Shown here piece after piece: positions 1-64,000 of a stretch of DNA of 64,000 nucleotides (positions within the stretch are counted from its first letter, which is position 1; the number at the start of each line of letters is the position of its first letter). The stretch covers positions 517,124-581,123 of the forward strand of contig JACKGC010000001.1 in NCBI GenBank assembly GCA_020632135.1, given 5' to 3'. Position numbers and translations under genes: made by a program. A model generated the notes under the pieces. The model saw nothing but the letters and a program-made list of their open reading frames with translations. It was not told the origin of the DNA and made no database searches. Source of the DNA: Candidatus Nomurabacteria bacterium. GTDB taxonomy: Bacteria; Patescibacteriota; Minisyncoccia; Phycocordibacterales; UBA918.

Positions 1-19
1 GCATGTCTGGAGTTGCGCA

Positions 20-679
20 GTGGCCTTCGGGCTGTTGTGTGTCTCCGGACTGTCTGCAGCAGAGCCTGCAGGCGTCCGACCGAAACTGCCTTCCTCCGCG
101 GAGGCACCGCAAGGACTGTGGCTCAACATGATCCCCAAATCATACGGGGAAGATATCGCCACGGTGCGGAAGGTCTGTGAACAGAATGCAGCCATTAGCC
201 CAGTCGATGCACTGATGAAAGAGAAGTGCAACCGGCTCGTGAGGCAGTTGCAAGCTGGTGAGTGTGAAGTAGTGTGGGTGCCCGATGGTATCCGCCTCTC
301 ACTCTTAAACGGTTTGCAACACAGCAAACCACATACCTGGTTCAATATGGAGAAACAGACTGGCCGTTCCGATCGCGCACTACTGTGTGATCTGAGCGAG
401 GGGCTGTATAGCTACTGGTTTACCGGAGACGGCGCCAAGAGTTGTAATAACCTTGGGTTCGTTTTTCGACCACTGCCACCAACACCGCATGCGGAGTGGG
501 TGTGCAAGATGGTTCCGGTCAATACCAGTTGGCTCTCAACGCGACAGCCAGACTGGCTCGGTAGTATTACCAGCGAGAACTGCTGTTGTGGTATTGAATC
601 AGTGACACCTGAACTCGATCTTTCGTTTCGTAACACCTTGCAATCTACTGGCTACACCGAAGTGTGTGGCTGGGAATGA
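20..679 (+). CDS. Secreted cysteine-rich hypothetical protein (5' end uncertain)
   Basis: 219-codon ORF. N-terminus AFGLLCVSGLSAAEP resembles a signal peptide. The frame stays open back to nt 2, so the true start may lie upstream of the window. Many Cys, including CCCG near the C-terminus. No family recognised. Confidence 0.5.
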   Translation: MAFGLLCVSGLSAAEPAGVRPKLPSSAEAPQGLWLNMIPKSYGEDIATVRKVCEQNAAISPVDALMKEKCNRLVRQLQAGECEVVWVPDGIRLSLLNGLQHSKPHTWFNMEKQTGRSDRALLCDLSEGLYSYWFTGDGAKSCNNLGFVFRPLPPTPHAEWVCKMVPVNTSWLSTRQPDWLGSITSENCCCGIESVTPELDLSFRNTLQSTGYTEVCGWE

Positions 680-704
680 AACCGCTCTCTAGGAGGAACT
701 AATC

Positions 705-1376
705 ATGAATCGTCATGTCATCATGCGGTCTTCGATCGCAGTGGGAGCGCTCCTTCTGGGAGCGTGTCAAAGCACACCGATGCTGTCTGACAAAGAGTAT
801 TTGAGCATGAGCCCGGAGGCGCAAGAAGCGTATCGGAGTGAAATGCAACAGAACTTTTCAGCTCTGGAGCTGAAGAAGGCTGCCGAGTACGACGCTGGAT
901 TGCCGGTCCACTATGGGCTGCCGAATGACGGCTTCACCTTGCAGTGGAATAAGCGGCTGAATCTAGTGGCGCTCTGCAAAGGGCATACCACCGGCTTCAC
1001 TGGCATCGACTCATCGCTCTGTGCGGTGACGATGGCAGATGATCATGGGCAGATCGGTACGCAGCAGGTTGGGGGAGTTCTCAAACCAACGGTACTTCTC
1101 ACCAACACCTCCAGCCAGGAAGGCCTGGGCCGACTCTTCATTGAAGGCGGCTTTAAGGTCCTGGCGGCCGGAGTCAACGGTGCCTGGGCGGCGGAGATCC
1201 GTGCGGATAGCTGTAGTGACGGCAACTGTGCGGGGGATACCACCCTCATCAATGCCGGTGGTAACAGCTCAGCTGGGGCAGCTTCGGGCTCGTCGTCAAA
1301 TGCGGCGTCGCTGCTCGACTTCAAGGCTAGCGCGAGCTGTGGCAACGATCCCACCTGTGGTGGGGCTGCCTGGTAA
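705..1376 (+). CDS. Putative lipoprotein with Gly/Ser/Ala-rich C-terminal region
   Basis: Signal peptide plus lipobox-like LLGAC. AGGAGG at 691-696, 8 nt before the ATG. No family recognised. Confidence 0.6.
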   Translation: MNRHVIMRSSIAVGALLLGACQSTPMLSDKEYLSMSPEAQEAYRSEMQQNFSALELKKAAEYDAGLPVHYGLPNDGFTLQWNKRLNLVALCKGHTTGFTGIDSSLCAVTMADDHGQIGTQQVGGVLKPTVLLTNTSSQEGLGRLFIEGGFKVLAAGVNGAWAAEIRADSCSDGNCAGDTTLINAGGNSSAGAASGSSSNAASLLDFKASASCGNDPTCGGAAW

Positions 1377-1388
1377 GGCAAGTAGTAC

Positions 1389-1414
1389 ACCGAGGGTGCA
1401 ACTGCACCCTCGGT
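1389..1414 (+). terminator. Intercistronic GC-rich hairpin (possible terminator or attenuator, no U-tract)
   Basis: accgagggtgca..tgcaccctcggt forms near-perfect inverted arms between the stop at 1376 and the start at 1440. Confidence 0.3.
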
Positions 1415-1439
1415 CAACTTCAACAACAGGAGACTCTCA

Positions 1440-2831
1440 ATGAAGAAACGAGGACACCTTCTGATGCTCGTTGCGGTTGGGCTGCTTGCAGTATCGACCG
1501 TACATGCATCGTGTGAAATGCTATGGGGAAAAAATCCTACAGCGGCACAGAAACAGACGCTTCACCAGGTATTAGCTGGTACAACTGAGTATGTCGATGA
1601 CTACTCCGTCATGAGTATCGGTTCGGTAATGGTGCATAGTGCCAAGCAGCAATGCGCGGCACAGTTTGCAGCACTGCCGGAGTCACAACAGATACCACTC
1701 GGCTTTTTCAACCACGTGTTTACCAAGAACCGGCTTATTCGTGAGCCGATCGGTGAAAATGGGGTGGTGCCGGCGAAGTGGTTCATGCAACAGGTGGTCA
1801 CGCCCGGCATACGGCTACACTGGCCAAAGGCTGTTCGCACAGCTCCCGCAGTTGTTGATCCGGTGCAAGCCGCAATGGCTGACCTGCAACGACAACTCGA
1901 CCGCAAGGAGCAATTGGGTGCCAAGCGTGACAGGGAGCTGAAGCTGTCGTTGGAGAATATCCGGACAGCGCTCAATGACACGATGCAGTCGGTGACCGAA
2001 ACCTCACAACAAACGCAACAGGTGCAGGAGTTGTTGGGTAAGGTTGAGGCGGCGCAGCGGGAGCTGAGTGAAGGTAACTTCAGTGCAGCAGCCGAAGCGA
2101 AGCTGAGTGCGTTGTTTGGTGAGTATCTGGATGGTACTGGCATTGCGGGCCGAGCGGTTAACGCTGAACGGTTGGCAAAAGAAGCCAGTCAGAAAGCCTT
2201 GGACGCGCAAGGAAGTGTCAATCGACTCAACGGGTTGATCTGGAAGGTCGTGATCGGAGTAGCCGGTCTTGGTGTGATACTGCTGATCATTGGTTGGTAT
2301 CAGTCGAAGTTGACGTCTGATGTTGGTAAGCTTCTGAAACAGACCCTTAATGGGGATGGAACCGGTAAGGATCTTGGTGTGGTTAAAAAGCTCGAGGCAC
2401 TGACTGAAGCTCACGAGAATCTCGCAAAAGAGGTTCACGATCCTGAGTCAGGTCTATCGGCGACACGCGAGCTTGCTACTGAGGCACATAAACTCAGTCG
2501 TGAAGCGCAGCGTGCGTTGGCCGCCAATGTCGTTTTTGAAGAGCGGAACCAACCACCACAAGAGCTCTTGAAGCTCAATGTGGGTGAAGCACATGCGGTG
2601 TACTACCGTGGTCGTGACGAGAAAGGTAAGCCCTTTATGGTGCCGGTTTGGCATGTTGGAAACGGCAAGTTGCAACCCGACGTTCTCCGTCATCCGACCA
2701 GTAAGCTCTTGGTCGACCCAGTGAAGCCAGAAAACCTCCTGGATTCCATCGCTATGGCGGTGGTGAGTGGGCGGGTCAAGCAGGATGGCATGTCATCTCC
2801 GTCAAACGCGCGACCATTCAAGGCTGCGTAG
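1440..2831 (+). CDS. Secreted/membrane hypothetical protein with coiled-coil region and one internal TM helix
   Basis: 463-codon ORF. Signal peptide ending VHA|SC. AGGAG at 1428-1432. Long Q/E/A/L-rich heptad-like segment. Hydrophobic segment VVIGVAGLGVILLIIGWY. Confidence 0.6.
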   Translation: MKKRGHLLMLVAVGLLAVSTVHASCEMLWGKNPTAAQKQTLHQVLAGTTEYVDDYSVMSIGSVMVHSAKQQCAAQFAALPESQQIPLGFFNHVFTKNRLIREPIGENGVVPAKWFMQQVVTPGIRLHWPKAVRTAPAVVDPVQAAMADLQRQLDRKEQLGAKRDRELKLSLENIRTALNDTMQSVTETSQQTQQVQELLGKVEAAQRELSEGNFSAAAEAKLSALFGEYLDGTGIAGRAVNAERLAKEASQKALDAQGSVNRLNGLIWKVVIGVAGLGVILLIIGWYQSKLTSDVGKLLKQTLNGDGTGKDLGVVKKLEALTEAHENLAKEVHDPESGLSATRELATEAHKLSREAQRALAANVVFEERNQPPQELLKLNVGEAHAVYYRGRDEKGKPFMVPVWHVGNGKLQPDVLRHPTSKLLVDPVKPENLLDSIAMAVVSGRVKQDGMSSPSNARPFKAA

Positions 2832-2837
2832 CAGGGA

Positions 2838-2866
2838 GGTCGCCGGCCGCACAGCGGCCGGCGACC
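2838..2866 (+). terminator. 12-bp GC hairpin after the 1440-2831 gene (no U-tract)
   Basis: ggtcgccggccg (2838-2849), loop cacag, cggccggcgacc (2855-2866), starting 7 nt after the stop codon. Confidence 0.4.
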
Positions 2867-3186
2867 AAGGAGTGAGAGTTCCTTAAATATCTCTCAATGA
2901 ATGTTGTCATGACGTAAGATCATATCAGACCAAGTACGGCCCTTTCGCCTGAAACGTTACGTTGATCATGCGGCATGCATCATGCGAGAAGTTGCTATGG
3001 ACCCTACGTGACCGACTACGACCTAACCCGTCTGAAACGTTACCGAAAGTCCGCCATTGTACAACTGCTCAATTGATATCCTTTTCAGTACTAACTGTTC
3101 TTACATAAATACTCTGATCGAAGCGCCCTACGGCGATCTCAGAGGTATCTAGGCCCCGGCGGCATATCTGCGCTGGGGCTTTTTTG
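2867..3186 (+). ncRNA. Candidate terminator-bounded noncoding transcript (unknown class)
   Basis: About 320 nt with no credible ORF, bounded by the hairpin at 2838-2866 and a strong intrinsic terminator at 3153-3186. Contains a 12-nt direct repeat ctgaaacgttac at 2949-2960 and 3032-3043. Promoter not identified. Confidence 0.25.
3153..3186 (+). terminator. Rho-independent terminator not attached to any CDS
   Basis: Stem gccccggcg (3153-3161) / cgctggggc (3171-3179) with one G.T pair, 9-nt loop, then TTTTTT (3180-3185). Confidence 0.75.
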
Positions 3187-3230
3187 TATCCGCAGTGGTT
3201 GTGGAAGAGGGACTGTATACAAGGACAAGC

Positions 3231-3239
3231 TGGTATATA
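3231..3239 (+). promoter_or_regulatory. Extended -10-like box (TGgTATATA) for the pilin gene
   Basis: TG at 3231-3232 and TATATA at 3234-3239, 12 nt before the ATG at 3252. No SD in between. Confidence 0.4.
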
Positions 3240-3251
3240 CTTAATCTAATT

Positions 3252-3851
3252 ATGAAGAAAATCTTCGCGCAGGTGCAAGCTGGTTTTACGTTAATGGAAG
3301 TCATGATGGTAATCGCCATTATTGGCATCCTCACCGCTGTCACCCTTTCTTCACTTAACGACTCACAAGATGAGGCTAAGATCGCAAGCGCCGAAGCGCA
3401 GTTGCGTAGCATGCGCACCGCCATGGATGTGCTCTACAACGATTCAGGGAAGTACCCACATGGCTATGATAGATACTGCCCACCTGGTCCACGACCACCA
3501 GATACACCAAATGAGATCGACCTGTCAACCCCAGAAGCTGGTATCGTGGCCACCGACGGGAGTCATGATGGTTGGCGGGGGCCGTACATGCGTGAGGCGA
3601 TCGATCCCTGGGGCCATCCTTATTTTTTCGATGAAGACTACTTCTGCACGCCAGGTGCGCGAGGTTGTGATGGACTTGATTCAGATGCGAGCACCATCGT
3701 TTCCGCGTTAGTGTCGTGTGGTCTGGATGGAGATATTGGGACAGATAGTACTGCCAACAGTGGGCCAGGTCACACAGCAAAGCCCGATAACGGTGATGGA
3801 TGTGCTTATGATAATGACAACGTTGTGTACATACTTTGTCACTCAGAATAG
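3252..3851 (+). CDS. Type IV pilin / type II secretion pseudopilin (GspG-like)
   Basis: MKKIFAQVQAG|FTLMEVMMVIAIIGILTAV is a classic prepilin peptidase site (G/F, E+5) with a hydrophobic helix. DPWGHPYFF matches the GspG DPWGxPY motif. The ORF-track start at 3195 is upstream of the likely ATG at 3252. Confidence 0.8.
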   Translation: MKKIFAQVQAGFTLMEVMMVIAIIGILTAVTLSSLNDSQDEAKIASAEAQLRSMRTAMDVLYNDSGKYPHGYDRYCPPGPRPPDTPNEIDLSTPEAGIVATDGSHDGWRGPYMREAIDPWGHPYFFDEDYFCTPGARGCDGLDSDASTIVSALVSCGLDGDIGTDSTANSGPGHTAKPDNGDGCAYDNDNVVYILCHSE

Positions 3852-3901
3852 TAACGCATCTTCTCAGGTGCCGAGCACTATCTGTTACTAAGATACAGTA
3901 C

Positions 3902-3929
3902 TTGCATATTTTTTGCGTATCTGTATAAT
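3902..3929 (+). promoter_or_regulatory. Sigma70-like promoter (TTGCAT-16 nt-TATAAT), possible distal rRNA promoter
   Basis: TTGCAT 3902-3907 and TATAAT 3924-3929. About 420 nt upstream of the 16S 5' end, with no CDS in between. Confidence 0.4.
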
Positions 3930-4041
3930 AGCGCCACTGTTCATCGGGAGAGGTAAAGAGCGTTTTCAGTACGCTTCGCGACGGGTAAGTTCCTCGCCGC
4001 TTCTTTCGAAGGGGAATAGGGTTCATTGAAATTTTCATACA

Positions 4042-4068
4042 CATATCTATAGCCCAACTATAGATATG
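4042..4068. repeat. Perfect 11-bp inverted repeat with 5-nt spacer (function unknown)
   Basis: catatctatag (4042-4052), cccaa, ctatagatatg (4058-4068). Confidence 0.6.
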
Positions 4069-4229
4069 AGAAGTACATTATTTTTTAAATGAACAAATAC
4101 TCGAAGAGTATATTGTGAATGTACGTCCGAATTTTTCCTTTCATAGAAAAAATTCCTGGACGACAGAATCACAAGTTCAGTTTAAAGATGGTGTGCATCA
4201 CAGCACTAAAGACAAAATGAATTTATTTT

Positions 4230-4252
4230 CACTTTTGTCTTATCCTTTAGGT
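4230..4252 (+). other. 5' strand of the 16S precursor processing stem
   Basis: cacttttgtcttatccttt (4230-4248) is perfectly complementary to aaaggataagacaaaagtg (5935-5953). aggt (4249-4252) pairs with acct (5927-5930) across an aacc bulge. Confidence 0.7.
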
Positions 4253-4345
4253 AAAAATGTTTTGCTTTGAGCGCGCTCTTCGGTGAGTCGCCGCTCGCAA
4301 AACGCAGATCTATGAAGCTTCGGCTTCTAGAACCTGTCTTAAATT

Positions 4346-5788
<1,443 letters not shown>

Positions 5789-5798
<10 letters not shown>

Positions 5799-5892
5799 TG
5801 GACACGTTGTCGTGTTGCGGTGACGCAGCACAATGACAGCTAATTGGTCGATCTGGTAGGTATCAATTGAGCCTATCAGGGAGCATAATACT
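5789..5892 (+). other. Structured 104-nt element after 16S helix 45 (insertion within the 16S 3' tail, or structured trailer)
   Basis: Hairpin 1: ccaattgg 5794-5801 / ctaattgg 5840-5847, ttgtc 5807-5811 / gacag 5835-5839, gtgttgcg 5812-5819 / cgcagcac 5824-5831, GTGA loop. Hairpin 2: tggtagg 5854-5860 / cctatca 5872-5878. Confidence 0.4.
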
Positions 5893-5902
5893 CATCTCCT
5901 AA
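5893..5902 (+). other. Anti-Shine-Dalgarno-like decamer CATCTCCTAA
   Basis: 8 of 10 identical to the E. coli 16S tail CACCTCCTTA. Complementary to the AGGAG/GGAGGTG motifs upstream of leadered genes in this window. Confidence 0.4.
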
Positions 5903-5926
5903 CCTGGTATTAGACTTTAGGGAAAG

Positions 5927-5953
5927 ACCTAACCAAAGGATAAGACAAAAGTG
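5927..5953 (+). other. 3' strand of the 16S precursor processing stem
   Basis: Complement of 4230-4252 (19 perfect bp plus 4 bp). Confidence 0.7.
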
Positions 5954-6001
5954 CACATAAACTCCACTGTCTATCTAGTATGAAAATTTCAATAGACACA
6001 T

Positions 6002-6035
6002 AAAAAGCGCGGCGCCTAAAGGCGCCGCGCTTTTT
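6002..6035. terminator. Bidirectional intrinsic terminator between 16S and the convergent pilin-like gene
   Basis: aaaaagcgcggcgcc (6002-6016), loop taaa, ggcgccgcgcttttt (6021-6035). A/T runs on both sides. Confidence 0.8.
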
Positions 6036-6043
6036 GGTTCTGG

Positions 6044-6475
6044 TTAACCCGTATTACCAGTGCCAGTACAGAACGGAGCGGTGGGATCAATATCACAAGG
6101 ATCGTCAGTCGTTGGCCCGCCTGGGAAACCTTGCATTTGAATATAATCAGATGTTGGTGCACTTTGACCTCCACCACCAATACTATTCACTAACATGTTT
6201 ACAATGCCCCAAAAAGTGATCATAAGGACAAATGCCATGATACCGTAGAGTGCGAGCGACTTAGCTTTCTCTTGGTCTTCCTGATTGCTGCCACCAAGTA
6301 CAAAGTAACGGATGACGTTGATAATGAAGAAGAGAAATGCCATTCCGATCAAGAATGGAATAAAGACCCCGCTTAAGAAGTTCGTAAAAGCTACGAGGAA
6401 GGTTTGGAAGTCTTGAGCGTGAGTAATGGCCGGGAAAAGGAGCAGGCTAGCGGCTAGGATGGTTGGTTGTTTCAT
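6044..6475 (-). CDS. TrbC/VirB2-like (CPR-type T4SS pilin family) small membrane protein
   Basis: Signal peptide MKQPTILAASLLLFPAITHA|QD. Two TM helices flank a charged loop YFVLGGSNQEDQEKAKSLALYG, the typical VirB2-like topology. Gly-rich C-terminus. Start moved from 6484 to 6475 because 6483-6488 is a TATAAT box. Confidence 0.55.
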   Translation of the reverse strand: MKQPTILAASLLLFPAITHAQDFQTFLVAFTNFLSGVFIPFLIGMAFLFFIINVIRYFVLGGSNQEDQEKAKSLALYGIMAFVLMITFWGIVNMLVNSIGGGGQSAPTSDYIQMQGFPGGPTTDDPCDIDPTAPFCTGTGNTG

Positions 6476-6482
6476 ACCCTGC

Positions 6483-6488
6483 ATTATA
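6483..6488 (-). promoter_or_regulatory. -10 box TATAAT, 7 nt upstream of ATG 6475 (leaderless arrangement)
   Basis: Minus-strand reading is TATAAT gcagggt ATG. Confidence 0.5.
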
Positions 6489-6547
6489 GCTTATTGCGCG
6501 GTCGCTGGATGGCCGTCGATACACATTGACTTTTGATCCTAGTATTT

Positions 6548-6553
6548 TATAAT
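6548..6553 (+). promoter_or_regulatory. -10 box TATAAT for the leadered gene at 6593 (SD AAGGAG at 6581-6586)
   Basis: tttTATAATgc, then a leader of about 30 nt containing AAGGAG 6 nt before the ATG at 6593. Confidence 0.45.
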
Positions 6554-6592
6554 GCTGGTCGCAAAAGTGTGTGTTCTTCCAAGGAGTGAGTG

Positions 6593-6874
6593 ATGTTATT
6601 GTATAAAAAGCAACGTGTACGACGTATGGTTATCCGCACGGCTCTGTTCATCGGGCTTTCCACTGTCTTGATCACGGCGGCTAAGACTGGCTTGCAGGCA
6701 TCGCCGATACCGCAGATCTATTATGATGGTGAGCGGTGTGTGGGCGTGGATACGGAGTTTGGTCCTCGACCGTGCAGTAGTGCACAGGGTGGCGCATATA
6801 CAAAAGTGCTCGCTGAGCCTGGGTTAACCTACACTGAGTTTGCCAAGCGCTGGCGCACGTTGTATCGTCCGTGA
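6593..6874 (+). CDS. Small membrane-anchored hypothetical protein
   Basis: 93 codons from ATG 6593. Basic N-terminus followed by a TM helix TALFIGLSTVLITAA. SD present. Confidence 0.45.
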   Translation: MLLYKKQRVRRMVIRTALFIGLSTVLITAAKTGLQASPIPQIYYDGERCVGVDTEFGPRPCSSAQGGAYTKVLAEPGLTYTEFAKRWRTLYRP

Positions 6875-6993
6875 CACCATCCCCGAAAGACCTGGGTCCC
6901 ACCCCAGGTCTTTTATTATGGGTCTTTCAAATCAGTAAAAAATCTGCTATAGTTCTGGCCACTTGCAAAGATTTAACTTATTAAATTCTTTGT

Positions 6994-7067
6994 CCGCGCT
7001 TAGCTCAGTTGGCTAGAGCATTCGACTGATACTCGAAAGGCCCTAGGTTCGAATCCTAGAGCGCGGA
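6994..7067 (+). tRNA. tRNA-Ile (anticodon GAT), no encoded CCA
   Basis: Cloverleaf by hand. Acceptor ccgcgct/agcgcgg. D arm gctc-agttggcta-gagc. Anticodon arm ttcga-ctGATac-tcgaa. Variable region aggcc. T arm ctagg-ttcgaat-cctag. Discriminator A. Ile identity pairs C4-G69, U12-A23 and C29-G41 are present. Unusual C1-G72. Confidence 0.9.
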
Positions 7068-7092
7068 CAAAGAATTTAAGTCTGCGCGAGCT

Positions 7093-7120
7093 GAAAAGTC
7101 TGCCCTGCGGCAGACTTTTC
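7093..7120. other. Perfect 12-bp hairpin between the tRNA and its partial copy
   Basis: gaaaagtctgcc (7093-7104), loop ctgc, ggcagacttttc (7109-7120). No U-tract on either side. Confidence 0.5.
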
Positions 7121-7161
7121 CCGTCCACGAAGTGGTCCGCCGTTGCGTAGCAGGCGGAAGG

Positions 7162-7225
7162 GTTGGCTAGAGCATTCGACTGATACTCGAAAGGCCCTAG
7201 GTTCGAATCCTAGAGCGCGGACAAA
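7162..7225 (+). repeat. Partial tRNA-Ile copy (3' 60 nt plus 4 nt of flank), att-scar-like direct repeat
   Basis: 7162-7225 is identical to 7008-7071 (64/64). It lacks the 5' acceptor strand and the 5' D-stem strand, so it is not a functional tRNA. Confidence 0.85.
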
Positions 7226-7238
7226 AAACGCAAAATAT

Positions 7239-7284
7239 CTCAAATGGTCTTGCGTAGTGCTCCCAGCACTACTCACTCGAAAGG
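7239..7284 (+). repeat. Structured repeat unit A (ggtcttgcg-hairpin-ctcac)
   Basis: ctcaaatggtcttgcg, tagtgct-ccc-agcacta, ctcactcgaaagg. Hairpin at 7255-7271. The 3' end shares the 11-mer actcgaaaggc with the tRNA (7031-7041). Confidence 0.5.
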
Positions 7285-7360
7285 CTGAAATGATCTGGGA
7301 GATCATTTCAGAACCTTTTGAGGTATTTCTGTAGCTTGCGAACAGAAATAGCCAAAAGGT
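7285..7360 (+). other. Two consecutive strong hairpins (unknown RNA or DNA structure)
   Basis: ctgaaatgatct 7285-7296 / agatcatttcag 7300-7311 (12 bp, loop ggg). accttttg 7313-7320 / caaaaggt 7353-7360, enclosing tatttctgt 7324-7332 / acagaaata 7342-7350. Confidence 0.5.
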
Positions 7361-7379
7361 GTACTGCTCCTGTAAGGAG

Positions 7380-7396
7380 GTAGGTTCGATTCTTAC
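7380..7396 (+). other. tRNA T-arm-like element without a tRNA body
   Basis: gtagg-ttcgatt-cttac. No matching acceptor or anticodon arm could be built around it. Confidence 0.3.
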
Positions 7397-7442
7397 AGAA
7401 TCTGTCCACTCATTGGATCTTTTTTCGCCAGCTCAAAAAGCT

Positions 7443-7488
7443 CTCAATGGGTCTTGCGCCAGTTCCCCGAACTGGCTCACCTCAAGGG
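7443..7488 (+). repeat. Structured repeat unit B (covaries with unit A)
   Basis: ctcaatgggtcttgcg, ccagttc-ccc-gaactgg, ctcacctcaaggg. Hairpin at 7459-7475. The flanks are conserved with unit A, while both stem strands changed in a compensatory way. Confidence 0.5.
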
Positions 7489-7536
7489 CACTTCCGAATT
7501 TATGGTCGAGTAAACTCTCCCTAAATTCTAGGGCGC

Positions 7537-7550
7537 TCCTAGAGCGTGGA
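7537..7550 (+). repeat. Decayed third copy of the tRNA-Ile 3' end
   Basis: tcctagagcgtgga versus the tRNA sequence tcctagagcgcgga at 7054-7067 (13/14). Confidence 0.45.
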
Positions 7551-7630
7551 AAAGGGTCTTTACTATGTAATTTTTGCATTCACTAGTGATATATGATTTA
7601 AATGATCATGGATCAGTTCAGGAAAAAGGT

Positions 7631-8041
7631 ATGAACGAAAAACATCACTTGTTACAAGAATTGGCTGCGGGGGCGATCGAGCGCCTTAAGCTGCTACCAC
7701 AACCAGTCGTGCGGGTGAGCGGACCGATATCGCCAAACGAATTGTATAGCTACGAAGAGAACCTGGCGCGGTTCATCAAGGCGCAACAGGCACTTCGAGA
7801 CAGAGGCTTTACCGTCTTTGATTATTTCGAAGATAATGGTGATGAGCAGGTGATCCAGGAGCACGGATTGCAAGACTTGGTGATGGAACAGTACCACCAA
7901 CCGATCCTGCAGTCTGGGTATCTGACCGCGGTCTATATGATGCCGCATTGGGAACTCTCAGGTGGGGCGAGACAAGAATATCAGCACTTTGTAGATAACG
8001 ATCTACCAATCAAGCATATTCCTGAGGAGTGGTTGCTGTGA
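7631..8041 (+). CDS. DUF4406-like protein (nucleoside 2-deoxyribosyltransferase-like fold)
   Basis: VRVSGPIS...N...F......L...GF.V near the N-terminus and VYMMPHWELSGGARQEYQH near the C-terminus match the pattern I recall for DUF4406. Start taken at ATG 7631 (MNEKHH) rather than ORF-track 7574. Confidence 0.5.
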   Translation: MNEKHHLLQELAAGAIERLKLLPQPVVRVSGPISPNELYSYEENLARFIKAQQALRDRGFTVFDYFEDNGDEQVIQEHGLQDLVMEQYHQPILQSGYLTAVYMMPHWELSGGARQEYQHFVDNDLPIKHIPEEWLL

Positions 8042-8043
8042 TG

Positions 8044-8072
8044 AAAAGGCCGGCGCTTCGCGCCGGCCTTTT
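8044..8072. terminator. Bidirectional intrinsic terminator
   Basis: aaaaggccggcgc ttc gcgccggcctttt. A 9-bp GC stem flanked by an A-run and a T-run, between convergent genes. Confidence 0.8.
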
Positions 8073-8127
8073 ACTTAGACTTAAGGTAGAGGGAACATTT
8101 GACAGTGAGACAGCTTGTTTTGTTGTG

Positions 8128-8334
8128 TTAAGACTCGAAATCTTCGATCTTTTCTACTGGTGTGTGTACTTTCTCTTGCAAGTACTGAGTCTGTACTTTT
8201 AATTCTTCGATCTCGGCTTTGAGTTGCAGGGTCACAGTATACGCAAAAATGGCGAATCCGATAGTGAGTATCCAGGCCACGTACGGGAAGATCCTATAAG
8301 ACTCAAGGGCTTTGTCGTTTCCGTTGGTTTTCAT
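8128..8334 (-). CDS. Small single-pass membrane protein with C-terminal coiled coil (FtsB/DivIC-like topology)
   Basis: 68 codons from ATG 8334. TM helix VAWILTIGFAIFAYTV, then LQLKAEIEELKVQTQYLQEKV. TATACT box 7 nt upstream. Divergent from murD. Confidence 0.4.
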   Translation of the reverse strand: MKTNGNDKALESYRIFPYVAWILTIGFAIFAYTVTLQLKAEIEELKVQTQYLQEKVHTPVEKIEDFES

Positions 8335-8419
8335 ATTAGTTAGTATAGCAGTCAAGTAATGCGGACAAATGATTTATCTACCGGTGGTAAATTTTGAAAA
8401 TTCCTCTATGATGCTCAAT

Positions 8420-9769
8420 ATGCATTTTGAGTCAGTCTTTCGAGGAAAAAAAATTACGGTGATGCGCATTGGCCTCTTGGGTCGGGGGGTCGGTGATGCT
8501 GCATTTTTAGCTGAGATGGGAGCGGATGTCCATGTGGTTGACGACGCGCCAGCAGAGGTGATGCAGCCATCGGTTGATGCACTCAAGGAATATAACAATG
8601 TGCGTTTTACGTTTGGTCCGTACCAGGAAGGGTATTTTACCGAAGCTGACTGCGTGTTGGTAGGTGCTGGTGCGCCACTGGAAATGCCGGTGCTTGAAGC
8701 CGCGCGTGTCGCGGGCGTGCCCCTAAAGCAAAGTGCTGCTTGGTTTGCGGAGTTGTCTAATGTGCCGATAATCGGCGTGACTGGCACACGCGGTAAAAGT
8801 ACTGTCACGCACATGATCCACCATGTGCTCTCTGAGGTAACGGGCGAGAAGATCCTCCTTGGTGGTAATGTGCGTGGTGTTTCAAACTTGCAGCTCCTTA
8901 AAGAAGTGCAGGAAGATTCGCTCTGTGTGATGGAGCTTGACTCGTGGCAACTACAGGGTTTTGGTTGGGCGAAGCTCAGTCCGCAGATCGCGGTCTTTAC
9001 CAACTTCATGGAAGATCATCTCAACTATTATCAAGCCGGTGGTAGGAGTAAAGCAGAAGCGATGAAACTCTATTTCGAAGACAAAGCTAACATCTTTCGC
9101 TATCAAGAAGAGAGTGGGGTGTTGGTGACTACGCCTGAGGTATTTGAACAAGCGAAATCCCTGAAAGGGATTTCGCTCGGTCAGGAGGTTATTCTCGCTG
9201 ATGCCTCGAGTATCTCGGAAGACTCATTGCTTTCTATGCCGGGCGAGCATAATCGGCTTAATGCCGCCCTGGCCTACGAGGCACTGAGGGCGATGAGTGT
9301 AAGTGATGAGGAGATCTTTTCCGGACTAGCGTCTTTCCCGGGTGTGCCGGGGCGGCTTGAGTACCTCGGTGAGCGAGATGGGGTGAAGATCTACAACGAC
9401 AACAACGCCACTACGCCGCACGCGACTGTGCGCGGGCTCCAAGCGGTGGGAAATGCAGATGATCAGAACGTCATTCTGATTGCTGGTGGGGCGTATAAGA
9501 ATATCGATCCGACTTCATTGCTCGATGAAATTACGAAGTATTGCAAAAAGGTGGTGTTGCTCCCAGGTACCGGCACCGACCTCATCAAAAAACAGCTTCA
9601 AGCAGATGTGGTGGAGAGTATGGCGGAGGCGGTAACGGCCGGGCTCGCCGCAGGCGAGCCCGGCGATGTACTTCTGTTCTCACCTGGCTTTGCTTCTTTT
9701 GGACTCTTTAAAAATGAATATGAACGCAATGATGCGTTTGTGCAGTGTATCAATCAAGCTGACATATAA
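8420..9769 (+). CDS. murD: UDP-N-acetylmuramoyl-L-alanine--D-glutamate ligase
   Basis: IGLLGRGVGDAAFLAEMGADV N-terminal Rossmann motif, GVTGTRGKSTV P-loop, and NDNNATTP. Start moved to 8420, 7 nt after TATGAT at 8407-8412. Confidence 0.9.
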   Translation: MHFESVFRGKKITVMRIGLLGRGVGDAAFLAEMGADVHVVDDAPAEVMQPSVDALKEYNNVRFTFGPYQEGYFTEADCVLVGAGAPLEMPVLEAARVAGVPLKQSAAWFAELSNVPIIGVTGTRGKSTVTHMIHHVLSEVTGEKILLGGNVRGVSNLQLLKEVQEDSLCVMELDSWQLQGFGWAKLSPQIAVFTNFMEDHLNYYQAGGRSKAEAMKLYFEDKANIFRYQEESGVLVTTPEVFEQAKSLKGISLGQEVILADASSISEDSLLSMPGEHNRLNAALAYEALRAMSVSDEEIFSGLASFPGVPGRLEYLGERDGVKIYNDNNATTPHATVRGLQAVGNADDQNVILIAGGAYKNIDPTSLLDEITKYCKKVVLLPGTGTDLIKKQLQADVVESMAEAVTAGLAAGEPGDVLLFSPGFASFGLFKNEYERNDAFVQCINQADI

Positions 9770-9771
9770 AC

Positions 9772-9796
9772 ACGCGGCCCATTTCATGGGCCGCGT
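9772..9796. terminator. Bidirectional terminator hairpin between murD and the convergent gene
   Basis: acgcggccca (9772-9781) pairs with tgggccgcgt (9787-9796). Confidence 0.6.
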
Positions 9797-9808
9797 TTGC
9801 AAATGGCA

Positions 9809-10552
9809 CTACCGGTCTTGTAACACAGCAACGATTCGATTGCGGAGCAGTTTTTCTTCTGGTGTTGTCGCGTACCGGTAGCTTGTGAGCCAGTCCACTT
9901 CAGATGTGTATGGTCCAACTACCTGTATCTGCTCGCGCGGGACACCAAAGCCAACAAACTGTTCAGTTGTAATGGCGGCGAGATCTAGCGTGCCAAGCGT
10001 GTAGTCGTGAAAAGCGTACTCACCAAACTGCTCAAAGGGTTCAATTAGCTTTCTGGCTTCAGGCAGATCGTGTTTGAAGTCCTTGGGTGCAATTGAACCA
10101 AGGATCTTTACGATCACATTGGTTGGGTCTGCATCGAACGCCTGCCAGCAGTCGGTTACGATATTACTGATCGGTTCACCCTTCTCGTTACTTGGTGACA
10201 TGGCTGGGCGACCGGCATGGGTTGCTATCAGCTGATGATGTTTTTTATCGTAAGCGACGATAACGGGGCAGTCAGCGGTAAAGTGCATGATCGCTTGCTT
10301 GGGTTCAGTGATAAAGCCGGCGTCAGCAAAGGCGTCAAACTCGTCACTGCTGGAGTCACTGTATGGCGTCCAGATCTCTCGAAAGCCCAACTTGGTCGCA
10401 TCGCTAGCCGAACGGAGCAGATACACTAACTCTGGGTTGGCACCGAGCTGAGCCGTGAGTTCCTCTTGTGATAGCCTGGTCTGTGGTCCATACAGGGCCA
10501 CGGTAAACAACATTTGTTCTTCATCGTATTCGGTGTGCACAACACTTGGCAT
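9809..10552 (-). CDS. YfiH/PgeF-family (DUF152, laccase-domain) protein, divergent
   Basis: FTADCPVIV....ATHAGRPAM resembles the family motif ADC.P...HAGWRG. C-terminal ..TSYRY.. resembles FSYRR. AAGGAG SD (plus-strand ctcctt at 10561-10566) 8 nt upstream. Located between murD and murC. Confidence 0.55.
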   Translation of the reverse strand: MPSVVHTEYDEEQMLFTVALYGPQTRLSQEELTAQLGANPELVYLLRSASDATKLGFREIWTPYSDSSSDEFDAFADAGFITEPKQAIMHFTADCPVIVAYDKKHHQLIATHAGRPAMSPSNEKGEPISNIVTDCWQAFDADPTNVIVKILGSIAPKDFKHDLPEARKLIEPFEQFGEYAFHDYTLGTLDLAAITTEQFVGFGVPREQIQVVGPYTSEVDWLTSYRYATTPEEKLLRNRIVAVLQDR

Positions 10553-10609
10553 CGTAAATTCTCCTTTGAAAAGACACTCTAGAATGTGATATTATGCTAC
10601 GCTCACTGT

Positions 10610-11905
10610 ATGTCAAGACTCGATATAGATAAGATACAACGCATTCATTTCATTGGCATTGGCGGCATTGGAATGTCAGCTTTGGCACGGCACTTCAAGA
10701 CTGAAAAGAAGGTGGTGAGCGGCTCGGATCGTTCTCTATCAAACATTACGAAGCAACTTGATACTGAAGGAATTCAGGTGTTTGGTGAGCAAGTGGCGAG
10801 TAATATTACAAACGACATCGAGCTCATTGTGTACACCGAAGCGATGGCCAAAGACCACGAAGAAATGATGGCTGCCAAAGAGTTGGATGTACCGATGATG
10901 AATTACTTCGAGGCGCTTGGGCTGGCGATGAATCCCTACTACCTGATCGCTGTGGCGGGTACACACGGCAAGACCACCACAACTGCCATGATCACCGATG
11001 TCTTTGAGGCGGCAGGGAAGGACCCGACGGCGGTCATTGGATCACTTCGCGCCAAGACAAAAAGTAATTATCGCGCCGGCAAGAGCAAGTATGCGATCGT
11101 TGAGGCGTGTGAGTACAAGCGAGACTTCCTCAGTTTGCGGCCTGATATTTTGGTGATCACAAACATTGAGCACGAACACGTTGACTACTACAAAGACCTC
11201 AAAGATGTCCAGTCAGCCTTTCGAGCGCTCTGTGAGCAGGTGAATGAGAATGGGGTGATCGTCACCGACACAACCAACCCAAGCATTGCGCCGGTGGTGA
11301 ACGGCCTGACGGTGCCTGTCGTTAACTACTTGGAGTATGTCGATCTCCAGCTGCCGCTAAAGCAGCCGGGTATGCATAATCGACTTAATGCGGCCGTTGC
11401 CACAGCAGTGGCAAAACGGGAAAAGATCTCAAGTGACGTGGCTATTAATGCCCTCACGCACTTTGCTGGTACGTGGCGCCGATTTGAATTCAAAGGTGAG
11501 CTCAATGGAGCAGTGGTGTACGATGATTATGCTCATCATCCGACCGAGATTCGTGCAAGTATCAATGCGGCTCGGGAATTGTACCCAGACCGAAAGCTCG
11601 TTATTGCGTTTCAGCCGCACACCTTCACACGCACCAAGGCTTTATTTACTGAGTTTGCCAAAGCGTTTGGTGAGGCTGATGCAGTGGTGTTGCTGCCGAT
11701 CTACTCAGCACGCGAACAGAACGAGAGCGGTGTTTCAAGTCGTGAGCTTTCCGTGAAAGCGCTTGAGTATATTGATGATGCACGATATGTAGAATCCATT
11801 GAGGCTGCCGAGCAGTATTTAAGGCAGACTATCACCGACCAAGATATACTAATGGTCATGGGAGCAGGGGATGTGACGGAGTTGGCGAAGCGGCTGACGA
11901 ATTAA
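10610..11905 (+). CDS. murC: UDP-N-acetylmuramate--L-alanine ligase
   Basis: IHFIGIGGIGMSALA and GTHGKTTTTAMI P-loop, plus DDYAHHPTEI. Start taken at ATG 10610 (MSRLD). Confidence 0.9.
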   Translation: MSRLDIDKIQRIHFIGIGGIGMSALARHFKTEKKVVSGSDRSLSNITKQLDTEGIQVFGEQVASNITNDIELIVYTEAMAKDHEEMMAAKELDVPMMNYFEALGLAMNPYYLIAVAGTHGKTTTTAMITDVFEAAGKDPTAVIGSLRAKTKSNYRAGKSKYAIVEACEYKRDFLSLRPDILVITNIEHEHVDYYKDLKDVQSAFRALCEQVNENGVIVTDTTNPSIAPVVNGLTVPVVNYLEYVDLQLPLKQPGMHNRLNAAVATAVAKREKISSDVAINALTHFAGTWRRFEFKGELNGAVVYDDYAHHPTEIRASINAARELYPDRKLVIAFQPHTFTRTKALFTEFAKAFGEADAVVLLPIYSAREQNESGVSSRELSVKALEYIDDARYVESIEAAEQYLRQTITDQDILMVMGAGDVTELAKRLTN

Positions 11906-11917
11906 GAATAAGAAAAG

Positions 11918-11940
11918 CGCGCCGGACTTCGTCCGGCGCG
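11918..11940. terminator. Bidirectional terminator hairpin
   Basis: cgcgccggac ttc gtccggcgcg. The T-rich tract is on the minus-strand side. Confidence 0.6.
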
Positions 11941-11946
11941 GATTGG

Positions 11947-12681
11947 TTACGTCCCGAGTACCACCGCAGCGTCGTGTCGTGCGGTAGCGATGATCGTATG
12001 GCGCTGGTGCCAGAACACGGCACCGATGATGACCGCTGCCAGACCGACGCTGCGATAGATATCCCCATTCCCGAGCCAGCCGTGCCAGATCGACAAGATA
12101 CCAAAACCTCCAATGACGGAGAGTTCAGCGTATTCACCCCAGAACATGAAGCGAGCGTACGGCTCTACGGTTAACGATTGACGTTTCCGTAATTGGAGGG
12201 TGAGCGCTAAGGCGGTCTCAGCAATGGCCGCCACAACTAACCCAGCAATCAAGATCGCGCCCACCACTTCACCGGTGGTCCACTTCGCGGCGCTGGCTTG
12301 TGCCGCCAAGGCAGGGCCGCTTAAGAGTGCGTCCCAACTTACCGCGAGTACGGCCAAGAATCGACGTAAGGTTCTTCCTTCAAGCGGTAGCAGCTTACCC
12401 ATACATTCTGAGAGTTCGAATATGGGTTTGTGTCCCGTGGCCTCAGCAAGCACCTCATACACCAGTAGAACCACGAGAACGCCGCCAATGGTACCAAGGA
12501 AAGCTTGGAGGCCGGACGAGTCACCGACCGCCAGCGCACCCCAAAAAATGAAGTAGCCAATGGCTGGAAACGCAATGTGTGTGATGGTGATGGGTAGGGT
12601 CCAGTTTCGGAACGAGAGGTCAGTGTGGTGAAACCGAGCCAGTGTTGCGATCGCAACATCAATGGCGATACCCGCCCCCAT
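11947..12681 (-). CDS. Multi-pass membrane protein, possibly MntP/DUF204-like
   Basis: Two repeats with a conserved Asp in a TM helix (AIDVAIATLA and AVSWDALLSG) resemble MntP SMDAFA/SLDAMA. The ORF-track start at 12876 would overlap rsmI, so ATG 12681 was chosen, but the start is uncertain. Confidence 0.4.
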   Translation of the reverse strand: MGAGIAIDVAIATLARFHHTDLSFRNWTLPITITHIAFPAIGYFIFWGALAVGDSSGLQAFLGTIGGVLVVLLVYEVLAEATGHKPIFELSECMGKLLPLEGRTLRRFLAVLAVSWDALLSGPALAAQASAAKWTTGEVVGAILIAGLVVAAIAETALALTLQLRKRQSLTVEPYARFMFWGEYAELSVIGGFGILSIWHGWLGNGDIYRSVGLAAVIIGAVFWHQRHTIIATARHDAAVVLGT

Positions 12682-12820
12682 CAGTATGCAGGGAAGTAAG
12701 TAGTGCCAAAAAAGAGTGGTAGTCACTGACCACCTCCAGTATTTCAAATGAACAACTGGCCTCACAATAATACAAAACACGATTGTGTCAATGATAGGGA
12801 AATGGTAGTGTAGTGACACT

Positions 12821-13501
12821 ATGGAACCAGGGACACTGTATATAGTCGCGACCCCGATCGGAAATCTCGAAGACATTACGTACCGTGCAGTACGGATCTT
12901 GAGCGAGGTCGATTACGTACTATGTGAAGATACGCGGGTGACAGGGAAACTGCTCCAGCGGTATGAGATAGATGCGAAGCTGCGTCGGTATGATGCGCAC
13001 GCAAGCGAGCGGGTACACGAGCAGGTGATCGAGGACCTGCTCGCTGGCAAGCACATTGCGCTCGTAAGCGACGCCGGCACGCCAGGAGTGAGCGATCCAG
13101 GGGTGCTGCTCGTAGCGGGCGCGCGCGAAGCGCACGCCCGAGTCGAGGTCATCCCTGGTCCTTCTGCAGTCACGGCTGCGGTCTCGCTCGCGGGCATTCC
13201 TGGTAACCAGTTCACCTTCCTAGGCTTTGCGCCACAGAAGAAAGGTCGGCAAACGTTCTTCGAACGTTTGCCGACCCATGCTGCTCAGCCGGTCGTCTTC
13301 TTTGAATCTACCCACCGCATTATGAAAGCGCTCGAGGCACTGTCGGCCGCCGTGCCGACTGCGCAGGTATACCTTGCGCGTGAGCTCACGAAGCTCCACG
13401 AAACCCTCCACATCGGCACGGCGGCCGAGCTTCATGTCGCTCTCACTGCTGAACCGGTTACTCAAAAAGGTGAATTCGTTGTATTGGTACATTGCAAGTA
13501 G
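12821..13501 (+). CDS. rsmI: 16S rRNA (cytidine1402-2'-O)-methyltransferase
   Basis: GTLYIVATPIGNLEDITYRAVRILSEVDYVLCEDTR and SDAGTPGVSDPG are hallmark RsmI motifs. Confidence 0.9.
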   Translation: MEPGTLYIVATPIGNLEDITYRAVRILSEVDYVLCEDTRVTGKLLQRYEIDAKLRRYDAHASERVHEQVIEDLLAGKHIALVSDAGTPGVSDPGVLLVAGAREAHARVEVIPGPSAVTAAVSLAGIPGNQFTFLGFAPQKKGRQTFFERLPTHAAQPVVFFESTHRIMKALEALSAAVPTAQVYLARELTKLHETLHIGTAAELHVALTAEPVTQKGEFVVLVHCK

Positions 13502-13557
13502 GGCACGCTCAACCCGTTTGTGCAAGTCAAAGCTCATAGTGTAGAATGTCGCCACTC

Positions 13558-13800
13558 ATGAGCAAAGAAACACTAGTTTTCATTTCTGGTATCCTGCTGA
13601 CCGTCATTCCCTTTATGGGCATCCCGCACGCATGGCGGCAGTATACAGTCTTCGGGATTGGAATAGTGCTCATCCTCATTGGTTATATTTTGCGTCGAAG
13701 AGTATATCTCCACCGTTTCGACAAAGGTAATGGCGAGTGCGGCACGGATTCATTTGTTGAGACCACGGAGAAGCTTTTTGATGAAGGTGCGATAGAATAA
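13558..13800 (+). CDS. Small two-TM membrane protein
   Basis: Two hydrophobic helices. Start moved to 13558 because TAGAAT (13542-13547) overlaps the ORF-track ATG at 13546. Confidence 0.45.
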   Translation: MSKETLVFISGILLTVIPFMGIPHAWRQYTVFGIGIVLILIGYILRRRVYLHRFDKGNGECGTDSFVETTEKLFDEGAIE

Positions 13801-13804
13801 AAAT

Positions 13805-15145
13805 ATGCACAAGATCGGTACACCACTCGTGGCCATCGCAATCCTCTTCGCGGTGCTGAGTTTTGTGCCACTGACCTCTTTTGACGTTGAAACGACTGCG
13901 TTGCCACACACAGAAGCGGCGCTCGATCAGACAGAGGTGGGGTCTGAACCAGTCAAATCAGTACCGCCGGTTGATACTCGGCCGACGGTGCAGCATGTCC
14001 CCCTGCCAGAGCAGGTGAAGTCCATTTACATGACCTCATGTGTGGCCGGCACCCCCTCATTTCGTGATCGACTCATCGCCCTCATCGGGGAGACTGAGAT
14101 CAATGCGGTGATAATCGACATCAAAGACTACTCCGGCACCATCTCATTCCCGCCACAGACAGAAGCCTGGAAGCCTGCATGGCAGGCAGCCCGCTGCGGC
14201 ACTGCAGATATGCGTGAGCTCGTGGCGCGCTTGCATGAGCAGAATGTGTTCGTGATCGGGCGGATCACGGTCTTCCAAGACCCGCACTACGCACCGCAGC
14301 ATCCTGAGCTCTCTGTCCAGCGCAGTGACCAAACGACCGTCTGGCGCGACCACAAAGGGCTCTCATTCATTGACGTGGCGGCGCAGCCCTACTGGGACCA
14401 CATCATCGATCTCTCAGTAGATTCATACAACGTCGGTTTTGACGAACTAAACTTTGACTACGTGCGGTATCCTTCTGATGGCAATATGGAAGATACGTAC
14501 TATCCGCAGAGCATGGCCGGGGAATATGGAATGGATCGGCAGGCCAACCTTGAAGCGTTTTTTAAATATCTTAGTGAAGCACTTGATGAGCCAGAGCGAT
14601 TTGCGGCGTATCGGCATGAAAATACTGGCCGACCGACGTCCACACCGTGGACATCGGCCGACCTCTTCGGCATGACCACTACCAATTTCGACGATCTTTC
14701 CATTGGGCAGGTACAAGACCGCGCTGCTCCGTATTTTGATTTCATCGCGCCGATGGTGTATCCCTCACATTACCCCAATAGTTTCTTAGGACTGGGTAAC
14801 CCGAACGATCATCCGTACACCGTAGTACATCATGCGATGAGCGTAGGAGTCGAACGTATGACTGCAAGCACCACTCCAATGCAAGGTTTCTTGCACACGC
14901 CGATCACCACCACCAACGCCAGCGGCACGGTCACTGTCACCGGTATGTACCACAAGCCGGTCTATACTGCCGACAAGTTCCGTACCTGGATCCAAGACTT
15001 TGACTATGGGGGAGACTACGACGCAGCTGATGTGCGGGCACAGATCCAGGCCAGCTATGATGCGGGGGTTCATAGTTGGATGATCTGGGCACCGTCAAAT
15101 ATCTACACCAAGGCGGCGTTATTACCAGCTGAACCAACCCAGTAG
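13805..15145 (+). CDS. Putative glycoside hydrolase (DUF4015-like), membrane anchored
   Basis: N-terminal TM helix. INAVIIDIKDYSGTISF and GFDELNFDYVRYPSDG match my recollection of the DUF4015 TIM-barrel family. Confidence 0.55.
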   Translation: MHKIGTPLVAIAILFAVLSFVPLTSFDVETTALPHTEAALDQTEVGSEPVKSVPPVDTRPTVQHVPLPEQVKSIYMTSCVAGTPSFRDRLIALIGETEINAVIIDIKDYSGTISFPPQTEAWKPAWQAARCGTADMRELVARLHEQNVFVIGRITVFQDPHYAPQHPELSVQRSDQTTVWRDHKGLSFIDVAAQPYWDHIIDLSVDSYNVGFDELNFDYVRYPSDGNMEDTYYPQSMAGEYGMDRQANLEAFFKYLSEALDEPERFAAYRHENTGRPTSTPWTSADLFGMTTTNFDDLSIGQVQDRAAPYFDFIAPMVYPSHYPNSFLGLGNPNDHPYTVVHHAMSVGVERMTASTTPMQGFLHTPITTTNASGTVTVTGMYHKPVYTADKFRTWIQDFDYGGDYDAADVRAQIQASYDAGVHSWMIWAPSNIYTKAALLPAEPTQ

Positions 15146-15204
15146 ATTGGCGGCCGACGGCAGGTAGGCTATGCTATCAGAGGAACAGTACCCGGAGGTG
15201 ATTC

Positions 15205-15399
15205 ATGGTATACGGTATTACAGGCAGCTTGGACGATGCTTCTGATGCAGCGTTGGAGCGGATGCTCCGCGACCTCGGTCGTAATGGTGAGACCACTGAG
15301 TCGGCCAGTATACGAAAAAGGATCGAAACGATCTTGCGCGATCGAAAACAGTACGGCAGCAGCATTACTGAGAATGGTCGCTTGCACCACACAGCATGA
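15205..15399 (+). CDS. Small hypothetical protein
   Basis: 64 codons. Strong SD GGAGGTGA at 15194-15201. Followed by an intrinsic terminator. Confidence 0.45.
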   Translation: MVYGITGSLDDASDAALERMLRDLGRNGETTESASIRKRIETILRDRKQYGSSITENGRLHHTA

Positions 15400-15407
15400 G
15401 TGTATGA

Positions 15408-15429
15408 GCCCCCGTTTTGGGGGCTTTTT
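15408..15429 (+). terminator. Rho-independent terminator
   Basis: gccccc gtttt gggggc followed by TTTTT. Confidence 0.8.
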
Positions 15430-15481
15430 CATACTGTGAGCTATTGCATTTTTCCTCAGATCAGTACGGTATCATTAGCGT

Positions 15482-16984
15482 ATGTTAAAAAAGTCCCGCA
15501 CTTCAGTTCGACTGTTCAGTTTTGCTGACGATCAGCCTCGCAACGGCCAGGGTATGCTCATTCCGCGGCGGGGTCGGGTGCGCACGAAGCATATGTTTAC
15601 TCCCCAGAGTGCCCTTCCGGTACAGTCGCCGGTGTTGGTGCGGGTGGTTGTGGTAGTAATGGCAGCATTCATGTTCGTGCTCCTTGGTGGGGTAGGATAC
15701 GGCTATATGGCGCGTGCCGACCTCACGCCACCAATGGTCACGTTGGTGGACCCTTACACGCAAAGTGCGTCGGTCATCGAATATGGTCCGTTAGCGGCGT
15801 TGGGTCAGGATTCATTCTTTACTGATACGCGCGATTCGTTCATTGACCAAGGAATCACCTTTATTGAGGTTGATCTCGTAACGCGACAGCTGCGGCTCTT
15901 TAAGAAAGGGGTGTTGCTTCAGAGTATCGAGGTGTTTGGTGCGGGTGAGATCGGTTCCTGGTGGGAGACGCCATCAGGGCTGTATCAAGTTGAAGAAAAG
16001 AATGAAAAAGACTTTACCACGGTCGGTCAGGTCTTTCTTCCGTGGCTCCTCACCTTTGAAGGGAATTATGTGATCCATGGTTGGCCCGTGTACCCAGACG
16101 GGGATGCAGTACCAGCCGAGTATGTTGGTGGTGGTATCCGACTTAGCGATGATGCGGCCAAAGATCTCTTTTTAAACGTGCAGGTTGGTACACCGGTCCT
16201 TGTGCGTGCTGCTGCGCGCGAAGAGCGTGCCGTGTTTGTATACGAGCCACAAGTGCCAGAGATCGACACGCCGCACTACTTCATTGCTGATATGGACAAT
16301 GGCACGATCCTCGCGGCAACCGATCTCAATGCACCAGCACCGATCGCCTCCCTCACCAAGTTAATGACTGCTGTAGTAGCGGCCGAGCATATTGATCTTG
16401 ATGGCCGCGTGCGGGTTTCGTCACCAACGTTCGTCTCGTCGCTCATCCCACGCCTGGCGGAGCGCAACAGTGTGTCAGTGTACAGCTTACTACAGCTTCT
16501 CTTGGTTGAGTCGTCAAACGAAGCCGCAGAGACCATTGCGGGAGAGTACGGCCGTGAAGAATTCATTGCCGCTATGAATGAGAAGGCGCAGCAGCTGGGA
16601 ATGGTTAATTCGCGTTTTGCTGACCCCTCTGGTCTCAGTGCTGAGAACGTGTCGACTGTTGGTGACCTCTATCGCCTGACCAAGTATATCTATGAGAACC
16701 GCAGTTTCATCTTCGAGATCACTGCCAACGCGGAGTTGCCAAGTGCGTATGTTGGTGGTGAGTTTGCCGGACTCATTAATTTTAATGAGGTAGAAGGAAT
16801 GGACAGCTTCGTGGGTGGTAAGGTGGGCGAGACCACCGCGGCAGGGCAGACCTCAGTCTCACTGCACCAAGTGCAAATTCAGGGCGAGGAGCGTGTGTTG
16901 GCTGTCATTATGCTCGGCTCAGACGGTCGGACCGAGGACATTAAGACCCTGCTTTCCTACGTCCAAAACCGATTTGGCCGCTAG
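15482..16984 (+). CDS. Membrane-anchored fusion: YkuD (L,D-transpeptidase)-like domain lacking the catalytic Cys, plus serine DD-carboxypeptidase (S11-like)
   Basis: YkuD pattern IEVDLVTRQLRLF, TPSGLYQV, YVIHG, but GGGIRL where SHGCIRL is expected. S11 motifs SLTK (SxxK) and SSN (SxN), with KVG in place of KTG. Confidence 0.7.
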   Translation: MLKKSRTSVRLFSFADDQPRNGQGMLIPRRGRVRTKHMFTPQSALPVQSPVLVRVVVVVMAAFMFVLLGGVGYGYMARADLTPPMVTLVDPYTQSASVIEYGPLAALGQDSFFTDTRDSFIDQGITFIEVDLVTRQLRLFKKGVLLQSIEVFGAGEIGSWWETPSGLYQVEEKNEKDFTTVGQVFLPWLLTFEGNYVIHGWPVYPDGDAVPAEYVGGGIRLSDDAAKDLFLNVQVGTPVLVRAAAREERAVFVYEPQVPEIDTPHYFIADMDNGTILAATDLNAPAPIASLTKLMTAVVAAEHIDLDGRVRVSSPTFVSSLIPRLAERNSVSVYSLLQLLLVESSNEAAETIAGEYGREEFIAAMNEKAQQLGMVNSRFADPSGLSAENVSTVGDLYRLTKYIYENRSFIFEITANAELPSAYVGGEFAGLINFNEVEGMDSFVGGKVGETTAAGQTSVSLHQVQIQGEERVLAVIMLGSDGRTEDIKTLLSYVQNRFGR

Positions 16985-16993
16985 TGGTATACT
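16985..16993 (+). promoter_or_regulatory. Extended -10 box TGgTATACT, 8 nt before ATG 17002
   Basis: tgGTATACTgaagtgacATG. No SD. Confidence 0.5.
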
Positions 16994-17001
16994 GAAGTGA
17001 C

Positions 17002-18879
17002 ATGACAACTTTTGATCCAGATAAGATCACGTTTTTTGCGAAGACCGACGCGCGCGGGAAAGAGGTGTCGTTTGGCATTAAGGCGAAAGATCGACAGCGA
17101 CACATGTACGTCGTGGGGAAGACTGGTATGGGAAAGTCGACGCTCCTTGAGAACATGGCGGCGCAGGACATCATCAACGGGGAGGGAATGGCCTTCATTG
17201 ATCCGCACGGCTCAGCGGCAGAGACACTCTTGAACTACGTGCCCGAGCATCGCATCAAAGACGTGGTGTACTTTGCGCCATTTGATCTTGACCACCCGAT
17301 CTCTTTTAACGTTATGGAAGATGTGGGGCCGGATAAGCGACACTTGGTGGTGTCCGGACTTATGTCGACCTTCAAGAAGATCTGGGTCGATGCGTGGAGT
17401 GCGCGTATGGAGTACATCCTCACCAACGCCCTGCTCGCACTCATCGAGTACCCTGACACAACCCTCTTATCGGTGAATCGCTTGTTCGTCGACAAGGAGT
17501 TTCGTGAACGAGTGGTGGATTACATCAAAGACCCGGCAGTGAAAGCCTTTTGGGTTGATGAGTTTGCGAACTACACCGACCGCTTTACAGCCGAGGCGTT
17601 GCCGGCGATCCAAAATAAGATCGGGCAATTTACCGGCAATCCACTCATCCGTAATATCATTGGTCAGCCGCACTCGAGTTTTAATATTCGTGAGCTGATG
17701 GATAACCAGAAGATCCTCATCATGAACCTTTCAAAGGGGCTCATCGGGGAGACTAATGCCAACCTGCTTGGCTCAATGCTCACTACACGTATTTATTTAG
17801 CTGCGATGAGTCGCGCTGATCTACCGGTCGAGAAGATGAAACTCATGCCGAATTTCTATTTTTACGTTGATGAATTCCAGAGCTTCGCCAATGCTACCTT
17901 TGCAAACATCCTCTCTGAGGCACGTAAGTATCACCTCAATCTCATCATTGCGCACCAGTACATCGAGCAGATGGAAGAAGACGTGCGCAATGCGGTGTTT
18001 GGCAACGTGGGAACGACGATTGCGTTTCGAGTCGGGCCGTTTGATGCGGAGGTGCTCGAGACTGTTTTCGCGCCGCGCTTTGAAGCGACTGACCTAGTAA
18101 ATCTTGGTTTTGCACAAATTTACCTCACGCTCATGATCGACGGTATTGGTTCGCAGCCTTTTTCTGCCAAGACCCTTCCCCCAGTACAACTTCCGGCAGT
18201 ATCGTGTCGTGATATGGTGCTCGCTGCGAGCCGGCAACTGTACGCGAAGGAGCGGCTGGGGGTAGAGAAGTTGGTGGCCGATCTGCATATGCCTGAGCGC
18301 AAAGAGGCACCGAAGCGATCCTTTGATAAACGATCGAACAACAATAGTTTCAAGCCGAAGCATGGTCAGCCAGGGTCTGGTAAGGATGGTAATGGCCGAT
18401 CGGAGCAAGGTTCATTTAAACGTGCTGAACGGGAGGAGCGAAATGGCCGAAATGGAGAACGAGACTCCCGACCTAAACCGCCGCCGCAAAAGACACCAGA
18501 AGATCTCCGTGCAGTGTTGGCGAAGTTGGCTCAAAAAGACACATCCGTACCAGAACAACCCCCGCTGCCCAGTAGTACCTCAAATTCAGAGCCAGTCACA
18601 CCAAACGATCAGCCGAAGAATGCAGCACCTGCAAGACAAGAGAATAACCAACTCAAAAATGCCTTAGCAGAAGCGCTCCAGAAGGTAACTGCAGCACCCG
18701 CAAAACCGGCCGAAGCACCGACACAGAAACCTGCTCCAGCGGCGCCTTCCGCAAATCCAGTAGGGGAGCCGCGCCGCCAGACACAGTCATTCACTGCGCC
18801 ACCTTCTACTGGCCCCGATGTGGCCGAGGTAAAGAAGATCTTGCGTCAGAACGAAAGTGATCGCACCCCGTTCAATTGA
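17002..18879 (+). CDS. VirD4/TraD-family (TrwB-type) P-loop ATPase without TM anchor, disordered K/P/E/Q-rich C-terminal tail
   Basis: Walker A VVGKTGMGKSTLL, IDPHG, and Walker B FYFYVDEFQSF. Architecture typical of T4SS coupling-protein-like ATPases. The last 200 or so residues are low complexity. Confidence 0.6.
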   Translation: MTTFDPDKITFFAKTDARGKEVSFGIKAKDRQRHMYVVGKTGMGKSTLLENMAAQDIINGEGMAFIDPHGSAAETLLNYVPEHRIKDVVYFAPFDLDHPISFNVMEDVGPDKRHLVVSGLMSTFKKIWVDAWSARMEYILTNALLALIEYPDTTLLSVNRLFVDKEFRERVVDYIKDPAVKAFWVDEFANYTDRFTAEALPAIQNKIGQFTGNPLIRNIIGQPHSSFNIRELMDNQKILIMNLSKGLIGETNANLLGSMLTTRIYLAAMSRADLPVEKMKLMPNFYFYVDEFQSFANATFANILSEARKYHLNLIIAHQYIEQMEEDVRNAVFGNVGTTIAFRVGPFDAEVLETVFAPRFEATDLVNLGFAQIYLTLMIDGIGSQPFSAKTLPPVQLPAVSCRDMVLAASRQLYAKERLGVEKLVADLHMPERKEAPKRSFDKRSNNNSFKPKHGQPGSGKDGNGRSEQGSFKRAEREERNGRNGERDSRPKPPPQKTPEDLRAVLAKLAQKDTSVPEQPPLPSSTSNSEPVTPNDQPKNAAPARQENNQLKNALAEALQKVTAAPAKPAEAPTQKPAPAAPSANPVGEPRRQTQSFTAPPSTGPDVAEVKKILRQNESDRTPFN

Positions 18880-18884
18880 TTAGT

Positions 18885-20288
18885 ATGCGTTGGGTGTTTC
18901 TTGGTCTGTTTTTGGTATTGCCAACGGTGACGCATGCCGCAATATCAATTAGTGAGGTGGCGTGGATGGGGTCAATTGATTCTGCGAATCATGAGTGGAT
19001 CGAGCTGCATAATGATGCGGGAGCAGTTGATGTGACTGGCTGGTACCTGCGGGACGGCACGAATCTAGATGTTGAGCTCATGGGGGTGATCCCAGGCAAT
19101 GCGTATGTGGTACTGGAGCGCACCTCGGATGCGTCTGCGGTAGGTACGGCGTTTTTGATATATACCGGCGCGCTGGTGAATACTGGTGCAACGTTGCAGC
19201 TTGTGCGTGCGGACGGCACCCTAGAGGATCAGCTCAGTGGCGGAGAAGACTGGGGGAACATCGGCGGCGATAATGTTACTAAAGAGACTGCACAGTACAC
19301 GAGTGCGGGGTGGGTGACGGCCGCGGCGACCCCCGGCCGTGGTGTCACACCAGATGAGGTGGCGGTCGCCGCGGCCGACGAAACGACCCCGACCACCGCA
19401 AAAAACGGTGGCCCCTTGCTCCAGCCGGTGAGGCGGCCGGTGATCGAGCTTAGCCTGCCAGATGTGTCGCTGACACTCACAGTCAACGGTCCTGAAGTTG
19501 GGTATGTAAACCAGTCAATCACTCTGACGGCGGTTCCGGCTGATATTGGTGAACATCTGATTGATTCATTGCAGTATGAGTGGAATTTTGGTGATGGAAG
19601 TGCACTGGCGGCTGGAGAAACAGTGACGCACGCGTATGCGTACCCTGGCACATATGCTGTGGTGGTCTCTGGCGGCTACAAACGTCAGGAACAGGTGGCT
19701 CGTCATGAGATCACCATTTTACCCGTCTCAGTCTCGGTCACCATGAATCAAGCTGGTGATGTGCAGGTCAATAATGATTCTCCGTACGAGATCGATCTAT
19801 CAGGCTATCGAGTGAAAGCGGATAGTGACTTTACCTTTCCGCCACGTACGGTTTTACTGCCAGGTCAGACCATTACCATCCCGCAGCGGCAGATCGGCCA
19901 GACCACACAGCGAATGGTGGGTGTGTACGACGCAGCAGCGGAGTTGGTGGCAGCGCGACTGCCGGACGCGTATCAGACCACTAAATCGAATAGTGTAGCA
20001 GGGGAGGGTACTGCTTTTGGATACCAGCTGCCACAACCGACCGAAGTCATGTCTGTCGCGCCACTGGTCGGTGAGTTTACCTTTGCCGAAGTGAGTGAGC
20101 CTGAGCCAGTGTTGGCGAGTGGTCTATTGTCGGTACCAGTGGCTGAAGCGGCGCAGAAGCAGGTAGCGAGTGTGGGCGCGGCGCCGCTATCGCGCTCGGA
20201 GCGGTGGCCGTACGTGGCGCTAGCGGCGGTACTCCTGATTGCCACTCTGAGTGTCTTGGTGGCGCCGCGCCGTAACCCTGACGCGTAA
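18885..20288 (+). CDS. Surface protein with lamin-tail (LTD) domains and a PKD domain, C-terminal TM anchor
   Basis: Signal peptide. ISEVAWMGS....EWIELHN....VDVTGWYLRD is LTD-like. YEWNFGDGS...HAYAYPGTYAVVV is the PKD signature. C-terminal WPYVALAAVLLIATLSVLVAPRR. Confidence 0.7.
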   Translation: MRWVFLGLFLVLPTVTHAAISISEVAWMGSIDSANHEWIELHNDAGAVDVTGWYLRDGTNLDVELMGVIPGNAYVVLERTSDASAVGTAFLIYTGALVNTGATLQLVRADGTLEDQLSGGEDWGNIGGDNVTKETAQYTSAGWVTAAATPGRGVTPDEVAVAAADETTPTTAKNGGPLLQPVRRPVIELSLPDVSLTLTVNGPEVGYVNQSITLTAVPADIGEHLIDSLQYEWNFGDGSALAAGETVTHAYAYPGTYAVVVSGGYKRQEQVARHEITILPVSVSVTMNQAGDVQVNNDSPYEIDLSGYRVKADSDFTFPPRTVLLPGQTITIPQRQIGQTTQRMVGVYDAAAELVAARLPDAYQTTKSNSVAGEGTAFGYQLPQPTEVMSVAPLVGEFTFAEVSEPEPVLASGLLSVPVAEAAQKQVASVGAAPLSRSERWPYVALAAVLLIATLSVLVAPRRNPDA

Positions 20289-20292
20289 ATTT

Positions 20293-20301
20293 TGGTACTA
20301 T
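20293..20301 (+). promoter_or_regulatory. Extended -10 box TGgTACTAT, 8 nt before ATG 20310
   Basis: tttTGgTACTATaagaaactATG. Confidence 0.45.
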
Positions 20302-20309
20302 AAGAAACT

Positions 20310-21782
20310 ATGACAAATTCCACACAACAACTAGCGGTCGTGACTGGCGGAGCCGGTTTTGTGGGTTCACACCTCTGTGAGCGTCTCGTCAAGGAAGGGT
20401 ATGCAGTCATCTCACTCGATAATTACTTCACGGGCACGCCCGAGAATCACGTTGAGGGAGTAGCGTACCGCACCGGTCACACGAAAGACATCGCAGCGCT
20501 CATTGCTGAAACGCCAGATATCGTCTTTCATCTGGGTGAGTACGCGCGCACGGAAAAGAGTTTTGAAGATGTTGAATTGGTTTGGGACCTCAACAAGACC
20601 GGCACCTTTGCCGTGGCAGAGTTTTGCCGCCGCCGTGGGTCGAAGCTTGTATACGCCGGCTCCTCCACTAAGTTTGCTGATGGTGGTGATGGTCGCGACC
20701 AAAGTCCGTACGCCTGGACCAAAGCGACAAACACTGAACTGGTAAACAATTACGCAGCGTGGTTTGGCCTTGAGTATGCGATCGTGTATTTCTATAACGT
20801 CTATGGCCCGCGGGAGATGTCTGGCTCGTTTGGTACGCTCATTCGTATCTTCACCGAGCTCTATCGTAATGGACAGCCGCTCACAGTCACAGCGCCCGGC
20901 ACTCAAAAACGCAACTACACACACGTGTACGATATTGTCGACGGTATTATCTTGGCGGCCAAGGAAGGGCAGGGTGATGGCTACGGCATCGGCGCCGACC
21001 AACAGTTTTCGGTCCTTGATGTTGCAGAACTATTTGGCGGGGAGGTGGTGATGATGCCAGAACGAAAGGGAAACCGCATGACCGCTGGTGCTGACAACGC
21101 TAAAGTAAAAGCACTTGGCTGGAAACAGAAACACACCCTGCCGGAGTGGATCGCTCAGGTGAAAGCAGAGATCGGTACGGTACAAAGCGCCGAGCAGCGG
21201 GTGCTGGTGTACTCGACCACCTTCTTCCCCTATGCCGGAGCGGCAGAGCTGGCGCTCCGTGATCTGATCAAAGCACTGCCGAACGTCCAGTTTGACGTGA
21301 TCACGACTAAGTTTACTAAAGATGCAATGGAGGAAGACGATACGATCCCGAATGTCACTCTGCACCGCGTAGGGTATGGACATACGTTTGATAAATACTT
21401 GCTGCCGTTTTTGGGTGCTAGGATCAGTCGTCAGCTGCGTCGGCAGCGATCATACATGTTTCAGTGGACGTTGTTTGCAAGCTATGGTGCATTAGCCGCT
21501 CTCTTCTCAGGCCGCGCACAGAAGCTGCCGCTTTTGGTGACGCTGGCTGACCAAAAAGTGGCCAATATCCCTTGGTATGCTCGCGTGGTGTTTCGGCATG
21601 TGCTTGGTCAGGCAGATCAGGTCTATGCTATGGATACGTATGAAGCGCAGGCGGCTATCTCGCTCACGAAGCGCACTGCGCTTATTCGTTCGATTGGTGC
21701 TGGGGACGCATTTGCCAACCAGGTGCGCTTCACGTACACCGAATTCTTTAGGAAACGACTCGCTCACACAGATACAGTATGA
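20310..21782 (+). CDS. NAD-dependent sugar epimerase/dehydratase (UXS/RmlB-like short-chain dehydrogenase/reductase, SDR) fused to a GT-B N-terminal half-domain
   Basis: VVTGGAGFVGSHL and YAWTK (YxxxK) in the first 300 or so residues. The last 190 or so residues (RVLVYSTTFFPYAGAAELA..NVQFDVITTKF..NVTLHRVGYG) are paralogous to the N-terminal half of the GT4 at 23580. Confidence 0.75.
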   Translation: MTNSTQQLAVVTGGAGFVGSHLCERLVKEGYAVISLDNYFTGTPENHVEGVAYRTGHTKDIAALIAETPDIVFHLGEYARTEKSFEDVELVWDLNKTGTFAVAEFCRRRGSKLVYAGSSTKFADGGDGRDQSPYAWTKATNTELVNNYAAWFGLEYAIVYFYNVYGPREMSGSFGTLIRIFTELYRNGQPLTVTAPGTQKRNYTHVYDIVDGIILAAKEGQGDGYGIGADQQFSVLDVAELFGGEVVMMPERKGNRMTAGADNAKVKALGWKQKHTLPEWIAQVKAEIGTVQSAEQRVLVYSTTFFPYAGAAELALRDLIKALPNVQFDVITTKFTKDAMEEDDTIPNVTLHRVGYGHTFDKYLLPFLGARISRQLRRQRSYMFQWTLFASYGALAALFSGRAQKLPLLVTLADQKVANIPWYARVVFRHVLGQADQVYAMDTYEAQAAISLTKRTALIRSIGAGDAFANQVRFTYTEFFRKRLAHTDTV

Positions 21783-22753
21783 CCACTTACTCACCAACTA
21801 CGGAGCAACGTGGAACCTTTACGATCAGTATCGACTTTGAGTATGCACTAGGGTATGCCGATGCGGTGTTATCTGAGGAACGAGAGCGTTTGATCAAAGA
21901 AGAGGCGGCGGTCTCTCGGCGCATACTCAAGTTGTTCGAGACCTATGACGTATCAGCTACCTGGGCAATTGTAGGTCATTTACTTGAAACCGATTGTCAG
22001 GTCTCCGGCGGGCGGGTGCACAGTGATTTTCCAGAGCAGATATTCTCAGACCGCAACCTCGATTGGTTTGCCGCGCACCCGCCCGCCGGGGACACCACCG
22101 ACCCGCTTTGGTTTGATGGTCCACGAGTCATTCAGGCAGTGCGCGAGTCGGTGGTGCCACAGGAGATCGGAAGTCACTCCTACGCTCACATTCTGTATGG
22201 TGACCCAGCACTGAAGGAGGCGGCAGTTAAGGCAGACATCGCTGGCATCAAACGCATTCATCAGCAGTACGATATACCACTCGCGTCCTTCATTTTTCCG
22301 CGCAACATGGAGGGGCACCACGAAAAACTATGCGACATTGGCGTAGAGTGTTTTCGAGGAGAAAGTAAATTCTGGTACATGAGGTTTCCCGGCCCTTTGG
22401 CACGGCTGGCACGGCTGCTCGATTATGTACTACCCACTGCTCGAACGGTGCTACCACAGCGTCATGAATCGGGGCTGGTGAATATTCCCGACAGCTTGCT
22501 CCTGCTCGGGCGGAATGGGTTGCGACGATTGGTCACTCCAGGAATAATGAAGCGCAAGATCAAGCGTGGTATCGACCAAGCGTGTGATCGGGGAGAGATC
22601 TTCCACTTGTGGTTTCATCCGTCAAATTTTTCGTATGACACAGACACGCAGCTCGCGATCCTGGAGGATGTGTTGCGGTATGTGGCAGAGCGTCGACGGG
22701 AAGGAAAATTGCAGGTGGCGACCATGGAAATGATCAGTAAAAATATAGTATAG
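21779..22753 (+). CDS. Polysaccharide deacetylase (CE4/NodB-like)
   Basis: FTISIDFE near the N-terminus and an IGSHSYAH (HSxxH-like) motif. 4-nt overlap with the upstream gene. Confidence 0.55.
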   Translation: MTTYSPTTEQRGTFTISIDFEYALGYADAVLSEERERLIKEEAAVSRRILKLFETYDVSATWAIVGHLLETDCQVSGGRVHSDFPEQIFSDRNLDWFAAHPPAGDTTDPLWFDGPRVIQAVRESVVPQEIGSHSYAHILYGDPALKEAAVKADIAGIKRIHQQYDIPLASFIFPRNMEGHHEKLCDIGVECFRGESKFWYMRFPGPLARLARLLDYVLPTARTVLPQRHESGLVNIPDSLLLLGRNGLRRLVTPGIMKRKIKRGIDQACDRGEIFHLWFHPSNFSYDTDTQLAILEDVLRYVAERRREGKLQVATMEMISKNIV

Positions 22754-22761
22754 TAAGCATA

Positions 22762-23577
22762 ATGAACACGGAAACAATCAACGAAAAGACACTGGTCTAC
22801 CGGAAAAAGGCGGTGGCGTCTCACGATATGAATTCACCAGTCTTCTTTGACCGCTACACGGTGCTTGACGAAGATCCCTACGCGAGTGCGTTTGCCTACG
22901 GGCGCAAGAAACTGTTTGCCAAAATGGACAAAATGATCGACGATCGTCTCAAGGGGGAGGGGCAGGTGCTCGAGTTGGCTTGCGGAACTGGATACTACCT
23001 CAAGCACTTGCGTGAAAAAGGATACACCATGACCGGCCTGGAGCCCGCTGAAGGGATGCGTGCGCGTGCGAAGGAGAAGAATCCAGGAGTTGAGATCAAA
23101 GAAGGGGTCGTGAATGCGTTACCGTTCCCGGATAATTCGTTTGATGCGGTCGTGTCAGTGGAGCTGTTCCGCTACCTGGAGGCCGAAGATATCAAAAAGG
23201 GCTATGAAGAAGTCTTGCGGGTACTGAAGCCGGGAGGATTCATGGTGGTGACACTCGTCAATCGCTACGCACTTGATGCCTTTCAATTTTCATACCAAGC
23301 CAAGCTCCTCATGGAGAAGCTGTTTGGGAAGCAGATCATCAACTACTGTGACTCCGTGACACCAGCCGGTATGCGGCGATACTTCAAGCAGCATTTTAAT
23401 CAAGATGCTGAGACGGCCTCTGCTTTGTTTGCGCCGTTGCGAATCATCTATAAGATCTCACCTAAGCTTGGCTCGTGGTGCGCGCGTAAACTCGAGCACT
23501 TTGATGAGCGTCTCAATGAAAAAGTGTGGCACCAGAAGTTCGCGGGGCACCTCATTGTGCTGGTAGAGAAAAAATAA
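22762..23577 (+). CDS. Class I SAM-dependent methyltransferase
   Basis: VLELACGTGYY (motif I) and LKPGGFMVV. Confidence 0.75.
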   Translation: MNTETINEKTLVYRKKAVASHDMNSPVFFDRYTVLDEDPYASAFAYGRKKLFAKMDKMIDDRLKGEGQVLELACGTGYYLKHLREKGYTMTGLEPAEGMRARAKEKNPGVEIKEGVVNALPFPDNSFDAVVSVELFRYLEAEDIKKGYEEVLRVLKPGGFMVVTLVNRYALDAFQFSYQAKLLMEKLFGKQIINYCDSVTPAGMRRYFKQHFNQDAETASALFAPLRIIYKISPKLGSWCARKLEHFDERLNEKVWHQKFAGHLIVLVEKK

Positions 23578-23579
23578 CC

Positions 23580-24797
23580 ATGAAGCGCGTGCTGGTGTTT
23601 TCAATGGCGTATCTACCACTTAATGTTGGTGGTGCAGAGCCGGCCATCCACGAGATCACCAAACGGATCGACCCTAGCGAGATACAGTTCGATCTCATTA
23701 CCTGCCGCTACGACCGACGGTTTCCGCGCGTTGAGCAGATCGGTAACGTGACGGTCTACCGCATTGGGCTTGGCATCACGGCGCCAAAGCCGGAAGATCT
23801 CCGCAAGTTTCCACTGCACCTGAATAAATTCCTCTTCCAGTTTCTCGCGCCATGGAAGGCAATTTGGCTACACTTCAAACACCACTACAATGGGGTGTGG
23901 GCGCTTATGGCGCATTCAGCTGGTGTGCCGGGAGCACTTTTTAAGTTGCTGCACCCAAACGTAAAATTCATTCTCTCTCTCCAAGAAGGCGATCCGATCG
24001 AGCATGTTGAGCGCGCCATGCGCCCCGTGTGGCCGCTGTTTACACGCGCTTTCACCAGTGCCGATGTGATCCAAGCGATCTCAACCTACCTAGCAGATTG
24101 GGCACGGGCTCGAAATGCCCAGTGTCCAATTCACGTCATTCACAATGGGGCCGACCTAATGGACTTTGATGATGCACTCTTTTCATCTGAGCGCCTAGTG
24201 CCGATCTGTGCTCGCATCGGTAAACAGCCTGGTGATGTGTTCCTGGTAAATACTGCCCGCTTGGTTCCTCAGAAAGGCTGGGACACCACGATTGACGCTC
24301 TGGCGTTATTGCCACCAAAGGTGAAGTTGTTGGTTGTTGGCGGGGGAGTGGAGGAAGGTCCGCTGCGCGAGCGGGTCGCTGCACAAGGGCTCTCAAAGCG
24401 CGTGGTCTTCACGGGCGCAGTGAGTAGTGATGAGGTGGCGTTTTACCGCCGGGCCGCTGACATCTTCGTGATGCCGAGCCGCACTGAGGGCTTAGGGAAT
24501 GCGGGTCTCTCCGCCATGGCATCGCGGCTGCCGTTCATCGGCACCACGGTTGGAGGCATGAGTGAGTACGTCTTTGGTGACGACAGCAAGAGTTCATATG
24601 GAAAGACAGCCTGGGAAGTAGCGCCCGACCAGCCAGCTGAGATCGCTGCTGCGGTCGAGACGATCTTGGCTGACCCAGCAGAGGTACAGCGGGTCACACA
24701 GAATGCTCGCCGGTTGGTCGAAGAGAGGTTCCACTGGGATGCAGTTGCCGCAGCGATGCAAGCCAAGGTGTTTACGCCACTTTTTACGACTAAGTAA
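23580..24797 (+). CDS. GT4-family glycosyltransferase
   Basis: GGAEP N-terminal motif. C-terminal half with ARLVPQKG, FVMPSRTEGLGNAGLSAMA (EX7E region). Start taken at ATG 23580 (MKRVLVFS). Confidence 0.8.
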   Translation: MKRVLVFSMAYLPLNVGGAEPAIHEITKRIDPSEIQFDLITCRYDRRFPRVEQIGNVTVYRIGLGITAPKPEDLRKFPLHLNKFLFQFLAPWKAIWLHFKHHYNGVWALMAHSAGVPGALFKLLHPNVKFILSLQEGDPIEHVERAMRPVWPLFTRAFTSADVIQAISTYLADWARARNAQCPIHVIHNGADLMDFDDALFSSERLVPICARIGKQPGDVFLVNTARLVPQKGWDTTIDALALLPPKVKLLVVGGGVEEGPLRERVAAQGLSKRVVFTGAVSSDEVAFYRRAADIFVMPSRTEGLGNAGLSAMASRLPFIGTTVGGMSEYVFGDDSKSSYGKTAWEVAPDQPAEIAAAVETILADPAEVQRVTQNARRLVEERFHWDAVAAAMQAKVFTPLFTTK

Positions 24798-24835
24798 AGA
24801 AACACATCGTCGCGATATCTTGTTATATTCAGGTA

Positions 24836-25831
24836 ATGAAAAAACAGAGCGTGGTGGTCATTGGTGGCGGTACGGGTACACACACAGTACTGCGTGGGCT
24901 AAAGCTATACCAGAAGCAACTAACAGTATCTGCAGTGGTGACCATGGCCGATTCGGGTGGCTCTACCGGCCGCTTGCGTGATGAGTTTGGCTACCTACCG
25001 GTGGGTGATGTACGAATGGCACTCGCGGCTTTGGCAAGTGATATCGATGAACACGAGGAGCTCGTCCGTCAGCTGTTCTTGTATCGGTTTGATAAAGGAA
25101 ATGGTCTATCGGGGCATAATTTCGGTAACCTTCTCCTGGTTGCACTGACCGACATTCTCGGTTCTGAAGAAGCGGCGATCCGAGCAGCTGCCCGTCTGCT
25201 TAGTGTGCAGGGGACGGTCATCCCCGTGACCACGAATAAGGTTGACTTGGTAGCGACGTACGATGATGGTGTTGAGCTGGTTGGGGAGCATAGTATCGAT
25301 GAACCAACCGCAGATCGAGCTTTGCATCACATCACCAGCTTGTCTGTGACGCCGGCGGCTACCATTACCGAAGGAGCTGAGGCGGCCATTTTGAATGCTG
25401 ATCTCGTTGTCCTTGGGCCAGGAGATCTCTATACGAGCGTCCTGGCCAATTGTGTGGTGGCAGGAGTAGCTGATGCGATCCGTCATGCGCCGGGCAAGGT
25501 GGTGTATATTGCGAACCTCATGACAAAATTAGGGCAAACCTCCAGAATGGGTGTGGCCGAGCATGTCGCTGAGATCGAACGATATACGAGGCGTACACCA
25601 GATGCTGTTTTGGTGAATACGAGTCCGCTCCCAGCTGATCTTGTGGCGCGGTATGCGAAAGATAGTGAGTTCCCCGTTGCCTTCAATTGTGAATCGGCGG
25701 CATGTCGGGTGATACCAGCTGACCTCTTAGCTGAGGCCGTGGTGCAGAAGAGTAGTGGTGATGTGCTTAAACGGAGTTTGATCCGTCATGATTCTCGTAA
25801 GTTAGCGCGTAAGTTAGTTGATCTACTATGA
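24836..25831 (+). CDS. yvcK: YvcK/CofD-family (UPF0052) protein
   Basis: VVIGGGTGTHTVLRGLK, VVTMADSGGSTGRLRDEFG..PVGDVR, GPGDLYTS. Confidence 0.85.
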   Translation: MKKQSVVVIGGGTGTHTVLRGLKLYQKQLTVSAVVTMADSGGSTGRLRDEFGYLPVGDVRMALAALASDIDEHEELVRQLFLYRFDKGNGLSGHNFGNLLLVALTDILGSEEAAIRAAARLLSVQGTVIPVTTNKVDLVATYDDGVELVGEHSIDEPTADRALHHITSLSVTPAATITEGAEAAILNADLVVLGPGDLYTSVLANCVVAGVADAIRHAPGKVVYIANLMTKLGQTSRMGVAEHVAEIERYTRRTPDAVLVNTSPLPADLVARYAKDSEFPVAFNCESAACRVIPADLLAEAVVQKSSGDVLKRSLIRHDSRKLARKLVDLL

Positions 25832-26358
25832 AGTACGTACTTGATTTTGATGATACGTTGTATGACGCGAAACGGTTTAAGCAACAGGTAGCAGCTGATG
25901 GTACAGCGCACCTCTTATTTACTCCAGAGATCTGGCAACTGTATGATGTGCAAGACTACTTGCATACAGACACTGTAGACTGGCTCGCGAGCAAGCAGCA
26001 AGAGGATCTGTTTATTCTCACTGCCGCCATGACCAGTGATGGAAAGGTGGTTATGGCATACCAGCAGGAAAAGTTGCGGTGTAGTAAGTTGGGTGCAGTG
26101 GTGTTTGAGATCATATTTTCAGCGGGTGAGAAGGGGGTTGAGACGGCGGAAATCGCTTCGCGATTTCCGCCCTCTGAACCCATCATTTTCATCGACGACA
26201 AGATCGAGCAGTGCCTCTCGGTCAAAGCTACTGTACCTCAGGCACACTGTTTCCTCATGGTGCGTGACCCATCAGTGATTGGTGAGGCTGAAACAGTACG
26301 AAGTATTGATGTGGTGCATTCCTTGGCCGACGTAGATGCTAAAATAAGAGAATTATGA
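25828..26358 (+). CDS. HAD-superfamily hydrolase-like protein
   Basis: DFDDTLYD (DxDxT motif I) and FIDDK (motif IV-like). 4-nt overlaps on both sides. Confidence 0.5.
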   Translation: MKYVLDFDDTLYDAKRFKQQVAADGTAHLLFTPEIWQLYDVQDYLHTDTVDWLASKQQEDLFILTAAMTSDGKVVMAYQQEKLRCSKLGAVVFEIIFSAGEKGVETAEIASRFPPSEPIIFIDDKIEQCLSVKATVPQAHCFLMVRDPSVIGEAETVRSIDVVHSLADVDAKIREL

Positions 26359-27443
26359 AAATCACCGTCGCAACAGGCCTATACCCTCCCGAAATCGGCG
26401 GCCCGGCTACCCATACAGTATTTCTTGAGCAAGAGCTACCAAAACTTGGATATGAAGTGGTGGTGGTGCCCTTTCGACAATCAAAGAAGTTTCCGAAAAT
26501 TTTACGTCATCTGCACTATACCTTTCGACTGTTACGTGCAAGTACTGGTAGTAGTATTTTATTTGCCCAGGATGTTGCATCGGTTGGATTCCCTGCATTA
26601 GTTGTTGCAAAGATAACAAGCAAAAAATTTGTTGTGCGAGTTCCTGGTGATTTTGCTTGGGAACAATCCACTCAAAGATTTGGTGTGACTGACTCAATTG
26701 ACGAATTTCAGACTAAGCAGTACGGCTGGCGAGTGCAATTTCTAAGGTGGATTCAAAACCGAGTCACTAAGTTTGCAGATAAAGTGGTTACCCCCAGCGA
26801 GTACTTTCGGCAACTAGTGATTGGATGGGGTGTACCTTCGAGTCAGGTCGTAACTATTTACAATGGCGTTGATTTAGACATAGAACCAAAAACTATTGTA
26901 AAACCTTGGCCCCGTTTGATTGTAAGTTCGGGCAGGTTAGTTCCGTGGAAAGGTTTCCAGAAACTAATCATGTGTCTGACGCAGCTTCCCAATTGGCACC
27001 TGCTCATTATTGGTGACGGCCCGATGGAACAACAATTAAAACAGTTGGTGACAGATGCTAAATTGTCGGGAAGAGTACATTTTACCGGTAACCTGTCCCG
27101 TATTGATGTGTACAGTTGGTGTCATGCTGCGGATGTCTTTGTACTGAACACACACTTTGAAAGCTTTTCCTATCAAATTGTTGAAGCCATGGATGCTCGA
27201 GTTCCTGTCATAGCAACGCGAGTTGGTAGTATTCCAGAATTGATTACTAGTGAACGAGAAGGACTGTTGCTTGAGCCTGATGATGAGCAGGGGCTTGTCA
27301 AAGCAGTAAAAACTGTAGTTGAGGAGCCAGAGGTTTGGCGAGGGAGGGTGGCCGCTGCTGCCAAGAAAGTAAAAGAGTTTGACGTAATACTTACCGCAAA
27401 GAGATTTGATGGACTCTTTAAAACATTGTTCAAACATGTCTAG
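26355..27443 (+). CDS. GT4-family glycosyltransferase
   Basis: PPEIGGPATH. GRLVPWKGF. ESFSYQIVEAMDARVPVIAT (EX7E region). Confidence 0.8.
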   Translation: MKITVATGLYPPEIGGPATHTVFLEQELPKLGYEVVVVPFRQSKKFPKILRHLHYTFRLLRASTGSSILFAQDVASVGFPALVVAKITSKKFVVRVPGDFAWEQSTQRFGVTDSIDEFQTKQYGWRVQFLRWIQNRVTKFADKVVTPSEYFRQLVIGWGVPSSQVVTIYNGVDLDIEPKTIVKPWPRLIVSSGRLVPWKGFQKLIMCLTQLPNWHLLIIGDGPMEQQLKQLVTDAKLSGRVHFTGNLSRIDVYSWCHAADVFVLNTHFESFSYQIVEAMDARVPVIATRVGSIPELITSEREGLLLEPDDEQGLVKAVKTVVEEPEVWRGRVAAAAKKVKEFDVILTAKRFDGLFKTLFKHV

Positions 27444-28563
27444 CAATATCCTTGCCATCGGCTACGCCAAGCGTGCATTGGAGTCAGGTACACGCGATCG
27501 GGAGCGGATGCAAAAGTACGCAGACGCGTTGGGCAGCTACCATTTAGTTGTCTTCACCCGCGTTGCTGAGGGTTTTCCAGACTTTCAACAGAGTGGTAAT
27601 TTGTATCTATATGCGACCAATGCGCGTAGTCGTGTTGGTATGTTGTGGCGAGCGTATCAGATCAGTAAAGAGATCCTAGCCAAGCATGATCAGTTTTTCA
27701 TCGTGACCAGTCAAGATCCGTTTGAGACTGCGCTGGTGGGTCGCGCGGTTGCCAAAGGCAACCGCGCGACCCACCATGTACAAATTCACGGTGACGTCTT
27801 TAATCCACAGAGCTACCACAACTCATGGGTACAGCGACTCAGGGTATTGTATGGTCGGTATGTCGTCCGCCGCACGCAGTGCATCCGAGTGGTTTCAGAA
27901 CGCATCAAACGTTCCTTGGTGCAGCTCGGTGTCCAGGCTGCGCAAGTCACTGTGTTGCCGATACAGTCCGACCTACGGCAGTTCTTGCAAGTCGGTGAGC
28001 ATCGCGTGTACAACCCGCACCGAGCCCCAGCATTTTTATACGTTGGGCGATTTGCTGCTGAAAAAAACATCAGTCTCCTCCTGAATGCATTTGCTAGCCT
28101 GGTAAAAATATATCCAGAATGTTCGCTCACGCTGCTCGGTGATGGTCCGTTGCATGATGAGGTTACAGAGCAGATCAAACGCCATCAGCTACAGGGCTGC
28201 GTACGTGTGCTCCCTTGGACCGATACTGTGCCAGCGGTGATGGCGAAGCATGACGTGTTGTGTGTATCATCGCAGCACGAAGGCTGGGGGATGGTGCTGC
28301 TCGAGGCAGGTGCAGCCGGCATGCCAGTGGTGACCACTGATGTCGGTTGTGCCGGAGAGCGGATCATCGACCAAGAGAATGGCCGGGTAGTGCCGGTCGG
28401 CGACGAATCAGCATACACTGACGCACTCACTACCTACGCTGCCCGACCAGAACTGATCGCCTCACAGGGCCAGCGAGGGTATGTCTCGGTGCGACAGCAG
28501 GCACCCAGTGAAGTAGAGTATCTCGCCCAATTAGTGGAATCTTTTGCTTCATGTGGGCAATAA
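27436..28563 (+). CDS. GT4-family glycosyltransferase
   Basis: GRFAAEKN. SSQHEGWGMVLLEAGAAGMPVVTTDVG. Start taken at ATG 27436, overlapping the upstream stop by 8 nt. Confidence 0.8.
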   Translation: MSSNILAIGYAKRALESGTRDRERMQKYADALGSYHLVVFTRVAEGFPDFQQSGNLYLYATNARSRVGMLWRAYQISKEILAKHDQFFIVTSQDPFETALVGRAVAKGNRATHHVQIHGDVFNPQSYHNSWVQRLRVLYGRYVVRRTQCIRVVSERIKRSLVQLGVQAAQVTVLPIQSDLRQFLQVGEHRVYNPHRAPAFLYVGRFAAEKNISLLLNAFASLVKIYPECSLTLLGDGPLHDEVTEQIKRHQLQGCVRVLPWTDTVPAVMAKHDVLCVSSQHEGWGMVLLEAGAAGMPVVTTDVGCAGERIIDQENGRVVPVGDESAYTDALTTYAARPELIASQGQRGYVSVRQQAPSEVEYLAQLVESFASCGQ

Positions 28564-28585
28564 AAGCCTGTTATACTAGCTGGTA

Positions 28586-29938
28586 ATGGCAAGAAGAGAT
28601 CTTTCTCAACGTGACGCTTCCGATCACGCGGCATCTGAGTTGCAATATGTGATCAAGAGCGAAAAGCGCACCAGTGAACCCGTCGTGCCAACGATCAGTG
28701 TGGCTGATGCTATGCGCGATGAGCGTGTCATCAAAACCGACTCCAGCCGAGACGTCACGCGCGTACTCTTCATTTCACACAACACCGAATTACTCAATCC
28801 CACGCAACAAACTCTCGATGGGTACGTCAATATATCCGATCTCTTTGATGAGGTGCATATTCTTATTCTACGAGCTGGTATTCCGCCGAAGAATCCCGCG
28901 CTTCGTGTGGCACATAATGTGTGGTTGTATACGGCGTCCTCGAAGTTTTGGTGGCTCACTCCTTTTTCAGGCTTAACGATGGCCAAGAATCAACTTGAAT
29001 TTGCTGCTGGGTTTCGACCCGACCTCATCGTGGCTCGCGACCCCTTTGAATCAGCTCTGGTTGCTAGCAAGTTGGGCAAGAAATATAACCGCCCGACCCA
29101 GCTACATATTGTTGATGACTATACAACCGCTGAATTTACCCAGCGTAGCCCACATAATTTCTGGCGGCTCTTTTTGCCGTTCTTCACCATCCCAAAATTT
29201 TCAAGTGTACGCACCCTGACCAGTACTATGCGTGCCTACCTACAAAAGAAGTATGTCATTCAAGACATCGACGTGTTGCCTCGTTTCCAGGATTACGCCG
29301 CGATGATCGACGACGACACAAAGATCGATCTTAAAGACAAGTACCGACCATTCATTTTTTTCATGATTTTTGTTGGCCGACTTGATCACCCAAGTACACT
29401 CCACAGGATGATCGACGCTGCTCGCTTTGTACTTCAGAATCGCCGTGTGGGGCTGATCGTCATCGGAGATGGGCCCGCTCGCAAGGAATTTGAGAAACGG
29501 GCCAAGATGTTGGGTATTGAGGAGCAGGTGGTGTTTGAGACCAAGGTGCAGGAAGTGATGCCATATTTGCGCGGAGGGCACATTCTCCTAGTTAGTGATA
29601 CTGATGCCGATAGTGAGGAAGTGGTCCTGCAAGGTGCGGCCGCTGGTATTCCTATGGTCATGTCTCGTACTGATACCCGTGAAGATGTCTTCGAACACGG
29701 CGAGTCAGCCTTCTTGTGTGAGGCAAGTGACACGCAGGCATTCACCGACCGCATCAACGACCTGCTCAACAATATCGGTTTACGCAAGCAGTTTACGATC
29801 AATGCTCAAGATATCATTCGTGAGCACTTCCATAGTGACCCGCGTGAGTACCGCGAAGCGTACCGTACGAGTATCGAGCAGGCATTTTTTATTGAAGCTG
29901 AGACTGCCGACGAAGACGATGAAGAAGACTATTATTAG
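28586..29938 (+). CDS. Glycosyltransferase (GT-B, GT4-like) with extended N-terminus and acidic C-terminus
   Basis: VGRLDHPSTL, GDGPARKEFE, and SDTDADSEEVVLQGAAAGIPMVMS. TGtTATACT box 8 nt upstream. Confidence 0.65.
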   Translation: MARRDLSQRDASDHAASELQYVIKSEKRTSEPVVPTISVADAMRDERVIKTDSSRDVTRVLFISHNTELLNPTQQTLDGYVNISDLFDEVHILILRAGIPPKNPALRVAHNVWLYTASSKFWWLTPFSGLTMAKNQLEFAAGFRPDLIVARDPFESALVASKLGKKYNRPTQLHIVDDYTTAEFTQRSPHNFWRLFLPFFTIPKFSSVRTLTSTMRAYLQKKYVIQDIDVLPRFQDYAAMIDDDTKIDLKDKYRPFIFFMIFVGRLDHPSTLHRMIDAARFVLQNRRVGLIVIGDGPARKEFEKRAKMLGIEEQVVFETKVQEVMPYLRGGHILLVSDTDADSEEVVLQGAAAGIPMVMSRTDTREDVFEHGESAFLCEASDTQAFTDRINDLLNNIGLRKQFTINAQDIIREHFHSDPREYREAYRTSIEQAFFIEAETADEDDEEDYY

Positions 29939-29959
29939 CCCTGAAACTGAGATGATGAT

Positions 29960-30847
29960 ATGATAGGCCGACACATGGAGCAGGACGTACTACAAGGTTT
30001 GGTCAAAGACAGGGCAACTATCGAGCGTGATGGTATTTTAGTAGCTAAAGAGATTGCTGAAAAGACCGTTTGGGATAAATTGGCGTTAGAAAATCCAACT
30101 GATGCGGTTATTTCAGCTAAAGACGAGGCTGACGCAGCGCGTAAGTCTGCTACCCAGATCCACGATATCAAGATCCATCTCCACGATACTGATGTGCTGC
30201 TTGACTGCGGTGCAGGCTATGGCCGAGTGGCAAAGTACCTGTTACCTACCATGCCACTTGGTGGTTACATTGGGGTAGACAGCGCATATCAGATGCTGTC
30301 GCTGTTTAAGGAGCGCTACCAGCTCAATAAGGCGGAGCAACAAACGCCGCTCCTGCTCCTTAATGCAGACATTCACACGCTGCCGCTTAAGGATGCTAGT
30401 GTAGATGTGGCGATCGTCTGTGCAGTCTTTCTGCACAATCACAAAGACGTGGTGAAACAGGCGGTGGCTGAGATCAAGCGCGTGGTTAAGCCGGGGGGCA
30501 GGGTGCTTGTCTACTCGTCATTTCCACGAGCTGCAACGCTTATGGGCATGCAGGGTCTGGCGTACCAAGCGCTACTCAACCTCATCGGCCGACCGTTTAA
30601 AAATGGGCCAGTACGTTACTATTGGCGGCGCGAGATCATGCATCTTTTCGATGGCTTTACCGAGGTCGAACTGAAGCCAACTGGATATGCAGTCATTCCA
30701 AAATCACTGATCTTTCTGCCGCGGGTGTTGGATAGTGTGTGGCGGCTCGTGATCGCTAACCCGATCAATAAACTGCTGGAGATCATAACACCTAAGTTCC
30801 TAAAGTATTACTGCGCCACCCATTTTGATGTGGTTGCAAAGCGGTAG
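29960..30847 (+). CDS. Class I SAM-dependent methyltransferase
   Basis: LLDCGAGYGRVAKYL and VKPGGRVLVYS. Alternative start at 29975. Confidence 0.7.
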   Translation: MIGRHMEQDVLQGLVKDRATIERDGILVAKEIAEKTVWDKLALENPTDAVISAKDEADAARKSATQIHDIKIHLHDTDVLLDCGAGYGRVAKYLLPTMPLGGYIGVDSAYQMLSLFKERYQLNKAEQQTPLLLLNADIHTLPLKDASVDVAIVCAVFLHNHKDVVKQAVAEIKRVVKPGGRVLVYSSFPRAATLMGMQGLAYQALLNLIGRPFKNGPVRYYWRREIMHLFDGFTEVELKPTGYAVIPKSLIFLPRVLDSVWRLVIANPINKLLEIITPKFLKYYCATHFDVVAKR

Positions 30848-30852
30848 TTTAT

Positions 30853-31869
30853 ATGAGACTGCTCATTATTACGCAAGCGGTCGACACTGAACACCCCATT
30901 CTTGGCTTTTTTCATCGTTGGATAGAAGAGTTTGCCAAACATTGTGAAAAGATACACGTGATCTGCTTAGAGGAAGGTAAGCATAGTCTGCCAGTCAACG
31001 TCACGATCCATTCACTTGGCAAAGAGGAGGGTAGAGATCGTATTGCATACCTCCACCGCTCCTATAAGCTCATTTGGCAGCTACGTCATGAGTATGACAG
31101 TGTGTTTGTGCACATGAATCAGATTTACGTGGTGCTTGGGGGATTGCTTTGGCGGCTGATGGGTAAAAAAATCGGTCTCTGGTATATGCACGGCCACGTG
31201 TCGATTTCGCTTCGTATAGCAGAGAAGCTGACGCATAAGATATTTACTGGCTCGCCTGAGAGCTTTCGGCTGAAAAGCGATAAGGTGCTGATCACTGGTC
31301 ATGGTATTGATACCATACGATTTGCTCCACAAACTTCACCGAAAGACATCGATCTCATTACTGTTGGTCGCATCACTGAATCAAAAAATCTGACCACACT
31401 CATAGATCTCCTTAAAGAAGTTCGTAAGACCAACCCAGTTTCATTGACCATCGTGGGTGGTGTCGTCACAGAAGGTGAGCGCGCTTACGAGACTAAGTTA
31501 AAAGCACGTATCGAGTCACTTGGTTTAGTAAAAGCAGTTCATTTTGCCGGTCGCATCCTGCAGGCAGAACTACCCACGACATTGAATCGCGCGAAGATTT
31601 TTGTCACGGTCGCTCAAAACGGTAGTTTAGACAAGGCAGTGCTAGAAGCCATGGCTTGTGGCTTACCGGTGGTCTCCATGGCGGAGGGAACACGATCGCT
31701 TTTTCTCAAAACCAGGCAAGTACGTACTAAGGATGATTTTGTAACTGAAGTGACAAACATACTGAAGTCAGACCCTCCGGCCTTTTTTGTTGCAAGTAAT
31801 GTAGCCAACGTAAAAGAGAACCACAGCCTTAACAATCTAATTGCACTTTTGGTGAAAGAGTCTTCTTAG
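30853..31869 (+). CDS. GT4-family glycosyltransferase
   Basis: MRLLIITQAVD. GRITESKN. NGSLDKAVLEAMACGLPVV. Confidence 0.75.
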   Translation: MRLLIITQAVDTEHPILGFFHRWIEEFAKHCEKIHVICLEEGKHSLPVNVTIHSLGKEEGRDRIAYLHRSYKLIWQLRHEYDSVFVHMNQIYVVLGGLLWRLMGKKIGLWYMHGHVSISLRIAEKLTHKIFTGSPESFRLKSDKVLITGHGIDTIRFAPQTSPKDIDLITVGRITESKNLTTLIDLLKEVRKTNPVSLTIVGGVVTEGERAYETKLKARIESLGLVKAVHFAGRILQAELPTTLNRAKIFVTVAQNGSLDKAVLEAMACGLPVVSMAEGTRSLFLKTRQVRTKDDFVTEVTNILKSDPPAFFVASNVANVKENHSLNNLIALLVKESS

Positions 31870-32549
31870 GTAGCAGTCGCTTCCTTGTAGAAATAGGCAT
31901 TTCCAAAGGGGTAGCGATAAATTGACGGGGCAATATTTTTACTCGAAAAGAAGTCATAGACAGCTTTTCTGCACCCGCCAAAATCGTAGTAATCATCAAC
32001 TACAATTATCCCTCCCTCTGACACTGAATCGTAGAGTGTGTTGAGCGCATCAAGGGTGGAGTCATATGTGTCTCCATCTAAACGTAAGATCGCTATTTGC
32101 CCAATTTCTTCTTTGTGCTTTGGGAGTGTCTCATTAAACCAACCCTTGATGATGTGTGGTTTTACTTTAAGCTTCTCTGCAATTTCTCGTGGGGTATCTT
32201 CTGACACGGCTATGTAACCAGTCTTTGTGTGCAAGGGTAGTCCTTTTGCATTCAGTAACTCAGCGTCATTTTCTGTCATCTCAGGCAAGCCTTCAAATGA
32301 ATCAAAGAGCCACACTTCTCGACCAAATTGGGCCATGTATGCACCAAGACCGCCTTTCCAACAACCAGTTTCCACGATTGCCCCGACGACTGCTTTAGAC
32401 CTGACCTGTTCAATGTGGTCTTGCATTTGATACACACCAGCTATTGTTTGCATGGTGTAACCGCGTATGCGCCTTATATTGATCAGCGAAAAAATCGCTT
32501 GTGGTTTTAGTGCTAAGAATTGAGCAAAATGTATAATTCGTCTAAACAT
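31866..32549 (-). CDS. TylF/macrocin-O-methyltransferase-family sugar O-methyltransferase
   Basis: GAIVETGCWKGG and LRLDGDTYDSTLDALNTLY..GGIIVVDDY are typical TylF-family motifs. Confidence 0.7.
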   Translation of the reverse strand: MFRRIIHFAQFLALKPQAIFSLINIRRIRGYTMQTIAGVYQMQDHIEQVRSKAVVGAIVETGCWKGGLGAYMAQFGREVWLFDSFEGLPEMTENDAELLNAKGLPLHTKTGYIAVSEDTPREIAEKLKVKPHIIKGWFNETLPKHKEEIGQIAILRLDGDTYDSTLDALNTLYDSVSEGGIIVVDDYYDFGGCRKAVYDFFSSKNIAPSIYRYPFGNAYFYKEATAT

Positions 32550-32611
32550 AGTAGGCTTTAGTATACTACAGAGATTATAGACCGCAGTCTTTTCAATCGT
32601 TTTACTATTCG

Positions 32612-33349
32612 CTATTTCTGCAAATAACCTTTCTGCATCATCACTAGGGTAATGTTGTGGTAAGCGTAAAAAGCATAGCCCTTATCGACCAAATATGTGT
32701 AAATCTTACTCCCTGTCATTTTTTCTCTAAATTCCCTGTCTTCAACGAGTATCACTTTCGGTCGGTACACTTTCCAGTCATTTGACTTGAGAACCTCAAG
32801 ATCCATACCTTCAACATCGACATCAAGGAGATCGATCTCAGTATTATCCAGATGTTCAGAAAGTATCTTTCTTAACGGAACACATTGGAGTTTTTGAGTA
32901 TCAACGAGACGGTTTCCATTCGCATTCTCTTTTTTGTTCGCATGTTCTCTATCGAAAGTATTAACCCCAGAGTGTGTGAAGTTATAGTAAGTCAACTCTT
33001 TTTCGTCTTCACTTATTCCTGTTAGCAAATTTAAATCAGCCGGACGATATTTATTGAAAAGTTTTATTGAGTTTTTGTTTGGATCAATATTTACGCCCCT
33101 CCAGCCTGCTTTGTACAATAGATAAGTATTGGATAAGTAATGTGGATGGAAAGCGCCAACGTCTACGTAGACGCCTTTGTGTGTGTCTTTAAAAATTCTC
33201 TGTAAAAGAATGTCCTCACCGTCGCCAGAGTAAGATAGAGATTTAAAATTTTGCAACGAAAACTTTTTTTTCAGATGGAGCAACGAATAAAAATACTTAT
33301 CCGGGATCATCTTGTGTAGTATGGACTTAGCCTTTTCCTTGGTGATCAT
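32612..33349 (-). CDS. FkbM-family methyltransferase
   Basis: VYVDVGAFHP, NIDPN, and DLLDVDVEGMDLEVL pattern. Confidence 0.65.
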   Translation of the reverse strand: MITKEKAKSILHKMIPDKYFYSLLHLKKKFSLQNFKSLSYSGDGEDILLQRIFKDTHKGVYVDVGAFHPHYLSNTYLLYKAGWRGVNIDPNKNSIKLFNKYRPADLNLLTGISEDEKELTYYNFTHSGVNTFDREHANKKENANGNRLVDTQKLQCVPLRKILSEHLDNTEIDLLDVDVEGMDLEVLKSNDWKVYRPKVILVEDREFREKMTGSKIYTYLVDKGYAFYAYHNITLVMMQKGYLQK

Positions 33350-34179
33350 TGTATTTTCTCTGAAAAAAGTGTCTGGTAGTAAAGAATATCCTGCTGCAGC
33401 TTTTCTTTCAAGAACACCCTCTCTGAATCGGTCTCTACACGATTCTTCCTTGCGGTTTTTGAGAGGAATGATTCCACAGTGTCACTTTTGATATTTATCT
33501 TCCTGAGGAAGTCTATGATTTTCTTGCCCGTCTCGCTTTTGTTTAAGAACAAATAGATACGGGTTATCGTCTTAAATAGTGGGTTCGCTCGCCAAGCGCT
33601 CGTATTATATTTGGTGTGTAGAAAATTTGGGGTAAAAGTTGCTATATCCAAAAAATCACAGACCTTATCAATTACATTCTGGGGCTTGTTGCAGATCTCT
33701 TTATAATCAATGAATAAGACTTGTTCCTTCGGGAATACTTCAGCATAGTTTCCTGTCCACTTAGTATAGAGACTATACTCAATCAATTCAGGAAACTCTA
33801 CAACTGCACTCTCGACCAGCACACTCTCTTTGAGATGGCCGTTATTTTTAATGTGGCGAAAGTGAGATAGGGTACGTTCGACTGGGTCTCGGAGAAGAAT
33901 GATGATTTTTGCGTCAGGGAAAGAGGCTTTGATCCTTTGGGGAGCGTCTTTGTCATACAAGTATAGAGGTGAGGCTTCAAAAAAGACGGGCTTGTGGTTG
34001 CAGTCATTATATAAATGATAATAGTCGCTAGTGTCCGAAGTGTCTTTCGTAAAGAAATTGGTTTCTTTTCCTCTGGCTCCGCACACCTCAGGATGCTCTT
34101 CCAGGCACTTAAAGAGCCAGCTGGTCCCAGCTTTTTGGGAACCAACACATATAGCGATTTTTTTTGCTGAGATTTTCAT
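33346..34179 (-). CDS. PAPS-dependent sulfotransferase
   Basis: 5'-PSB loop GSQKAGTSWL and 3'-PB motif LLRDPVERTLSHFRH. 4-nt overlap with the FkbM-like gene. Confidence 0.8.
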   Translation of the reverse strand: MKISAKKIAICVGSQKAGTSWLFKCLEEHPEVCGARGKETNFFTKDTSDTSDYYHLYNDCNHKPVFFEASPLYLYDKDAPQRIKASFPDAKIIILLRDPVERTLSHFRHIKNNGHLKESVLVESAVVEFPELIEYSLYTKWTGNYAEVFPKEQVLFIDYKEICNKPQNVIDKVCDFLDIATFTPNFLHTKYNTSAWRANPLFKTITRIYLFLNKSETGKKIIDFLRKINIKSDTVESFLSKTARKNRVETDSERVFLKEKLQQDILYYQTLFSEKIQ

Positions 34180-34254
34180 TTAATTATCTTGTGTTCATTA
34201 TAACTAAAGAATTGGTGTATACTAACTTAAATTTATTGAATAGACTAAACATCT

Positions 34255-35943
34255 ATGGGGTATTTAATTGAAATTTCTTCCGATAACACAGTAAAAATAG
34301 AGACTGATTTTGAATATCTCAGAAAAGGTTCCTGTACTTTGTATTACCAAGGTCTTAATAAAAATGTTGCGCAGAATGTAATCAAAGCATATGTTGCAGA
34401 TAATCTAACATCCTATTTAAACGAAGGAGATTTTGATAACTTTGTTTTCTTCATCAAAAATGAAGAAAAAGGTCGTTTCGCAATCTACAATGACCATTTC
34501 GGTAGTAAAGAAATTTTTTATAAAAAGGACAAGGATCGTAACTGTGTGTTTGTGACTGATAGTGTGTTTACTTTACCGAAAGAAATGCTCAACATATCTA
34601 CGCAGAATCTATATGAATTTTTTGTGTTTCAGAATGTATTACCCCCCGATACTGTTTATGATGGAATCAGTTGTTTGCCGGGAGGTAGTTATCTGTCGAT
34701 CTGTGAAGATAAAATTGAAATAGTTGAGTATTGGGATATGGATAGTTTGCTAAACGGTAAACTTGAATCATACCCTGAGCTAATTAAGCTTGGTGATGAG
34801 GCTTTAAAAGAATCACTGACAAAGAATTGTGGAGATAGTGTTGCCGTAGCTTTATCAGGAGGAGTTGATTCAGGTGGTTTGTTAGGAATGTGTGTTAGTA
34901 AGCTTAAAATTAAGCCAATTACAATATCAGTTGGGGGCAAGGGACCACAGACGATTGACTTACTGAGTGCGCGAAAATCTGCTAAATATCATAATGTTGA
35001 ACAGCATGAATTATATCCTTCTTTCGATGACATGAAAGATATGTGGGGGAATTCAGTTGGTTTATCACAACCAGTACAGGCAGCAGCATCTTTTGCGTAT
35101 TCACTGATTAATAAGAAGGCTGAGCAAGCACAGGCTGACACTGTCGTGTATGGTTTTGGAGCTGAGATGGTATTGGGGAATGGTATGAAATTATCAAAGA
35201 TTGCTAATCAACTTCGTTATGAAAAGTATATACCTGATCCTATACTAAGGGTGCTCTACAAAATTATTGGGAGCATGGTTGCGGGCTCAGAAAACAGGAG
35301 GCGTTTTTTGCTGGCAAGCAATGATTGGGTGAGTCGTTTTATGATAGTGCGCAGCGCATATTATCCTTGGACTAAGAAGTACATGACAAAAGAAAGTTCT
35401 GCTTTCATGAATCATGTGAGGGATAAGGTTGCTGTGCAATTCAGTGATAACTTAAGCATATATGATGCTTTAGTAAGATTGTATGTAAAGAGTTGGGTAA
35501 ATTACATGCAATATAGAGACATGAACGCAATTGCTAGGCGGTACAAAGTAAAACCAGTGATCCCTTTTGATTCCTTACGCCTTGTAAAGGTATTTTTCAG
35601 GTTGCCAGTTAAACATAGGAAAAGAAATAATTGGAATAAACAGTTGATTCGCGATATTTTTAAACCTTATACCCCTGAACACTTATATGACAATATTGCT
35701 CGTTCAATCGGTGTTCCGTATACGGAGATTTTTGGCGCACATTTTGAAGAGGTTTTGCATTACGTTGAAGGCTCTACCTTGTTAAGCTCATTATACGATT
35801 TTAACCTTCTTAAAAAGCATTTAAAACATGAACCAGAACCAGGTTTCTTTTTGATGTTTTTATTTGGTGTGGCAGTTTGGTATGATGCGAATTTTTACCC
35901 AGAAAGAGAATTAGAGTTTCAAAGGCTGTTTGATAGCAACTAA
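34255..35943 (+). CDS. Asparagine synthase (AsnB)-like amidoligase lacking the N-terminal Cys nucleophile
   Basis: PP-loop VAVALSGGVDSGG. NDHFGSKEIFYK resembles RD..G.KPLYY. The N-terminus is MGYLIE rather than MCG. Confidence 0.7.
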   Translation: MGYLIEISSDNTVKIETDFEYLRKGSCTLYYQGLNKNVAQNVIKAYVADNLTSYLNEGDFDNFVFFIKNEEKGRFAIYNDHFGSKEIFYKKDKDRNCVFVTDSVFTLPKEMLNISTQNLYEFFVFQNVLPPDTVYDGISCLPGGSYLSICEDKIEIVEYWDMDSLLNGKLESYPELIKLGDEALKESLTKNCGDSVAVALSGGVDSGGLLGMCVSKLKIKPITISVGGKGPQTIDLLSARKSAKYHNVEQHELYPSFDDMKDMWGNSVGLSQPVQAAASFAYSLINKKAEQAQADTVVYGFGAEMVLGNGMKLSKIANQLRYEKYIPDPILRVLYKIIGSMVAGSENRRRFLLASNDWVSRFMIVRSAYYPWTKKYMTKESSAFMNHVRDKVAVQFSDNLSIYDALVRLYVKSWVNYMQYRDMNAIARRYKVKPVIPFDSLRLVKVFFRLPVKHRKRNNWNKQLIRDIFKPYTPEHLYDNIARSIGVPYTEIFGAHFEEVLHYVEGSTLLSSLYDFNLLKKHLKHEPEPGFFLMFLFGVAVWYDANFYPERELEFQRLFDSN

Positions 35944-35971
35944 CTGCGCTTTAAAAGATTACATTTTCAGA

Positions 35972-36889
35972 TTAATTTAATTTTTCTATCCATCGGTCAT
36001 GGCCATCCCAGGCTAATATAATGGCTGGCCCATTTGTTTCACCCGCCTCCTTTCGTCGTTTAAATGCTGTATATACTCCTCCTGCAGAAAAACCGGTTAA
36101 TAGACCATACTTTTTACGCATCTCAATCATGCCTTTTTTGGCGTCTTCTGTAGTAAGGGGTAATTCACCAGCAATCCAGCCGCTGACGCGCGCCTCATGA
36201 ATGAAGGGGGTTTCGTAATCTAGGTCATCGGAGAAGGTTCCAACGATTTTATTTCCTGGCTTAGCTATGGTGACAAAAACTTTAGTGCCGGGTACATGCT
36301 CTGCACAGTATCGAGTGACTCCTGAGACGCCCCCTCCGGACCCCATGGCCATGTAGATCTCCTGCACATCCGGAACTTCTTTAAATATTTGAGGTGCAGT
36401 GAAATCGTAGTGACCTTGAGGGTTGCCCCAATTGTCTAATTGAGCGGTCAAAATATATTTTTCAGGTTGTTGCTTGGCCAGCATCTTTGCTTTTTCGTAA
36501 CATTCTAATGTTGTGTCTCCACCAATGGTCACCTTTGCACCATGTGCCTTGATGAGATCCAGGGTTGCCTGTGTTGCTTTTGTGCTGACGACAACTTCAC
36601 AATCAAGATTTAGGTATTCACCAAGATGAGACAACGCTCGAGCAAAATTTCCGCTAGACGCATCCAATAACGTCTTCCCTTTAAAGTTTTGTTCCCCAAG
36701 CTCTTGTAGTGTGTGTTGCAGGGAGCTATAAGCAGAAAGTCCTTTTAGTGAACCAGAGAAACACTCTGCTCCAAGCATAACAAAAAGATCAGTCTCTAGC
36801 TGGACTACTCGTGCAGTAAGGAGTGGTTGTAGTCTCTGAAGTTTTTTTAATAAGTTGCTTGACGCAAATTTCTGATCTTCTCTTAACAT
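35972..36889 (-). CDS. PLP-dependent enzyme of the cysteine synthase/tryptophan synthase beta family (CysK-like)
   Basis: GSLKGLSAY (lysine region), DASSGNFARALSHLG, and MGSGGGVSG (glycine loop). Confidence 0.6.
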   Translation of the reverse strand: MLREDQKFASSNLLKKLQRLQPLLTARVVQLETDLFVMLGAECFSGSLKGLSAYSSLQHTLQELGEQNFKGKTLLDASSGNFARALSHLGEYLNLDCEVVVSTKATQATLDLIKAHGAKVTIGGDTTLECYEKAKMLAKQQPEKYILTAQLDNWGNPQGHYDFTAPQIFKEVPDVQEIYMAMGSGGGVSGVTRYCAEHVPGTKVFVTIAKPGNKIVGTFSDDLDYETPFIHEARVSGWIAGELPLTTEDAKKGMIEMRKKYGLLTGFSAGGVYTAFKRRKEAGETNGPAIILAWDGHDRWIEKLN

Positions 36890-36919
36890 AAAGAGGACTA
36901 TATGTCGTTTCTGTGACTT

Positions 36920-38008
36920 TTACAATACTCTGTCCAGGAAAGACACATTATCTAATATCAGCGATTCCTTAACAACCTCTTCAAACTTCTCGGTCGGACT
37001 CAGATGTTCCAGAAGACCATACCAAAGTTCTTGCTGTAAGTGATACATGGTATTGGAATCAGGATAGATATTATTCATGTTCCAAAGCACATCAATCAAA
37101 TTCAACGATACGAGCTTGTCTTGTTCTCTAGCAGCAGAACGGAAATGGGTGCTTGTTATCTCCTCATCCAAATCAACATAACCAGTTAAGTGTTCAACGG
37201 CTTTTTGCCAGTAGAGAGTCTCGTCATGTGCATTACCGTCAGTTAAGAAGGGAAGCATTGGTTCACGGCTGCGGATGATGTTCTTTACTAACTGACCAGT
37301 CTTTAAGTGTGGGCGATTCTGGATGAATGATGAAAAATGGTGCACTTCAAAAAGATAGTGCAAGAAGACCGAAAACATCAAAAAGTGAGGATTTGGTACA
37401 TTTGGAGAGAAGTTTTCAAAAAGGATGATGATTCCTGTTTCCTTACAGTGGCTGACGCCCCACGGTTTCAAGACCTGGCCGCTATGTTTTGTAAGTTTTG
37501 CAAATCCAACAGCATCGATATTGACACATTTTGGGAGCCGCATTTCGTAGTCGTTGAGGGTGGTTTCCGCCAAAATCTCGTGATAACGACTCTGCCATTC
37601 TTTGTTTTCCGAAAAACGCGTTAACGAAAGCTTTTCACGAGGGGAAAGAGTTCGTAATTGCGGGTATGAAGCTAGGAATTGAATAAGCGCATCAGGTGGA
37701 TGGTTGGCAAGGATCTCTCTGATCTTTCGATCCGATAAGAAAGGGGTCGTGGTAACTTCATCAATTTCCTCAATAATCGAGTTTAAAGAAGCGAGTTTGT
37801 TTTCATTTGGAAGTAATGCAAAATGTTTCTCTAGTTTTTCTTCACCTTCTACGACTGCTAATTGAATTTTATTGAATTGGGAGAGGGAATGGTGCACTGG
37901 TTGTTCCGTCATGAATTGGGCAACCCGCGCGCGCTGTGTCCTTAGTTGAGGCACCAGATCGTCAATGCGCCCCCCGAATAATACTTGCTCAAATAAATGT
38001 CCCTTCAT
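36920..38008 (-). CDS. Hypothetical protein (all-alpha by composition), no family recognised
   Basis: 362 codons, apparently co-oriented in an operon with the CysK-like gene. Three E-x(0-1)-H motifs (FEVHH, AVEHL, LLEHL). Confidence 0.5.
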   Translation of the reverse strand: MKGHLFEQVLFGGRIDDLVPQLRTQRARVAQFMTEQPVHHSLSQFNKIQLAVVEGEEKLEKHFALLPNENKLASLNSIIEEIDEVTTTPFLSDRKIREILANHPPDALIQFLASYPQLRTLSPREKLSLTRFSENKEWQSRYHEILAETTLNDYEMRLPKCVNIDAVGFAKLTKHSGQVLKPWGVSHCKETGIIILFENFSPNVPNPHFLMFSVFLHYLFEVHHFSSFIQNRPHLKTGQLVKNIIRSREPMLPFLTDGNAHDETLYWQKAVEHLTGYVDLDEEITSTHFRSAAREQDKLVSLNLIDVLWNMNNIYPDSNTMYHLQQELWYGLLEHLSPTEKFEEVVKESLILDNVSFLDRVL

Positions 38009-38137
38009 TAGATAGTTTGGAAGATTGTTACAAAACGCCTGTCTATTTCGTTAAACATACTATAAAAGCTTTGAAAGTAAAATATTTTATAATTAGCATT
38101 TTACTCCTAAGAGATGAGATTGTATGATAATTAAACT

Positions 38138-39214
38138 ATGATTAAAGTTTATTATGAACTAATTGATGGTCTACGCATTGTTCCTCTGGTGTATGCCAAC
38201 CATGCTGGTGCCGGCGAAAATTTCAAAGACCTTCCATATCGAAAAAAAGCTTTAGATCAGATAAGAGAACGATTTGTCCAGAAGGTAGAGAATCCAGAGG
38301 AAGCTGACTATCTTTTGATTCCTCACCACAGTAGTCATGCGCGTAGACATCCTGAATATATTAAAAAACTAAACCACTTGGCTAACACTTTAGATAAAAA
38401 AATATTGGTGTTCGCATTTCAAGACGATGCAAAGCCTATTGATTGGCCTGAAGCGATTATCTTCAGAGTTTCTGCCTACAAATCTGAGATGCTTGAGAAT
38501 GAATTTGTGTTGCCGTATATCGTAGAAGACTTCTCGCAAGAGTATGCCTTTTCTCCAAAGGAGCTCCCGGAGGTGCCATCAGTTGGATTTGTCGGCTATG
38601 CTGGGTTTGATTCTGTTTATCAGGCAGTGCGTTCAGGCACGAGGGAGCTATTACTCCAGGTTCATTCCTGGGCCACGCGATGGCGGCCTCTGGGAGTAAA
38701 ACGTAAAGGACTGTACTTGCGTAAAGAAATGATGAGACTACTGGAGCAGAATGATCAAATTCAGGCTAATTTTGTCATTCGAGACCGGTACTCTGGCCAC
38801 GCTGGGGATTTAAGTGAAGAGGATGTTAAAAGGGTTCGAGAAGAATACGTACAAAATATTCTAGAGTCAGATATTACCCTCTCTCCCCGCGGCGAGGGTA
38901 ATGGATCACAGAGGTTTTATGAAGTACTCAGCCTTGGCCGAATCCCTCTTCTTATTGATACTGATAATGAACTACCTTTTGAGGATAGGATTCCCTATGA
39001 GAGGTTTGTTATTCGTGTGCCGTATCAAAAAAGAAAAGAAGTAAGCACTTACATTGAGAACTTTTTTACAGGCATGACAGAGGAAGAATACAAAAAAAGG
39101 CAAGAAGAAGCATTGTTTTACTTCAAAAAATACTTAAGTCTAAACGGTTACTACACCTACCTATTCAGTGAGGGTCACATTAGAGAATTAGAAAAATCTA
39201 AAAAAGCGAAGTAG
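38138..39214 (+). CDS. Exostosin-family (GT47-like) glycosyltransferase
   Basis: SPRGEGNGSQRFYEVLSLGRIPLLIDTDNELPFEDRIPYERFVIRV resembles the exostosin C-terminal motif. Confidence 0.55.
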   Translation: MIKVYYELIDGLRIVPLVYANHAGAGENFKDLPYRKKALDQIRERFVQKVENPEEADYLLIPHHSSHARRHPEYIKKLNHLANTLDKKILVFAFQDDAKPIDWPEAIIFRVSAYKSEMLENEFVLPYIVEDFSQEYAFSPKELPEVPSVGFVGYAGFDSVYQAVRSGTRELLLQVHSWATRWRPLGVKRKGLYLRKEMMRLLEQNDQIQANFVIRDRYSGHAGDLSEEDVKRVREEYVQNILESDITLSPRGEGNGSQRFYEVLSLGRIPLLIDTDNELPFEDRIPYERFVIRVPYQKRKEVSTYIENFFTGMTEEEYKKRQEEALFYFKKYLSLNGYYTYLFSEGHIRELEKSKKAK

Positions 39215-39225
39215 TCAGAAGAGGA

Positions 39226-40467
39226 CTAGTTTTTAAATAACAGACAGTAGCTCAGAATTGCTTTCGAATATTGGGTCAATACTCTTGAAAGCACGGCGCC
39301 CAATAATCCGAAAAAATAGGTTAAAGCTATAAGGGAGAGTATCTGTATGATACTTGTTACTATATCGAACTGATAAAGAGACCGTTCAGCTTTCTGGGCC
39401 ATGAGCGCCCCCATCGGTATATGGAACACAGAAGCAGGAAAGGCTAGGGCAAGAAGCTGTGCATAGGGAATAGCCTCAGGGTATTTGGGGAATAGTACTT
39501 CGTACAGTAATGGGACAAAATATAAGAACAGCAAAGTTGCTGTGAGTAGGATTGCAAGGAATTGAAATGAGCGCACAGGAATTGATTGTCGTAGGGTTTC
39601 CAGTGATTCGTGTCTTGAGTATTTAGGCAATAGCAATGTTTGCAAGTTTTTAAAGCTGCTTTTAATTTGGTTTGGAATTAAGGTTGCGATTGAGAATAGC
39701 GCCAGTTCAGCTGCGCCTAAATACTGGAAAATCACAATTGAATCTAACCCGTTAGCGATCTTTGAGAGTACTGTTCTGAGTGAAGTATGTTTAGCGTAGC
39801 GAATATGAGAAACCCATACTTTCGCAGGAATCACAGTGGTGTCTGCCTTTGTTGGCTTTAGTAGGAAGTATGAAAGAACAGAAACAAGAGCTTGCGCTAA
39901 AAAGTAGACAAATAGCAAGACCAACAGGTCTTTTGTTACATATAACGCCGCTAAACTTGCACCTGATACGGCAATTGATTTGATGGTGTGGAGATTTGAA
40001 ACAGTTCTAAACTGTGCCAGTCCAGTCTGATAAGAGCTAATATTTGAAAATAAATTGGTTGCAGGATGCAAGATCGCTATCATCACACACCCTATTGCGA
40101 GAGTAGCGTTCCCGTTGAGGTAGTAGTATCCAGCAAGGGTCAGAGAAGTTAAGAAAATTCCAAAACTGTACTTAATGGTGATGGGTAGGCTGGATAGTAA
40201 AAAATTTTGATACCCTTTTGCAGTAGCTTGCAGGATCGCTTGTGGTAGGCCGGTGAGTGAAAAGGCTGTCAATATAGCTGATAGTCCAATAATATATTTA
40301 TATGTCCCATAGATATTTTCAGACAAGTAATGTGCAAAAAATACTGCGGTTATGAGTGAAGCAGCAATTGTCGATGCTTGTGCGATGAGTAACCAGAAAC
40401 CGCCAGAGAGGAAGTATCTTCCGTCTGTACGCAGTCCTTTTGAAATTAAGCGAATAATTGGATCCAT
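39226..40467 (-). CDS. Polysaccharide flippase (Wzx/MOP superfamily)
   Basis: 413 codons. About 12 predicted TM helices, with the typical N-terminal basic segment followed by FWLLIAQA. Confidence 0.65.
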   Translation of the reverse strand: MDPIIRLISKGLRTDGRYFLSGGFWLLIAQASTIAASLITAVFFAHYLSENIYGTYKYIIGLSAILTAFSLTGLPQAILQATAKGYQNFLLSSLPITIKYSFGIFLTSLTLAGYYYLNGNATLAIGCVMIAILHPATNLFSNISSYQTGLAQFRTVSNLHTIKSIAVSGASLAALYVTKDLLVLLFVYFLAQALVSVLSYFLLKPTKADTTVIPAKVWVSHIRYAKHTSLRTVLSKIANGLDSIVIFQYLGAAELALFSIATLIPNQIKSSFKNLQTLLLPKYSRHESLETLRQSIPVRSFQFLAILLTATLLFLYFVPLLYEVLFPKYPEAIPYAQLLALAFPASVFHIPMGALMAQKAERSLYQFDIVTSIIQILSLIALTYFFGLLGAVLSRVLTQYSKAILSYCLLFKN

Positions 40468-40568
40468 CGTATAAAATGACGATTCATTATACCTCGTACA
40501 ACAAAACCTTTATTTAATTAGTTTTGTTATACTGTGTGCGCTTCTTATGTGTTCACCATCCGAGATCC

Positions 40569-42206
40569 ATGTACTCTGTCAAGTCAACGGTTAATTTTCG
40601 TCGCCTCAATTTGCGCGACAGACAACTTTTCGATTTGGAACTATTGCTCGTGGGCGCCTTTGCGCCGCTCCATGGCTTTATGAACCAGAGTGATTATGAG
40701 TCAGTTCTTTTGAATATGCGTCTTGAGAACGGTGCACTATCTCCAATACCGATAGTGCTCGATATTTCAAATGATACTGACTTTGAAGTGGGTGAGAAAA
40801 TTGTCCTCTGTGATCCATATGGTAATCCGATAGCGGTGATGGAAATTGAGAGTCGTTATCAGCCAGATAAACGGCAAGAGGCAATAAGCGTGTATGGTAC
40901 AGAGGACACAGCTCATCCAGGAGTAAGATATCTGTTGGATCAGATGTACGGTACGTACTTAGGAGGGACAGTCCACAAGCTCCAACTCGAAGCACGGCAC
41001 GACTTTAAGCAGCTTCGGTATACACCAGAAGAATTAAAAGAGGTCTTTAAAGAAAGGGGTTGGGAAAAAATCGTAGCGTTTCAAACACGTAACCCGATGC
41101 ATCGGGTACATTTTGAGCTGGTTAAACGTGCACACGAAATAACAGGAGCACCGGTCTTGGTGCACCCGGTGGTTGGTATGACACGAGAAGGTGATATCGA
41201 CTATATTACCCGCGTGCGCACCTATCAGGTTGTGTGTGATTCCTATGGTAAGGATTTTACTTTTTTAGCGCTGCTTCCTCTCGCCATGCGCATGGCAGGT
41301 CCGCGTGAAGCGATCTGGCACATGCTCATCCGTAAGAATTATGGAGCAACACACTTCATTATTGGTAGAGATCATGCGGGTCCCGGAAGAAATAGTGACG
41401 GTAAACCATTTTACGGTCCATACGAAGCACGTGACATCGCAAAGCGATATGCCAATGAGGTGGGTATTGAGATAGTCCCTAGCGCTGAGCTTGTATACCT
41501 TAAAGGGCGGGGTGCGTATGCAAGTTTAGATGAGGTAGGAGAAAATGAAGAAACTGAGGGTATTTCTGGTACGGAATTTCGCCGACGTCTGTTTTCTGGC
41601 GAAGAGATCCCTGATTGGTTTTCATTCCCTGAGAGCATTGCGGAATTGCGTCGAGGGGTGCAAAAGCAGCAGAGGCGTGGCATCACGATTTTTTTAACCG
41701 GTCTTTCTGGTTCAGGCAAGTCAACTATTGCTAACATATTGGCTACGAAGTTACGAGAAGTGCAAGACAGGGAAGTGACACTGCTTGATGGTGATGTGAT
41801 TCGCACCCATCTAACCAGTGAATTAGGCTTTTCTAAAGCTCATCGTGATTTGAATGTTGCAAGGGTTGGTTATGTGGCAAGCGAAATTACTAAGCATGGG
41901 GGCATTGCTATTTGTGCCATGATTGCACCATATGCATCTGCTAGAGCAAGAGCGCGAGATTTGGTTGAACAGTATGGCGCATTTATTGAGGTGCATGTTT
42001 CTACTCCACTTGCTGTGTGTGAATCCAGAGATGTTAAAGGATTGTATAACAAGGCCCGTAAGGGACTTATCAAAGGCTTCACGGGTATTGATGATCCATA
42101 CGAGGCACCTTCAATGCCGGACATCTCCCTAAATACAGACCTACTCTCGGCAGAACAATGCGCTGAAAGTTTGTTGCGTGAAATCAATAATCGGTATACC
42201 TCTTGA
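40569..42206 (+). CDS. sat-cysC: Bifunctional sulfate adenylyltransferase / adenylylsulfate kinase (PAPS synthase)
   Basis: QTRNPMHRVH and IIGRDHAGPG (ATP sulfurylase). C-terminal IFLTGLSGSGKSTIA P-loop (APS kinase). Start taken at ATG 40569. Confidence 0.9.
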   Translation: MYSVKSTVNFRRLNLRDRQLFDLELLLVGAFAPLHGFMNQSDYESVLLNMRLENGALSPIPIVLDISNDTDFEVGEKIVLCDPYGNPIAVMEIESRYQPDKRQEAISVYGTEDTAHPGVRYLLDQMYGTYLGGTVHKLQLEARHDFKQLRYTPEELKEVFKERGWEKIVAFQTRNPMHRVHFELVKRAHEITGAPVLVHPVVGMTREGDIDYITRVRTYQVVCDSYGKDFTFLALLPLAMRMAGPREAIWHMLIRKNYGATHFIIGRDHAGPGRNSDGKPFYGPYEARDIAKRYANEVGIEIVPSAELVYLKGRGAYASLDEVGENEETEGISGTEFRRRLFSGEEIPDWFSFPESIAELRRGVQKQQRRGITIFLTGLSGSGKSTIANILATKLREVQDREVTLLDGDVIRTHLTSELGFSKAHRDLNVARVGYVASEITKHGGIAICAMIAPYASARARARDLVEQYGAFIEVHVSTPLAVCESRDVKGLYNKARKGLIKGFTGIDDPYEAPSMPDISLNTDLLSAEQCAESLLREINNRYTS

Positions 42207-42276
42207 TCAAGTTATCAACGTGTGGATAGCGTGGTTGTGGTGATTAAAGAGTTAACATGCTTAGTATTATTTATTA

Positions 42277-43377
42277 ATGATATTGAGCATGAATGTCAGG
42301 CAGTTTCTTTTATTGGGAGTTTTAGTCATAGGAAGCTTAACAGGACCGAACATTAGTAATGCGGCCACAGAAACGGTAAGAATTTACGGGGAGGTTGGAG
42401 ACGGCAGGTTGGGGACTGGCCCATACCCAGGTTCATGGGTTACGCAACACGCTGATACAACTGGACGGCTGGTCGAATATACGCAAGACGTTATTCATGT
42501 AAAATCTGGCGCATTTTACTCACCGACGGGTTACCTAACTATCGATAGAGGCTTCCTTGTCTTTGATACCTCAACCATCCCTCAAACTGCGCAGATTACA
42601 AATGTTAAACTTGGATTATTTGTTACCGATAAATTTGATCAGTTCAATGATCAGTATGGTTATGTGTCGGTCTTGCAAGGTTTCCAACAGTCTACAGATT
42701 TTTTGGTTGCAGATGATATTGAAACTTGTGGGGATGTTTTGGTAAACCCCTCCAAAGGCTCAAGCGATTTTGATATAACAGATTTGACGCTGGATCAATA
42801 CCAAGAATTTGTTCTTAACAACACTGGGGTGACCTGGATTATGAAAGGGGGGTACACCAAACTCTGTATCCGTGAAGGACATGATATCGAGAACGTTGCA
42901 ACTGAAAAGATAAGTTTAGATGGCGGTTCTTGGGCTACAAATTCGTGGGATAGATCTGGATTAGAATTTGCCAGCGCTGACGCTTCTAATCCTGACACTC
43001 GACCATATATTGAAGTCACATATGAAGTAGTAGAAACAGAGACAACTCGGTGCCCCCTCCACGCCCAAATCAAATCGCCGCATCCGTCTGAGGTAGGGAC
43101 GGCTGGTTGGGAAGGCGAGGTGCTGCCAGAAGAGTTCACACGAGACATGTTTGTTGCGTTGGTTGCAGAAGCAACTGCTGATGAGTCAAACGCGACACAG
43201 CGTTTCTTTTCGCGTCAAGCAAATCGCATCTTTGATGCGGTTGATGCAGGACGTGAGGGGATAGCACTGATTCGATTGCGGGTGTTTGAGGTGCTGCTTT
43301 CGGCCAAGCAGGTGTCGTGTGCGTCACTGAATCAGGTGATCGAAGAATTGCGGGAGAGCCTGCGGGAGGAGTTGTAG
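42277..43377 (+). CDS. Secreted hypothetical protein
   Basis: Signal or anchor sequence LLLGVLVIGSLTGPNISNA. No family recognised. TATTAT box 6 nt upstream. Confidence 0.5.
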   Translation: MILSMNVRQFLLLGVLVIGSLTGPNISNAATETVRIYGEVGDGRLGTGPYPGSWVTQHADTTGRLVEYTQDVIHVKSGAFYSPTGYLTIDRGFLVFDTSTIPQTAQITNVKLGLFVTDKFDQFNDQYGYVSVLQGFQQSTDFLVADDIETCGDVLVNPSKGSSDFDITDLTLDQYQEFVLNNTGVTWIMKGGYTKLCIREGHDIENVATEKISLDGGSWATNSWDRSGLEFASADASNPDTRPYIEVTYEVVETETTRCPLHAQIKSPHPSEVGTAGWEGEVLPEEFTRDMFVALVAEATADESNATQRFFSRQANRIFDAVDAGREGIALIRLRVFEVLLSAKQVSCASLNQVIEELRESLREEL

Positions 43378-43399
43378 GAGGAGGTGAAGAGGAGTGAAG

Positions 43400-43435
43400 A
43401 TCAGCGGGGCGCCCGAAGGGCGCCCCGCTGATTTT
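43400..43435 (+). terminator. Rho-independent terminator
   Basis: atcagcggggcgccc gaa gggcgccccgctgat (15-bp stem) followed by TTT. Confidence 0.8.
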
Positions 43436-43537
43436 GCGTCTTGTGTACTGGTAGAATCTCTGTTCCACCCTATACCTCCCATTCTTCCTGCCGTCTAGAG
43501 ATTCCCCTGGTGTTGGGCGTGGTATAGTTTCACCCAT

Positions 43538-45769
43538 ATGAAAGATGTTTTGAAATGGGTAGTATTTGCCGGCCTGTTCACGGTCCCGCTCCTCACCCTT
43601 TATGTCGAGAATGATTATTTTTTCCCTTTTATTACTGGTAAAAACTTTGGGTTTCGCATCATTGTAGATATTCTTTTTGCAGCTTGGATACTTCTGGCGC
43701 TGTATGAAGTAAAGTATCGCCCGCGCGTATCGGGAATTGTGTGGAGTTTTGGCGTCCTTCTCATCATCATGTTCCTCGCTAATGTGTTTGGTCTCCATCC
43801 GCAGTCGAGCTTCTGGAGCAACTTTGAGCGTATGGATGGATATGTTTCGCTCATCCACACCTTCATGTACATGCTTGTGTTGGGGAGTGTGTTGCAAACA
43901 AAACAGGAGTGGCAGCGTCTACTTAACACATCGCTCATCGTAGCGTTTGTGGTTGCGCTCTATGGTCTCGCTCAATATGGCGGCATGATCGAAGGAGGCA
44001 ATCGTATCGACAGCCGACTTGGGAATGCTGCCTACATGGCAGTCTACATGCTCTTCCATATTTTCGTGGCGTTTTGGCTCTTTGTGGAGACGCGTAATGT
44101 ACTACTGAAGCTGTTCTACGGCACCATGGCTGCCATTTTTACCTTTGTGCTCTTGGAGACTGGTACTCGAGGTACAGCTATCGGCTTGGTGGTCGGAGTG
44201 ATGGTGATGTCGGCGTATATTGGTCTGTTTGGGAAGCGGTTTGTGCAGTATCGCAAGTACGCGATCGGCGGCCTCATCTTGCTTGTACTAGCAGCGGGAG
44301 CATTCATCATGGGGCGGGACTCAGCGTTTGTGCAAAATAATTACAACCTCTCTCGTATTGCCAACATCTCGCTCCAAGACCTCGAGATCCGTGGCATCAT
44401 CTGGGGGATGGCGTGGGATGGCGTGATGGAACGACCGCTGCTCGGATATGGCCAAAGTAACTTCAACTACGTGTTTAACCAAAACTACGATCCACGTCTG
44501 TATGCGCAAGAGCAGTGGTTTGATCGTGCCCACAACATCTTCATGGACTGGCTTATTACTGGCGGTTTCCTTGGCCTGATTGCCTACCTGAGTATTTTTG
44601 GTTGGTGTGTGTGGTACCTCTTGGTGGGGCCACTCATTAAGCCTGAAGACGAAACGTTCAACGTGATGGAGCGTGGTGTCTTGTTGGGTATCCTGGCTGG
44701 CTACTTCACACATAATCTTGTGGTGTTTGATAACATCGTCAGCTACATCTTCTTCGCGATCATCTTGGGGCTTATTAATGCTCGTGTTGGTCTCATCCCG
44801 CCTGCGGTAGCAAACTATAAGGTTGATCGGGTCATCATTACCCAATTTGCGGCACCAGTCGTGGCGGTGCTCCTAGTGGTGGGTCTCTACGTGTTCCATG
44901 TACCAGGTATGCAAGCAGCGGGAGACATTATTGATGCGTTTCGTGAACCGGATCCAGCGTTGCGACTGAAGGCTTTTGAGCAGGCGGTAGCACGTGACTC
45001 GTTTGCGCAGCAAGAGGTCACTGAGCAACTAGCGCAGCAGACCATCAGTATGGTCCGTAACCAGCAGGTGCCAGAGGAAGTGCGTCGTGAGTACGCTGCG
45101 TTTACTGAAGAGCAGTTGGTGAGACTCGCAGAGGATAAGCCAGGAGATGCACGGATTGAGGTATTCATTGGTAGTTACTATCGTGCGATCGGACAATTAG
45201 ACAAAGCTGCCGAGCACATGGCCATAGCGAGAGAGAATTCACCAAAGAAGCAGGCGATCATTTTGCAGCAAGGCTTCATTGCTCTCTCGGAGGGTAAAAA
45301 TCAAGAAGCAGTCGATTTTTTCAAGGAAGCGTACGAGCTTGATACTCGCAACCTGGAGGCTCGTGAGTACTACGCGGCGTCACTCTTCTACGTCGATCAG
45401 CCTGAGGCTGCTGCCGCACTGCTTCATAGTGATAATGAATCAGTAACAGATGAGACGATCTTACAGCGCTTCGCCGCCAGTGATTTCTTGATCTCGTCAG
45501 CCAATCAGTTTGGCCAGTACGCTTTTGCTGCACAACTCTTTGAGCATCGCGTACGTCCAGAAACAGGTGGCAAGCAAGAGTGGATAGACAATGCGCAAAA
45601 CTGGGCGACACTTGCGTATCTCTACTACCAAAATGACGAAGCAGAGAAAGCCATTGCAGTTCTGCAGGAGGCGATGAGCAAGATCCCTAGTTTCGAGCCA
45701 ACAGCCACCTGTTTCATTGATAACCTGGAGAATGGACGTGATCCACAAGAGGGTTGTCAGTCACAGTAG
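43538..45769 (+). CDS. O-antigen ligase/polymerase-like (Wzy_C) membrane protein with C-terminal TPR repeats
   Basis: About 12 TM helices. LETGTRGTAIGLVVG loop motif. The C-terminal 230 or so residues contain TPR-like repeats (AIGQLDKAAEHM..., EGKNQEAVDFFKEAYELD...). Confidence 0.7.
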   Translation: MKDVLKWVVFAGLFTVPLLTLYVENDYFFPFITGKNFGFRIIVDILFAAWILLALYEVKYRPRVSGIVWSFGVLLIIMFLANVFGLHPQSSFWSNFERMDGYVSLIHTFMYMLVLGSVLQTKQEWQRLLNTSLIVAFVVALYGLAQYGGMIEGGNRIDSRLGNAAYMAVYMLFHIFVAFWLFVETRNVLLKLFYGTMAAIFTFVLLETGTRGTAIGLVVGVMVMSAYIGLFGKRFVQYRKYAIGGLILLVLAAGAFIMGRDSAFVQNNYNLSRIANISLQDLEIRGIIWGMAWDGVMERPLLGYGQSNFNYVFNQNYDPRLYAQEQWFDRAHNIFMDWLITGGFLGLIAYLSIFGWCVWYLLVGPLIKPEDETFNVMERGVLLGILAGYFTHNLVVFDNIVSYIFFAIILGLINARVGLIPPAVANYKVDRVIITQFAAPVVAVLLVVGLYVFHVPGMQAAGDIIDAFREPDPALRLKAFEQAVARDSFAQQEVTEQLAQQTISMVRNQQVPEEVRREYAAFTEEQLVRLAEDKPGDARIEVFIGSYYRAIGQLDKAAEHMAIARENSPKKQAIILQQGFIALSEGKNQEAVDFFKEAYELDTRNLEAREYYAASLFYVDQPEAAAALLHSDNESVTDETILQRFAASDFLISSANQFGQYAFAAQLFEHRVRPETGGKQEWIDNAQNWATLAYLYYQNDEAEKAIAVLQEAMSKIPSFEPTATCFIDNLENGRDPQEGCQSQ

Positions 45770-45771
45770 TC

Positions 45772-46739
45772 ATGTCACTGCAGATCAGGGAACATGTTCC
45801 ATTGGCAGCGTACACCACCTTACATGTAGGTGGTGTTGCTGATTATTTGGTGGAGGTGGGGAGCGTGGAGGAGTTACGGGCGGCGGGTCAAATGTACTTA
45901 TCGGAGATGCTGGCTACCGCGGACTCGTCATCATCAATCAGATCATGGGGCGTGCGTATTCAGAGCAAAGAGATGACGTTACGCTCACCTGTGGCGCGGG
46001 TGAGATACTTGATGCGGTGGTAGCTGATACAGTTGCACGAAACTACTGGGGCCTCGAGAACCTCAGTGCTATCCCAGGGACGGTCGGCGCCACCCCGATT
46101 CAGAATGTGGGTGCCTATGGGGTTGAAGTCTCGTCGCTGGTCACAGCGGTGCGTGCAGTACACGTTGATACGCTTGAAGAAAAAGTCTTCAGTACTGCTG
46201 CGTGTCAGTTCGGGTACCGAGACTCATTCTTTAAGACCAGTGAAGGGCGCGCGTGGGTTGTGGTTGAGGTAACTGTATTACTCAGTAAAGCACCAGCTCC
46301 ACAGCTCACCTACGGTGCGCTGGCGGAGCTACAGTCGCAAACAAACCTCTCATCGAGTCAGGTGCGGGAAAAGGTTGTATCGATCCGGGCAGGCAAATTT
46401 CCTGATTGGCATATCGTCGGAACGGCCGGTTCTTTTTTTAAGAATCCTATTATCTCGCGTGCACAGTATGAACAGCTGTGCGAGAAATATCCCGAGTTGC
46501 CAGGTTACCCAACGCCGGTTGGTGAGGTAAAGGTGTCTCTTGGGTGGATCCTTGATCATGTGTGTCATCTGCGTGGGTATTGTCAAGACGGTGTGTGCCT
46601 CTATGAGCAGCAAGCATTGGTGTTAGTTAATGTAGCGGCGAAGAACGCAAACGCGATTGATGTGTTTGCCGACCACATAGCGAATCGTGTCGCTGATAAG
46701 ACTGGTATCAGCATCGAACGTGAGGTGAGAAAGGTGTAA
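45772..46739 (+). pseudogene. murB: UDP-N-acetylenolpyruvoylglucosamine reductase MurB, reading frame disrupted near 45880-45890
   Basis: Frame 1 (from ATG 45772) gives SLQIREHVPLAAYTTLHVGGVADYLVEVGSVEELRAAG, then nonsense. Another frame (open from 45843) gives GGGSNVLIGDAGYRGLVIINQIMG and then the rest of a type I MurB (GLENLSAIPGTVGATPIQNVGAYGVE, FGYRDSFFK, GSFFKNP). Confidence 0.6.
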
Positions 46740-46743
46740 ATAG

Positions 46744-46791
46744 AAAATACACGCAAAAATTTTTCGTACGAAAAATTTTTGCGTGTATTTT
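46744..46791. terminator. Perfect 48-bp palindrome (24-bp arms), probable bidirectional terminator
   Basis: aaaatacacgcaaaaatttttcgt | acgaaaaatttttgcgtgtatttt, 5 nt after the murB stop. Confidence 0.6.
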
Positions 46792-46945
46792 TTATCCCCA
46801 AAAATTTTTTCAAAAAAGAATTGTGTATCGTTTCATAACGCGCCATAATATATGTAAGCAAAAATCTTCTCAGGGGATGACAGTTCTTTGACAACGGGAA
46901 GGTGTTGCGGTCGAAACTTTATCCATGCTAAATCTCTCATCACAT

Positions 46946-47176
46946 ATGCCAGCAGCAAAAAAGAAGGTCGCTAAGAAGTCGACCCGAAAGGTTGCCAAGA
47001 AAGCTGTACGTAAGGTAGCAAAGAAGGTCGTCAAGAAGACTGCCAAGAAGGCTACCAAGAAGGCGGCAAAGAAGACCACTAAGAAGAAGCCAGCCAAGAA
47101 GGCTGCCAAGAAGAAGGTGGTAAAGAAGGCCGTAAAGAAGACAGCTCGCAAGACTACCAAGAAGCGAAAAAAGTAG
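46946..47176 (+). CDS. Histone H1-like Lys/Ala-rich basic protein
   Basis: MPAAKKKVAKKSTRKVAKKAVRKVAKKVVKKTAKKATKKAAKK..., 76 codons of AKK/VKK repeats. Start taken at ATG 46946. Confidence 0.6.
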   Translation: MPAAKKKVAKKSTRKVAKKAVRKVAKKVVKKTAKKATKKAAKKTTKKKPAKKAAKKKVVKKAVKKTARKTTKKRKK

Positions 47177-47284
47177 TTGGTGCGGAGGTGGTTAGACACC
47201 TTCGTGTAAAACTAGTTGCATAATCGCCCGCACGGGCGATTTTTGCTTTGTAATTGCCAAAAATACGTATATACTACGGCCATT

Positions 47285-49804
47285 ATGTCATTTTTGGATA
47301 GATTTTTCGGACCAAGTTACGAGAAGGAACTTAAGGCAATTCAGCCACTCGTTACTGATATTAATGCTCGTGAAGCAGCAATTACAGCGATGTCTGATGG
47401 GGGTCTACAAGAGCGAATTGCCGAATTAAAAACCCAGATCACTTCGAGTGAGTCGCTTGAAGATGTGCTACCTGAAGTGTTTGCGTTGGTGCGTGAAGCC
47501 TCTCGTCGCACGCTTGAATTACGACACTACGATGTGCAGCTCATTGGCGGGATCATCCTGCACCGTGGCAAGATCACCGAGATGCGTACCGGTGAAGGTA
47601 AGACGTTAGTGGCAACACTGCCTGCGACACTTAATGCGCTTATGGGGAGAGGGGTACATGTCGTAACGGTCAATGACTACCTGGCACGCCGTGATGCGGT
47701 GTGGATGGGGCAGGTGTATGCCAAGCTTGGTCTTTCGGTCGGTGTGATCAATCACGAAGCGTCATACCTATATGACCCCGGTCATCAGGAGAAAGACCAG
47801 GAACGAGACGAACATGGATCGTTTAAAGTGGTGTACGACTTCTTGCGTCCATGTACACGACAAGAAGCGTATGCTGCTGATATCACCTACGGTACCAACA
47901 GTGAGTTTGGTTTTGACTACCTGCGCGACAACATCGAGTACGAAGTAGACCGTTTGCGGCAGCCGCATCATGCATACGCGATTGTGGACGAGATCGACTC
48001 GATACTCATTGATGAAGCGCGCACCCCACTGATTATTTCTGCCCCCGCAGCCGATATAGAGAATCTCTACCCGACGTTTGCTGGTATTGCAGCGCAGCTG
48101 CGTCCAGAAGAACACTACACTATCGATGAAAAACTCAAGAGTGCTACCCTCACCGACGCTGGCATTGAAGCAGCTGAAAAGATGCTCGGTATCGAGAATA
48201 TTTACACTGAGAAGGGTATCAAGTACGTGCATCACCTTGAGACCGCCGTACGAGCCAAAGCGCTCTTTACGAAAGACAAGGAGTACGTGGTGCGCGATGG
48301 TGAAGTGGTGATCGTGGATGAATTTACTGGCAGGCTCCAGCCTGGGCGACGCTGGTCCGAAGGACTTCACCAAGCTGTTGAGGCGAAGGAAGGGGTGTCG
48401 ATTCAAAAGGAATCAAAGACCTTCGCGTCGATCACGTACCAGAATTACTTCCGTATGTACGAGAAGCTGTCAGGTATGACCGGTACAGCACTCACCTCGC
48501 AGGAGGAATTCTTCACCGTATACAACCTCGAGGTCATACCCGTGCCGACCAACCGCTCGGTTCAGCGTCTCGATCGACAGGATCTCATCTACCAAAATGA
48601 GAACGGTAAATTTGCTGCCATCATCGAAAAGGTGCGGGCTGTCCACGCAACTGGCCAACCGATCCTTATCGGTACCGCTTCTATTGAGTCAAATGAACGC
48701 CTCTCAGCTGCGCTCACAAAAGCGAAGATCACTCACGAAATGCTCAATGCGAAGAATCACGAGCGAGAAGGAGAGATCATCGCAGCTGCCGGCCGAAAGG
48801 GGGCGGTGACATTAGCTACTAACATGGCCGGGCGCGGTGTTGACATTAAGCTCGGTGGTCCCGATGCAACGCCGGAGCAGGCAGAGGAAATTCGCACACT
48901 CGGCGGGCTCTTTGTGCTCGGTACCGAACGACATGAAGCCCGTCGCATCGATAATCAGCTTCGTGGTCGTTCAGGTCGCCAAGGCGACCCCGGTGAGACA
49001 CAGTTCTTCGTGTCCATGGATGATGCGTTGATGCGTGTGTTCGGCGGCGATCGAGTGAAACGACTCATGGGTACCTTCAAGATCCCTGAAGATCAACCGA
49101 TCCAGATGAAGATGATCTCAAACACACTCGAGAGTGCACAGACCAAGATCGAAGGCTTTCATTTCGATGCCCGAAAGCAGGTGCTCGCATACGATGACGT
49201 GTTGAATGTGCAGCGCAAAGCCGTGTACGATCAGCGTCGAAAGTTACTAGCGGGCGATACTGCTGAAGTAGAACAGGTCCTCACGGAGTTGTATGCAGCC
49301 TTCCCTGACACCAAGGAGGTGATCGTGGCGAAAGAAAAAGAATTTGGAGAGACGCTATTCAAGGATGTGTTCCGACGGTTAGTGCTTCAAATGATCGATA
49401 TGCTCTGGGTTGAGCATCTTGAGGTGATGGGCTACACACGTTCGAGCGTGAGCTTGCGTGCGTACGGACAGCGCGATCCACTCATCGAGTATCGCAAGGA
49501 AGGAAACAGACTCTTTAAAGAAATGCAGGAAGTGCTGTATGTTCGTTTGGCTGAAACGCTCCCTCGAGTCCAACCGCAAGTAGTCGCTAAAGAAGAGGAG
49601 CAACGTAAGCAAGAAGCAGAGGCAGCTCAAGCTGCTGCCGGAGAAACAACTGAGACGAAGGCTCAGAAACGTGCGCCGGTGGTCAAGACAGAATCGTATG
49701 GTCGCAATGATCTCGTGACGGTCAGTAACGGTACAGAACGAAAAGAGATCAAATATAAAAAAGCTGAACCACTTTTGGATGAAGGCTGGTCGATCGTGAA
49801 GTGA
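47285..49804 (+). CDS. secA: Preprotein translocase ATPase SecA
   Basis: MSFLDRFFGPSYEKELK, MRTGEGKTLVATLP, DEIDSILIDEARTPLIIS, and TNMAGRGVDIKLGG. Start taken at 47285, 9 nt after TATACT. Confidence 0.95.
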   Translation: MSFLDRFFGPSYEKELKAIQPLVTDINAREAAITAMSDGGLQERIAELKTQITSSESLEDVLPEVFALVREASRRTLELRHYDVQLIGGIILHRGKITEMRTGEGKTLVATLPATLNALMGRGVHVVTVNDYLARRDAVWMGQVYAKLGLSVGVINHEASYLYDPGHQEKDQERDEHGSFKVVYDFLRPCTRQEAYAADITYGTNSEFGFDYLRDNIEYEVDRLRQPHHAYAIVDEIDSILIDEARTPLIISAPAADIENLYPTFAGIAAQLRPEEHYTIDEKLKSATLTDAGIEAAEKMLGIENIYTEKGIKYVHHLETAVRAKALFTKDKEYVVRDGEVVIVDEFTGRLQPGRRWSEGLHQAVEAKEGVSIQKESKTFASITYQNYFRMYEKLSGMTGTALTSQEEFFTVYNLEVIPVPTNRSVQRLDRQDLIYQNENGKFAAIIEKVRAVHATGQPILIGTASIESNERLSAALTKAKITHEMLNAKNHEREGEIIAAAGRKGAVTLATNMAGRGVDIKLGGPDATPEQAEEIRTLGGLFVLGTERHEARRIDNQLRGRSGRQGDPGETQFFVSMDDALMRVFGGDRVKRLMGTFKIPEDQPIQMKMISNTLESAQTKIEGFHFDARKQVLAYDDVLNVQRKAVYDQRRKLLAGDTAEVEQVLTELYAAFPDTKEVIVAKEKEFGETLFKDVFRRLVLQMIDMLWVEHLEVMGYTRSSVSLRAYGQRDPLIEYRKEGNRLFKEMQEVLYVRLAETLPRVQPQVVAKEEEQRKQEAEAAQAAAGETTETKAQKRAPVVKTESYGRNDLVTVSNGTERKEIKYKKAEPLLDEGWSIVK

Positions 49805-49821
49805 GTCAGGTGAACTAATGA

Positions 49822-49870
49822 GGTAATAGCAATGCAGGGCGGCCTTCGGCCGCCCTGCATTGCTATTACC
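49822..49870. terminator. Perfect 23-bp hairpin after secA
   Basis: ggtaatagcaatgcagggcggcc ttc ggccgccctgcattgctattacc. No U-tract follows. Confidence 0.55.
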
Positions 49871-49886
49871 ATACTTCATGTTTACA

Positions 49887-50276
49887 ATGTATGTCTCTAT
49901 GACTTTAATATTACGTTTACTTTTTAATACACTTGGCCTGCTTCTCATCGCTAATTTGGTCGATGGTATTAGCGTCGATGACTTTTACACGGCACTCATT
50001 ACCGCGATCATTCTCGGTGTACTCAATCTCATCATTCGCCCAATACTGCTCATCCTTACACTACCAATCACCATCCTCACCTTAGGTTTATTTGCGTTTG
50101 TGATCAACGCCGGCATCTTTTTCTTTGCTGCCTCATTCATTGATGGCTTTGATGTGGCTAACTTCTGGTACGCGCTCTTGGGCTCAGTTCTCATGAGTAT
50201 CTTTAGTACGATCGGTAATCGTTGGATAAATTCGAAAGGGCAAAAGACGGTAAAGTACCGAGAAATAAAGGATTAA
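49887..50276 (+). CDS. DUF360 / phage-holin-4-like four-TM membrane protein
   Basis: LGVLNLIIRPILLILTLPITILTLGLFAFVINA matches the DUF360 core. The start is ambiguous (in-frame ATGs at 49878, 49887, 49899). Confidence 0.65.
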   Translation: MYVSMTLILRLLFNTLGLLLIANLVDGISVDDFYTALITAIILGVLNLIIRPILLILTLPITILTLGLFAFVINAGIFFFAASFIDGFDVANFWYALLGSVLMSIFSTIGNRWINSKGQKTVKYREIKD

Positions 50277-50321
50277 TTGCATATTCTGACCGAGTAGGGT
50301 ACTGTTCTGTGATCACACAGT

Positions 50322-51299
50322 ATGTTTGTTGATGAGCTTACAATTTACGCAAAGGCAGGCGACGGTGGAGACGGCGTTGTTCGGTGGCGACATGAGAAGT
50401 TTAAGCCACTCGCTGGTCCAGCTGGAGGCAATGGTGGTAATGGCGGTGATGTGTACGTACGGGCCGTGAAAGATCTCAACCGTCTGTCTAAGTACACCGG
50501 TAACAACCACTTCTACGCCGAGAATGGCGAAGCGGGTACCAACCAAAGTAAGGCAGGCAGGAACGGCGAAGATCTGTACATCGATGTGCCAGTAGGATCA
50601 CGTATCACTGACACAGAACGTCATCGAACTTTTGAACTCACCACGGTGGGGGCAGTTGAACGTATTCTTAAAGGCGGTAGCGGTGGCCTGGGTAATGAAT
50701 ACTTCAAGTCATCGGTTAACCGAGCTCCTGAACAGGCAACCAAAGGTCGGGCCGGTGAGGCGGGAAACATTGCTGTTGAGGTGTCACTCATGGTCGACGT
50801 TGGGTTGGTCGGTTTTCCAAATGCTGGAAAGTCAACATTGCTCAACCAACTGACCAACGCAAAGTCTCGCATCGGTGCATACCCGTTCACTACCGTTGAG
50901 CCTCACCTCGGAGACCTATACGGTTTCGTGATCGCTGACATCCCTGGGCTCATCACAGGCGCAGCAGCAGGGAAGGGGCTTGGCCACAAATTCCTTCGAC
51001 ATATCTCTCGTACTAAAATGCTTCTTCACCTGGTTTCCCTCGATCACGAAGACCCTGTTTCTCAGTATTATACAATTCGTGAAGAGCTATCTCAGTACAG
51101 TAAAACACTTAACGATAAAGAAGAGTGGATTATTTTAACTAAAAAAGACCTTGTAGAAAAAGGCTTTACTGACACTGTAGCAGAAGAGCTTGCAAAAACT
51201 GAGAATCGTGTGCTTGTAATAGGTCAAGATGACCCAGAATCGTATAAGACACTACAGGATTCACTTGTCAGTCACTTGCGAGATACGTACAATACGTAG
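50322..51299 (+). CDS. obg: GTPase Obg/CgtA (short form)
   Basis: MFVDELTIYAKAGDGGDG, GGNGGNGGDVY, GFPNAGKSTLL, DIPGLI. Confidence 0.95.
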   Translation: MFVDELTIYAKAGDGGDGVVRWRHEKFKPLAGPAGGNGGNGGDVYVRAVKDLNRLSKYTGNNHFYAENGEAGTNQSKAGRNGEDLYIDVPVGSRITDTERHRTFELTTVGAVERILKGGSGGLGNEYFKSSVNRAPEQATKGRAGEAGNIAVEVSLMVDVGLVGFPNAGKSTLLNQLTNAKSRIGAYPFTTVEPHLGDLYGFVIADIPGLITGAAAGKGLGHKFLRHISRTKMLLHLVSLDHEDPVSQYYTIREELSQYSKTLNDKEEWIILTKKDLVEKGFTDTVAEELAKTENRVLVIGQDDPESYKTLQDSLVSHLRDTYNT

Positions 51300-51323
51300 C
51301 GCATTTATTGAATTAAACCTACA

Positions 51324-52748
51324 ATGATCATGTCGTACACCCCTACCATCGGCTTAGAGGTACATGCTGAGCTGAAAACAGAGAGTAAGATGTTCTGTGG
51401 TTGCAAGAATGATCCACACAGCAGTGAGGTAAACAGTAACATCTGTCCAGTTTGTCTTGCGCACCCAGGCACCCTACCAGTGCCAAATGAGCATGCGATA
51501 AAAAAAGTACTTTTGTTTGGTGAGGCAGTGGGGGCAACAGCCGCAACTTATTCGGAGTTTGATCGAAAAAATTACTTCTACCCGGACATCCCGAAGGCGT
51601 ATCAGATCAGTCAGTATGCCTTCCCGTTTCTCAGTGGGGGTGAGCTCGAAGGAATAGCGCTGACCCGCGTACACCTGGAAGAAGATACTGCACGTAATCA
51701 ACATGACAAAGGAACAGGTAGTCTAGTTGACTTCAATCGTTCGGGAGTACCACTAATGGAACTCGTGACCGAACCTGTTATTCACGATCAAGCGACCGCT
51801 GGTCAATTTGCTCGTGAGCTACAGCTGCTTCTTCGCACGTTTGGTATTTCAGATGCAAACATGGAACGTGGAGAGATGCGCGTTGAGGCCAATATATCTG
51901 TGAGCAAGGAAGAGGGTGTTCTGGGTACGAAGGTTGAGGTGAAGAATCTAAACTCCTTTAAATCGGTCGAGGCAGCGATTGCGTACGAGATCGCTCGACA
52001 GATCGAGTTGCTAGAGAGTGGGGGTGAGGTGGCTCAGGAAACACGAGGTTGGGATGAAAACCGCAGCAAGACTTTCTCGCAGCGATCAAAGGAAACAGCT
52101 AAGGATTACCGCTACTTCCCAGATCCGGATATACCGAAGATGGACATCAGCCTAATAGGCGACTTCAGTAAAGCTCGCCTAAACGAGATAATGCCTAAAT
52201 TACCGAGCAATAAAAGGACTGAGTATGAAAATCTCGGTTTAACGAGAGAGTCAATCGAGACAATGATCTCTCAACCCGAACTAGATAGCTTTTTTGCTGC
52301 AGTGCTTCTTGATGCGAATGCGAAGGATAATGCGGAAGTGCTTACATTGGCAGCTAATTACTTAACTTCGGATGTAGTGCCACTCTTAGCTGATCCTCAG
52401 TACTCTCTTGAGCAGCTCTCTGTAGCTCACTATATCGAGCTTATGACCATGTTATATGAGGGTAAGATTGGTTCTCGTGTGGCTAAGGATCTTCTGTCAA
52501 CGATGTTTGCCGCCACTAAGGGGCCTCTGACGCTAGCTGAAGAGCAGGGATTGCTTCAGGTATCAGACACATCCTCCCTCCAGGGATTTATAGATGAGGT
52601 TATTGCTGAGAATCCAACTGTAGTCGCAGACTACAAGGCTGGGAAGGAGGTTGCGTTGAAATTTTTGGTTGGCCAGGGGATGAAGAAGAGTAAGGGTGCG
52701 GCCAATCCAGCAGTGCTGAACGAGATGCTACAGCGTGCCTTAAAATAA
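51324..52748 (+). CDS. gatB: Aspartyl/glutamyl-tRNA amidotransferase subunit B
   Basis: TIGLEVHAELKTESKMFCGC, YFYPDIPKAYQISQ, and RYFPDPD. The start could be 51330. Confidence 0.95.
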   Translation: MIMSYTPTIGLEVHAELKTESKMFCGCKNDPHSSEVNSNICPVCLAHPGTLPVPNEHAIKKVLLFGEAVGATAATYSEFDRKNYFYPDIPKAYQISQYAFPFLSGGELEGIALTRVHLEEDTARNQHDKGTGSLVDFNRSGVPLMELVTEPVIHDQATAGQFARELQLLLRTFGISDANMERGEMRVEANISVSKEEGVLGTKVEVKNLNSFKSVEAAIAYEIARQIELLESGGEVAQETRGWDENRSKTFSQRSKETAKDYRYFPDPDIPKMDISLIGDFSKARLNEIMPKLPSNKRTEYENLGLTRESIETMISQPELDSFFAAVLLDANAKDNAEVLTLAANYLTSDVVPLLADPQYSLEQLSVAHYIELMTMLYEGKIGSRVAKDLLSTMFAATKGPLTLAEEQGLLQVSDTSSLQGFIDEVIAENPTVVADYKAGKEVALKFLVGQGMKKSKGAANPAVLNEMLQRALK

Positions 52749-52772
52749 ACGTATCTCGTCTACCCGTGCAGT

Positions 52773-52800
52773 AATACACCTCATCATGAGGTGTATTTTG
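52773..52800 (+). terminator. Rho-independent terminator after gatB
   Basis: aatacacctc atcat gaggtgtatt followed by a T-rich tract. Confidence 0.7.
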
Positions 52801-52826
52801 TTTTCATCTGGTAGAATAATTACATT

Positions 52827-53819
52827 ATGGAGACCGTGACATACGATGGTGTCGATTATGTAAAAGCCTCTGCGGCCGCAAAGGAGTTTCGGTATACCTC
52901 TGACTACATTGGCCAACTGTGCCGAACCGGGAAAGTAAATGCACGATTGGTTGGCAGGACATGGTTCGTTGATGTTGATTCACTCCAGACGCACCGTAAG
53001 AATCGACACATGAAGACAACTGGGAAGAGTCGCATTGATTACACTGAAGACCTCGGTGTGGGTAGTAAAATAAAGCCATCTCGTATCACGGTTGATTCGG
53101 TGCCCAATGCGAAGACGATCCATCAGGCGCTTCAGCCGCAGAAGCATCAAGCAGAGAGGCAGCGCATGCTGGCGGTTTCGTATGAACGTGATGAAGAGGC
53201 ACTACTACCTAGTCTCATCAAGAAGAAGTTGATGAAGCCGAAGGTCGTTCGTGTGGAGATCGCGGGAGCTAAAAAGGTACGTGTCGGTGGCCCAACCAGG
53301 CTGACCACATTCACTGCCACTGACGTCCCAGAAGTCGCGTTGTCTGGAGAGCTTAAGGTGACTACCTATCAGGCTCAGCCGGAAACTCCAAAAAAGATCG
53401 AACAGGATGATTTATCTGATAAACGAGATAACCCTAAAAATAAAAGTATTTTAAATAAAATCTCGGATAGTTCTGCTAAGCGTAAGTTAATGGATGGTGA
53501 TGGTAAGAGGTCTCAACAGACTGCCTTCGTTGAAACGCGTGTTGACGATGTGCGTGGGAATGCGTCAGTAACTCGTACTAGCGGTTCAGCTCTCGCTCAA
53601 CCCTCGCTTGACTTCACTCCTGTCACTACTTTGCGAGTGCCTCGGCTACAACGAGTGAATGTGTTTTTGCGGTTCTCTCCGGTGATCGCTACTGTGGTTG
53701 CGATTTTGTGTGTTGCAGCGATTTTCTCTGCGAGTGGCATGGCGGTTGTCACTGACTCTTCGTATCAGGCGAAGGTGGTCTTGCAGGTCGCGAATTTGCT
53801 CGAGATCTTACGTCAGTAA
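52827..53819 (+). CDS. Membrane-anchored protein with N-terminal excisionase/MerR-like HTH (paralog 1)
   Basis: N-terminus DGVDYVKASAAAKEFRYTSDYIGQLCRTGKVNARLVGRTWFVDVDSL. K/E-rich linker. C-terminal TM VIATVVAILCVAAIFSASGMAVV. TGgTAGAAT box 9 nt upstream. Confidence 0.6.
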   Translation: METVTYDGVDYVKASAAAKEFRYTSDYIGQLCRTGKVNARLVGRTWFVDVDSLQTHRKNRHMKTTGKSRIDYTEDLGVGSKIKPSRITVDSVPNAKTIHQALQPQKHQAERQRMLAVSYERDEEALLPSLIKKKLMKPKVVRVEIAGAKKVRVGGPTRLTTFTATDVPEVALSGELKVTTYQAQPETPKKIEQDDLSDKRDNPKNKSILNKISDSSAKRKLMDGDGKRSQQTAFVETRVDDVRGNASVTRTSGSALAQPSLDFTPVTTLRVPRLQRVNVFLRFSPVIATVVAILCVAAIFSASGMAVVTDSSYQAKVVLQVANLLEILRQ

Positions 53820-53870
53820 CTCGTCTATAATTCACAAGATCTTATACACAGTTTTTTCTGTGTTACTCAC

Positions 53871-53900
53871 CGATTTAACTTTATAATTAAAGTTAAATCG
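53871..53900. promoter_or_regulatory. Perfect 13-bp inverted repeat embracing a TATAAT box (candidate operator/promoter)
   Basis: cgatttaacttta (53871-53883), taat, taaagttaaatcg (53888-53900). TATAAT at 53882-53887. Ends 2 nt before ATG 53903. Confidence 0.5.
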
Positions 53901-53902
53901 AT

Positions 53903-54637
53903 ATGGAAGGCGCATTAAAAATTGACGGTAATCAGCTGTGTCCGATCAGGGTCGCAGCCGAGGAAACGAGTTATTCTCGTGACTACATTACACGCCTGGC
54001 TCGTGAGAAAAGAATCGTTGCTTCATATATTTGCAGAAAGTGGTTTGTAGATCTTGGGTCACTGAAAGCATATGCTGACTCCGCAGCGCTTGAGCAAGAG
54101 GTCAGGCGCAAACAGCTTCGAGAGGAGCGAAAACGTGAACGAGAAATGACTGAACAAGTCGCTCAGGAGCGTGCACGGGAACAGAAGAAGGCACGTACGA
54201 TACACGCTCGAGCCGTGGCCACAGCGTCATTCGTCTTGGCTTGTGGTCTGCTGGGCGGCTGGGGTTTCCAGCTCGTGCTCCCGCTGCAGTCGATGTCGAC
54301 CTGGCCGCTTGTGCCCAACTCAGAAAACCAGCACTCTTTGCTGCCTGCGCAAGCAGTGCACTCTACTCAGTTAGAAAGCGCTGCTTCTCAAACGCCGATG
54401 GTTCGACAGTGGTCAGGTGCGGCCAGTAGCAGTATGCATGAATTGGGTGATATCAACGAAGGTTTTCTGTTGTTGCCACAGGCAACGTCGACGGTGAATA
54501 TGCTTTTTTCTGATGCTGTCGTCGTGCAGGAGTTGGTTGATGGTACACGAGTGGTGGTACGGGTCGATGCCGCTGGTCGTCCGGTTGGTAATTCGGTGCC
54601 GTTTGTGGTGGTGCCAGTTTCATCTTCGCGTGAATAG
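53903..54637 (+). CDS. Membrane-anchored protein with N-terminal excisionase/MerR-like HTH (paralog 2)
   Basis: DGNQLCPIRVAAEETSYSRDYITRLAREKRIVASYICRKWFVDLGSLKAY aligns with paralog 1 (DG, AA.E, Y..DYI..L.R, WFVD..SL). Charged coiled-coil-like segment. TM ATASFVLACGLLGGWGFQLVL. Confidence 0.6.
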   Translation: MEGALKIDGNQLCPIRVAAEETSYSRDYITRLAREKRIVASYICRKWFVDLGSLKAYADSAALEQEVRRKQLREERKREREMTEQVAQERAREQKKARTIHARAVATASFVLACGLLGGWGFQLVLPLQSMSTWPLVPNSENQHSLLPAQAVHSTQLESAASQTPMVRQWSGAASSSMHELGDINEGFLLLPQATSTVNMLFSDAVVVQELVDGTRVVVRVDAAGRPVGNSVPFVVVPVSSSRE

Positions 54638-54643
54638 TTCTTT

Positions 54644-57600
54644 ATGGGTCAGGTTCGATTAACAACATACGTCGCACAAACACTTGCTCTGTTAGTAAGT
54701 ATTTTTGCTTTGTTGTTGCCGATCACCAATGTCGTCGCCCAACCCACCCCCCACATCAACTATCAAGGCAAACTCACTGATGCCACCGGCGCCGCCGTCA
54801 CCAACGGCTCATACAACATGCGCTTCTGGCTCCTGCAGAGTGAAGCGCAAGCTACCACCAGCGCCGTCTGGACCGAGTCCCTCACTGGCAGCAACCAGGT
54901 CACGGTCACTAACGGCCTCTTCAGTGTCATGCTCGGCTCAACGTCGCCACTCACGAGCGTCGACTTCAACCAACCCCTCTACCTTGGCGTCGAGATCGGT
55001 GGCACTGGTGCTCCTGCGTGGGATGGGGAGATGAGTCCCCGTAAGCCACTTGGTACCGTCCCCGCCGCTTTTGAGTCCTACCAACTCGGTGGCGTGGCTT
55101 CATCAAGCTTCCTGCGCTCTGACACCGCCGACACCATGGCGGCGACCACCGCCAGTACACTCCTCACCATCACCCAGAGTGGTACCGGTGACATCCTCAA
55201 CCTCTTTGATGGAGCCGAGGAGGTCTTCACCGTCACCGACAATGGCTACGTCGGCATCGGCAACACCTCGGTCCGACTCTTCACGGTCTCGAGTACCAGC
55301 AACGCGGGTGCTCGCTTCATCGATGAATCAAACAGCGTCACCCTCGATACTCGTGCCGAAGACTACCAAGGCTTCATCGGTACGGTCTCCAGCCACGACC
55401 TACGCTTTATCACTGGTAACGCATCTCGTCTCACCCTGGATACAGCTGGTCGCTTTGGTATCGGTACCACCTCACCAGATGCTCTCTTGGCAGTGGGCTC
55501 CAGTACCATCAGTGCGCTTCCCACCGGTGTCCGGTACAACTCCGCCTTCATTGCTGGTAGCTTGGAGCTTGACGGTGCCTTCTACGACAGTGTGAACGAT
55601 TCAGCGGGCGCTGCCGGCATGGTGCTTCAGAGCACCAGCGCCGGCACTGAGTGGGTCGCTACCTCCACCCTCGGCATCAATGGCACTGGTGATGACCTCA
55701 CCGACAACTCCATCGAAGACCTCCAAGACGTTGCCTCGATCACCAACACCTACGGCGACCTCTTCTACTGGAATGGGAGTGCGTGGGCGGATATTGCGAC
55801 GTCATCACTAAACCTCACCTCAGCCTCCATCTCGGGTCTGGATGTGTCTGACGACACTAATCTCACCGTTACCGCTACCGGCCTCACGCTTTCTGGTGAT
55901 GCGGTGGCGTTGGCAGCGGAATATACGATCCCGCGCACCGCTTCCACCACCAACTGGAATGCGTTCTATGATACGCCGAGTAGTCGTATTACTGCCGGTG
56001 ATGCGTTGTCGTGGACGGGTAATACGATGAATATCGACATTGGAGAACTCACGACGGATGCGGGTTTTGGTAGTGGTGATTATCTCGTGTACGAAGATAA
56101 TAGCGGTACGACATACAAAGTAGCGTACGACAATTTGCCAGGCGCGGGTGGTGGCTTGACCTCACTCAATGGACTGACCAGCGCCACACAGGCGTTTGCA
56201 ACCACGAGCGACACCAACGTGACGATCACGATAAATTCATCTGGCCCAACCCACACCTTTACGCCGGGCTGGACAGGTACATTAGCTGGTGCGCGAGGTG
56301 GCACAGGCTTGGGTACTGTGACACAAAACGAACTCTTGATCGGGGGTGCAGGTAATACGTGGACGCAGGTGGCCACGTCTGCACTTAATATAAATACTGA
56401 CCATCTCACTGAGGGCAGCAACCTTTTTTATACTGATACTCGCGTTGCAAATTACATCAACGGATCATCCACATTGCTGCAATCGAACACCGAAGCTGGA
56501 TTAGAAGCGTTTTTAAGTGACGTCTCTAATGTCTTCACTAATACCGATGGCGCACTCAATGATGACAACCTGGCCAACAACTCGATCGAAGATCTTCAGG
56601 ATGTGGCATCCTTCAGTCCAAACACCGGCGACATCCTATACTGGAACGGCGCCACCTGGACGGTCACCGCGACCTCCTCATGGGATACCGATACTCAGCT
56701 CTCAGAAGAGCAGGTCGAAGACTTCGTTGGGGGCATGCTCGGTGGTACCGAGAGCGGTATCAGCGTCACCTACCAAGACGGTACCAACGACATCGACTTC
56801 GTGGTCGATAATGTCACCGCGGCGATGCTCAACGCTGAAGACTTCGGCTCCTTCACCTGCAACGGCACCACCTGTTCGGTTGATGCTGGTGCGATCAGCA
56901 ACGCCATGCTCGCCAATAGCTCGGTCTCATACGGTGGGGTCTCGGTCTCCCTCGGCAGCAGCGATGCCACTCCAGCCTTCAACCTAGCGGATGCCACTGG
57001 TCTGCCGATCAGTACGGGTGTCTCTGGTCTTGGTACCAACGTGGCCACGTTCCTCGCCACCCCATCAAGCGCCAACCTCGCGGCGGCCGTGACCGGTGAG
57101 ACCGGTAGTGGTGCCCTGGTGTTTGGTACGAACCCAACCCTCTCGGGCGCGACCTTAAACGGCACGCTCTCGTTTGATGCTACCGGAGAAAACAACATCG
57201 AAGCACTCATCTTTGACGCTGACGCGGAAACCATCAGTGGCGCTTGGACGGTGGCTGATGACATCAATTTCACCTTCGGTTCAAACAGTGACTGGCAGAT
57301 CCAGTATGACGAAGCGGTCGACAACCAGCTCCTCTTTGTGACCACTAATACCAGCGCGATTGCCACCACCGACCCAATGGTCGAGTTCCTCGTGGGTACC
57401 ACCCCAACCGCTGACCAACAGGTCTTCGGGGTAGCGAAGGGTACCCAGGCTGCCAACACCCCCCTCCTTACCCTCGATGAAGATGGCGACCTGGTCATCA
57501 ATGGCACCCTCGGTATCACCGGCGCCCTGACCTTCTCTGGTACCGGTGCGCTCAACGGTGTTGATTCCATCGACGGTACGACTGAAAGCACCATCGAAGC

Positions 57601-60600
57601 GGCGATCGACACCCTCGGTAGTCTCACTGCAGCAGCGTCACTGGCGACCGTTGGTACGATCACCTCTGGTACCTGGCAGGGTGGCGTGATCGATGAGACC
57701 TACCTCGATAGTGATCTGCTCACCGCCACTGACATCGGTTCTTCGGTGCAAGGATACAACGCCAACACCTCGATCCTCGGCAGCACCATCAATGTGACCG
57801 AGCTCGCGTCTGAGGACTTTGGTGATTTCACCTGCAACGGTACGACGTGTACCCTCGATGGTTCATATCTCACCGGCAACGAGACCATCACCCTCTCGGG
57901 TGACGTGACCGGCTCAGGCGCCACCTCGATCACCACCAGCATCGCTGCTGGCTCTATCATCGAACCAGATCTCGATGCTGATGTGGCCGCTGTCGATGGT
58001 GACTACCTCCAGTACGACAGCACTGGCACCAACTTCACCTGGCGCTCAGCCAGTGAGGTGAAGACCGACCTCTCACTCAATAACGTGGAGAACACCGCGC
58101 TCTCCACTTGGGCGGGCTCAAGCAACCTCACCACCGTTGGCACCCTCACGAGTGGTACCTTGGCGCTTGATTCACTCTCCTTCAGTGGCACGCTCGATGA
58201 TACCTATGTGAATGACGCCATCACTGTTTCCGGTGGTACTCTTGGTGCCAACACCATCAGCTCTGGCGTGACCTGGACTACCAGTGGCACCCTGACCATC
58301 GGTGACGGCGGTGATCGTATCGACATCGCTTCAAACACCTGGGACGTGACCAACGGCACCATCACTGGCGCCACCTGGAACGGCAGTGCCATCGATTTCT
58401 CTTCATATACTAATGCGACCGCTGGCACCGGTATCCTCTTTAGTGGTGACGCTATCGGCTTCGATTGTTCTGAGGTCGAAGGTACTGGTATCAACTGTTC
58501 CGGTGAAGCGATCACCCTAGACACCACAGGTAGCTGGACCGGTACTCTTGATGGGGTAGACAGTACCGGCTTCTTACTCTCAGGCGCGAGCGATTCATAC
58601 ACCTCAGGTACCCTGACTTTTGATTCAGGAACTTCACTTGACCTCAATACCGCTAATCTCAGCATTGCCGATACAAGTATTAACTTCGATGGAGCTTCAA
58701 CCAACTTCAACGTAACCGGGGACTGGACGGTTAACTCAGACGACTTGTTGGTCGATAAGACCACCGGCTATGTGAGTGTGGGTAGTTCGTCACCAAACGC
58801 TAAGCTCTCTGTCGAAAATCTTAATTTCAGCGGCGCCGGCGTCGTGGGTATGGACCAATACTACGAAACTGAGAACAGTGTTCTTAGTGCGGTGCAGTAT
58901 GGCAACCGCTTTTACCTCGATGCCAACAACACCGCTACCACCACGATCGTGGGCAGCATGTTCCGCATCCAAGATGACACTACCTATGGCAATACCGTAC
59001 GTGGGCTTGAGGTGCAGAGTAATAAGGGAGTGAACACTAACGGCGAAAACACCGCGCTCTCTGGCTTTGCCCGCACTTTTGGTGTGCGTGGTGTGACGTC
59101 AGGCGATGCGGGCGGCACCCATGAGCCGGCGGGCGGCTATTTCGAGACTGAAGGAGCAGCGCAAGGTAACGCGATCCGTGGCTATTCTGACACCATTACC
59201 ACTGCGACTCTCCTCAGCCTTTTCCAAGACACGAGTGCTTTTGCAGGTACTGGTTTGGAGATGAACTTTGGTAACACGACTGGTTCGTTCTCATCAACCA
59301 CCTCTAAGTACCTTGATTTCCAAAACGCTGGTACTTCAGTCTTCACCGTATCTGCTTTTGGTACAACTACGATTGGTCGCAACGATGGAAACACAAGTAA
59401 TCAAGCTGGTCTCCAAATTCCGTATGGCGGACTCTGTGTCGATAATGATGGTGAGTGTAACGCGTCAACGACCGGTCGTATCAGTGCTATCAACTACCAC
59501 ACGGGCGATTCTGACCTTGCGGAAATGTACTTCTCTGGAACGGAGTTAGAGACAGGTGAAGTGGTTATGTTGGCTGGCGGATTGTCGATCGATCGTGCTC
59601 TGCCAGGAGCAGATACACCGGTCATTGGTATCGTTTCAACAAAACCAGGTATGACGCTTGGTGCCGACGATAAGTCGCTGGTAGAGGGTGAACGCGGCTA
59701 CCCAGTAGCGCTTACCGGACGTGTCCCGGTAAAGCTCTCAACAGAGAACGGCCCAATTAAGAAGGGTGATGTGCTTATGCTCTCGTCGCTACCTGGTGTG
59801 GCGATGAAGGCGACTGGTACCGGTGCCACGATCGGTATTGCGCTTGAGGATTTTGATGATACTCGAATGTACTCAGACACGCTCATCAATCAGTTTGGTG
59901 ACGATCTGGTACATCCGGTTTATGAGCCAATTAATTCAGTGCTTGACCCACGGATCAACGATGGCTGCTACTACAGTGGTGGTGGTGCAATTGGTGATGA
60001 GCCTTGTGTGCCACTAGCTGCGACAACCACAGATGAACAGATCGAAGAAGCAAATGACTATATCAAGCAACAGGAAGTAGCGCAGCTACTAGAAGAGATG
60101 CGCGAAATTGAAAGCGAGACAGTTGTCCTTAATGCAGATACTGAGGTGCAGGTGGGGCAAATCGTGGTCTTTGTCGATCTCTCATACCGCTGGGTTGATG
60201 ATTCACAGCTTGCGACATTGGGGGCACTTATGGGTACTGCCAGTCTGAGTACTTTTGGTGAGGACGAAACCGAAACACTCTTTGATCGTCTCGTCGCACT
60301 AGCCGATCGCTTTGTCGATGGCGTACTGTCTGTCTTTACGCTCAAGGCCGATCGGGTGGAGGTAGCAGAGGAGCTTTGTGTAGACGATGTGTGTATCACC
60401 GCAGCCGACCTGCGCGCACTCCTAAATGGCCAAGCCGCCGCTGCGGCCTCAACTGCTCCTGAAGCACCAGTCGCTGACGAAGACGAAGATGAAGACGTGG
60501 AAGACGGCGGCAACAGTGCCACCAACGAGACAGGGGATGGTGAAAATTCTACAGAAGAAGACGCGAGCATTGCCACCTCGAGCACACCAACTCCAGACGC

Positions 60601-60925
60601 CACCACTACTGCGGTCACTGCAGAAGAGGACGCTGCAAGCAGCATGGACGTAGTAGAGGAGGAAAGCGATGCGGCCACCACTACTCCAGCAGCTGAGGAG
60701 GTAGCAGCTGCGACAGATGACAATGAGGAAACAGCCAGCGGCGCGGCTGACTCCGAAGCATCCGCAGAGTCTGCTACCGACACCACCGACAGTGCTGAAC
60801 CTCCACCTCCCGAAGACCCGCCAGCCGCGCCGCCGACCCCCGCTGAAGAACCAACTGAAACCGACTCACCACCAGAACCAGACACCACCGAAGACCCATT
60901 ACCAGCCACCGAACCTAACTCATAA
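54644..60925 (+). CDS. Giant secreted surface protein (2093 aa), tail-fibre/adhesin-like with internal repeats and acidic Pro-rich C-terminal tail
   Basis: Signal/anchor LALLVSIFALLLPITNVVA. Thr/Ser/Gly/Asn-rich beta-type composition. Repeated modules NSIEDLQDVAS...YWNG..W (nt 55706 and 56579) and EDFG.FTCNGTTC (nt 56837 and 57812). The last 170 or so residues are D/E/T/A/P-rich. Confidence 0.8.
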   Translation: MGQVRLTTYVAQTLALLVSIFALLLPITNVVAQPTPHINYQGKLTDATGAAVTNGSYNMRFWLLQSEAQATTSAVWTESLTGSNQVTVTNGLFSVMLGSTSPLTSVDFNQPLYLGVEIGGTGAPAWDGEMSPRKPLGTVPAAFESYQLGGVASSSFLRSDTADTMAATTASTLLTITQSGTGDILNLFDGAEEVFTVTDNGYVGIGNTSVRLFTVSSTSNAGARFIDESNSVTLDTRAEDYQGFIGTVSSHDLRFITGNASRLTLDTAGRFGIGTTSPDALLAVGSSTISALPTGVRYNSAFIAGSLELDGAFYDSVNDSAGAAGMVLQSTSAGTEWVATSTLGINGTGDDLTDNSIEDLQDVASITNTYGDLFYWNGSAWADIATSSLNLTSASISGLDVSDDTNLTVTATGLTLSGDAVALAAEYTIPRTASTTNWNAFYDTPSSRITAGDALSWTGNTMNIDIGELTTDAGFGSGDYLVYEDNSGTTYKVAYDNLPGAGGGLTSLNGLTSATQAFATTSDTNVTITINSSGPTHTFTPGWTGTLAGARGGTGLGTVTQNELLIGGAGNTWTQVATSALNINTDHLTEGSNLFYTDTRVANYINGSSTLLQSNTEAGLEAFLSDVSNVFTNTDGALNDDNLANNSIEDLQDVASFSPNTGDILYWNGATWTVTATSSWDTDTQLSEEQVEDFVGGMLGGTESGISVTYQDGTNDIDFVVDNVTAAMLNAEDFGSFTCNGTTCSVDAGAISNAMLANSSVSYGGVSVSLGSSDATPAFNLADATGLPISTGVSGLGTNVATFLATPSSANLAAAVTGETGSGALVFGTNPTLSGATLNGTLSFDATGENNIEALIFDADAETISGAWTVADDINFTFGSNSDWQIQYDEAVDNQLLFVTTNTSAIATTDPMVEFLVGTTPTADQQVFGVAKGTQAANTPLLTLDEDGDLVINGTLGITGALTFSGTGALNGVDSIDGTTESTIEAAIDTLGSLTAAASLATVGTITSGTWQGGVIDETYLDSDLLTATDIGSSVQGYNANTSILGSTINVTELASEDFGDFTCNGTTCTLDGSYLTGNETITLSGDVTGSGATSITTSIAAGSIIEPDLDADVAAVDGDYLQYDSTGTNFTWRSASEVKTDLSLNNVENTALSTWAGSSNLTTVGTLTSGTLALDSLSFSGTLDDTYVNDAITVSGGTLGANTISSGVTWTTSGTLTIGDGGDRIDIASNTWDVTNGTITGATWNGSAIDFSSYTNATAGTGILFSGDAIGFDCSEVEGTGINCSGEAITLDTTGSWTGTLDGVDSTGFLLSGASDSYTSGTLTFDSGTSLDLNTANLSIADTSINFDGASTNFNVTGDWTVNSDDLLVDKTTGYVSVGSSSPNAKLSVENLNFSGAGVVGMDQYYETENSVLSAVQYGNRFYLDANNTATTTIVGSMFRIQDDTTYGNTVRGLEVQSNKGVNTNGENTALSGFARTFGVRGVTSGDAGGTHEPAGGYFETEGAAQGNAIRGYSDTITTATLLSLFQDTSAFAGTGLEMNFGNTTGSFSSTTSKYLDFQNAGTSVFTVSAFGTTTIGRNDGNTSNQAGLQIPYGGLCVDNDGECNASTTGRISAINYHTGDSDLAEMYFSGTELETGEVVMLAGGLSIDRALPGADTPVIGIVSTKPGMTLGADDKSLVEGERGYPVALTGRVPVKLSTENGPIKKGDVLMLSSLPGVAMKATGTGATIGIALEDFDDTRMYSDTLINQFGDDLVHPVYEPINSVLDPRINDGCYYSGGGAIGDEPCVPLAATTTDEQIEEANDYIKQQEVAQLLEEMREIESETVVLNADTEVQVGQIVVFVDLSYRWVDDSQLATLGALMGTASLSTFGEDETETLFDRLVALADRFVDGVLSVFTLKADRVEVAEELCVDDVCITAADLRALLNGQAAAAASTAPEAPVADEDEDEDVEDGGNSATNETGDGENSTEEDASIATSSTPTPDATTTAVTAEEDAASSMDVVEEESDAATTTPAAEEVAAATDDNEETASGAADSEASAESATDTTDSAEPPPPEDPPAAPPTPAEEPTETDSPPEPDTTEDPLPATEPNS

Positions 60926-60927
60926 AT

Positions 60928-63900
60928 ATGAAAAACTCATTCACCTCACAACCGCATAATATACGCAACCTCTTGCAGAGAGTATTGTCGCAGGGCTTCG
61001 TGTTGGCTGTAGTGGCCATTTGTTACGCTCCATTCAGCGCGTACGCACTTGAGTCAACTGGACAGGTGTATCCAACACTCGGTACCTCAGTTTCGGAATC
61101 TCCGTGGTCTGATAATGCATGGACCACTCCGACCAATATCTACACCGACAACGCTGCGACCGCCAACGTGACCGCCTCGACGTTCGACAGTTATGATCAG
61201 ACTTACGTTCTCAAAGCGACGGGTTTTGATTTCAGTTCAATTCCCGATTCTGCCACCATCCTTGGGGTAACGGTGCGGGTCAATGCTTGGTATCGGAGTG
61301 GGCAAGGTGCCGCATCGATCGATCTTTGTCAGCTCCTTGATACTTCACGTGCAAAGGTGGGTACCAACAAATGTAGTACCCCAACCGCTCTTACTACCAC
61401 CAACTCCACCGTCATTACCTTTGGCGGTTCAAGTGACACCTGGGGCAATGCCCTCACACCAGCGTGGCTGAAAGACGCAGACTTTGGCGTGGCACTCGGC
61501 ATGTTAGCGACAGAGGCAAATTCCGATGTTGATGTTGATTATGTCAGTATTGAAGTGACCTACACTGAATCTGATGGAGTGGTGTTTGTATACCCAAGCT
61601 CGATTGGCTCAAGTGATGATACACCTAGCTATAATACTCTGAATGACGCTTGGTACGTTGACGCAGTGGTGACGTCCGACCCTGATCTAGGTGGGAGTCC
61701 CGGTAATACATACCGAGTTCCTGATGAGGATACGCTCCATTTTGATGCTTTTTACACAAGTCTGATCCCAAGTAACGCTGAGATCACTGGCGTTGAGCTG
61801 CAGATCGTCTACGGAGCCGAGGATGGTAATAATGCGAGTAACTACGTCCAGTACAATTCAAACAACGCGATCCAGCTCAGCGATGTGTCTGACTGGGTAG
61901 CTGCCTCGTATGATATTTACGGCAACGATCCTACAGCCGTTGATACAATTGCGGAGATAGCGGGACTTGAGGTTACTTATACGAATAACGATACTGTATC
62001 CTCTGAGTCAATATACTTTGATCAGCTAGCCCTGCTTGTGGAATACGATCTACCAGCTGGCGCTGAGATCACAAAGATATATCCTGATACCAAGGATGGC
62101 TCTGATGATACTGGCGAAGCGTTGACTGAGGTGATCGCTACAGATAGTGGGATAGACCCAGACTCTCTTAATAGTGCGACCGCCTCAGATGGTGCGTATA
62201 CGGTAGAGAAGAGCAGTGTCTTGTACTACTCAGGGTTCGACACTAGTAGTCTGCCAGAAGGGATTCTCATTGACTCAGTTAATCTAGTAGTGGTGTATGG
62301 TGTTGAAGATAATTATGATGGAACTAACTCGGTGCAGTTCCTCAATTCTTCAGCTTCGCTCCAAAACGCGATCAACATCTCAGACATTGATAATTGGAGC
62401 ATTGCCTCATACAACATCTCCGATAACGACAGCGCGGCTGCGGACACCTTAAGTGAACTTACCAACATGGAGGTGTATTTCACTAACAATGACTCATTTA
62501 CTGATGGCTCACAGTCTGTTCATTTTGACGAAGTGTATCTCCAGGTGGTGTACCAGGCTGAAGCTACCACGACGGTTTCGGGCACGATCTACAGCGACGC
62601 CGGCTCAACAGCCATCACCTCTGGCCCGACCATTAAGCTCGTGGGGGCAACTTCTACGCCAGCGGTATACAGCACCACCGCCAATGGAAGCGGCGTGTAT
62701 TCCTTCACTGACGTTCCGGTACTGATTGGGAACCCTTTTGCGCTCTACGTCGACGGCGCAGCCGGTACTAAAGCCTATACGTCATACACGGTGAGCTCTA
62801 CGACCTTGGCCATGTCAGACGTACATCTCTACAAAGACCATGTGATCGTGCGCAGTCAGGAAGCGGGTGTGGTTGGAGTAGACGAACTGAGTTTTTATGA
62901 TTCGAGCGATGATGCTGACATTCAGATGACTGCCTCATCTACTGACGACTCGCTCTTAGTAGGGAGCGGCAACACCTTCTATATTTGGCCGGGCACGACA
63001 TTCACCGCACCAGCCTCGACCACCTACGCTGGCTCACTCCAGGTAGAAGGTAGCTACACCGCTGCGGGCACGGCGTATTTCACTGGTACAAGTGAAACGA
63101 TCAGCGGCACCACGAGCAGTAGTTCTGGCTTAGGCACCATCGTCATCACTGGCTCATACACCATGAGCGATAACGCCTCAACCACCAACCTCACCATCAA
63201 CTCGGGCGGTACGCTGGTGGCACCACCACTGCTGACGGTCAGTGAAACATATGCCAACAACGGCACCTTTACGGCCAACGGTGGGCACCTGTTCTTGGTG
63301 GGTGGTGCCGGGACGATCGGTACTTCCGCTAAGATCGGCGGTGATGGGGTTAATAGCTCATGGAGTTCAGGTAGTATTGGTGGAGTTGACGTGCTCTACG
63401 CGAACGGCACCGACCTATATGCTGGTTTGTTGGATTCTTCTGGCTTCACTGGTGCCGCTGTGGCTAAATTTAATGGTACTAACTGGTCTTTAATCGGTGA
63501 TGAGGCTGATTGGAGTGGGTCTGAGTATGCGTACATTGGTGATATTGTCGAAACCCCTGGTGGGTCGTTGGTGGCCGCTCCAAGTGCTGGCTATAGTGAC
63601 GGCGAGATATGGTATACCAACAATGGGGGGTCTACGTGGAGTCAGTTGGGGGGCCGTAGTGTAGGGGGTTCGTGGTCGAGCGCAATTCCGTATGTAGAAG
63701 ATATGCTGGTTAATGACACCTACCTCTATGCCGCGATCGGTGGTTCTGCTGGCGATGCCGAAGTGTGGCGGTATCCCCTTGGTGTGGGAGGGTGGACCAA
63801 GATCGGCGGTGACGGTGCAAACTCTTCATGGTCAACGAGTTATGAATATGTCTTTGCGCTCGAAGAGATCGGCTCTAATTTATACGCCGGTTTAGGCAAC

Positions 63901-64000
63901 AGTTCAGGCGATGCTGAAGTATGGCAATACAATGGCTCTACTTGGACCAAGATCGGTGGTGATGGCACGAATTCTTCTTGGTCGAGTGGTTACGAGCGGG
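60928..64000 (+). CDS. Second giant secreted protein, 3'-truncated by the window (over 1024 codons), not listed in the ORF track
   Basis: ATG at 60928, 2 nt after the upstream stop. I translated the frame by hand from 61021 to 63420 and at 63961-64000 and saw no stop. N-terminal TM/signal FVLAVVAICYAPFSAYA. Repeated modules of about 130 aa ending in V(T/E)Y. The C-terminal part has repeats of about 50 aa: LYAG.G...GDAEVW.Y.G..WTKIGGDG.NSSW (beta-propeller-like). Confidence 0.75.
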   Translation, partial: MKNSFTSQPHNIRNLLQRVLSQGFVLAVVAICYAPFSAYALESTGQVYPTLGTSVSESPWSDNAWTTPTNIYTDNAATANVTASTFDSYDQTYVLKATGFDFSSIPDSATILGVTVRVNAWYRSGQGAASIDLCQLLDTSRAKVGTNKCSTPTALTTTNSTVITFGGSSDTWGNALTPAWLKDADFGVALGMLATEANSDVDVDYVSIEVTYTESDGVVFVYPSSIGSSDDTPSYNTLNDAWYVDAVVTSDPDLGGSPGNTYRVPDEDTLHFDAFYTSLIPSNAEITGVELQIVYGAEDGNNASNYVQYNSNNAIQLSDVSDWVAASYDIYGNDPTAVDTIAEIAGLEVTYTNNDTVSSESIYFDQLALLVEYDLPAGAEITKIYPDTKDGSDDTGEALTEVIATDSGIDPDSLNSATASDGAYTVEKSSVLYYSGFDTSSLPEGILIDSVNLVVVYGVEDNYDGTNSVQFLNSSASLQNAINISDIDNWSIASYNISDNDSAAADTLSELTNMEVYFTNNDSFTDGSQSVHFDEVYLQVVYQAEATTTVSGTIYSDAGSTAITSGPTIKLVGATSTPAVYSTTANGSGVYSFTDVPVLIGNPFALYVDGAAGTKAYTSYTVSSTTLAMSDVHLYKDHVIVRSQEAGVVGVDELSFYDSSDDADIQMTASSTDDSLLVGSGNTFYIWPGTTFTAPASTTYAGSLQVEGSYTAAGTAYFTGTSETISGTTSSSSGLGTIVITGSYTMSDNASTTNLTINSGGTLVAPPLLTVSETYANNGTFTANGGHLFLVGGAGTIGTSAKIGGDGVNSSWSSGSIGGVDVLYANGTDLYAGLLDSSGFTGAAVAKFNGTNWSLIGDEADWSGSEYAYIGDIVETPGGSLVAAPSAGYSDGEIWYTNNGGSTWSQLGGRSVGGSWSSAIPYVEDMLVNDTYLYAAIGGSAGDAEVWRYPLGVGGWTKIGGDGANSSWSTSYEYVFALEEIGSNLYAGLGNSSGDAEVWQYNGSTWTKIGGDGTNSSWSSGYER

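Follow-up and report, generated by a model that had tools for sequence, protein, structure and literature searches.

Results

Gene start classes and -10 boxes of the window

The window, that is, the whole stretch of 64,000 nucleotides analyzed here, is a genome piece of a Kaiserbacteria-like organism (CPR/Parcubacteria) with a GC content of ~50%, and a sequence-only reading made earlier had guessed its CPR membership correctly. The window contains a 16S rRNA gene (4339-5798) and a tRNA-Ile gene (6994-7068). Among 48 window genes, ~21-22 have a -10 box adjoining the ATG (leaderless type), another 4-5 have predicted leaders of roughly 5-12 nt, ~9 overlap an upstream stop codon or lie a few nt from it, and ~8 fit none of these classes. 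The 16 boxes and start codons that the sequence-only reading had listed were all found in place, with box-ATG gaps of 6-10 nt. That no Shine-Dalgarno (SD) sequence lies between box and ATG also held, GGAG, GAGG, and AGGA being absent from all 16 intervals. At least 5 of 6 positions, including A2 and T6, match TATAAT in 15 of the 16 hexamers.

6483-6488, minus strand: TATAAT, 7 nt before ATG 6475 (T4SS-pilin-like gene 6044-6475); orthologues start with MKK and have TATAAT/TATACT at 6-8 nt
8342-8350, minus strand: TGcTATACT, 7 nt before ATG 8334 (small protein); TGcTATAAT/TATACT in orthologues, at 6-9 nt
8407-8412, plus strand: TATGAT, 7 nt before ATG 8420 (MurD); orthologue N-termini align to 8420, with the box at 6-7 nt
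13542-13547, plus strand: TAGAAT, 10 nt before ATG 13558; the start of orthologue L166 is MSKETIVFISGILL, with TATACT at 7 nt
13793-13798, plus strand: TAGAAT over the upstream stop codon, 6 nt before ATG 13805 (DUF4015); L166 has TACAATAA at the equivalent place
15470-15475, plus strand: TATCAT, 6 nt before ATG 15482 (YkuD + D-Ala-D-Ala carboxypeptidase), with an in-frame stop immediately upstream
16985-16993, plus strand: TGgTATACT, 8 nt before ATG 17002 (VirD4/TrwB-like)
20293-20301, plus strand: TGgTACTAT, 8 nt before ATG 20310 (epimerase); TACTAT is the weakest hexamer (4/6)
22749-22754, plus strand: TATAGT, lying in the 3' end of the preceding gene, 7 nt before ATG 22762 (methyltransferase)
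24821-24829, plus strand: TGtTATATT, 6 nt before ATG 24836 (CofD-like)
28569-28577, plus strand: TGtTATACT, 8 nt before ATG 28586 (glycosyltransferase)
38123-38131, plus strand: TATGATAAT, overlapping TATGAT and GATAAT, 9 or 6 nt before ATG 38138 (GT47-like)
42265-42270, plus strand: TATTAT, 6 nt before ATG 42277
43520-43528, plus strand: TGgTATAGT, 9 nt before ATG 43538 (Wzy-TPR); conserved in orthologues
47270-47275, plus strand: TATACT, 9 nt before ATG 47285 (SecA); conserved in orthologues
52809-52817, plus strand: TGgTAGAAT, 9 nt before ATG 52827; conserved in orthologues

Five leaderless-type cases were found beyond these 16, followed in the list below by two genes of the short-leader class. 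The methyltransferase start at 29975 is the probable one, and not 29960.

3236-3241, plus strand: TATACT, 10 nt before ATG 3252 (type IV pilin, GFTLMEV motif)
26337-26345, plus strand: TGcTAAAAT, 9 nt before ATG 26355 (glycosyltransferase), a start that also overlaps the upstream stop
29956-29964, plus strand: TGaTATGAT, 10 nt before ATG 29975 (methyltransferase)
32560-32565, minus strand: TATACT, 10 nt before ATG 32549 (TylF methyltransferase)
36897-36902, minus strand: TATAGT, 7 nt before ATG 36889 (PLP enzyme)
10587-10595, plus strand: TGaTATTAT, 14 nt before ATG 10610 (MurC), short leader
53882-53887, plus strand: TATAAT in the middle of a conserved palindrome, 15 nt before ATG 53903, short leader

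Enrichment of the boxes and their conservation in orthologues

When starts were set by a box-blind rule that takes the first ATG in every long ORF, 17 strict -10 hexamers lay at gaps of 6-10 nt for 50 window starts, while 0.7 were expected from the window-wide rate and 2.8 from the local upstream rate (Poisson p = 3e-18 and 8e-9, respectively). In a start-blind test, 7 of the 19 strict TGn-extended boxes in the window had an ATG opening a long ORF 6-10 nt on their 3' side. In 80 related Paceibacteria loci, 245 strict boxes were counted at 866 starts compared with ~48 expected (p = 5e-91); the gene starts in these loci were set by a crude rule, so that the box fractions for the clade are approximate. 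The same script returned 0 of 36 for an E. coli control, and the peak was absent. The hexamer enrichment, which the sequence-only reading had proposed to check against AT-rich background, was far above chance in both the window and the clade loci. A Pribnow box enriched ~6-10 nt upstream of the start codon is a property of leaderless architecture.

The orthologues support all four start corrections proposed in the sequence-only reading. The shift to 8420 was strongly backed by orthologue N-termini with boxes of their own, those to 8334 and 6475 by N-termini and boxes in a few sequences, and that to 13558 by the single orthologue L166. For secA, orthologue N-termini with boxes favor the start at 47285 over TTG 47216; the box is present in 39 of 64 orthologues and the N-terminus MSFLDRFFGP is conserved, while the spacer varies. 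The box of wzy (43538) is retained in 36 of 44 orthologues, mostly with a 9-nt gap and with CAT preceding the ATG, and that of gene 52827 in 24 of 27. Conserved box and spacing with drifting spacer sequence were observed for secA, wzy, 52827, murD, 8334, 13558, and 13805.

An artefact of composition or annotation, in which AT-rich intergenic DNA and box-guided start choice create the pattern, draws on the facts that intergenic DNA is more AT-rich than coding DNA and that some starts in the sequence-only reading had been chosen by means of the box. This explanation was refuted by the box-blind, start-blind, offset, and orthologue tests, and its probability is negligible. The peak persisted under both blind rules and was confined to gaps of 6-10 nt, with neighboring offsets in the same upstream DNA at background, and the starts were confirmed by orthologue N-termini. 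Coding sequence itself contains several of the boxes (13805, 22762, 26355), and AT-richness does not explain the enrichment because the window is about half GC.

16S rRNA tail and genes with AGGAG leaders

The 16S rRNA gene ends in GGAUUAAUUCCAAUU as against GGAUCACCUCCUUA, and the CCUCC anti-SD is missing.

5785-5799, plus strand: 16S rRNA 3' tail GGATTAATTCCAATT; the anti-SD core position 5791-5795 is ATTCC, not CCTCC

Aligned with the consensus GGAUcACCUCCUUu, the tail reads GGAUUAAUUCCAAU. CCUCC was present in 0 of 120 16S tails of clade relatives, and a CUCCU downstream of the tail is one arm of a covarying hairpin. The tail was identical in 27 relatives with diverged trailers, and its UUCC allows 4-5 pairs with GGAG(U), one G-U included. 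No SD enrichment was detected at the 866 clade starts, and the upstream regions of the window showed no excess complementarity over control regions to either the canonical or the organism's own tail. A purine-rich, tail-complementary motif is not enriched 5-12 nt upstream of starts, and the SD-led minority of genes described in the sequence-only reading was unsupported in the form stated there.

The motifs that had suggested this minority, AGGAG or GGAGG 6-9 nt before five starts, do exist.

691-696, plus strand: SD-like AGGAGG, 8-9 nt before ATG 705
1428-1432, plus strand: SD-like AGGAG, 7 nt before ATG 1440
6526-6586, plus strand: leadered gene 6593, with a near-consensus promoter TTGACT-16-TATAAT (6526-6553) and AGGAG (6582-6586) 6 nt before the ATG
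10561-10565, minus strand: SD-like AGGAG, 8 nt before ATG 10552 (pgeF); GAGGA/AAGGAG in two orthologues
15194-15198, plus strand: SD-like GGAGG, 6 nt before ATG 15205 (64-aa ORF, followed by a terminator-like hairpin)

These five starts, against ~0.5 expected, have recognizable promoters 25-35 nt upstream, and the pgeF motif is retained in orthologues of 53% and 41% identity. Together with the invariant tail and its UUCC, they would fit a mixed regime in which leaderless genes coexist with a minority of genes led by a true, ribosome-pairing SD. We consider this regime unlikely. Pairing with the organism's own tail is predicted to be weak (-3.6 to -5.7 kcal/mol), neither the window nor the clade starts show enrichment at the population level, ~20 chance internal AGGAG-plus-start pairs occur in the window, and the pgeF motif overlaps in part with the -35 of the divergent murC promoter. 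Because CCUCC is absent from the 16S rRNA, the AGGAG motifs cannot act by canonical SD/anti-SD pairing. Since five leadered genes have AGGAG/GGAGG and one of the motifs is conserved, some purine-rich element may still matter.

Promoter-like features of the boxes and coupled genes

Extended -10 promoters have the form TGnTATAAT, with a -35 that is weak or dispensable. The start-proximal boxes resemble such sigma-70 promoters: TG at -15/-14, 1 base upstream of the hexamer, was found in 44% of them vs 10% of distal matches, and the box-aligned profile had T at 54% and G at 57% at the TGn positions, as well as a weak TTG of the -35 type at 17-bp spacing. They differ from ordinary extended -10 promoters only in their placement against the AUG. 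The same promoter consensus also precedes a non-coding gene.

6945-6953, plus strand: TGcTATAGT, ~40 nt upstream of the tRNA-Ile gene

The lower limit on the gap was sharp, with 5 boxes at 5 nt vs 73 at 6 nt and the same onset in the start-blind test, and a hard onset of this kind would follow from a requirement that the AUG not precede the transcription start. The start codons following a box were ATG, GTG, and TTG at 127:3:6 in the related loci and ATG in 7 of 7 window cases, in line with the AUG preference of leaderless architecture. Set against these features, T at position -1 showed only a modest excess (62% of box genes vs 50% of other genes). Within the clade, strict boxes were found at 7-14% of overlapping or adjacent genes vs 22-45% (mostly 37-45%) of genes with an upstream spacer of at least 16 nt, where the TANNNT form reached 48-65%; divergent pairs 31-60 nt apart had a box in 75% (9/12). 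The signal is concentrated at genes that open a transcription unit, as opposed to internal, tightly coupled ones.

These features bear on an alternative in which the hexamer is no promoter and acts in the RNA of leadered or polycistronic messages, either as a ribosome-binding signal of non-SD type or as an unstructured AU-rich one (GeneMarkS-2 'group B'). A ribosome without an anti-SD needs some substitute, many boxes follow a same-strand gene at 4-40 nt, close enough for read-through transcripts to be likely, and even among genes that begin 5-15 nt after another, 21% have a box. However, an RNA-level signal would need neither the TG, the TTG 17 bp further, nor the Pribnow A2/T6, it would show no abrupt stop below 6 nt, and it would not be expected before a tRNA gene. 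It should also occur at overlapping internal genes, where the box is at background; the motif is not shared by first and internal operon genes, as it would be in group B. This alternative is very improbable.

Every sequence-level and comparative test applied here instead lends good support to the view that the box next to the AUG is probably a promoter -10 element and that the mRNAs would be leaderless or nearly so. TGn, the weak -35, the 6-nt limit, depletion at overlapping genes, orthologue conservation, and near-exclusive ATG all agree with the leaderless interpretation first offered in the sequence-only reading. Gaps of 8-10 nt, as in secA and wzy, predict 2-3 nt of leader, with the AUG not exactly at the 5' end, and a CA conserved 2-3 nt ahead of ATGs of the secA/wzy type fits such a leader.

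A further class consists of same-strand starts that overlap an upstream stop codon or lie a few nt from it.

21779-21782, plus strand: ATGA start/stop overlap without a box, an example of the coupled class

Further 4-nt overlaps occur at 25828 and 33349 (minus strand), 2-nt spacers at 23580, 45772, and 60928, and 5-6 nt spacers at 18885, 30853, and 54644. These coupled genes are probably translated by termination-reinitiation.

Discussion

The source organism probably has mostly leaderless mRNAs, because nearly half of its genes in the window have a -10 box 6-10 nt before the ATG and its 16S rRNA lacks an anti-SD; its relatives appear to share this condition. The best reading is a bacterial clade without SD, in which leaderless or 0-3 nt-leader mRNAs are combined with stop/start-overlap coupling. 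The geometry, statistics, and conservation of the boxes and the anti-SD loss were observed directly, and from them we infer where transcription starts and how ribosomes load. The hexamers would be the -10 parts of promoters of the sigma-70 type, often in the extended form TGnTAnnnT and accompanied by no more than a weak -35. RNA polymerase would start at the A of the AUG or 1-3 nt before it, producing mRNAs without a ribosome-binding leader that may be decoded by direct recognition of the 5'-terminal AUG. Leaderless initiation would then be the main gene-start mode in this Kaiserbacteria-like organism because its ribosome lost the anti-SD sequence, and uncoupled, close-packed same-strand genes would each be served by a separate promoter within the terminal part of the gene before. 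We hold this explanation to be likely.

Actinobacteria and Deinococcus-Thermus, the lineages of GeneMarkS-2 'group C', retain the CCUCC anti-SD. In this group, which includes Mycobacterium tuberculosis, operon-first genes have a Pribnow box 6-8 nt (about -10) from the start codon, with no SD between; an estimated 25-50% of transcripts are leaderless, and the remaining genes use SD ribosome-binding sites (PMC6028130). The window is similar in its Pribnow box close to the start codon with no intervening SD. In contrast to group C, the anti-SD is gone in the window and clade, SD enrichment is absent, the extended TGn is prominent, and the non-leaderless genes of the window are mostly coupled by stop/start overlap. 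CPR goes unmentioned in the GeneMarkS-2 survey (PMC6028130).

In archaeal leaderless genomes such as Haloferax and Saccharolobus (GeneMarkS-2 'group D'), a large share of operon-first genes is leaderless, as here, and some of these lineages likewise have no conserved CCUCC; their promoter box, however, lies ~26 nt upstream and their initiation machinery is archaeal. Bacteroidetes mRNAs are leadered, whereas the promoter abuts the AUG in the window. Bacteroidetes genes resemble those of the window in the genome-wide lack of SD sequences, and according to a study of Flavobacterium johnsoniae, Bacteroidetes retain the anti-SD and adjust initiation through the secondary structure of the mRNA and through Kozak-like nucleotides close to the start (PMC6847099).

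Loss of the anti-SD in a subgroup of Parcubacteria has been published (Tsurumaki et al., 2022, RNA 28:1041; PMC9297842), and Campbellbacteria and Wolfebacteria have been listed without CCUCC (PLoS One 2024; PMC10783764). The window and the 120 relatives sharing helix 45 belong to such a group. Both papers describe the loss, state that SD helices are unable to form, and leave the replacement of SD unnamed (PMC9297842, PMC10783764); the 2022 paper never mentions leaderless mRNAs (PMC9297842). Our literature search found no paper connecting anti-SD loss in Parcubacteria with leaderless genes.

It is an even question whether a broad clade, the Paceibacteria/Parcubacteria lineages labelled Kaiser-, Nomura-, Zambryski-, Taylorbacteria and others, has dropped SD-directed initiation entirely and makes its proteome through leaderless initiation at 5'-terminal AUGs together with stop/start reinitiation. 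Some residual recognition, or recognition of another kind, could be reflected in the AGGAG conserved in a few leaders and in the invariant UUCC tail. If the proposal is true, each uncoupled gene in these genomes would have about one promoter, located within the coding sequence before it, and Bacteria would have an equivalent of the regime of haloarchaea and crenarchaea. The question raised by the report of anti-SD loss in Parcubacteria would then have an answer.

Position of the boxes relative to start codons

The sequence-only reading had listed 16 start codons with a -10-like hexamer (TATAAT type, often TGn-extended; here called the box) shortly upstream. All 16 boxes and start codons were confirmed at their coordinates, with gaps of 6-10 nt and no GGAG-type motif inside. 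To prevent circularity, starts were set without regard to upstream sequence, as the first ATG of each long non-overlapping ORF. With these box-blind starts, strict hexamers (TATAAT matches at ≥5/6 positions, including A2 and T6) occurred at gaps of 6-10 nt in 17 cases for 50 genes of the window, against 0.7 expected from the window-wide rate and 2.8 from the local upstream rate, so that the hexamers do exceed the background. Many box-linked ATGs directly follow an in-frame stop codon, and their starts therefore cannot be shifted upstream. In a reverse test independent of genes, 7 of the 19 strict TGn-extended boxes in the window had an ATG opening a long ORF at 6-10 nt. The identical script, applied to 50 kb of E. 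coli as a control, found proximal boxes in 0/36 cases and SD (Shine-Dalgarno)-like motifs in 17/36, which indicates that the method detects SD where it is present. The same peak was found in 80 related loci surrounding secA orthologues (1.2 Mb, 866 box-blind starts), with 245 matches at gaps of 6-10 nt vs approximately 48 expected. The box pattern thus reaches well beyond the window.

Genes of the window by what precedes the start codon (named by start coordinate; (-), minus strand)
Box at 6-10 nt (about 21-22 of 48 genes): 6475(-), 8334(-), 8420, 13558, 13805, 15482, 17002, 20310, 22762, 24836, 28586, 38138, 42277, 43538 (wzy), 47285 (secA) and 52827, all in the earlier list, plus 3252, 26355, 29975, 32549(-), 36889(-)
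Short leader, box at 14-18 nt (4-5 of 48): murC 10610, 34179(-), 40467(-), 53903, probably obg
Overlap or ≤6 nt from the upstream stop, no box, probably coupled (about 9 of 48): 21779, 25828, 33349(-), 23580, 18885, 30853, 54644, 60928
Leader of 25-35 nt with AGGAG/GGAGG (5 of 48): 705, 1440, 6593, 10552(-), 15205
Unclear (about 8 of 48): includes gatB, with a conserved AT-rich leader of about 25-30 nt and no SD

Conservation in orthologues and start positions

Orthologues keep the box and its spacing while the spacer sequence changes. The box was present in 39/64 orthologues of secA (N-terminus MSFLDRFFGP), 36/44 of wzy (TGgTATAGT) and 24/27 of gene 52827, and box and spacing were likewise kept for murD, 8334, 13558, 13805 and the pilin 6475. 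Orthologue alignments also upheld the corrected starts proposed from the sequence alone, strongly for 8420 and on few orthologues for 6475, 8334 and 13558, and they strongly supported the secA start at 47285. The plain ORF track was wrong in the window at 6484, 8355, 8369, 13546 and 47216.

Public or naive starts of two further genes look off. The NCBI product of pgeF (243 aa) is 4 residues shorter than the ORF from ATG 10552 and would match the in-frame GTG at 10540 (10540-10552, minus strand), and gatB orthologues begin MSYTPT, which points to ATG 51330 and not 51324 (51324-51330). A type IV pilin gene (3252-3851, plus strand) carries the prepilin motif GFTLMEV and starts at ATG 3252, while the plain ORF list extends it to GTG 3195; ORF 3376-4044 on the minus strand, first taken as a gene, is longer but is a shadow of this pilin gene. 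In addition, murB (45772-46739), whose start is 2 nt past the wzy stop, appears frameshifted, with orthologue residues 1-39 in one frame (45772-45894), residues 54 onward in another (from 45888) and approximately 15 residues missing; it is either a pseudogene or an assembly error.

Promoter or ribosome signal

At sigma-70 promoters the first transcribed base lies about 7 nt after the -10 element. The gap distribution broke off sharply below 6 nt (73 cases at 6 nt, 5 at 5 nt), and the same edge was seen in the start-blind test, as expected if the AUG must be at or past the first transcribed base. Hexamer-aligned sequences carried T (54%) and G (57%) at the TGn positions and a weak TTG 17 bp upstream of the hexamer, and TGn accompanied 44% of start-proximal boxes vs only 10% of distal hexamer matches. 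TGcTATAGT was found upstream of tRNA-Ile as well. Box frequency was 7-14% for genes overlapping or abutting the upstream gene, which equals background; for genes with a spacer of ≥16 nt it was 22-45% for strict hexamers (mostly 37-45%) and 48-65% for TANNNT. Start codons after a box were ATG, GTG and TTG in a ratio of 127:3:6. That the box would serve as a promoter, and not as a ribosome signal, is the best-supported reading of these sequence features. The leaderless translation proposed earlier is likewise the best-supported mechanism and, judged from sequence and comparison, a probable one. A gap of 6-7 nt would place the transcription start on the A of the AUG. Where the gap is 9-10 nt, we infer that a leader of 2-3 nt is more likely; examples are secA and wzy, in which a CA 2-3 nt ahead of the ATG is conserved. 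A T at -1 was tried as a start-site marker and dropped, as it discriminates weakly.

For 13805, 22762 and 26355, the promoter falls within the 3'-terminal part of the upstream gene, suggesting that tightly packed same-strand genes are separate transcription units.

Two more strict extended boxes lack a long ORF. TGgTAGAAT at 43449-43457 precedes the wzy promoter by 70 nt and could act in tandem with it or drive a small RNA, and TGaTATGAT at 2919-2927 (minus strand) is 8 nt ahead of a 30-codon ORF (2910-2818, minus strand). The TATAAT box of gene 53903 lies at the centre of a near-perfect palindrome, CGATTTAACTTTATAATTAAAGTTAAATCG (53869-53900), which orthologues retain with both arms changing in concert; the palindrome may serve as an operator or form a hairpin that overlaps the promoter of that gene. 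Gene 53903 precedes two giant ORFs without Pfam match, 54644-60925 (2093 aa) and 60928 to past 64000 (>1024 aa), which are tightly coupled to one another and to gene 53903.

Loss of the anti-SD sequence

Two RNA genes are needed here:
4339-5798, complete 16S rRNA gene
6994-7068, tRNA-Ile

The 16S gene ends GGAUUAAUUCCAAU, where the bacterial consensus is GGAUcACCUCCUUu, and its helix 45 is intact. The earlier reading overlooked this tail without CCTCC and assigned a minority of genes to SD-led initiation. A metagenome scan with the exact helix-45 string found 120 contigs of relatives, and none of the 120 had CCTCC in the 16S tail; their tails vary, 27 being identical to that of the window. One related locus labelled Nomurabacteria (L071) also lacks CCTCC. 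GGAG, GAGG, AGGA and AGGAG were not enriched at -5 to -12 of the 866 starts in the related loci, and no SD-rich locus was found among them. As canonical SD pairing, the SD-led minority is thus unsupported.

Two substitutes for the lost pairing were considered and rejected. A displaced anti-SD might lie in CATCTCCT (5892-5899; CUCCU), approximately 100 nt beyond helix 45 and similar to UCACCUCCU. This string makes up one side of a hairpin, and covariation of the two sides in 27 relatives rules it out in that role; a downstream CTCCT was present in only 13/120 relatives, the chance level. Alternatively, a new SD might pair with the tail that the organism itself has (GGAAUUAA-like), which would call for GGAA or GGAAT; neither was enriched, and complementarity of window upstream regions to the canonical or the own tail was no higher than that of control regions, with equal duplex energies.

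The approximately 160 nt 3' of the tail (5799-5960) are structurally conserved in 27 relatives; they contain three hairpins, the arms of which covary, and conserved strings including GCTAATTGGTCGAT and GGGAAAGACC. Complementarity is perfect between the trailer GGATAAGACAAAAGTG (5938-5953) and the 5' leader CACTTTTGTCTTATCC (4230-4245), pointing to a long stem for pre-rRNA processing. The 16S gene is not followed by a 23S gene. The 3' 62 nt of tRNA-Ile (cf. 6994-7071) are duplicated at 7163-7224, about 95 nt past the 3' end of the gene (about 155 nt from one copy to the other), which resembles the remnant of an attachment site left by an integrated element. The next 350 nt or so (7225-7560) contain no convincing ORF and a further T-arm-like string, GGTTCGATTC, near 7385.

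Genes with purine-rich leaders

AGGAG/GGAGG at a suitable distance occurred 5 times in the window vs about 0.5 expected. Canonical pairing of these motifs with the 16S tail is impossible; tail UUCC with GGAG(U) could give at most 4-5 pairs (-3.6 to -5.7 kcal/mol). Two orthologues with 53% and 41% identity retain the pgeF motif together with an upstream CATAAT promoter, and recent horizontal acquisition is consequently unsupported as a general explanation of the AGGAG genes. No homologues of 705, 1440, 6593 and 15205 were found in about 200 fetched loci, few of which cover the corresponding region. The pgeF motif and the -35 element of the divergently oriented murC promoter share some bases. 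These motifs may be a residual mini-SD, a structure-opening purine tract or a promoter overlap.

In the related loci, the closest relatives have a conserved GTACAAT close to the stop codon of obg, about 25-30 nt upstream of gatB, and after it an AT-rich leader without SD; more distant relatives have TGaTATAAT 6-9 nt from the ATG instead. Thus, the layout of gatB seems to change within the clade, leadered in some members and leaderless in others.

Lineage and gene content

SecA shared 50-83% identity with proteins from MAGs of uncultivated Patescibacteria/Paceibacteria that bear the labels Kaiser-, Nomura-, Zambryski-, Taylor- and Parcubacteria, and one window protein was 100% identical to an NCBI entry of "Candidatus Kaiserbacteria bacterium", so the earlier guess of CPR membership was correct. 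The window (GC about 50%) encodes cell-envelope and glycan genes, SecA, Obg, GatB, pilins and a VirD4-like ATPase. Its low-GC island at 32-44 kb (32000-44000; 38-45% vs about 52%) carries genes for glycan modification (sulfotransferase, Sat-CysC, TylF and FkbM methyltransferases, Wzx, Wzy, GT47-like) and looks horizontally acquired or hypervariable; it nonetheless has the same layout of box next to ATG.

Relation to known leaderless systems

Actinobacteria, Deinococcus and archaea are well-known cases of leaderless initiation. Group C, the bacterial leaderless class of GeneMarkS-2, comprises mainly Actinobacteria and Deinococcus-Thermus, and its defining feature is a Pribnow box located 6-8 nt ahead of the start codon; in bacterial examples the remaining genes still rely on SD sites, and CPR are absent from that paper (PMC6028130). 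The SD back-up system present in those genomes is missing here. Loss of the anti-SD has been published for a Parcubacteria subgroup, with CCTCCT in only 48% of Parcubacteria, and its authors commented that SD helices are presumably not formed in them, leaving leaderless mRNAs unmentioned (PMC9297842). A 2024 survey listed Campbellbacteria and Wolfebacteria among organisms without CCUCC (PMC10783764). In open-access and bioRxiv full text, "leaderless" combined with CPR, Patescibacteria, Parcubacteria or Saccharibacteria gave incidental mentions only, and an earlier description elsewhere is possible. The sole CPR start-site set found in the literature is that of Nanosynbacter lyticus, a Saccharibacterium of a different class. 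Our finding is a new lineage for a known mechanism, distinguished by the absent SD back-up system.

SD-tuned gene callers misplace starts in these genomes, as in the ORF-track errors of the window and the NCBI pgeF start at GTG, and operon prediction by intergenic distance fails where the promoter is within the upstream gene. For CPR expression tools, a TGnTATAAT box 6-9 nt from the ATG is advised, with the SD omitted. Taken together, the sequences point to a large uncultivated bacterial clade that may operate without SD machinery; if so, the question of how translation begins in Parcubacteria without an anti-SD would have an answer that is concrete and testable.

Follow-up and report, generated by a model that had tools for sequence, protein, structure and literature searches.

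The noncoding tract that follows the tRNA-Ile gene in the window (the whole 64-kb stretch of DNA analyzed here) is probably the local form of a composite noncoding locus found clade-wide in the Paceibacteria, in which a functional tRNA-Ile is accompanied by a tRNA-derived copy split by hairpin modules. In the model that we favor, these modules interrupt the copy in the D-loop, the anticodon loop, the junction of the variable region and the T-stem, and the T-loop. Two of them, M and E, are new predicted structured families defined by covariance models. The first half of the tract runs from the live tRNA through M, tRNA positions 15 to 75, the right half of a tRNA-bearing E, and tRNA positions 38 to 48; the second half consists of an antisense E, the 5' half of a T-arm, a sense E, the GC/H4 module, and a T-arm/acceptor remnant (Table 1).

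Table 1. Features of the tRNA-Ile tract, in window coordinates
Feature	Coordinates	Strand	Basis or detail
Predicted promoter of the noncoding unit (-35 TTCAAA, extended -10 TGcTATAGT)	6926..6953	+	consensus scan
Perfect 20-bp leader/trailer helix enclosing tRNA-Ile	6981..7079	+	arms 6981-7000 / 7060-7079
Functional tRNA-Ile (anticodon GAU)	6994..7068	+	ARAGORN; Rfam tRNA, 72.2 bits
Module M	7080..7161	+	covariance model R1, 96.1 bits over 7080-7173
M1, variant tRNA 5' acceptor and D strand	7080-7094
M hairpin 1	7093-7120
M small hairpin CCAC-GAA-GTGG	7125-7135
M hairpin 2	7136-7158
M terminal AGG	7159-7161
Perfect copy, tRNA-Ile positions 15-75 plus flank	7162..7225	+	exact repeat
Right half of tRNA-bearing E (unit A): trailer strand of long helix, CTTGCG, U hairpin	7226..7274	+
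U hairpin of unit A, stem	7254-7261 / 7265-7272
tRNA fragment, positions 38-48, ACTCGAAAGGC	7275..7285	+	tRNA comparison
Antisense E; contains a 21-mer that is inverted in L004	7285..7381	-	model R2, 53.6 bits, E=2.5e-12
T-arm 5' half remnant of broken tRNA copy, GTAGGTTCGA	7380..7389	+	tRNA comparison
Sense E lodged in T-loop (unit B is its U hairpin); left hairpin TTC-TTACA-GAA (7390-7400), central helix, U hairpin	7387..7480	+	model R2, 77.4 bits, E=3e-19
GC/H4 module: AAGGGCACTTCC, then predicted hairpin GAATTTA 7496-7502 / TAAATTC 7523-7529	7481..7527	+
T-arm (CTAGG-GCGCT-CCTAG) and 3' acceptor strand remnant of broken copy	7528..7553	+	15/17 match to tRNA 3' end; hairpin readable in sequence

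The genome sampled belongs to the Paceibacteria (CPR) and was compared with 80 species-level genomes of relatives and with metagenome loci; the stretches examined per genome were centered on murD and covered 2 to 21 kb each (typically ~10 kb). Loci of relatives are labeled Lnnn, L004 being a scaffold from the same species as the window. In 66 of the 80 related genomes, murD is preceded by tRNA-Ile(GAU), and 35 of these 66 tRNA-murD loci contain partial copies of the genome's own tRNA-Ile. A comparison across relatives found the hairpin units and the partial copies present and conserved in many related genomes. The hosts form a broad group of Paceibacteria species with MurD proteins 54 to 83% identical to that of the window, and across this group the structured noncoding locus, ~500 to 700 nt long, occupies one syntenic place. 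In the tRNA-bearing loci of relatives, 3' fragments of the tRNA lie downstream of tRNA-Ile and 5' fragments lie upstream, nearly always on the strand of the tRNA itself (two antisense pieces were found). The order of the tandem parts differs among relatives, with M-T in 36 loci and T-M in 23. We did not find a locus of this kind described in the literature on CPR tRNA introns, MITEs, and tRNA-linked RNAs; the relevant literature was limited to archaeal tRNA-intron mobility and CPR rRNA introns. Above threshold, Rfam reported only tRNA and SSU rRNA, with the remaining matches at chance level, and no known RNA family was matched by the M and E regions at E-values up to 10.

The acceptor stem of the live tRNA-Ile is lengthened by 13 bp through pairing of its leader and trailer. 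This helix is clade-wide and covarying, and leader/trailer complementarity of at least 8 bp occurs in 31 of 51 loci, compared with 6.6% of mismatched leader/trailer controls. In most related loci, a TGnTATAGT motif lies 25 to 45 nt upstream of the first element, whether tRNA or M; the predicted promoter in the window would be the single promoter of the whole noncoding unit. The tract is probably cotranscribed with tRNA-Ile.

The 94 bp that the preliminary description took as a spacer between the intact gene and its perfect copy is not a mere gap. It holds module M, which is conserved and shared by distant species. Model R1 gives 85 matches (44 in genome loci and 41 in metagenome loci), all of them beside tRNA-Ile and on the same strand, and the match at 7080-7173 is the only one in the 64-kb window. 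M is found at the same syntenic place in ~36 of the 80 species-level genomes and in 31 metagenome contigs, and 16 of its 20 stem pairs have compensatory changes among 31 aligned copies. Since ~30 of the 66 tRNA-bearing loci have no M, the module is dispensable. The acceptor strand of M1 tracks species-specific changes in the tRNA acceptor in L021, L024, and L032; M1 lacks U8 and is mismatched at pairs 7:66 and 13:22. Three other readings of parts of M were rejected. The resemblance to T-box, hammerhead, and other ribozymes was seen by eye and had no Rfam match up to E=10; hairpin 1 as an intrinsic terminator is contradicted by an empty terminator scan of 6850-7700 and by stems that are AT-only in many relatives; and for the hairpin-2 loop, pairing to ACGCAAAA, a motif conserved in the trailer, is without mismatch in the window and L007 but contains mismatches in L004, L057, and L011.

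The perfect duplicate reported earlier was confirmed: 7162-7225 equals 7008-7071 exactly, and the repeat stretches to 67 nt at 66/67 (7008-7074 / 7162-7228). A 24-mer of the repeat occurs twice in the window, with 0 occurrences expected by chance, and Rfam calls a partial tRNA at 7163-7214 (34.6 bits). A copy of positions 15 to 75 also follows M in L009, L085 (twice), L104, and L118. The statement that the copy is without 5' acceptor and D strands needs amending, in that variant strands exist 68 nt upstream (GTCTGCGCGAGCTGA, 7080-7094), parted from the 7162-7225 copy by the three-hairpin insert. M1 is predicted, in the minimum-free-energy fold, to pair with the acceptor strand at the 3' side of 7162-7222. 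M and 7162-7225 form a second tRNA-Ile-like gene with a 67-nt insert (7095-7161) in its D-loop.

Further tRNA-derived pieces lie downstream. The place of the short fragment at 7275-7285 is held by positions 38 to 75, at 97 to 100% identity, in L019, L021, L024, L101, L138, L152, and L157. The T-arm-like piece noticed at 7380-7396 was partly recognized correctly: 7374-7398 matches the tRNA (76% over 25 nt), but its "cttac" (7392-7396) opens the next E element and is not a T-stem strand. The decayed copy of the tRNA 3' end is real, with 7537-7553 matching at 15/17. Other tRNA-Ile loci with the GC/H4 motif are those of L007, L012, L019, L022, L035, L040, L060, and L152. All of the hairpins listed in the preliminary description are present (7093-7120, 7285-7311, 7317-7357, and units A and B), and the fold z-scores are -3.4 for M plus the copy and -5.5 for 7226-7560.

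It is extremely improbable that the repeat arose in assembly or is a neutral tandem duplication, recent and local, that only the window genome has. De Bruijn contigs do break at the repeat, and Logan contigs break exactly at its ends, as a true repeat predicts. The order tRNA-M-partial copy recurs in L009, L085, L104, L118, L022, L023, and L069, which are independent assemblies of other species; with so many genomes assembled separately and sharing this order, the repeat is not an artefact. M in the window is moreover a bona fide member of its family, at 96 bits. The scaffold L004 lacks the 154-nt unit, but it has the other, equally widespread order, which accounts for the difference, and its downstream sequence is 100% identical. 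Among other rearranged loci, L085 has two perfect 151-nt tandem units, and the copy in L118 is uninterrupted where that in L156 has two E elements, while their M modules are 96% identical.

The tRNA fragments carry 70 of 74 derived lineage-specific positions of the live tRNA, a count biased upward by the use of each genome's own tRNA as the BLAST query for fragments. These shared substitutions indicate gene conversion. Conversion on 15- to 25-nt tracts between E elements is mechanistically awkward, and the fragments could in reality be kept identical by selection acting directly on a tRNA-like fold.

Units A and B proved to be the 3' (U) hairpins of E, a ~90-nt element of three hairpins with a conserved CTTACAG loop and CTTGCG and CTCAC flanks. 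A covariance-model search recovered the E family across relatives: model R2 gives 55 + 30 matches, those in the window being 7387-7480 (+) and 7285-7381 (-), with no E in the remaining 63 kb. The two long hairpins noted at 7285-7360 are present as parts of the antisense E that spans 7285-7381. The half element at 7226-7274 is homologous to intact tRNA-bearing E elements in L004, L057, L007, L024, and L019, and once its tRNA is taken out, the L004 element can be aligned with a solo E over the full length. The covariation first seen between units A and B can be generalized, as seven of nine U-hairpin stem pairs have compensatory changes in 23 homologous copies from many genomes; in the family alignment, the figure is 11 of 13. 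Six other loci have an ortholog of the antisense E at the same position, and among the seven copies 15 of 32 pairs show compensatory changes; orthologous copies at the kinase locus are likewise separated by compensatory changes. Compensatory changes between orthologous copies show that the structure is under selection where the copies sit. The selection on structure that had been read from units A and B was a correct deduction.

E occurs in both orientations, and most copies lie within loops of the broken tRNA copy. E inserts at positions 36/38 of the anticodon loop and 57/61 of the T-loop, and it interrupts the T-loop in L050, L028, and L156 just where it does in the window. The tRNA-loop flanks are contiguous or short of 1 to 3 nt. 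A few copies lie elsewhere: one site is the 16S leader, and murD and a kinase gene each have E at the 5' end. The protein-gene insertions come with exact 33- to 41-nt duplications of the gene's 5' end and a coupled upstream open reading frame (ORF); these exact duplications are unaccounted for by the model we favor. In the alignment, E has no terminal inverted repeats, its ends being two different hairpins (left and U), and no short target duplication of fixed length was found at the tRNA-loop or protein-gene sites. On the sense strand, G-U pairs outnumber A-C mismatches by ~16 to 3, which hints at a strand-specific structure (single-stranded DNA [ssDNA] or RNA).

These properties have led us to consider whether E elements, perhaps with an HUH/Y1-type transposase, and tRNA-carrying E elements are active selfish mini-transposons that home into tRNA-Ile loops, so that the resident tRNA was destroyed and replaced by the element's copy and the tract is a functionless junkyard. 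We think this quite unlikely. E is indeed a dispersed family that inserts in hairpin loops in both orientations, its presence or absence differs between close relatives, and in one version the live tRNA caps the central helix of an E that itself lies in the anticodon loop of an older copy; the lack of terminal inverted repeats and target duplication and the strand bias in G-U pairs fit as well. Set against this, near-identical copies at different sites within a genome are missing (maximum identity, 0.77). E copies are no closer within a genome (0.63) than between genomes (0.62), so mobility is historical at best. Compensatory changes accompany the conservation of orthologous copies, unannotated ORF lists for E-rich loci showed no transposase nearby, and the other 63 kb of the window are free of E.

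Integrases that target tRNA genes have as their classic signature direct repeats of tRNA 3' segments whose start lies in the anticodon loop or T-loop (e.g., Williams 2002), and the preliminary description read the copies as attL/attR footprints of integrase-mediated insertion at a hotspot. With repeated integration and excision and later deletion of the interiors, the partial 3' copies would be att scars. The tRNA 3' segment is directly repeated here (64 to 67 nt, 7008-7074 / 7162-7228), in keeping with that signature, as are 3' fragments downstream and 5' fragments upstream. On the other side, the window has no integrase or cargo between the tRNA and its copies, and no integrase was found by eye in ORF translations from the 12 related loci in which the tRNA and murD are farthest apart. 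The copies are only 87 to 250 nt apart (87 nt of noncoding DNA in the window), and the intervening DNA is itself a conserved, covarying structured module common to distant species. No viral attP was found: module M and the tRNA 3' half have 0 matches in 2.9 million viral contigs, and for E, 70 pattern matches in viruses were all due to chance, with 0 covariance-model matches. The arrangement is also clade-wide and syntenic, not sporadic or strain specific. We regard this origin as very unlikely; it is largely refuted, and we infer that integrases play no part.

Of the other suggestions made at the outset, a degraded integrated element is apt insofar as the tract is built of small inserted modules, and a set of tRNA-linked structured RNAs fits well. 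The phage flavor attributed to the downstream DUF4406-like gene (7631-8041) was not supported: the gene is borderline DUF4406 or nucleoside 2-deoxyribosyltransferase-like, its only PHROG match is a weak one to nucleoside deoxyribosyltransferase, and homologous ORFs are found at this position in relatives.

Another reading is that the broken copy is a functional expanded tRNA-like RNA. M and the tRNA segments would fold to a tRNA-Ile-shaped core with M and E domains emerging from its loops; RNase P and RNase Z would process this core, the CCA-adding enzyme and possibly IleRS would recognize it, and selection, not only conversion, would keep the segments identical to the live tRNA. Breakpoints lie mostly in cloverleaf loops and fragments are colinear, yet the 3' acceptor fragment is absent in L007, L011, L020, and L094, positions 26 to 32 are missing in L022 and L023, and the D/anticodon segment is decayed in L007, L021, and L084. 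M1 follows the acceptor stem of each species' own tRNA and, in the minimum-free-energy fold, has the 3' acceptor strand as its partner, but its missing U8 and its mismatches at 7:66 and 13:22 speak against a functional core. Short fragments between E elements are 100% identical while E diverges to ~65%, and module structures are selected where they sit; E is nonetheless found in both orientations and outside the tRNA locus, and no known RNA family matches. On balance, we consider such an RNA unlikely.

Removal of the inserts does not restore a complete canonical tRNA, as E junctions are short of 1 to 3 nt and many loci are without whole segments. The outer copy was also considered as a spliced tRNA, possibly with a GAC (valine) anticodon, in which C replaces U36; the T-loop junction and the missing segments leave no tRNA. 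A group I or other intron had no Rfam match at E-values up to 10. In relatives, a T-arm followed by AAAATATAGTCGCA-like motifs suggested tmRNA or two-piece tmRNA, for which ARAGORN gave 0 calls in 87 sequences and Rfam gave none; a TATAGT -10 box or hairpin loop is the simpler reading of the AAAATATAGTCGCA-like motif.

In the composite locus as we favor it, the modules would have been inserted long ago into a tRNA copy that was redundant. The 64-nt perfect repeat with its 154-nt period may be the product of exchange between the broken copy and the live tRNA, by either gene conversion or unequal crossing-over, and the order seen in the window could derive from a two-tRNA ancestor in which the D-arm after M recombined with the tRNA inside an E element. 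The hairpins would act at the RNA level, either in processing or stability of the precursor or as independent tRNA-scaffolded RNAs. It is further conceivable, although we think it unlikely, that a tRNA-bearing E replaced the resident tRNA-Ile gene and that the displaced copy was kept as a tRNA-scaffolded RNA. Such an E would hold the only tRNA-Ile(GAU) gene of the cell at the tip of its central helix and would have been installed in the anticodon loop of an older copy; the displaced copy would be a tRNA-shaped scaffold displaying selected M and E RNA domains and processed from the same precursor. If true, this would amount to gene replacement by a tRNA-bearing mini-element and to a natural class of tRNA-scaffolded noncoding RNA, whose function could be, for example, the maturation or regulation of tRNA-Ile or a part in host-dependent physiology.

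Genomes of CPR/Patescibacteria are ~1 Mb long, tightly packed, and thought to be repeat poor. A large structured locus in such a streamlined genome is unexpected, as are helices under selection joined to tRNA parts that evolve in concert with an essential tRNA. For annotation, partial tRNA copies beside a tRNA gene are not automatically integrase scars, and the protein-gene E insertions, with their gene-start duplication and coupled upstream ORF, show an essential gene surviving insertion.

Several known systems resemble the locus in part. REP/BIME, MITE-like, and Rickettsia palindromic elements are, like E, families of short (~90 nt) noncoding hairpin repeats, and the Rickettsia elements have copies inside protein and RNA genes (PMC10969869). 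As in REP/BIME, E copies of both orientations are clustered and their stems are kept by compensatory changes. E differs from all of these in its three distinct hairpins with conserved loops (CTTACAG) and flanks (CTTGCG and CTCAC), in having one variant that carries a live tRNA gene, and in the exact 33- to 41-nt 5'-end duplications brought by its protein-gene insertions; in contrast to REP/BIME, its copies are concentrated at one locus and their number looks low in the murD-centered stretches, and E is not known to have a RAYT or IS partner. The MITE hallmarks of terminal inverted repeats, a fixed target duplication, and near-identical dispersed copies are lacking, the last being judged from identity within loci (median 0.63, maximum 0.77) and from the window, which has no copy outside the nest. 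The attL/attR fragments share with the locus tRNA 3' direct repeats that lie downstream and start in the anticodon loop or T-loop. Here, there is no integrase or cargo in the window, the ~90-nt spacers are themselves modules with conserved structure, synteny of the arrangement extends across the clade, and the fragments start in the D-loop as well and are colinear pieces of one interrupted copy.

The multi-intron, split, and permuted tRNA genes of archaea such as Thermoproteales and Nanoarchaeum, with their mobile introns (Fujishima et al. 2009, 2010, as cited in PMC10714607), likewise have short structured inserts at several noncanonical positions, the D- and T-loops among them; these inserts form families and have apparently moved between positions. 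The host here is a bacterium that is not known to have a splicing endonuclease, many species have incomplete "exons," and the copy adjoins an intact intronless tRNA. Splicing to a functional tRNA is therefore unlikely.

The CPR is a lineage known for rRNA insertions (Tsurumaki 2022, as cited in PMC10714607). Bacterial 23S/16S intervening sequences (IVS) and CPR rRNA insertions are similar ~100-nt hairpin inserts in loops of structural RNAs, sporadic among relatives, whereas the host here is a redundant tRNA copy and not an rRNA; the 16S rRNA in the window is of normal length. Finally, tmRNA, YrlA, and viral tRNA-like structures also combine a tRNA-derived frame of acceptor and T-arm with large structured inserts in place of the other arms, but the locus differs from tmRNA in having no G3:U70 pair, no tag reading frame, and no ARAGORN or Rfam call.

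The tRNA-Ile(GAU) gene of the window is followed by a noncoding tract in which 7162-7228 repeats 7008-7074 at 66 of 67 positions, with 64 bases exact. A 24-mer of this repeat occurs twice, against a chance expectation of none, and Rfam independently matches a partial tRNA within the second copy (copy 2). The tRNA 3' duplicate reported in the preliminary description is thus real, and all of the hairpins that it placed in the tract were recovered by a repeat finder. In other assemblies of the same organism, contigs end exactly at the repeat ends, which is what a true repeat would produce. An ENA scaffold (L004) matches the sequence 3' of the copy at 100% identity and carries one full tRNA, with different sequence 5' of it. 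Pairing of leader and trailer lengthens the acceptor stem by 13 bp in the window; over 51 loci the median is 8 uninterrupted bp. This helix is found clade-wide, covaries between species (window, L007-L157), and may be a processing or terminator helix.

Coordinates of features (window positions unless a related locus, L-number, is named)
Feature	Location	Remark
16S rRNA gene	4339-5798	no linked 23S; none follows in the 64-kb window
T4SS-pilin-like gene	6044-6484	minus strand
tRNA-Ile leader/trailer helix	6981-7000 / 7060-7079	perfect, 20 bp
tRNA-Ile(GAU)	6994-7068	ARAGORN and Rfam
Partial tRNA	7163-7214	independent Rfam match
Antisense E	7285-7381	54 bits
Weaker tRNA-like piece	7374-7398	76% over 25 nt
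Sense E (unit B)	7387-7480	77 bits
Weaker tRNA-like piece	7537-7553	15/17
E in P-loop region of nucleotide-kinase-like gene	L071 2567-2780; L062 3038-3250; L067 547-886	arrangement conserved in three species

The neighbors of the tract are the 16S rRNA gene, pilin-like genes, murD, and murC. The T4SS-pilin-like gene and a small ORF lie between 16S and tRNA-Ile (4339-6994), and in the relatives examined a pilin-like gene (and 16S where visible) is also found upstream of tRNA-Ile. Elsewhere in the window, a region of low GC content (31866-43377; 35-45% versus about 52%) is probably a variable island for surface polysaccharides. Its genes serve glycan modification and include those for TylF and FkbM methyltransferases, a sulfotransferase, a fused ATP sulfurylase/APS kinase, a GT47-like glycosyltransferase, and a flippase. 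One ORF, 2093 codons long, occupies 54644-60925.

Comparison with the sequences of relatives reveals that the apparent spacer between the two tRNA copies (7080-7161) is homologous across species. This module, M, begins with a variant tRNA 5' end in which GTCCGCGCGAGCTGA replaces GTCCGCGCTTAGCTCA, followed by a hairpin of 9-12 bp, a small hairpin, a third hairpin with the conserved loop GATGTTTACGA (a GTTG...GCA variant in the window), and AGG, after which the tRNA resumes at the D-loop (GTTGGCTAGAGC). When 31 copies are aligned, 16 of the 20 pairs in the three hairpins show compensatory changes. A covariance model (R1) matches 44 copies at genome loci and 41 in contigs from a metagenome pattern scan, every one of them adjoining tRNA-Ile on the same strand, with only one M in the 64-kb window; no Rfam family matches M. 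Its acceptor-like strand tracks species-specific acceptor changes of the resident tRNA and, in the predicted fold of the window, pairs with the 3' acceptor strand of copy 2. Since M is homologous, covarying, and acceptor-matching, copy 2 is no truncated att scar; it is the body of another tRNA-Ile-like gene, whose D-loop holds a structured insert of 67 nt (7095-7161). Three distantly related species (L007, L021, and L084) share one diverged sequence (GCTTTCTCCTGACTTCTTACAGAAGC) in the D/anticodon fragment that follows M; this part is therefore conserved in a form other than tRNA and is not in free decay.

The partial copies had been read initially as attL/attR scars of integrase-mediated insertion. 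However, the supposed spacer is the conserved M, no integrase-like ORF was evident in translations of the window or of the tRNA-murD interval of the 12 loci with the widest gaps, and viral contigs contained no M, no E (the second module family), and no tRNA 3' half. Nor does the phage association of the DUF4406-like neighbor hold up: its Pfam match is borderline, its PHROG match (to nucleoside deoxyribosyltransferase) is weak, and relatives have homologous ORFs at this position. Readings as a tmRNA, T-box, ribozyme, or intron were tried and dropped.

Members of family E are 75-100 nt long and consist of a left hairpin with loop CTTACAG, a central helix of variable length, CTTGCG, a "U" hairpin, and CTCAC. 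The two 46-nt units (A, 7239-7284; B, 7443-7488) described earlier as covarying are the 3' hairpin of E, with compensatory changes at 7 of 9 pairs among 23 U hairpins; in the left hairpin and central helix, 11 of 13 pairs covary. The E covariance model (R2) matches 55 copies at genome loci and 30 at metagenome loci. The "two long hairpins" noted at 7285-7360 are present and are parts of one antisense E, and this E also accounts for a 21-mer found inverted in L004. Unit A forms the right end of a special version of E, in which the leader/trailer helix of a complete tRNA-Ile serves as the central helix. This tRNA-bearing E is intact at five loci (L004, L057, L007, L019, and L024) and, minus its tRNA, can be aligned with solo E copies over their whole length. 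Within the broken tRNA copy, solo E copies are inserted in the anticodon loop (36/38) and T-loop (57/61) and antisense E at the variable-loop/T-stem junction, with no target duplication at these insertions.

Comparison across relatives, suggested in the preliminary description as a check, shows that the arrangement recurs. Among 80 loci encoding MurD relatives (54-83% identity), all from Patescibacteria/Paceibacteria MAGs, tRNA-Ile(GAU) lies upstream of murD in 66, in either orientation, and 35 of these 66 have partial copies of the genome's own tRNA nearby; thus, the phenomenon is clade-wide and not a peculiarity of the window. At these 35 loci, fragments of the 3' part always lie downstream and those of the 5' part upstream, with starts clustering at tRNA positions 14/15 (D-loop), 33 or 37/38 (anticodon loop), and 52-62 (T-loop). 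One locus (L085) has two perfect tandem units of 151 nt. Module maps of 60 loci begin with a single promoter-like TGnTATAGT box, after which the parts come in either of two orders: tRNA, M, and fragments (T-M; 23 loci, including the window) or M, fragment 15-36, tRNA-bearing E, and fragment 38-75 (M-T; 36 loci, including L004). The full order in the window is tRNA, M, tRNA 15-75, the right half of a tRNA-bearing E, tRNA 38-48, antisense E, T-arm 5' half, sense E, a GC/H4 module, and a T-arm plus acceptor remnant. It would have arisen in a two-tRNA ancestor, by recombination of the D-arm after M with the tRNA carried by an E. In about a quarter of species, tRNA-Ile and the entire module nest are inverted relative to murD (L021, L024, L025, L028, L030-L032, L035, L038, L054, L056-L058, L061, L062, and L080), and L103 has a pair of full tRNA-Ile genes that are oppositely oriented and separated by about 550 nt.

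E also occurs in few copies outside the tRNA locus, in the 16S leader (L067 and L074), a P-loop kinase gene (L071, L062, and L067), and murD (L050). In the kinase gene, antisense E is flanked by an exact repeat, 41 or 33 nt long, of the 5' end of the gene. An upstream ORF with 56-57 codons runs through this E, and its stop overlaps the true start codon (ATGA). In L050 (3540-3900), a diverged murD 5' fragment of 22 codons precedes two tandem E copies and an intact murD; this locus has 10 R2 matches in 15 kb, nine of them within about 3.2 kb (668-3840). From the kinase and murD cases, a structured insert plus a duplicated gene end, with one copy left intact, is a general rule. E is accompanied by a hairpin motif, GTACAGAAAATAT...TTATTTTCCAGCAA, 350-870 nt upstream of 16S genes (L067 4215-4478 and L074 5333-5412). 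The motif, which recurs downstream of tRNA-Ile in L007, L009, L012, L015, and L085, might be an rRNA/tRNA-operon leader signal.

Across the clade, tRNA-Ile is nearly invariant. Where it departs from the consensus within a detected fragment, the fragment agrees at 70 of 74 positions, a figure biased upward by detection through similarity to the genome's own tRNA. Despite this bias, such sharing, together with the perfect tandem units (L085 and the window), points to concerted evolution of the tRNA pieces via gene conversion or unequal crossing-over. The modules between them change much faster (about 65% identity between L028 and L156), with their helices kept: seven orthologous copies of the window's antisense E have compensatory changes at 15 of 32 pairs, and the kinase-locus copies likewise show them. 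A smaller rival explanation is that E is a still-active selfish element. Presence does vary, with an intact copy in L118 and two E copies at that site in L156, beside M modules that are 96% identical. However, E copies are not more similar within genomes (median identity 0.63) than between them (0.62), and copies at orthologous sites are 0.85-1.0 identical, so that the insertions are old and vertically inherited, with structure under selection in place. Locus order also differs within one species: L004 (885 nt, another sample; 1-370 versus window 6864-7470) has a different M variant, followed by a decayed fragment and a tRNA-bearing E. This is a within-species structural polymorphism or strain-level replacement.

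We regard the anatomy, the two covarying families, the synteny, the concerted evolution, and the lack of integrase or phage signals as established. The modules would have originated by ancient insertion into a redundant tRNA copy, with conversion or unequal crossover generating the perfect repeat; the tract is probably cotranscribed from a predicted promoter (6926-6953), and its hairpins may act at the RNA level. The predicted structure is strong (z = -3.4 and -5.5), which is compatible with an RNA-level role and is no proof of it; neither is the clade-wide leader/trailer helix. In the main rival explanation, the broken copy would itself function as a tRNA-scaffolded RNA.

Literature text searches returned no description of modules like M or E in CPR bacteria. 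The closest known systems are REP/BIME-like and Rickettsia-type palindromic repeats, integrase-derived tRNA fragments, archaeal multi-intron tRNAs with mobile introns, and rRNA intervening sequences, but none shares the full feature set of this locus. We place it among the small structured insertion modules. Its unusual features are an element that carries a tRNA, a D-loop module that is conserved, evolution in concert with an essential tRNA, and duplicated gene starts.
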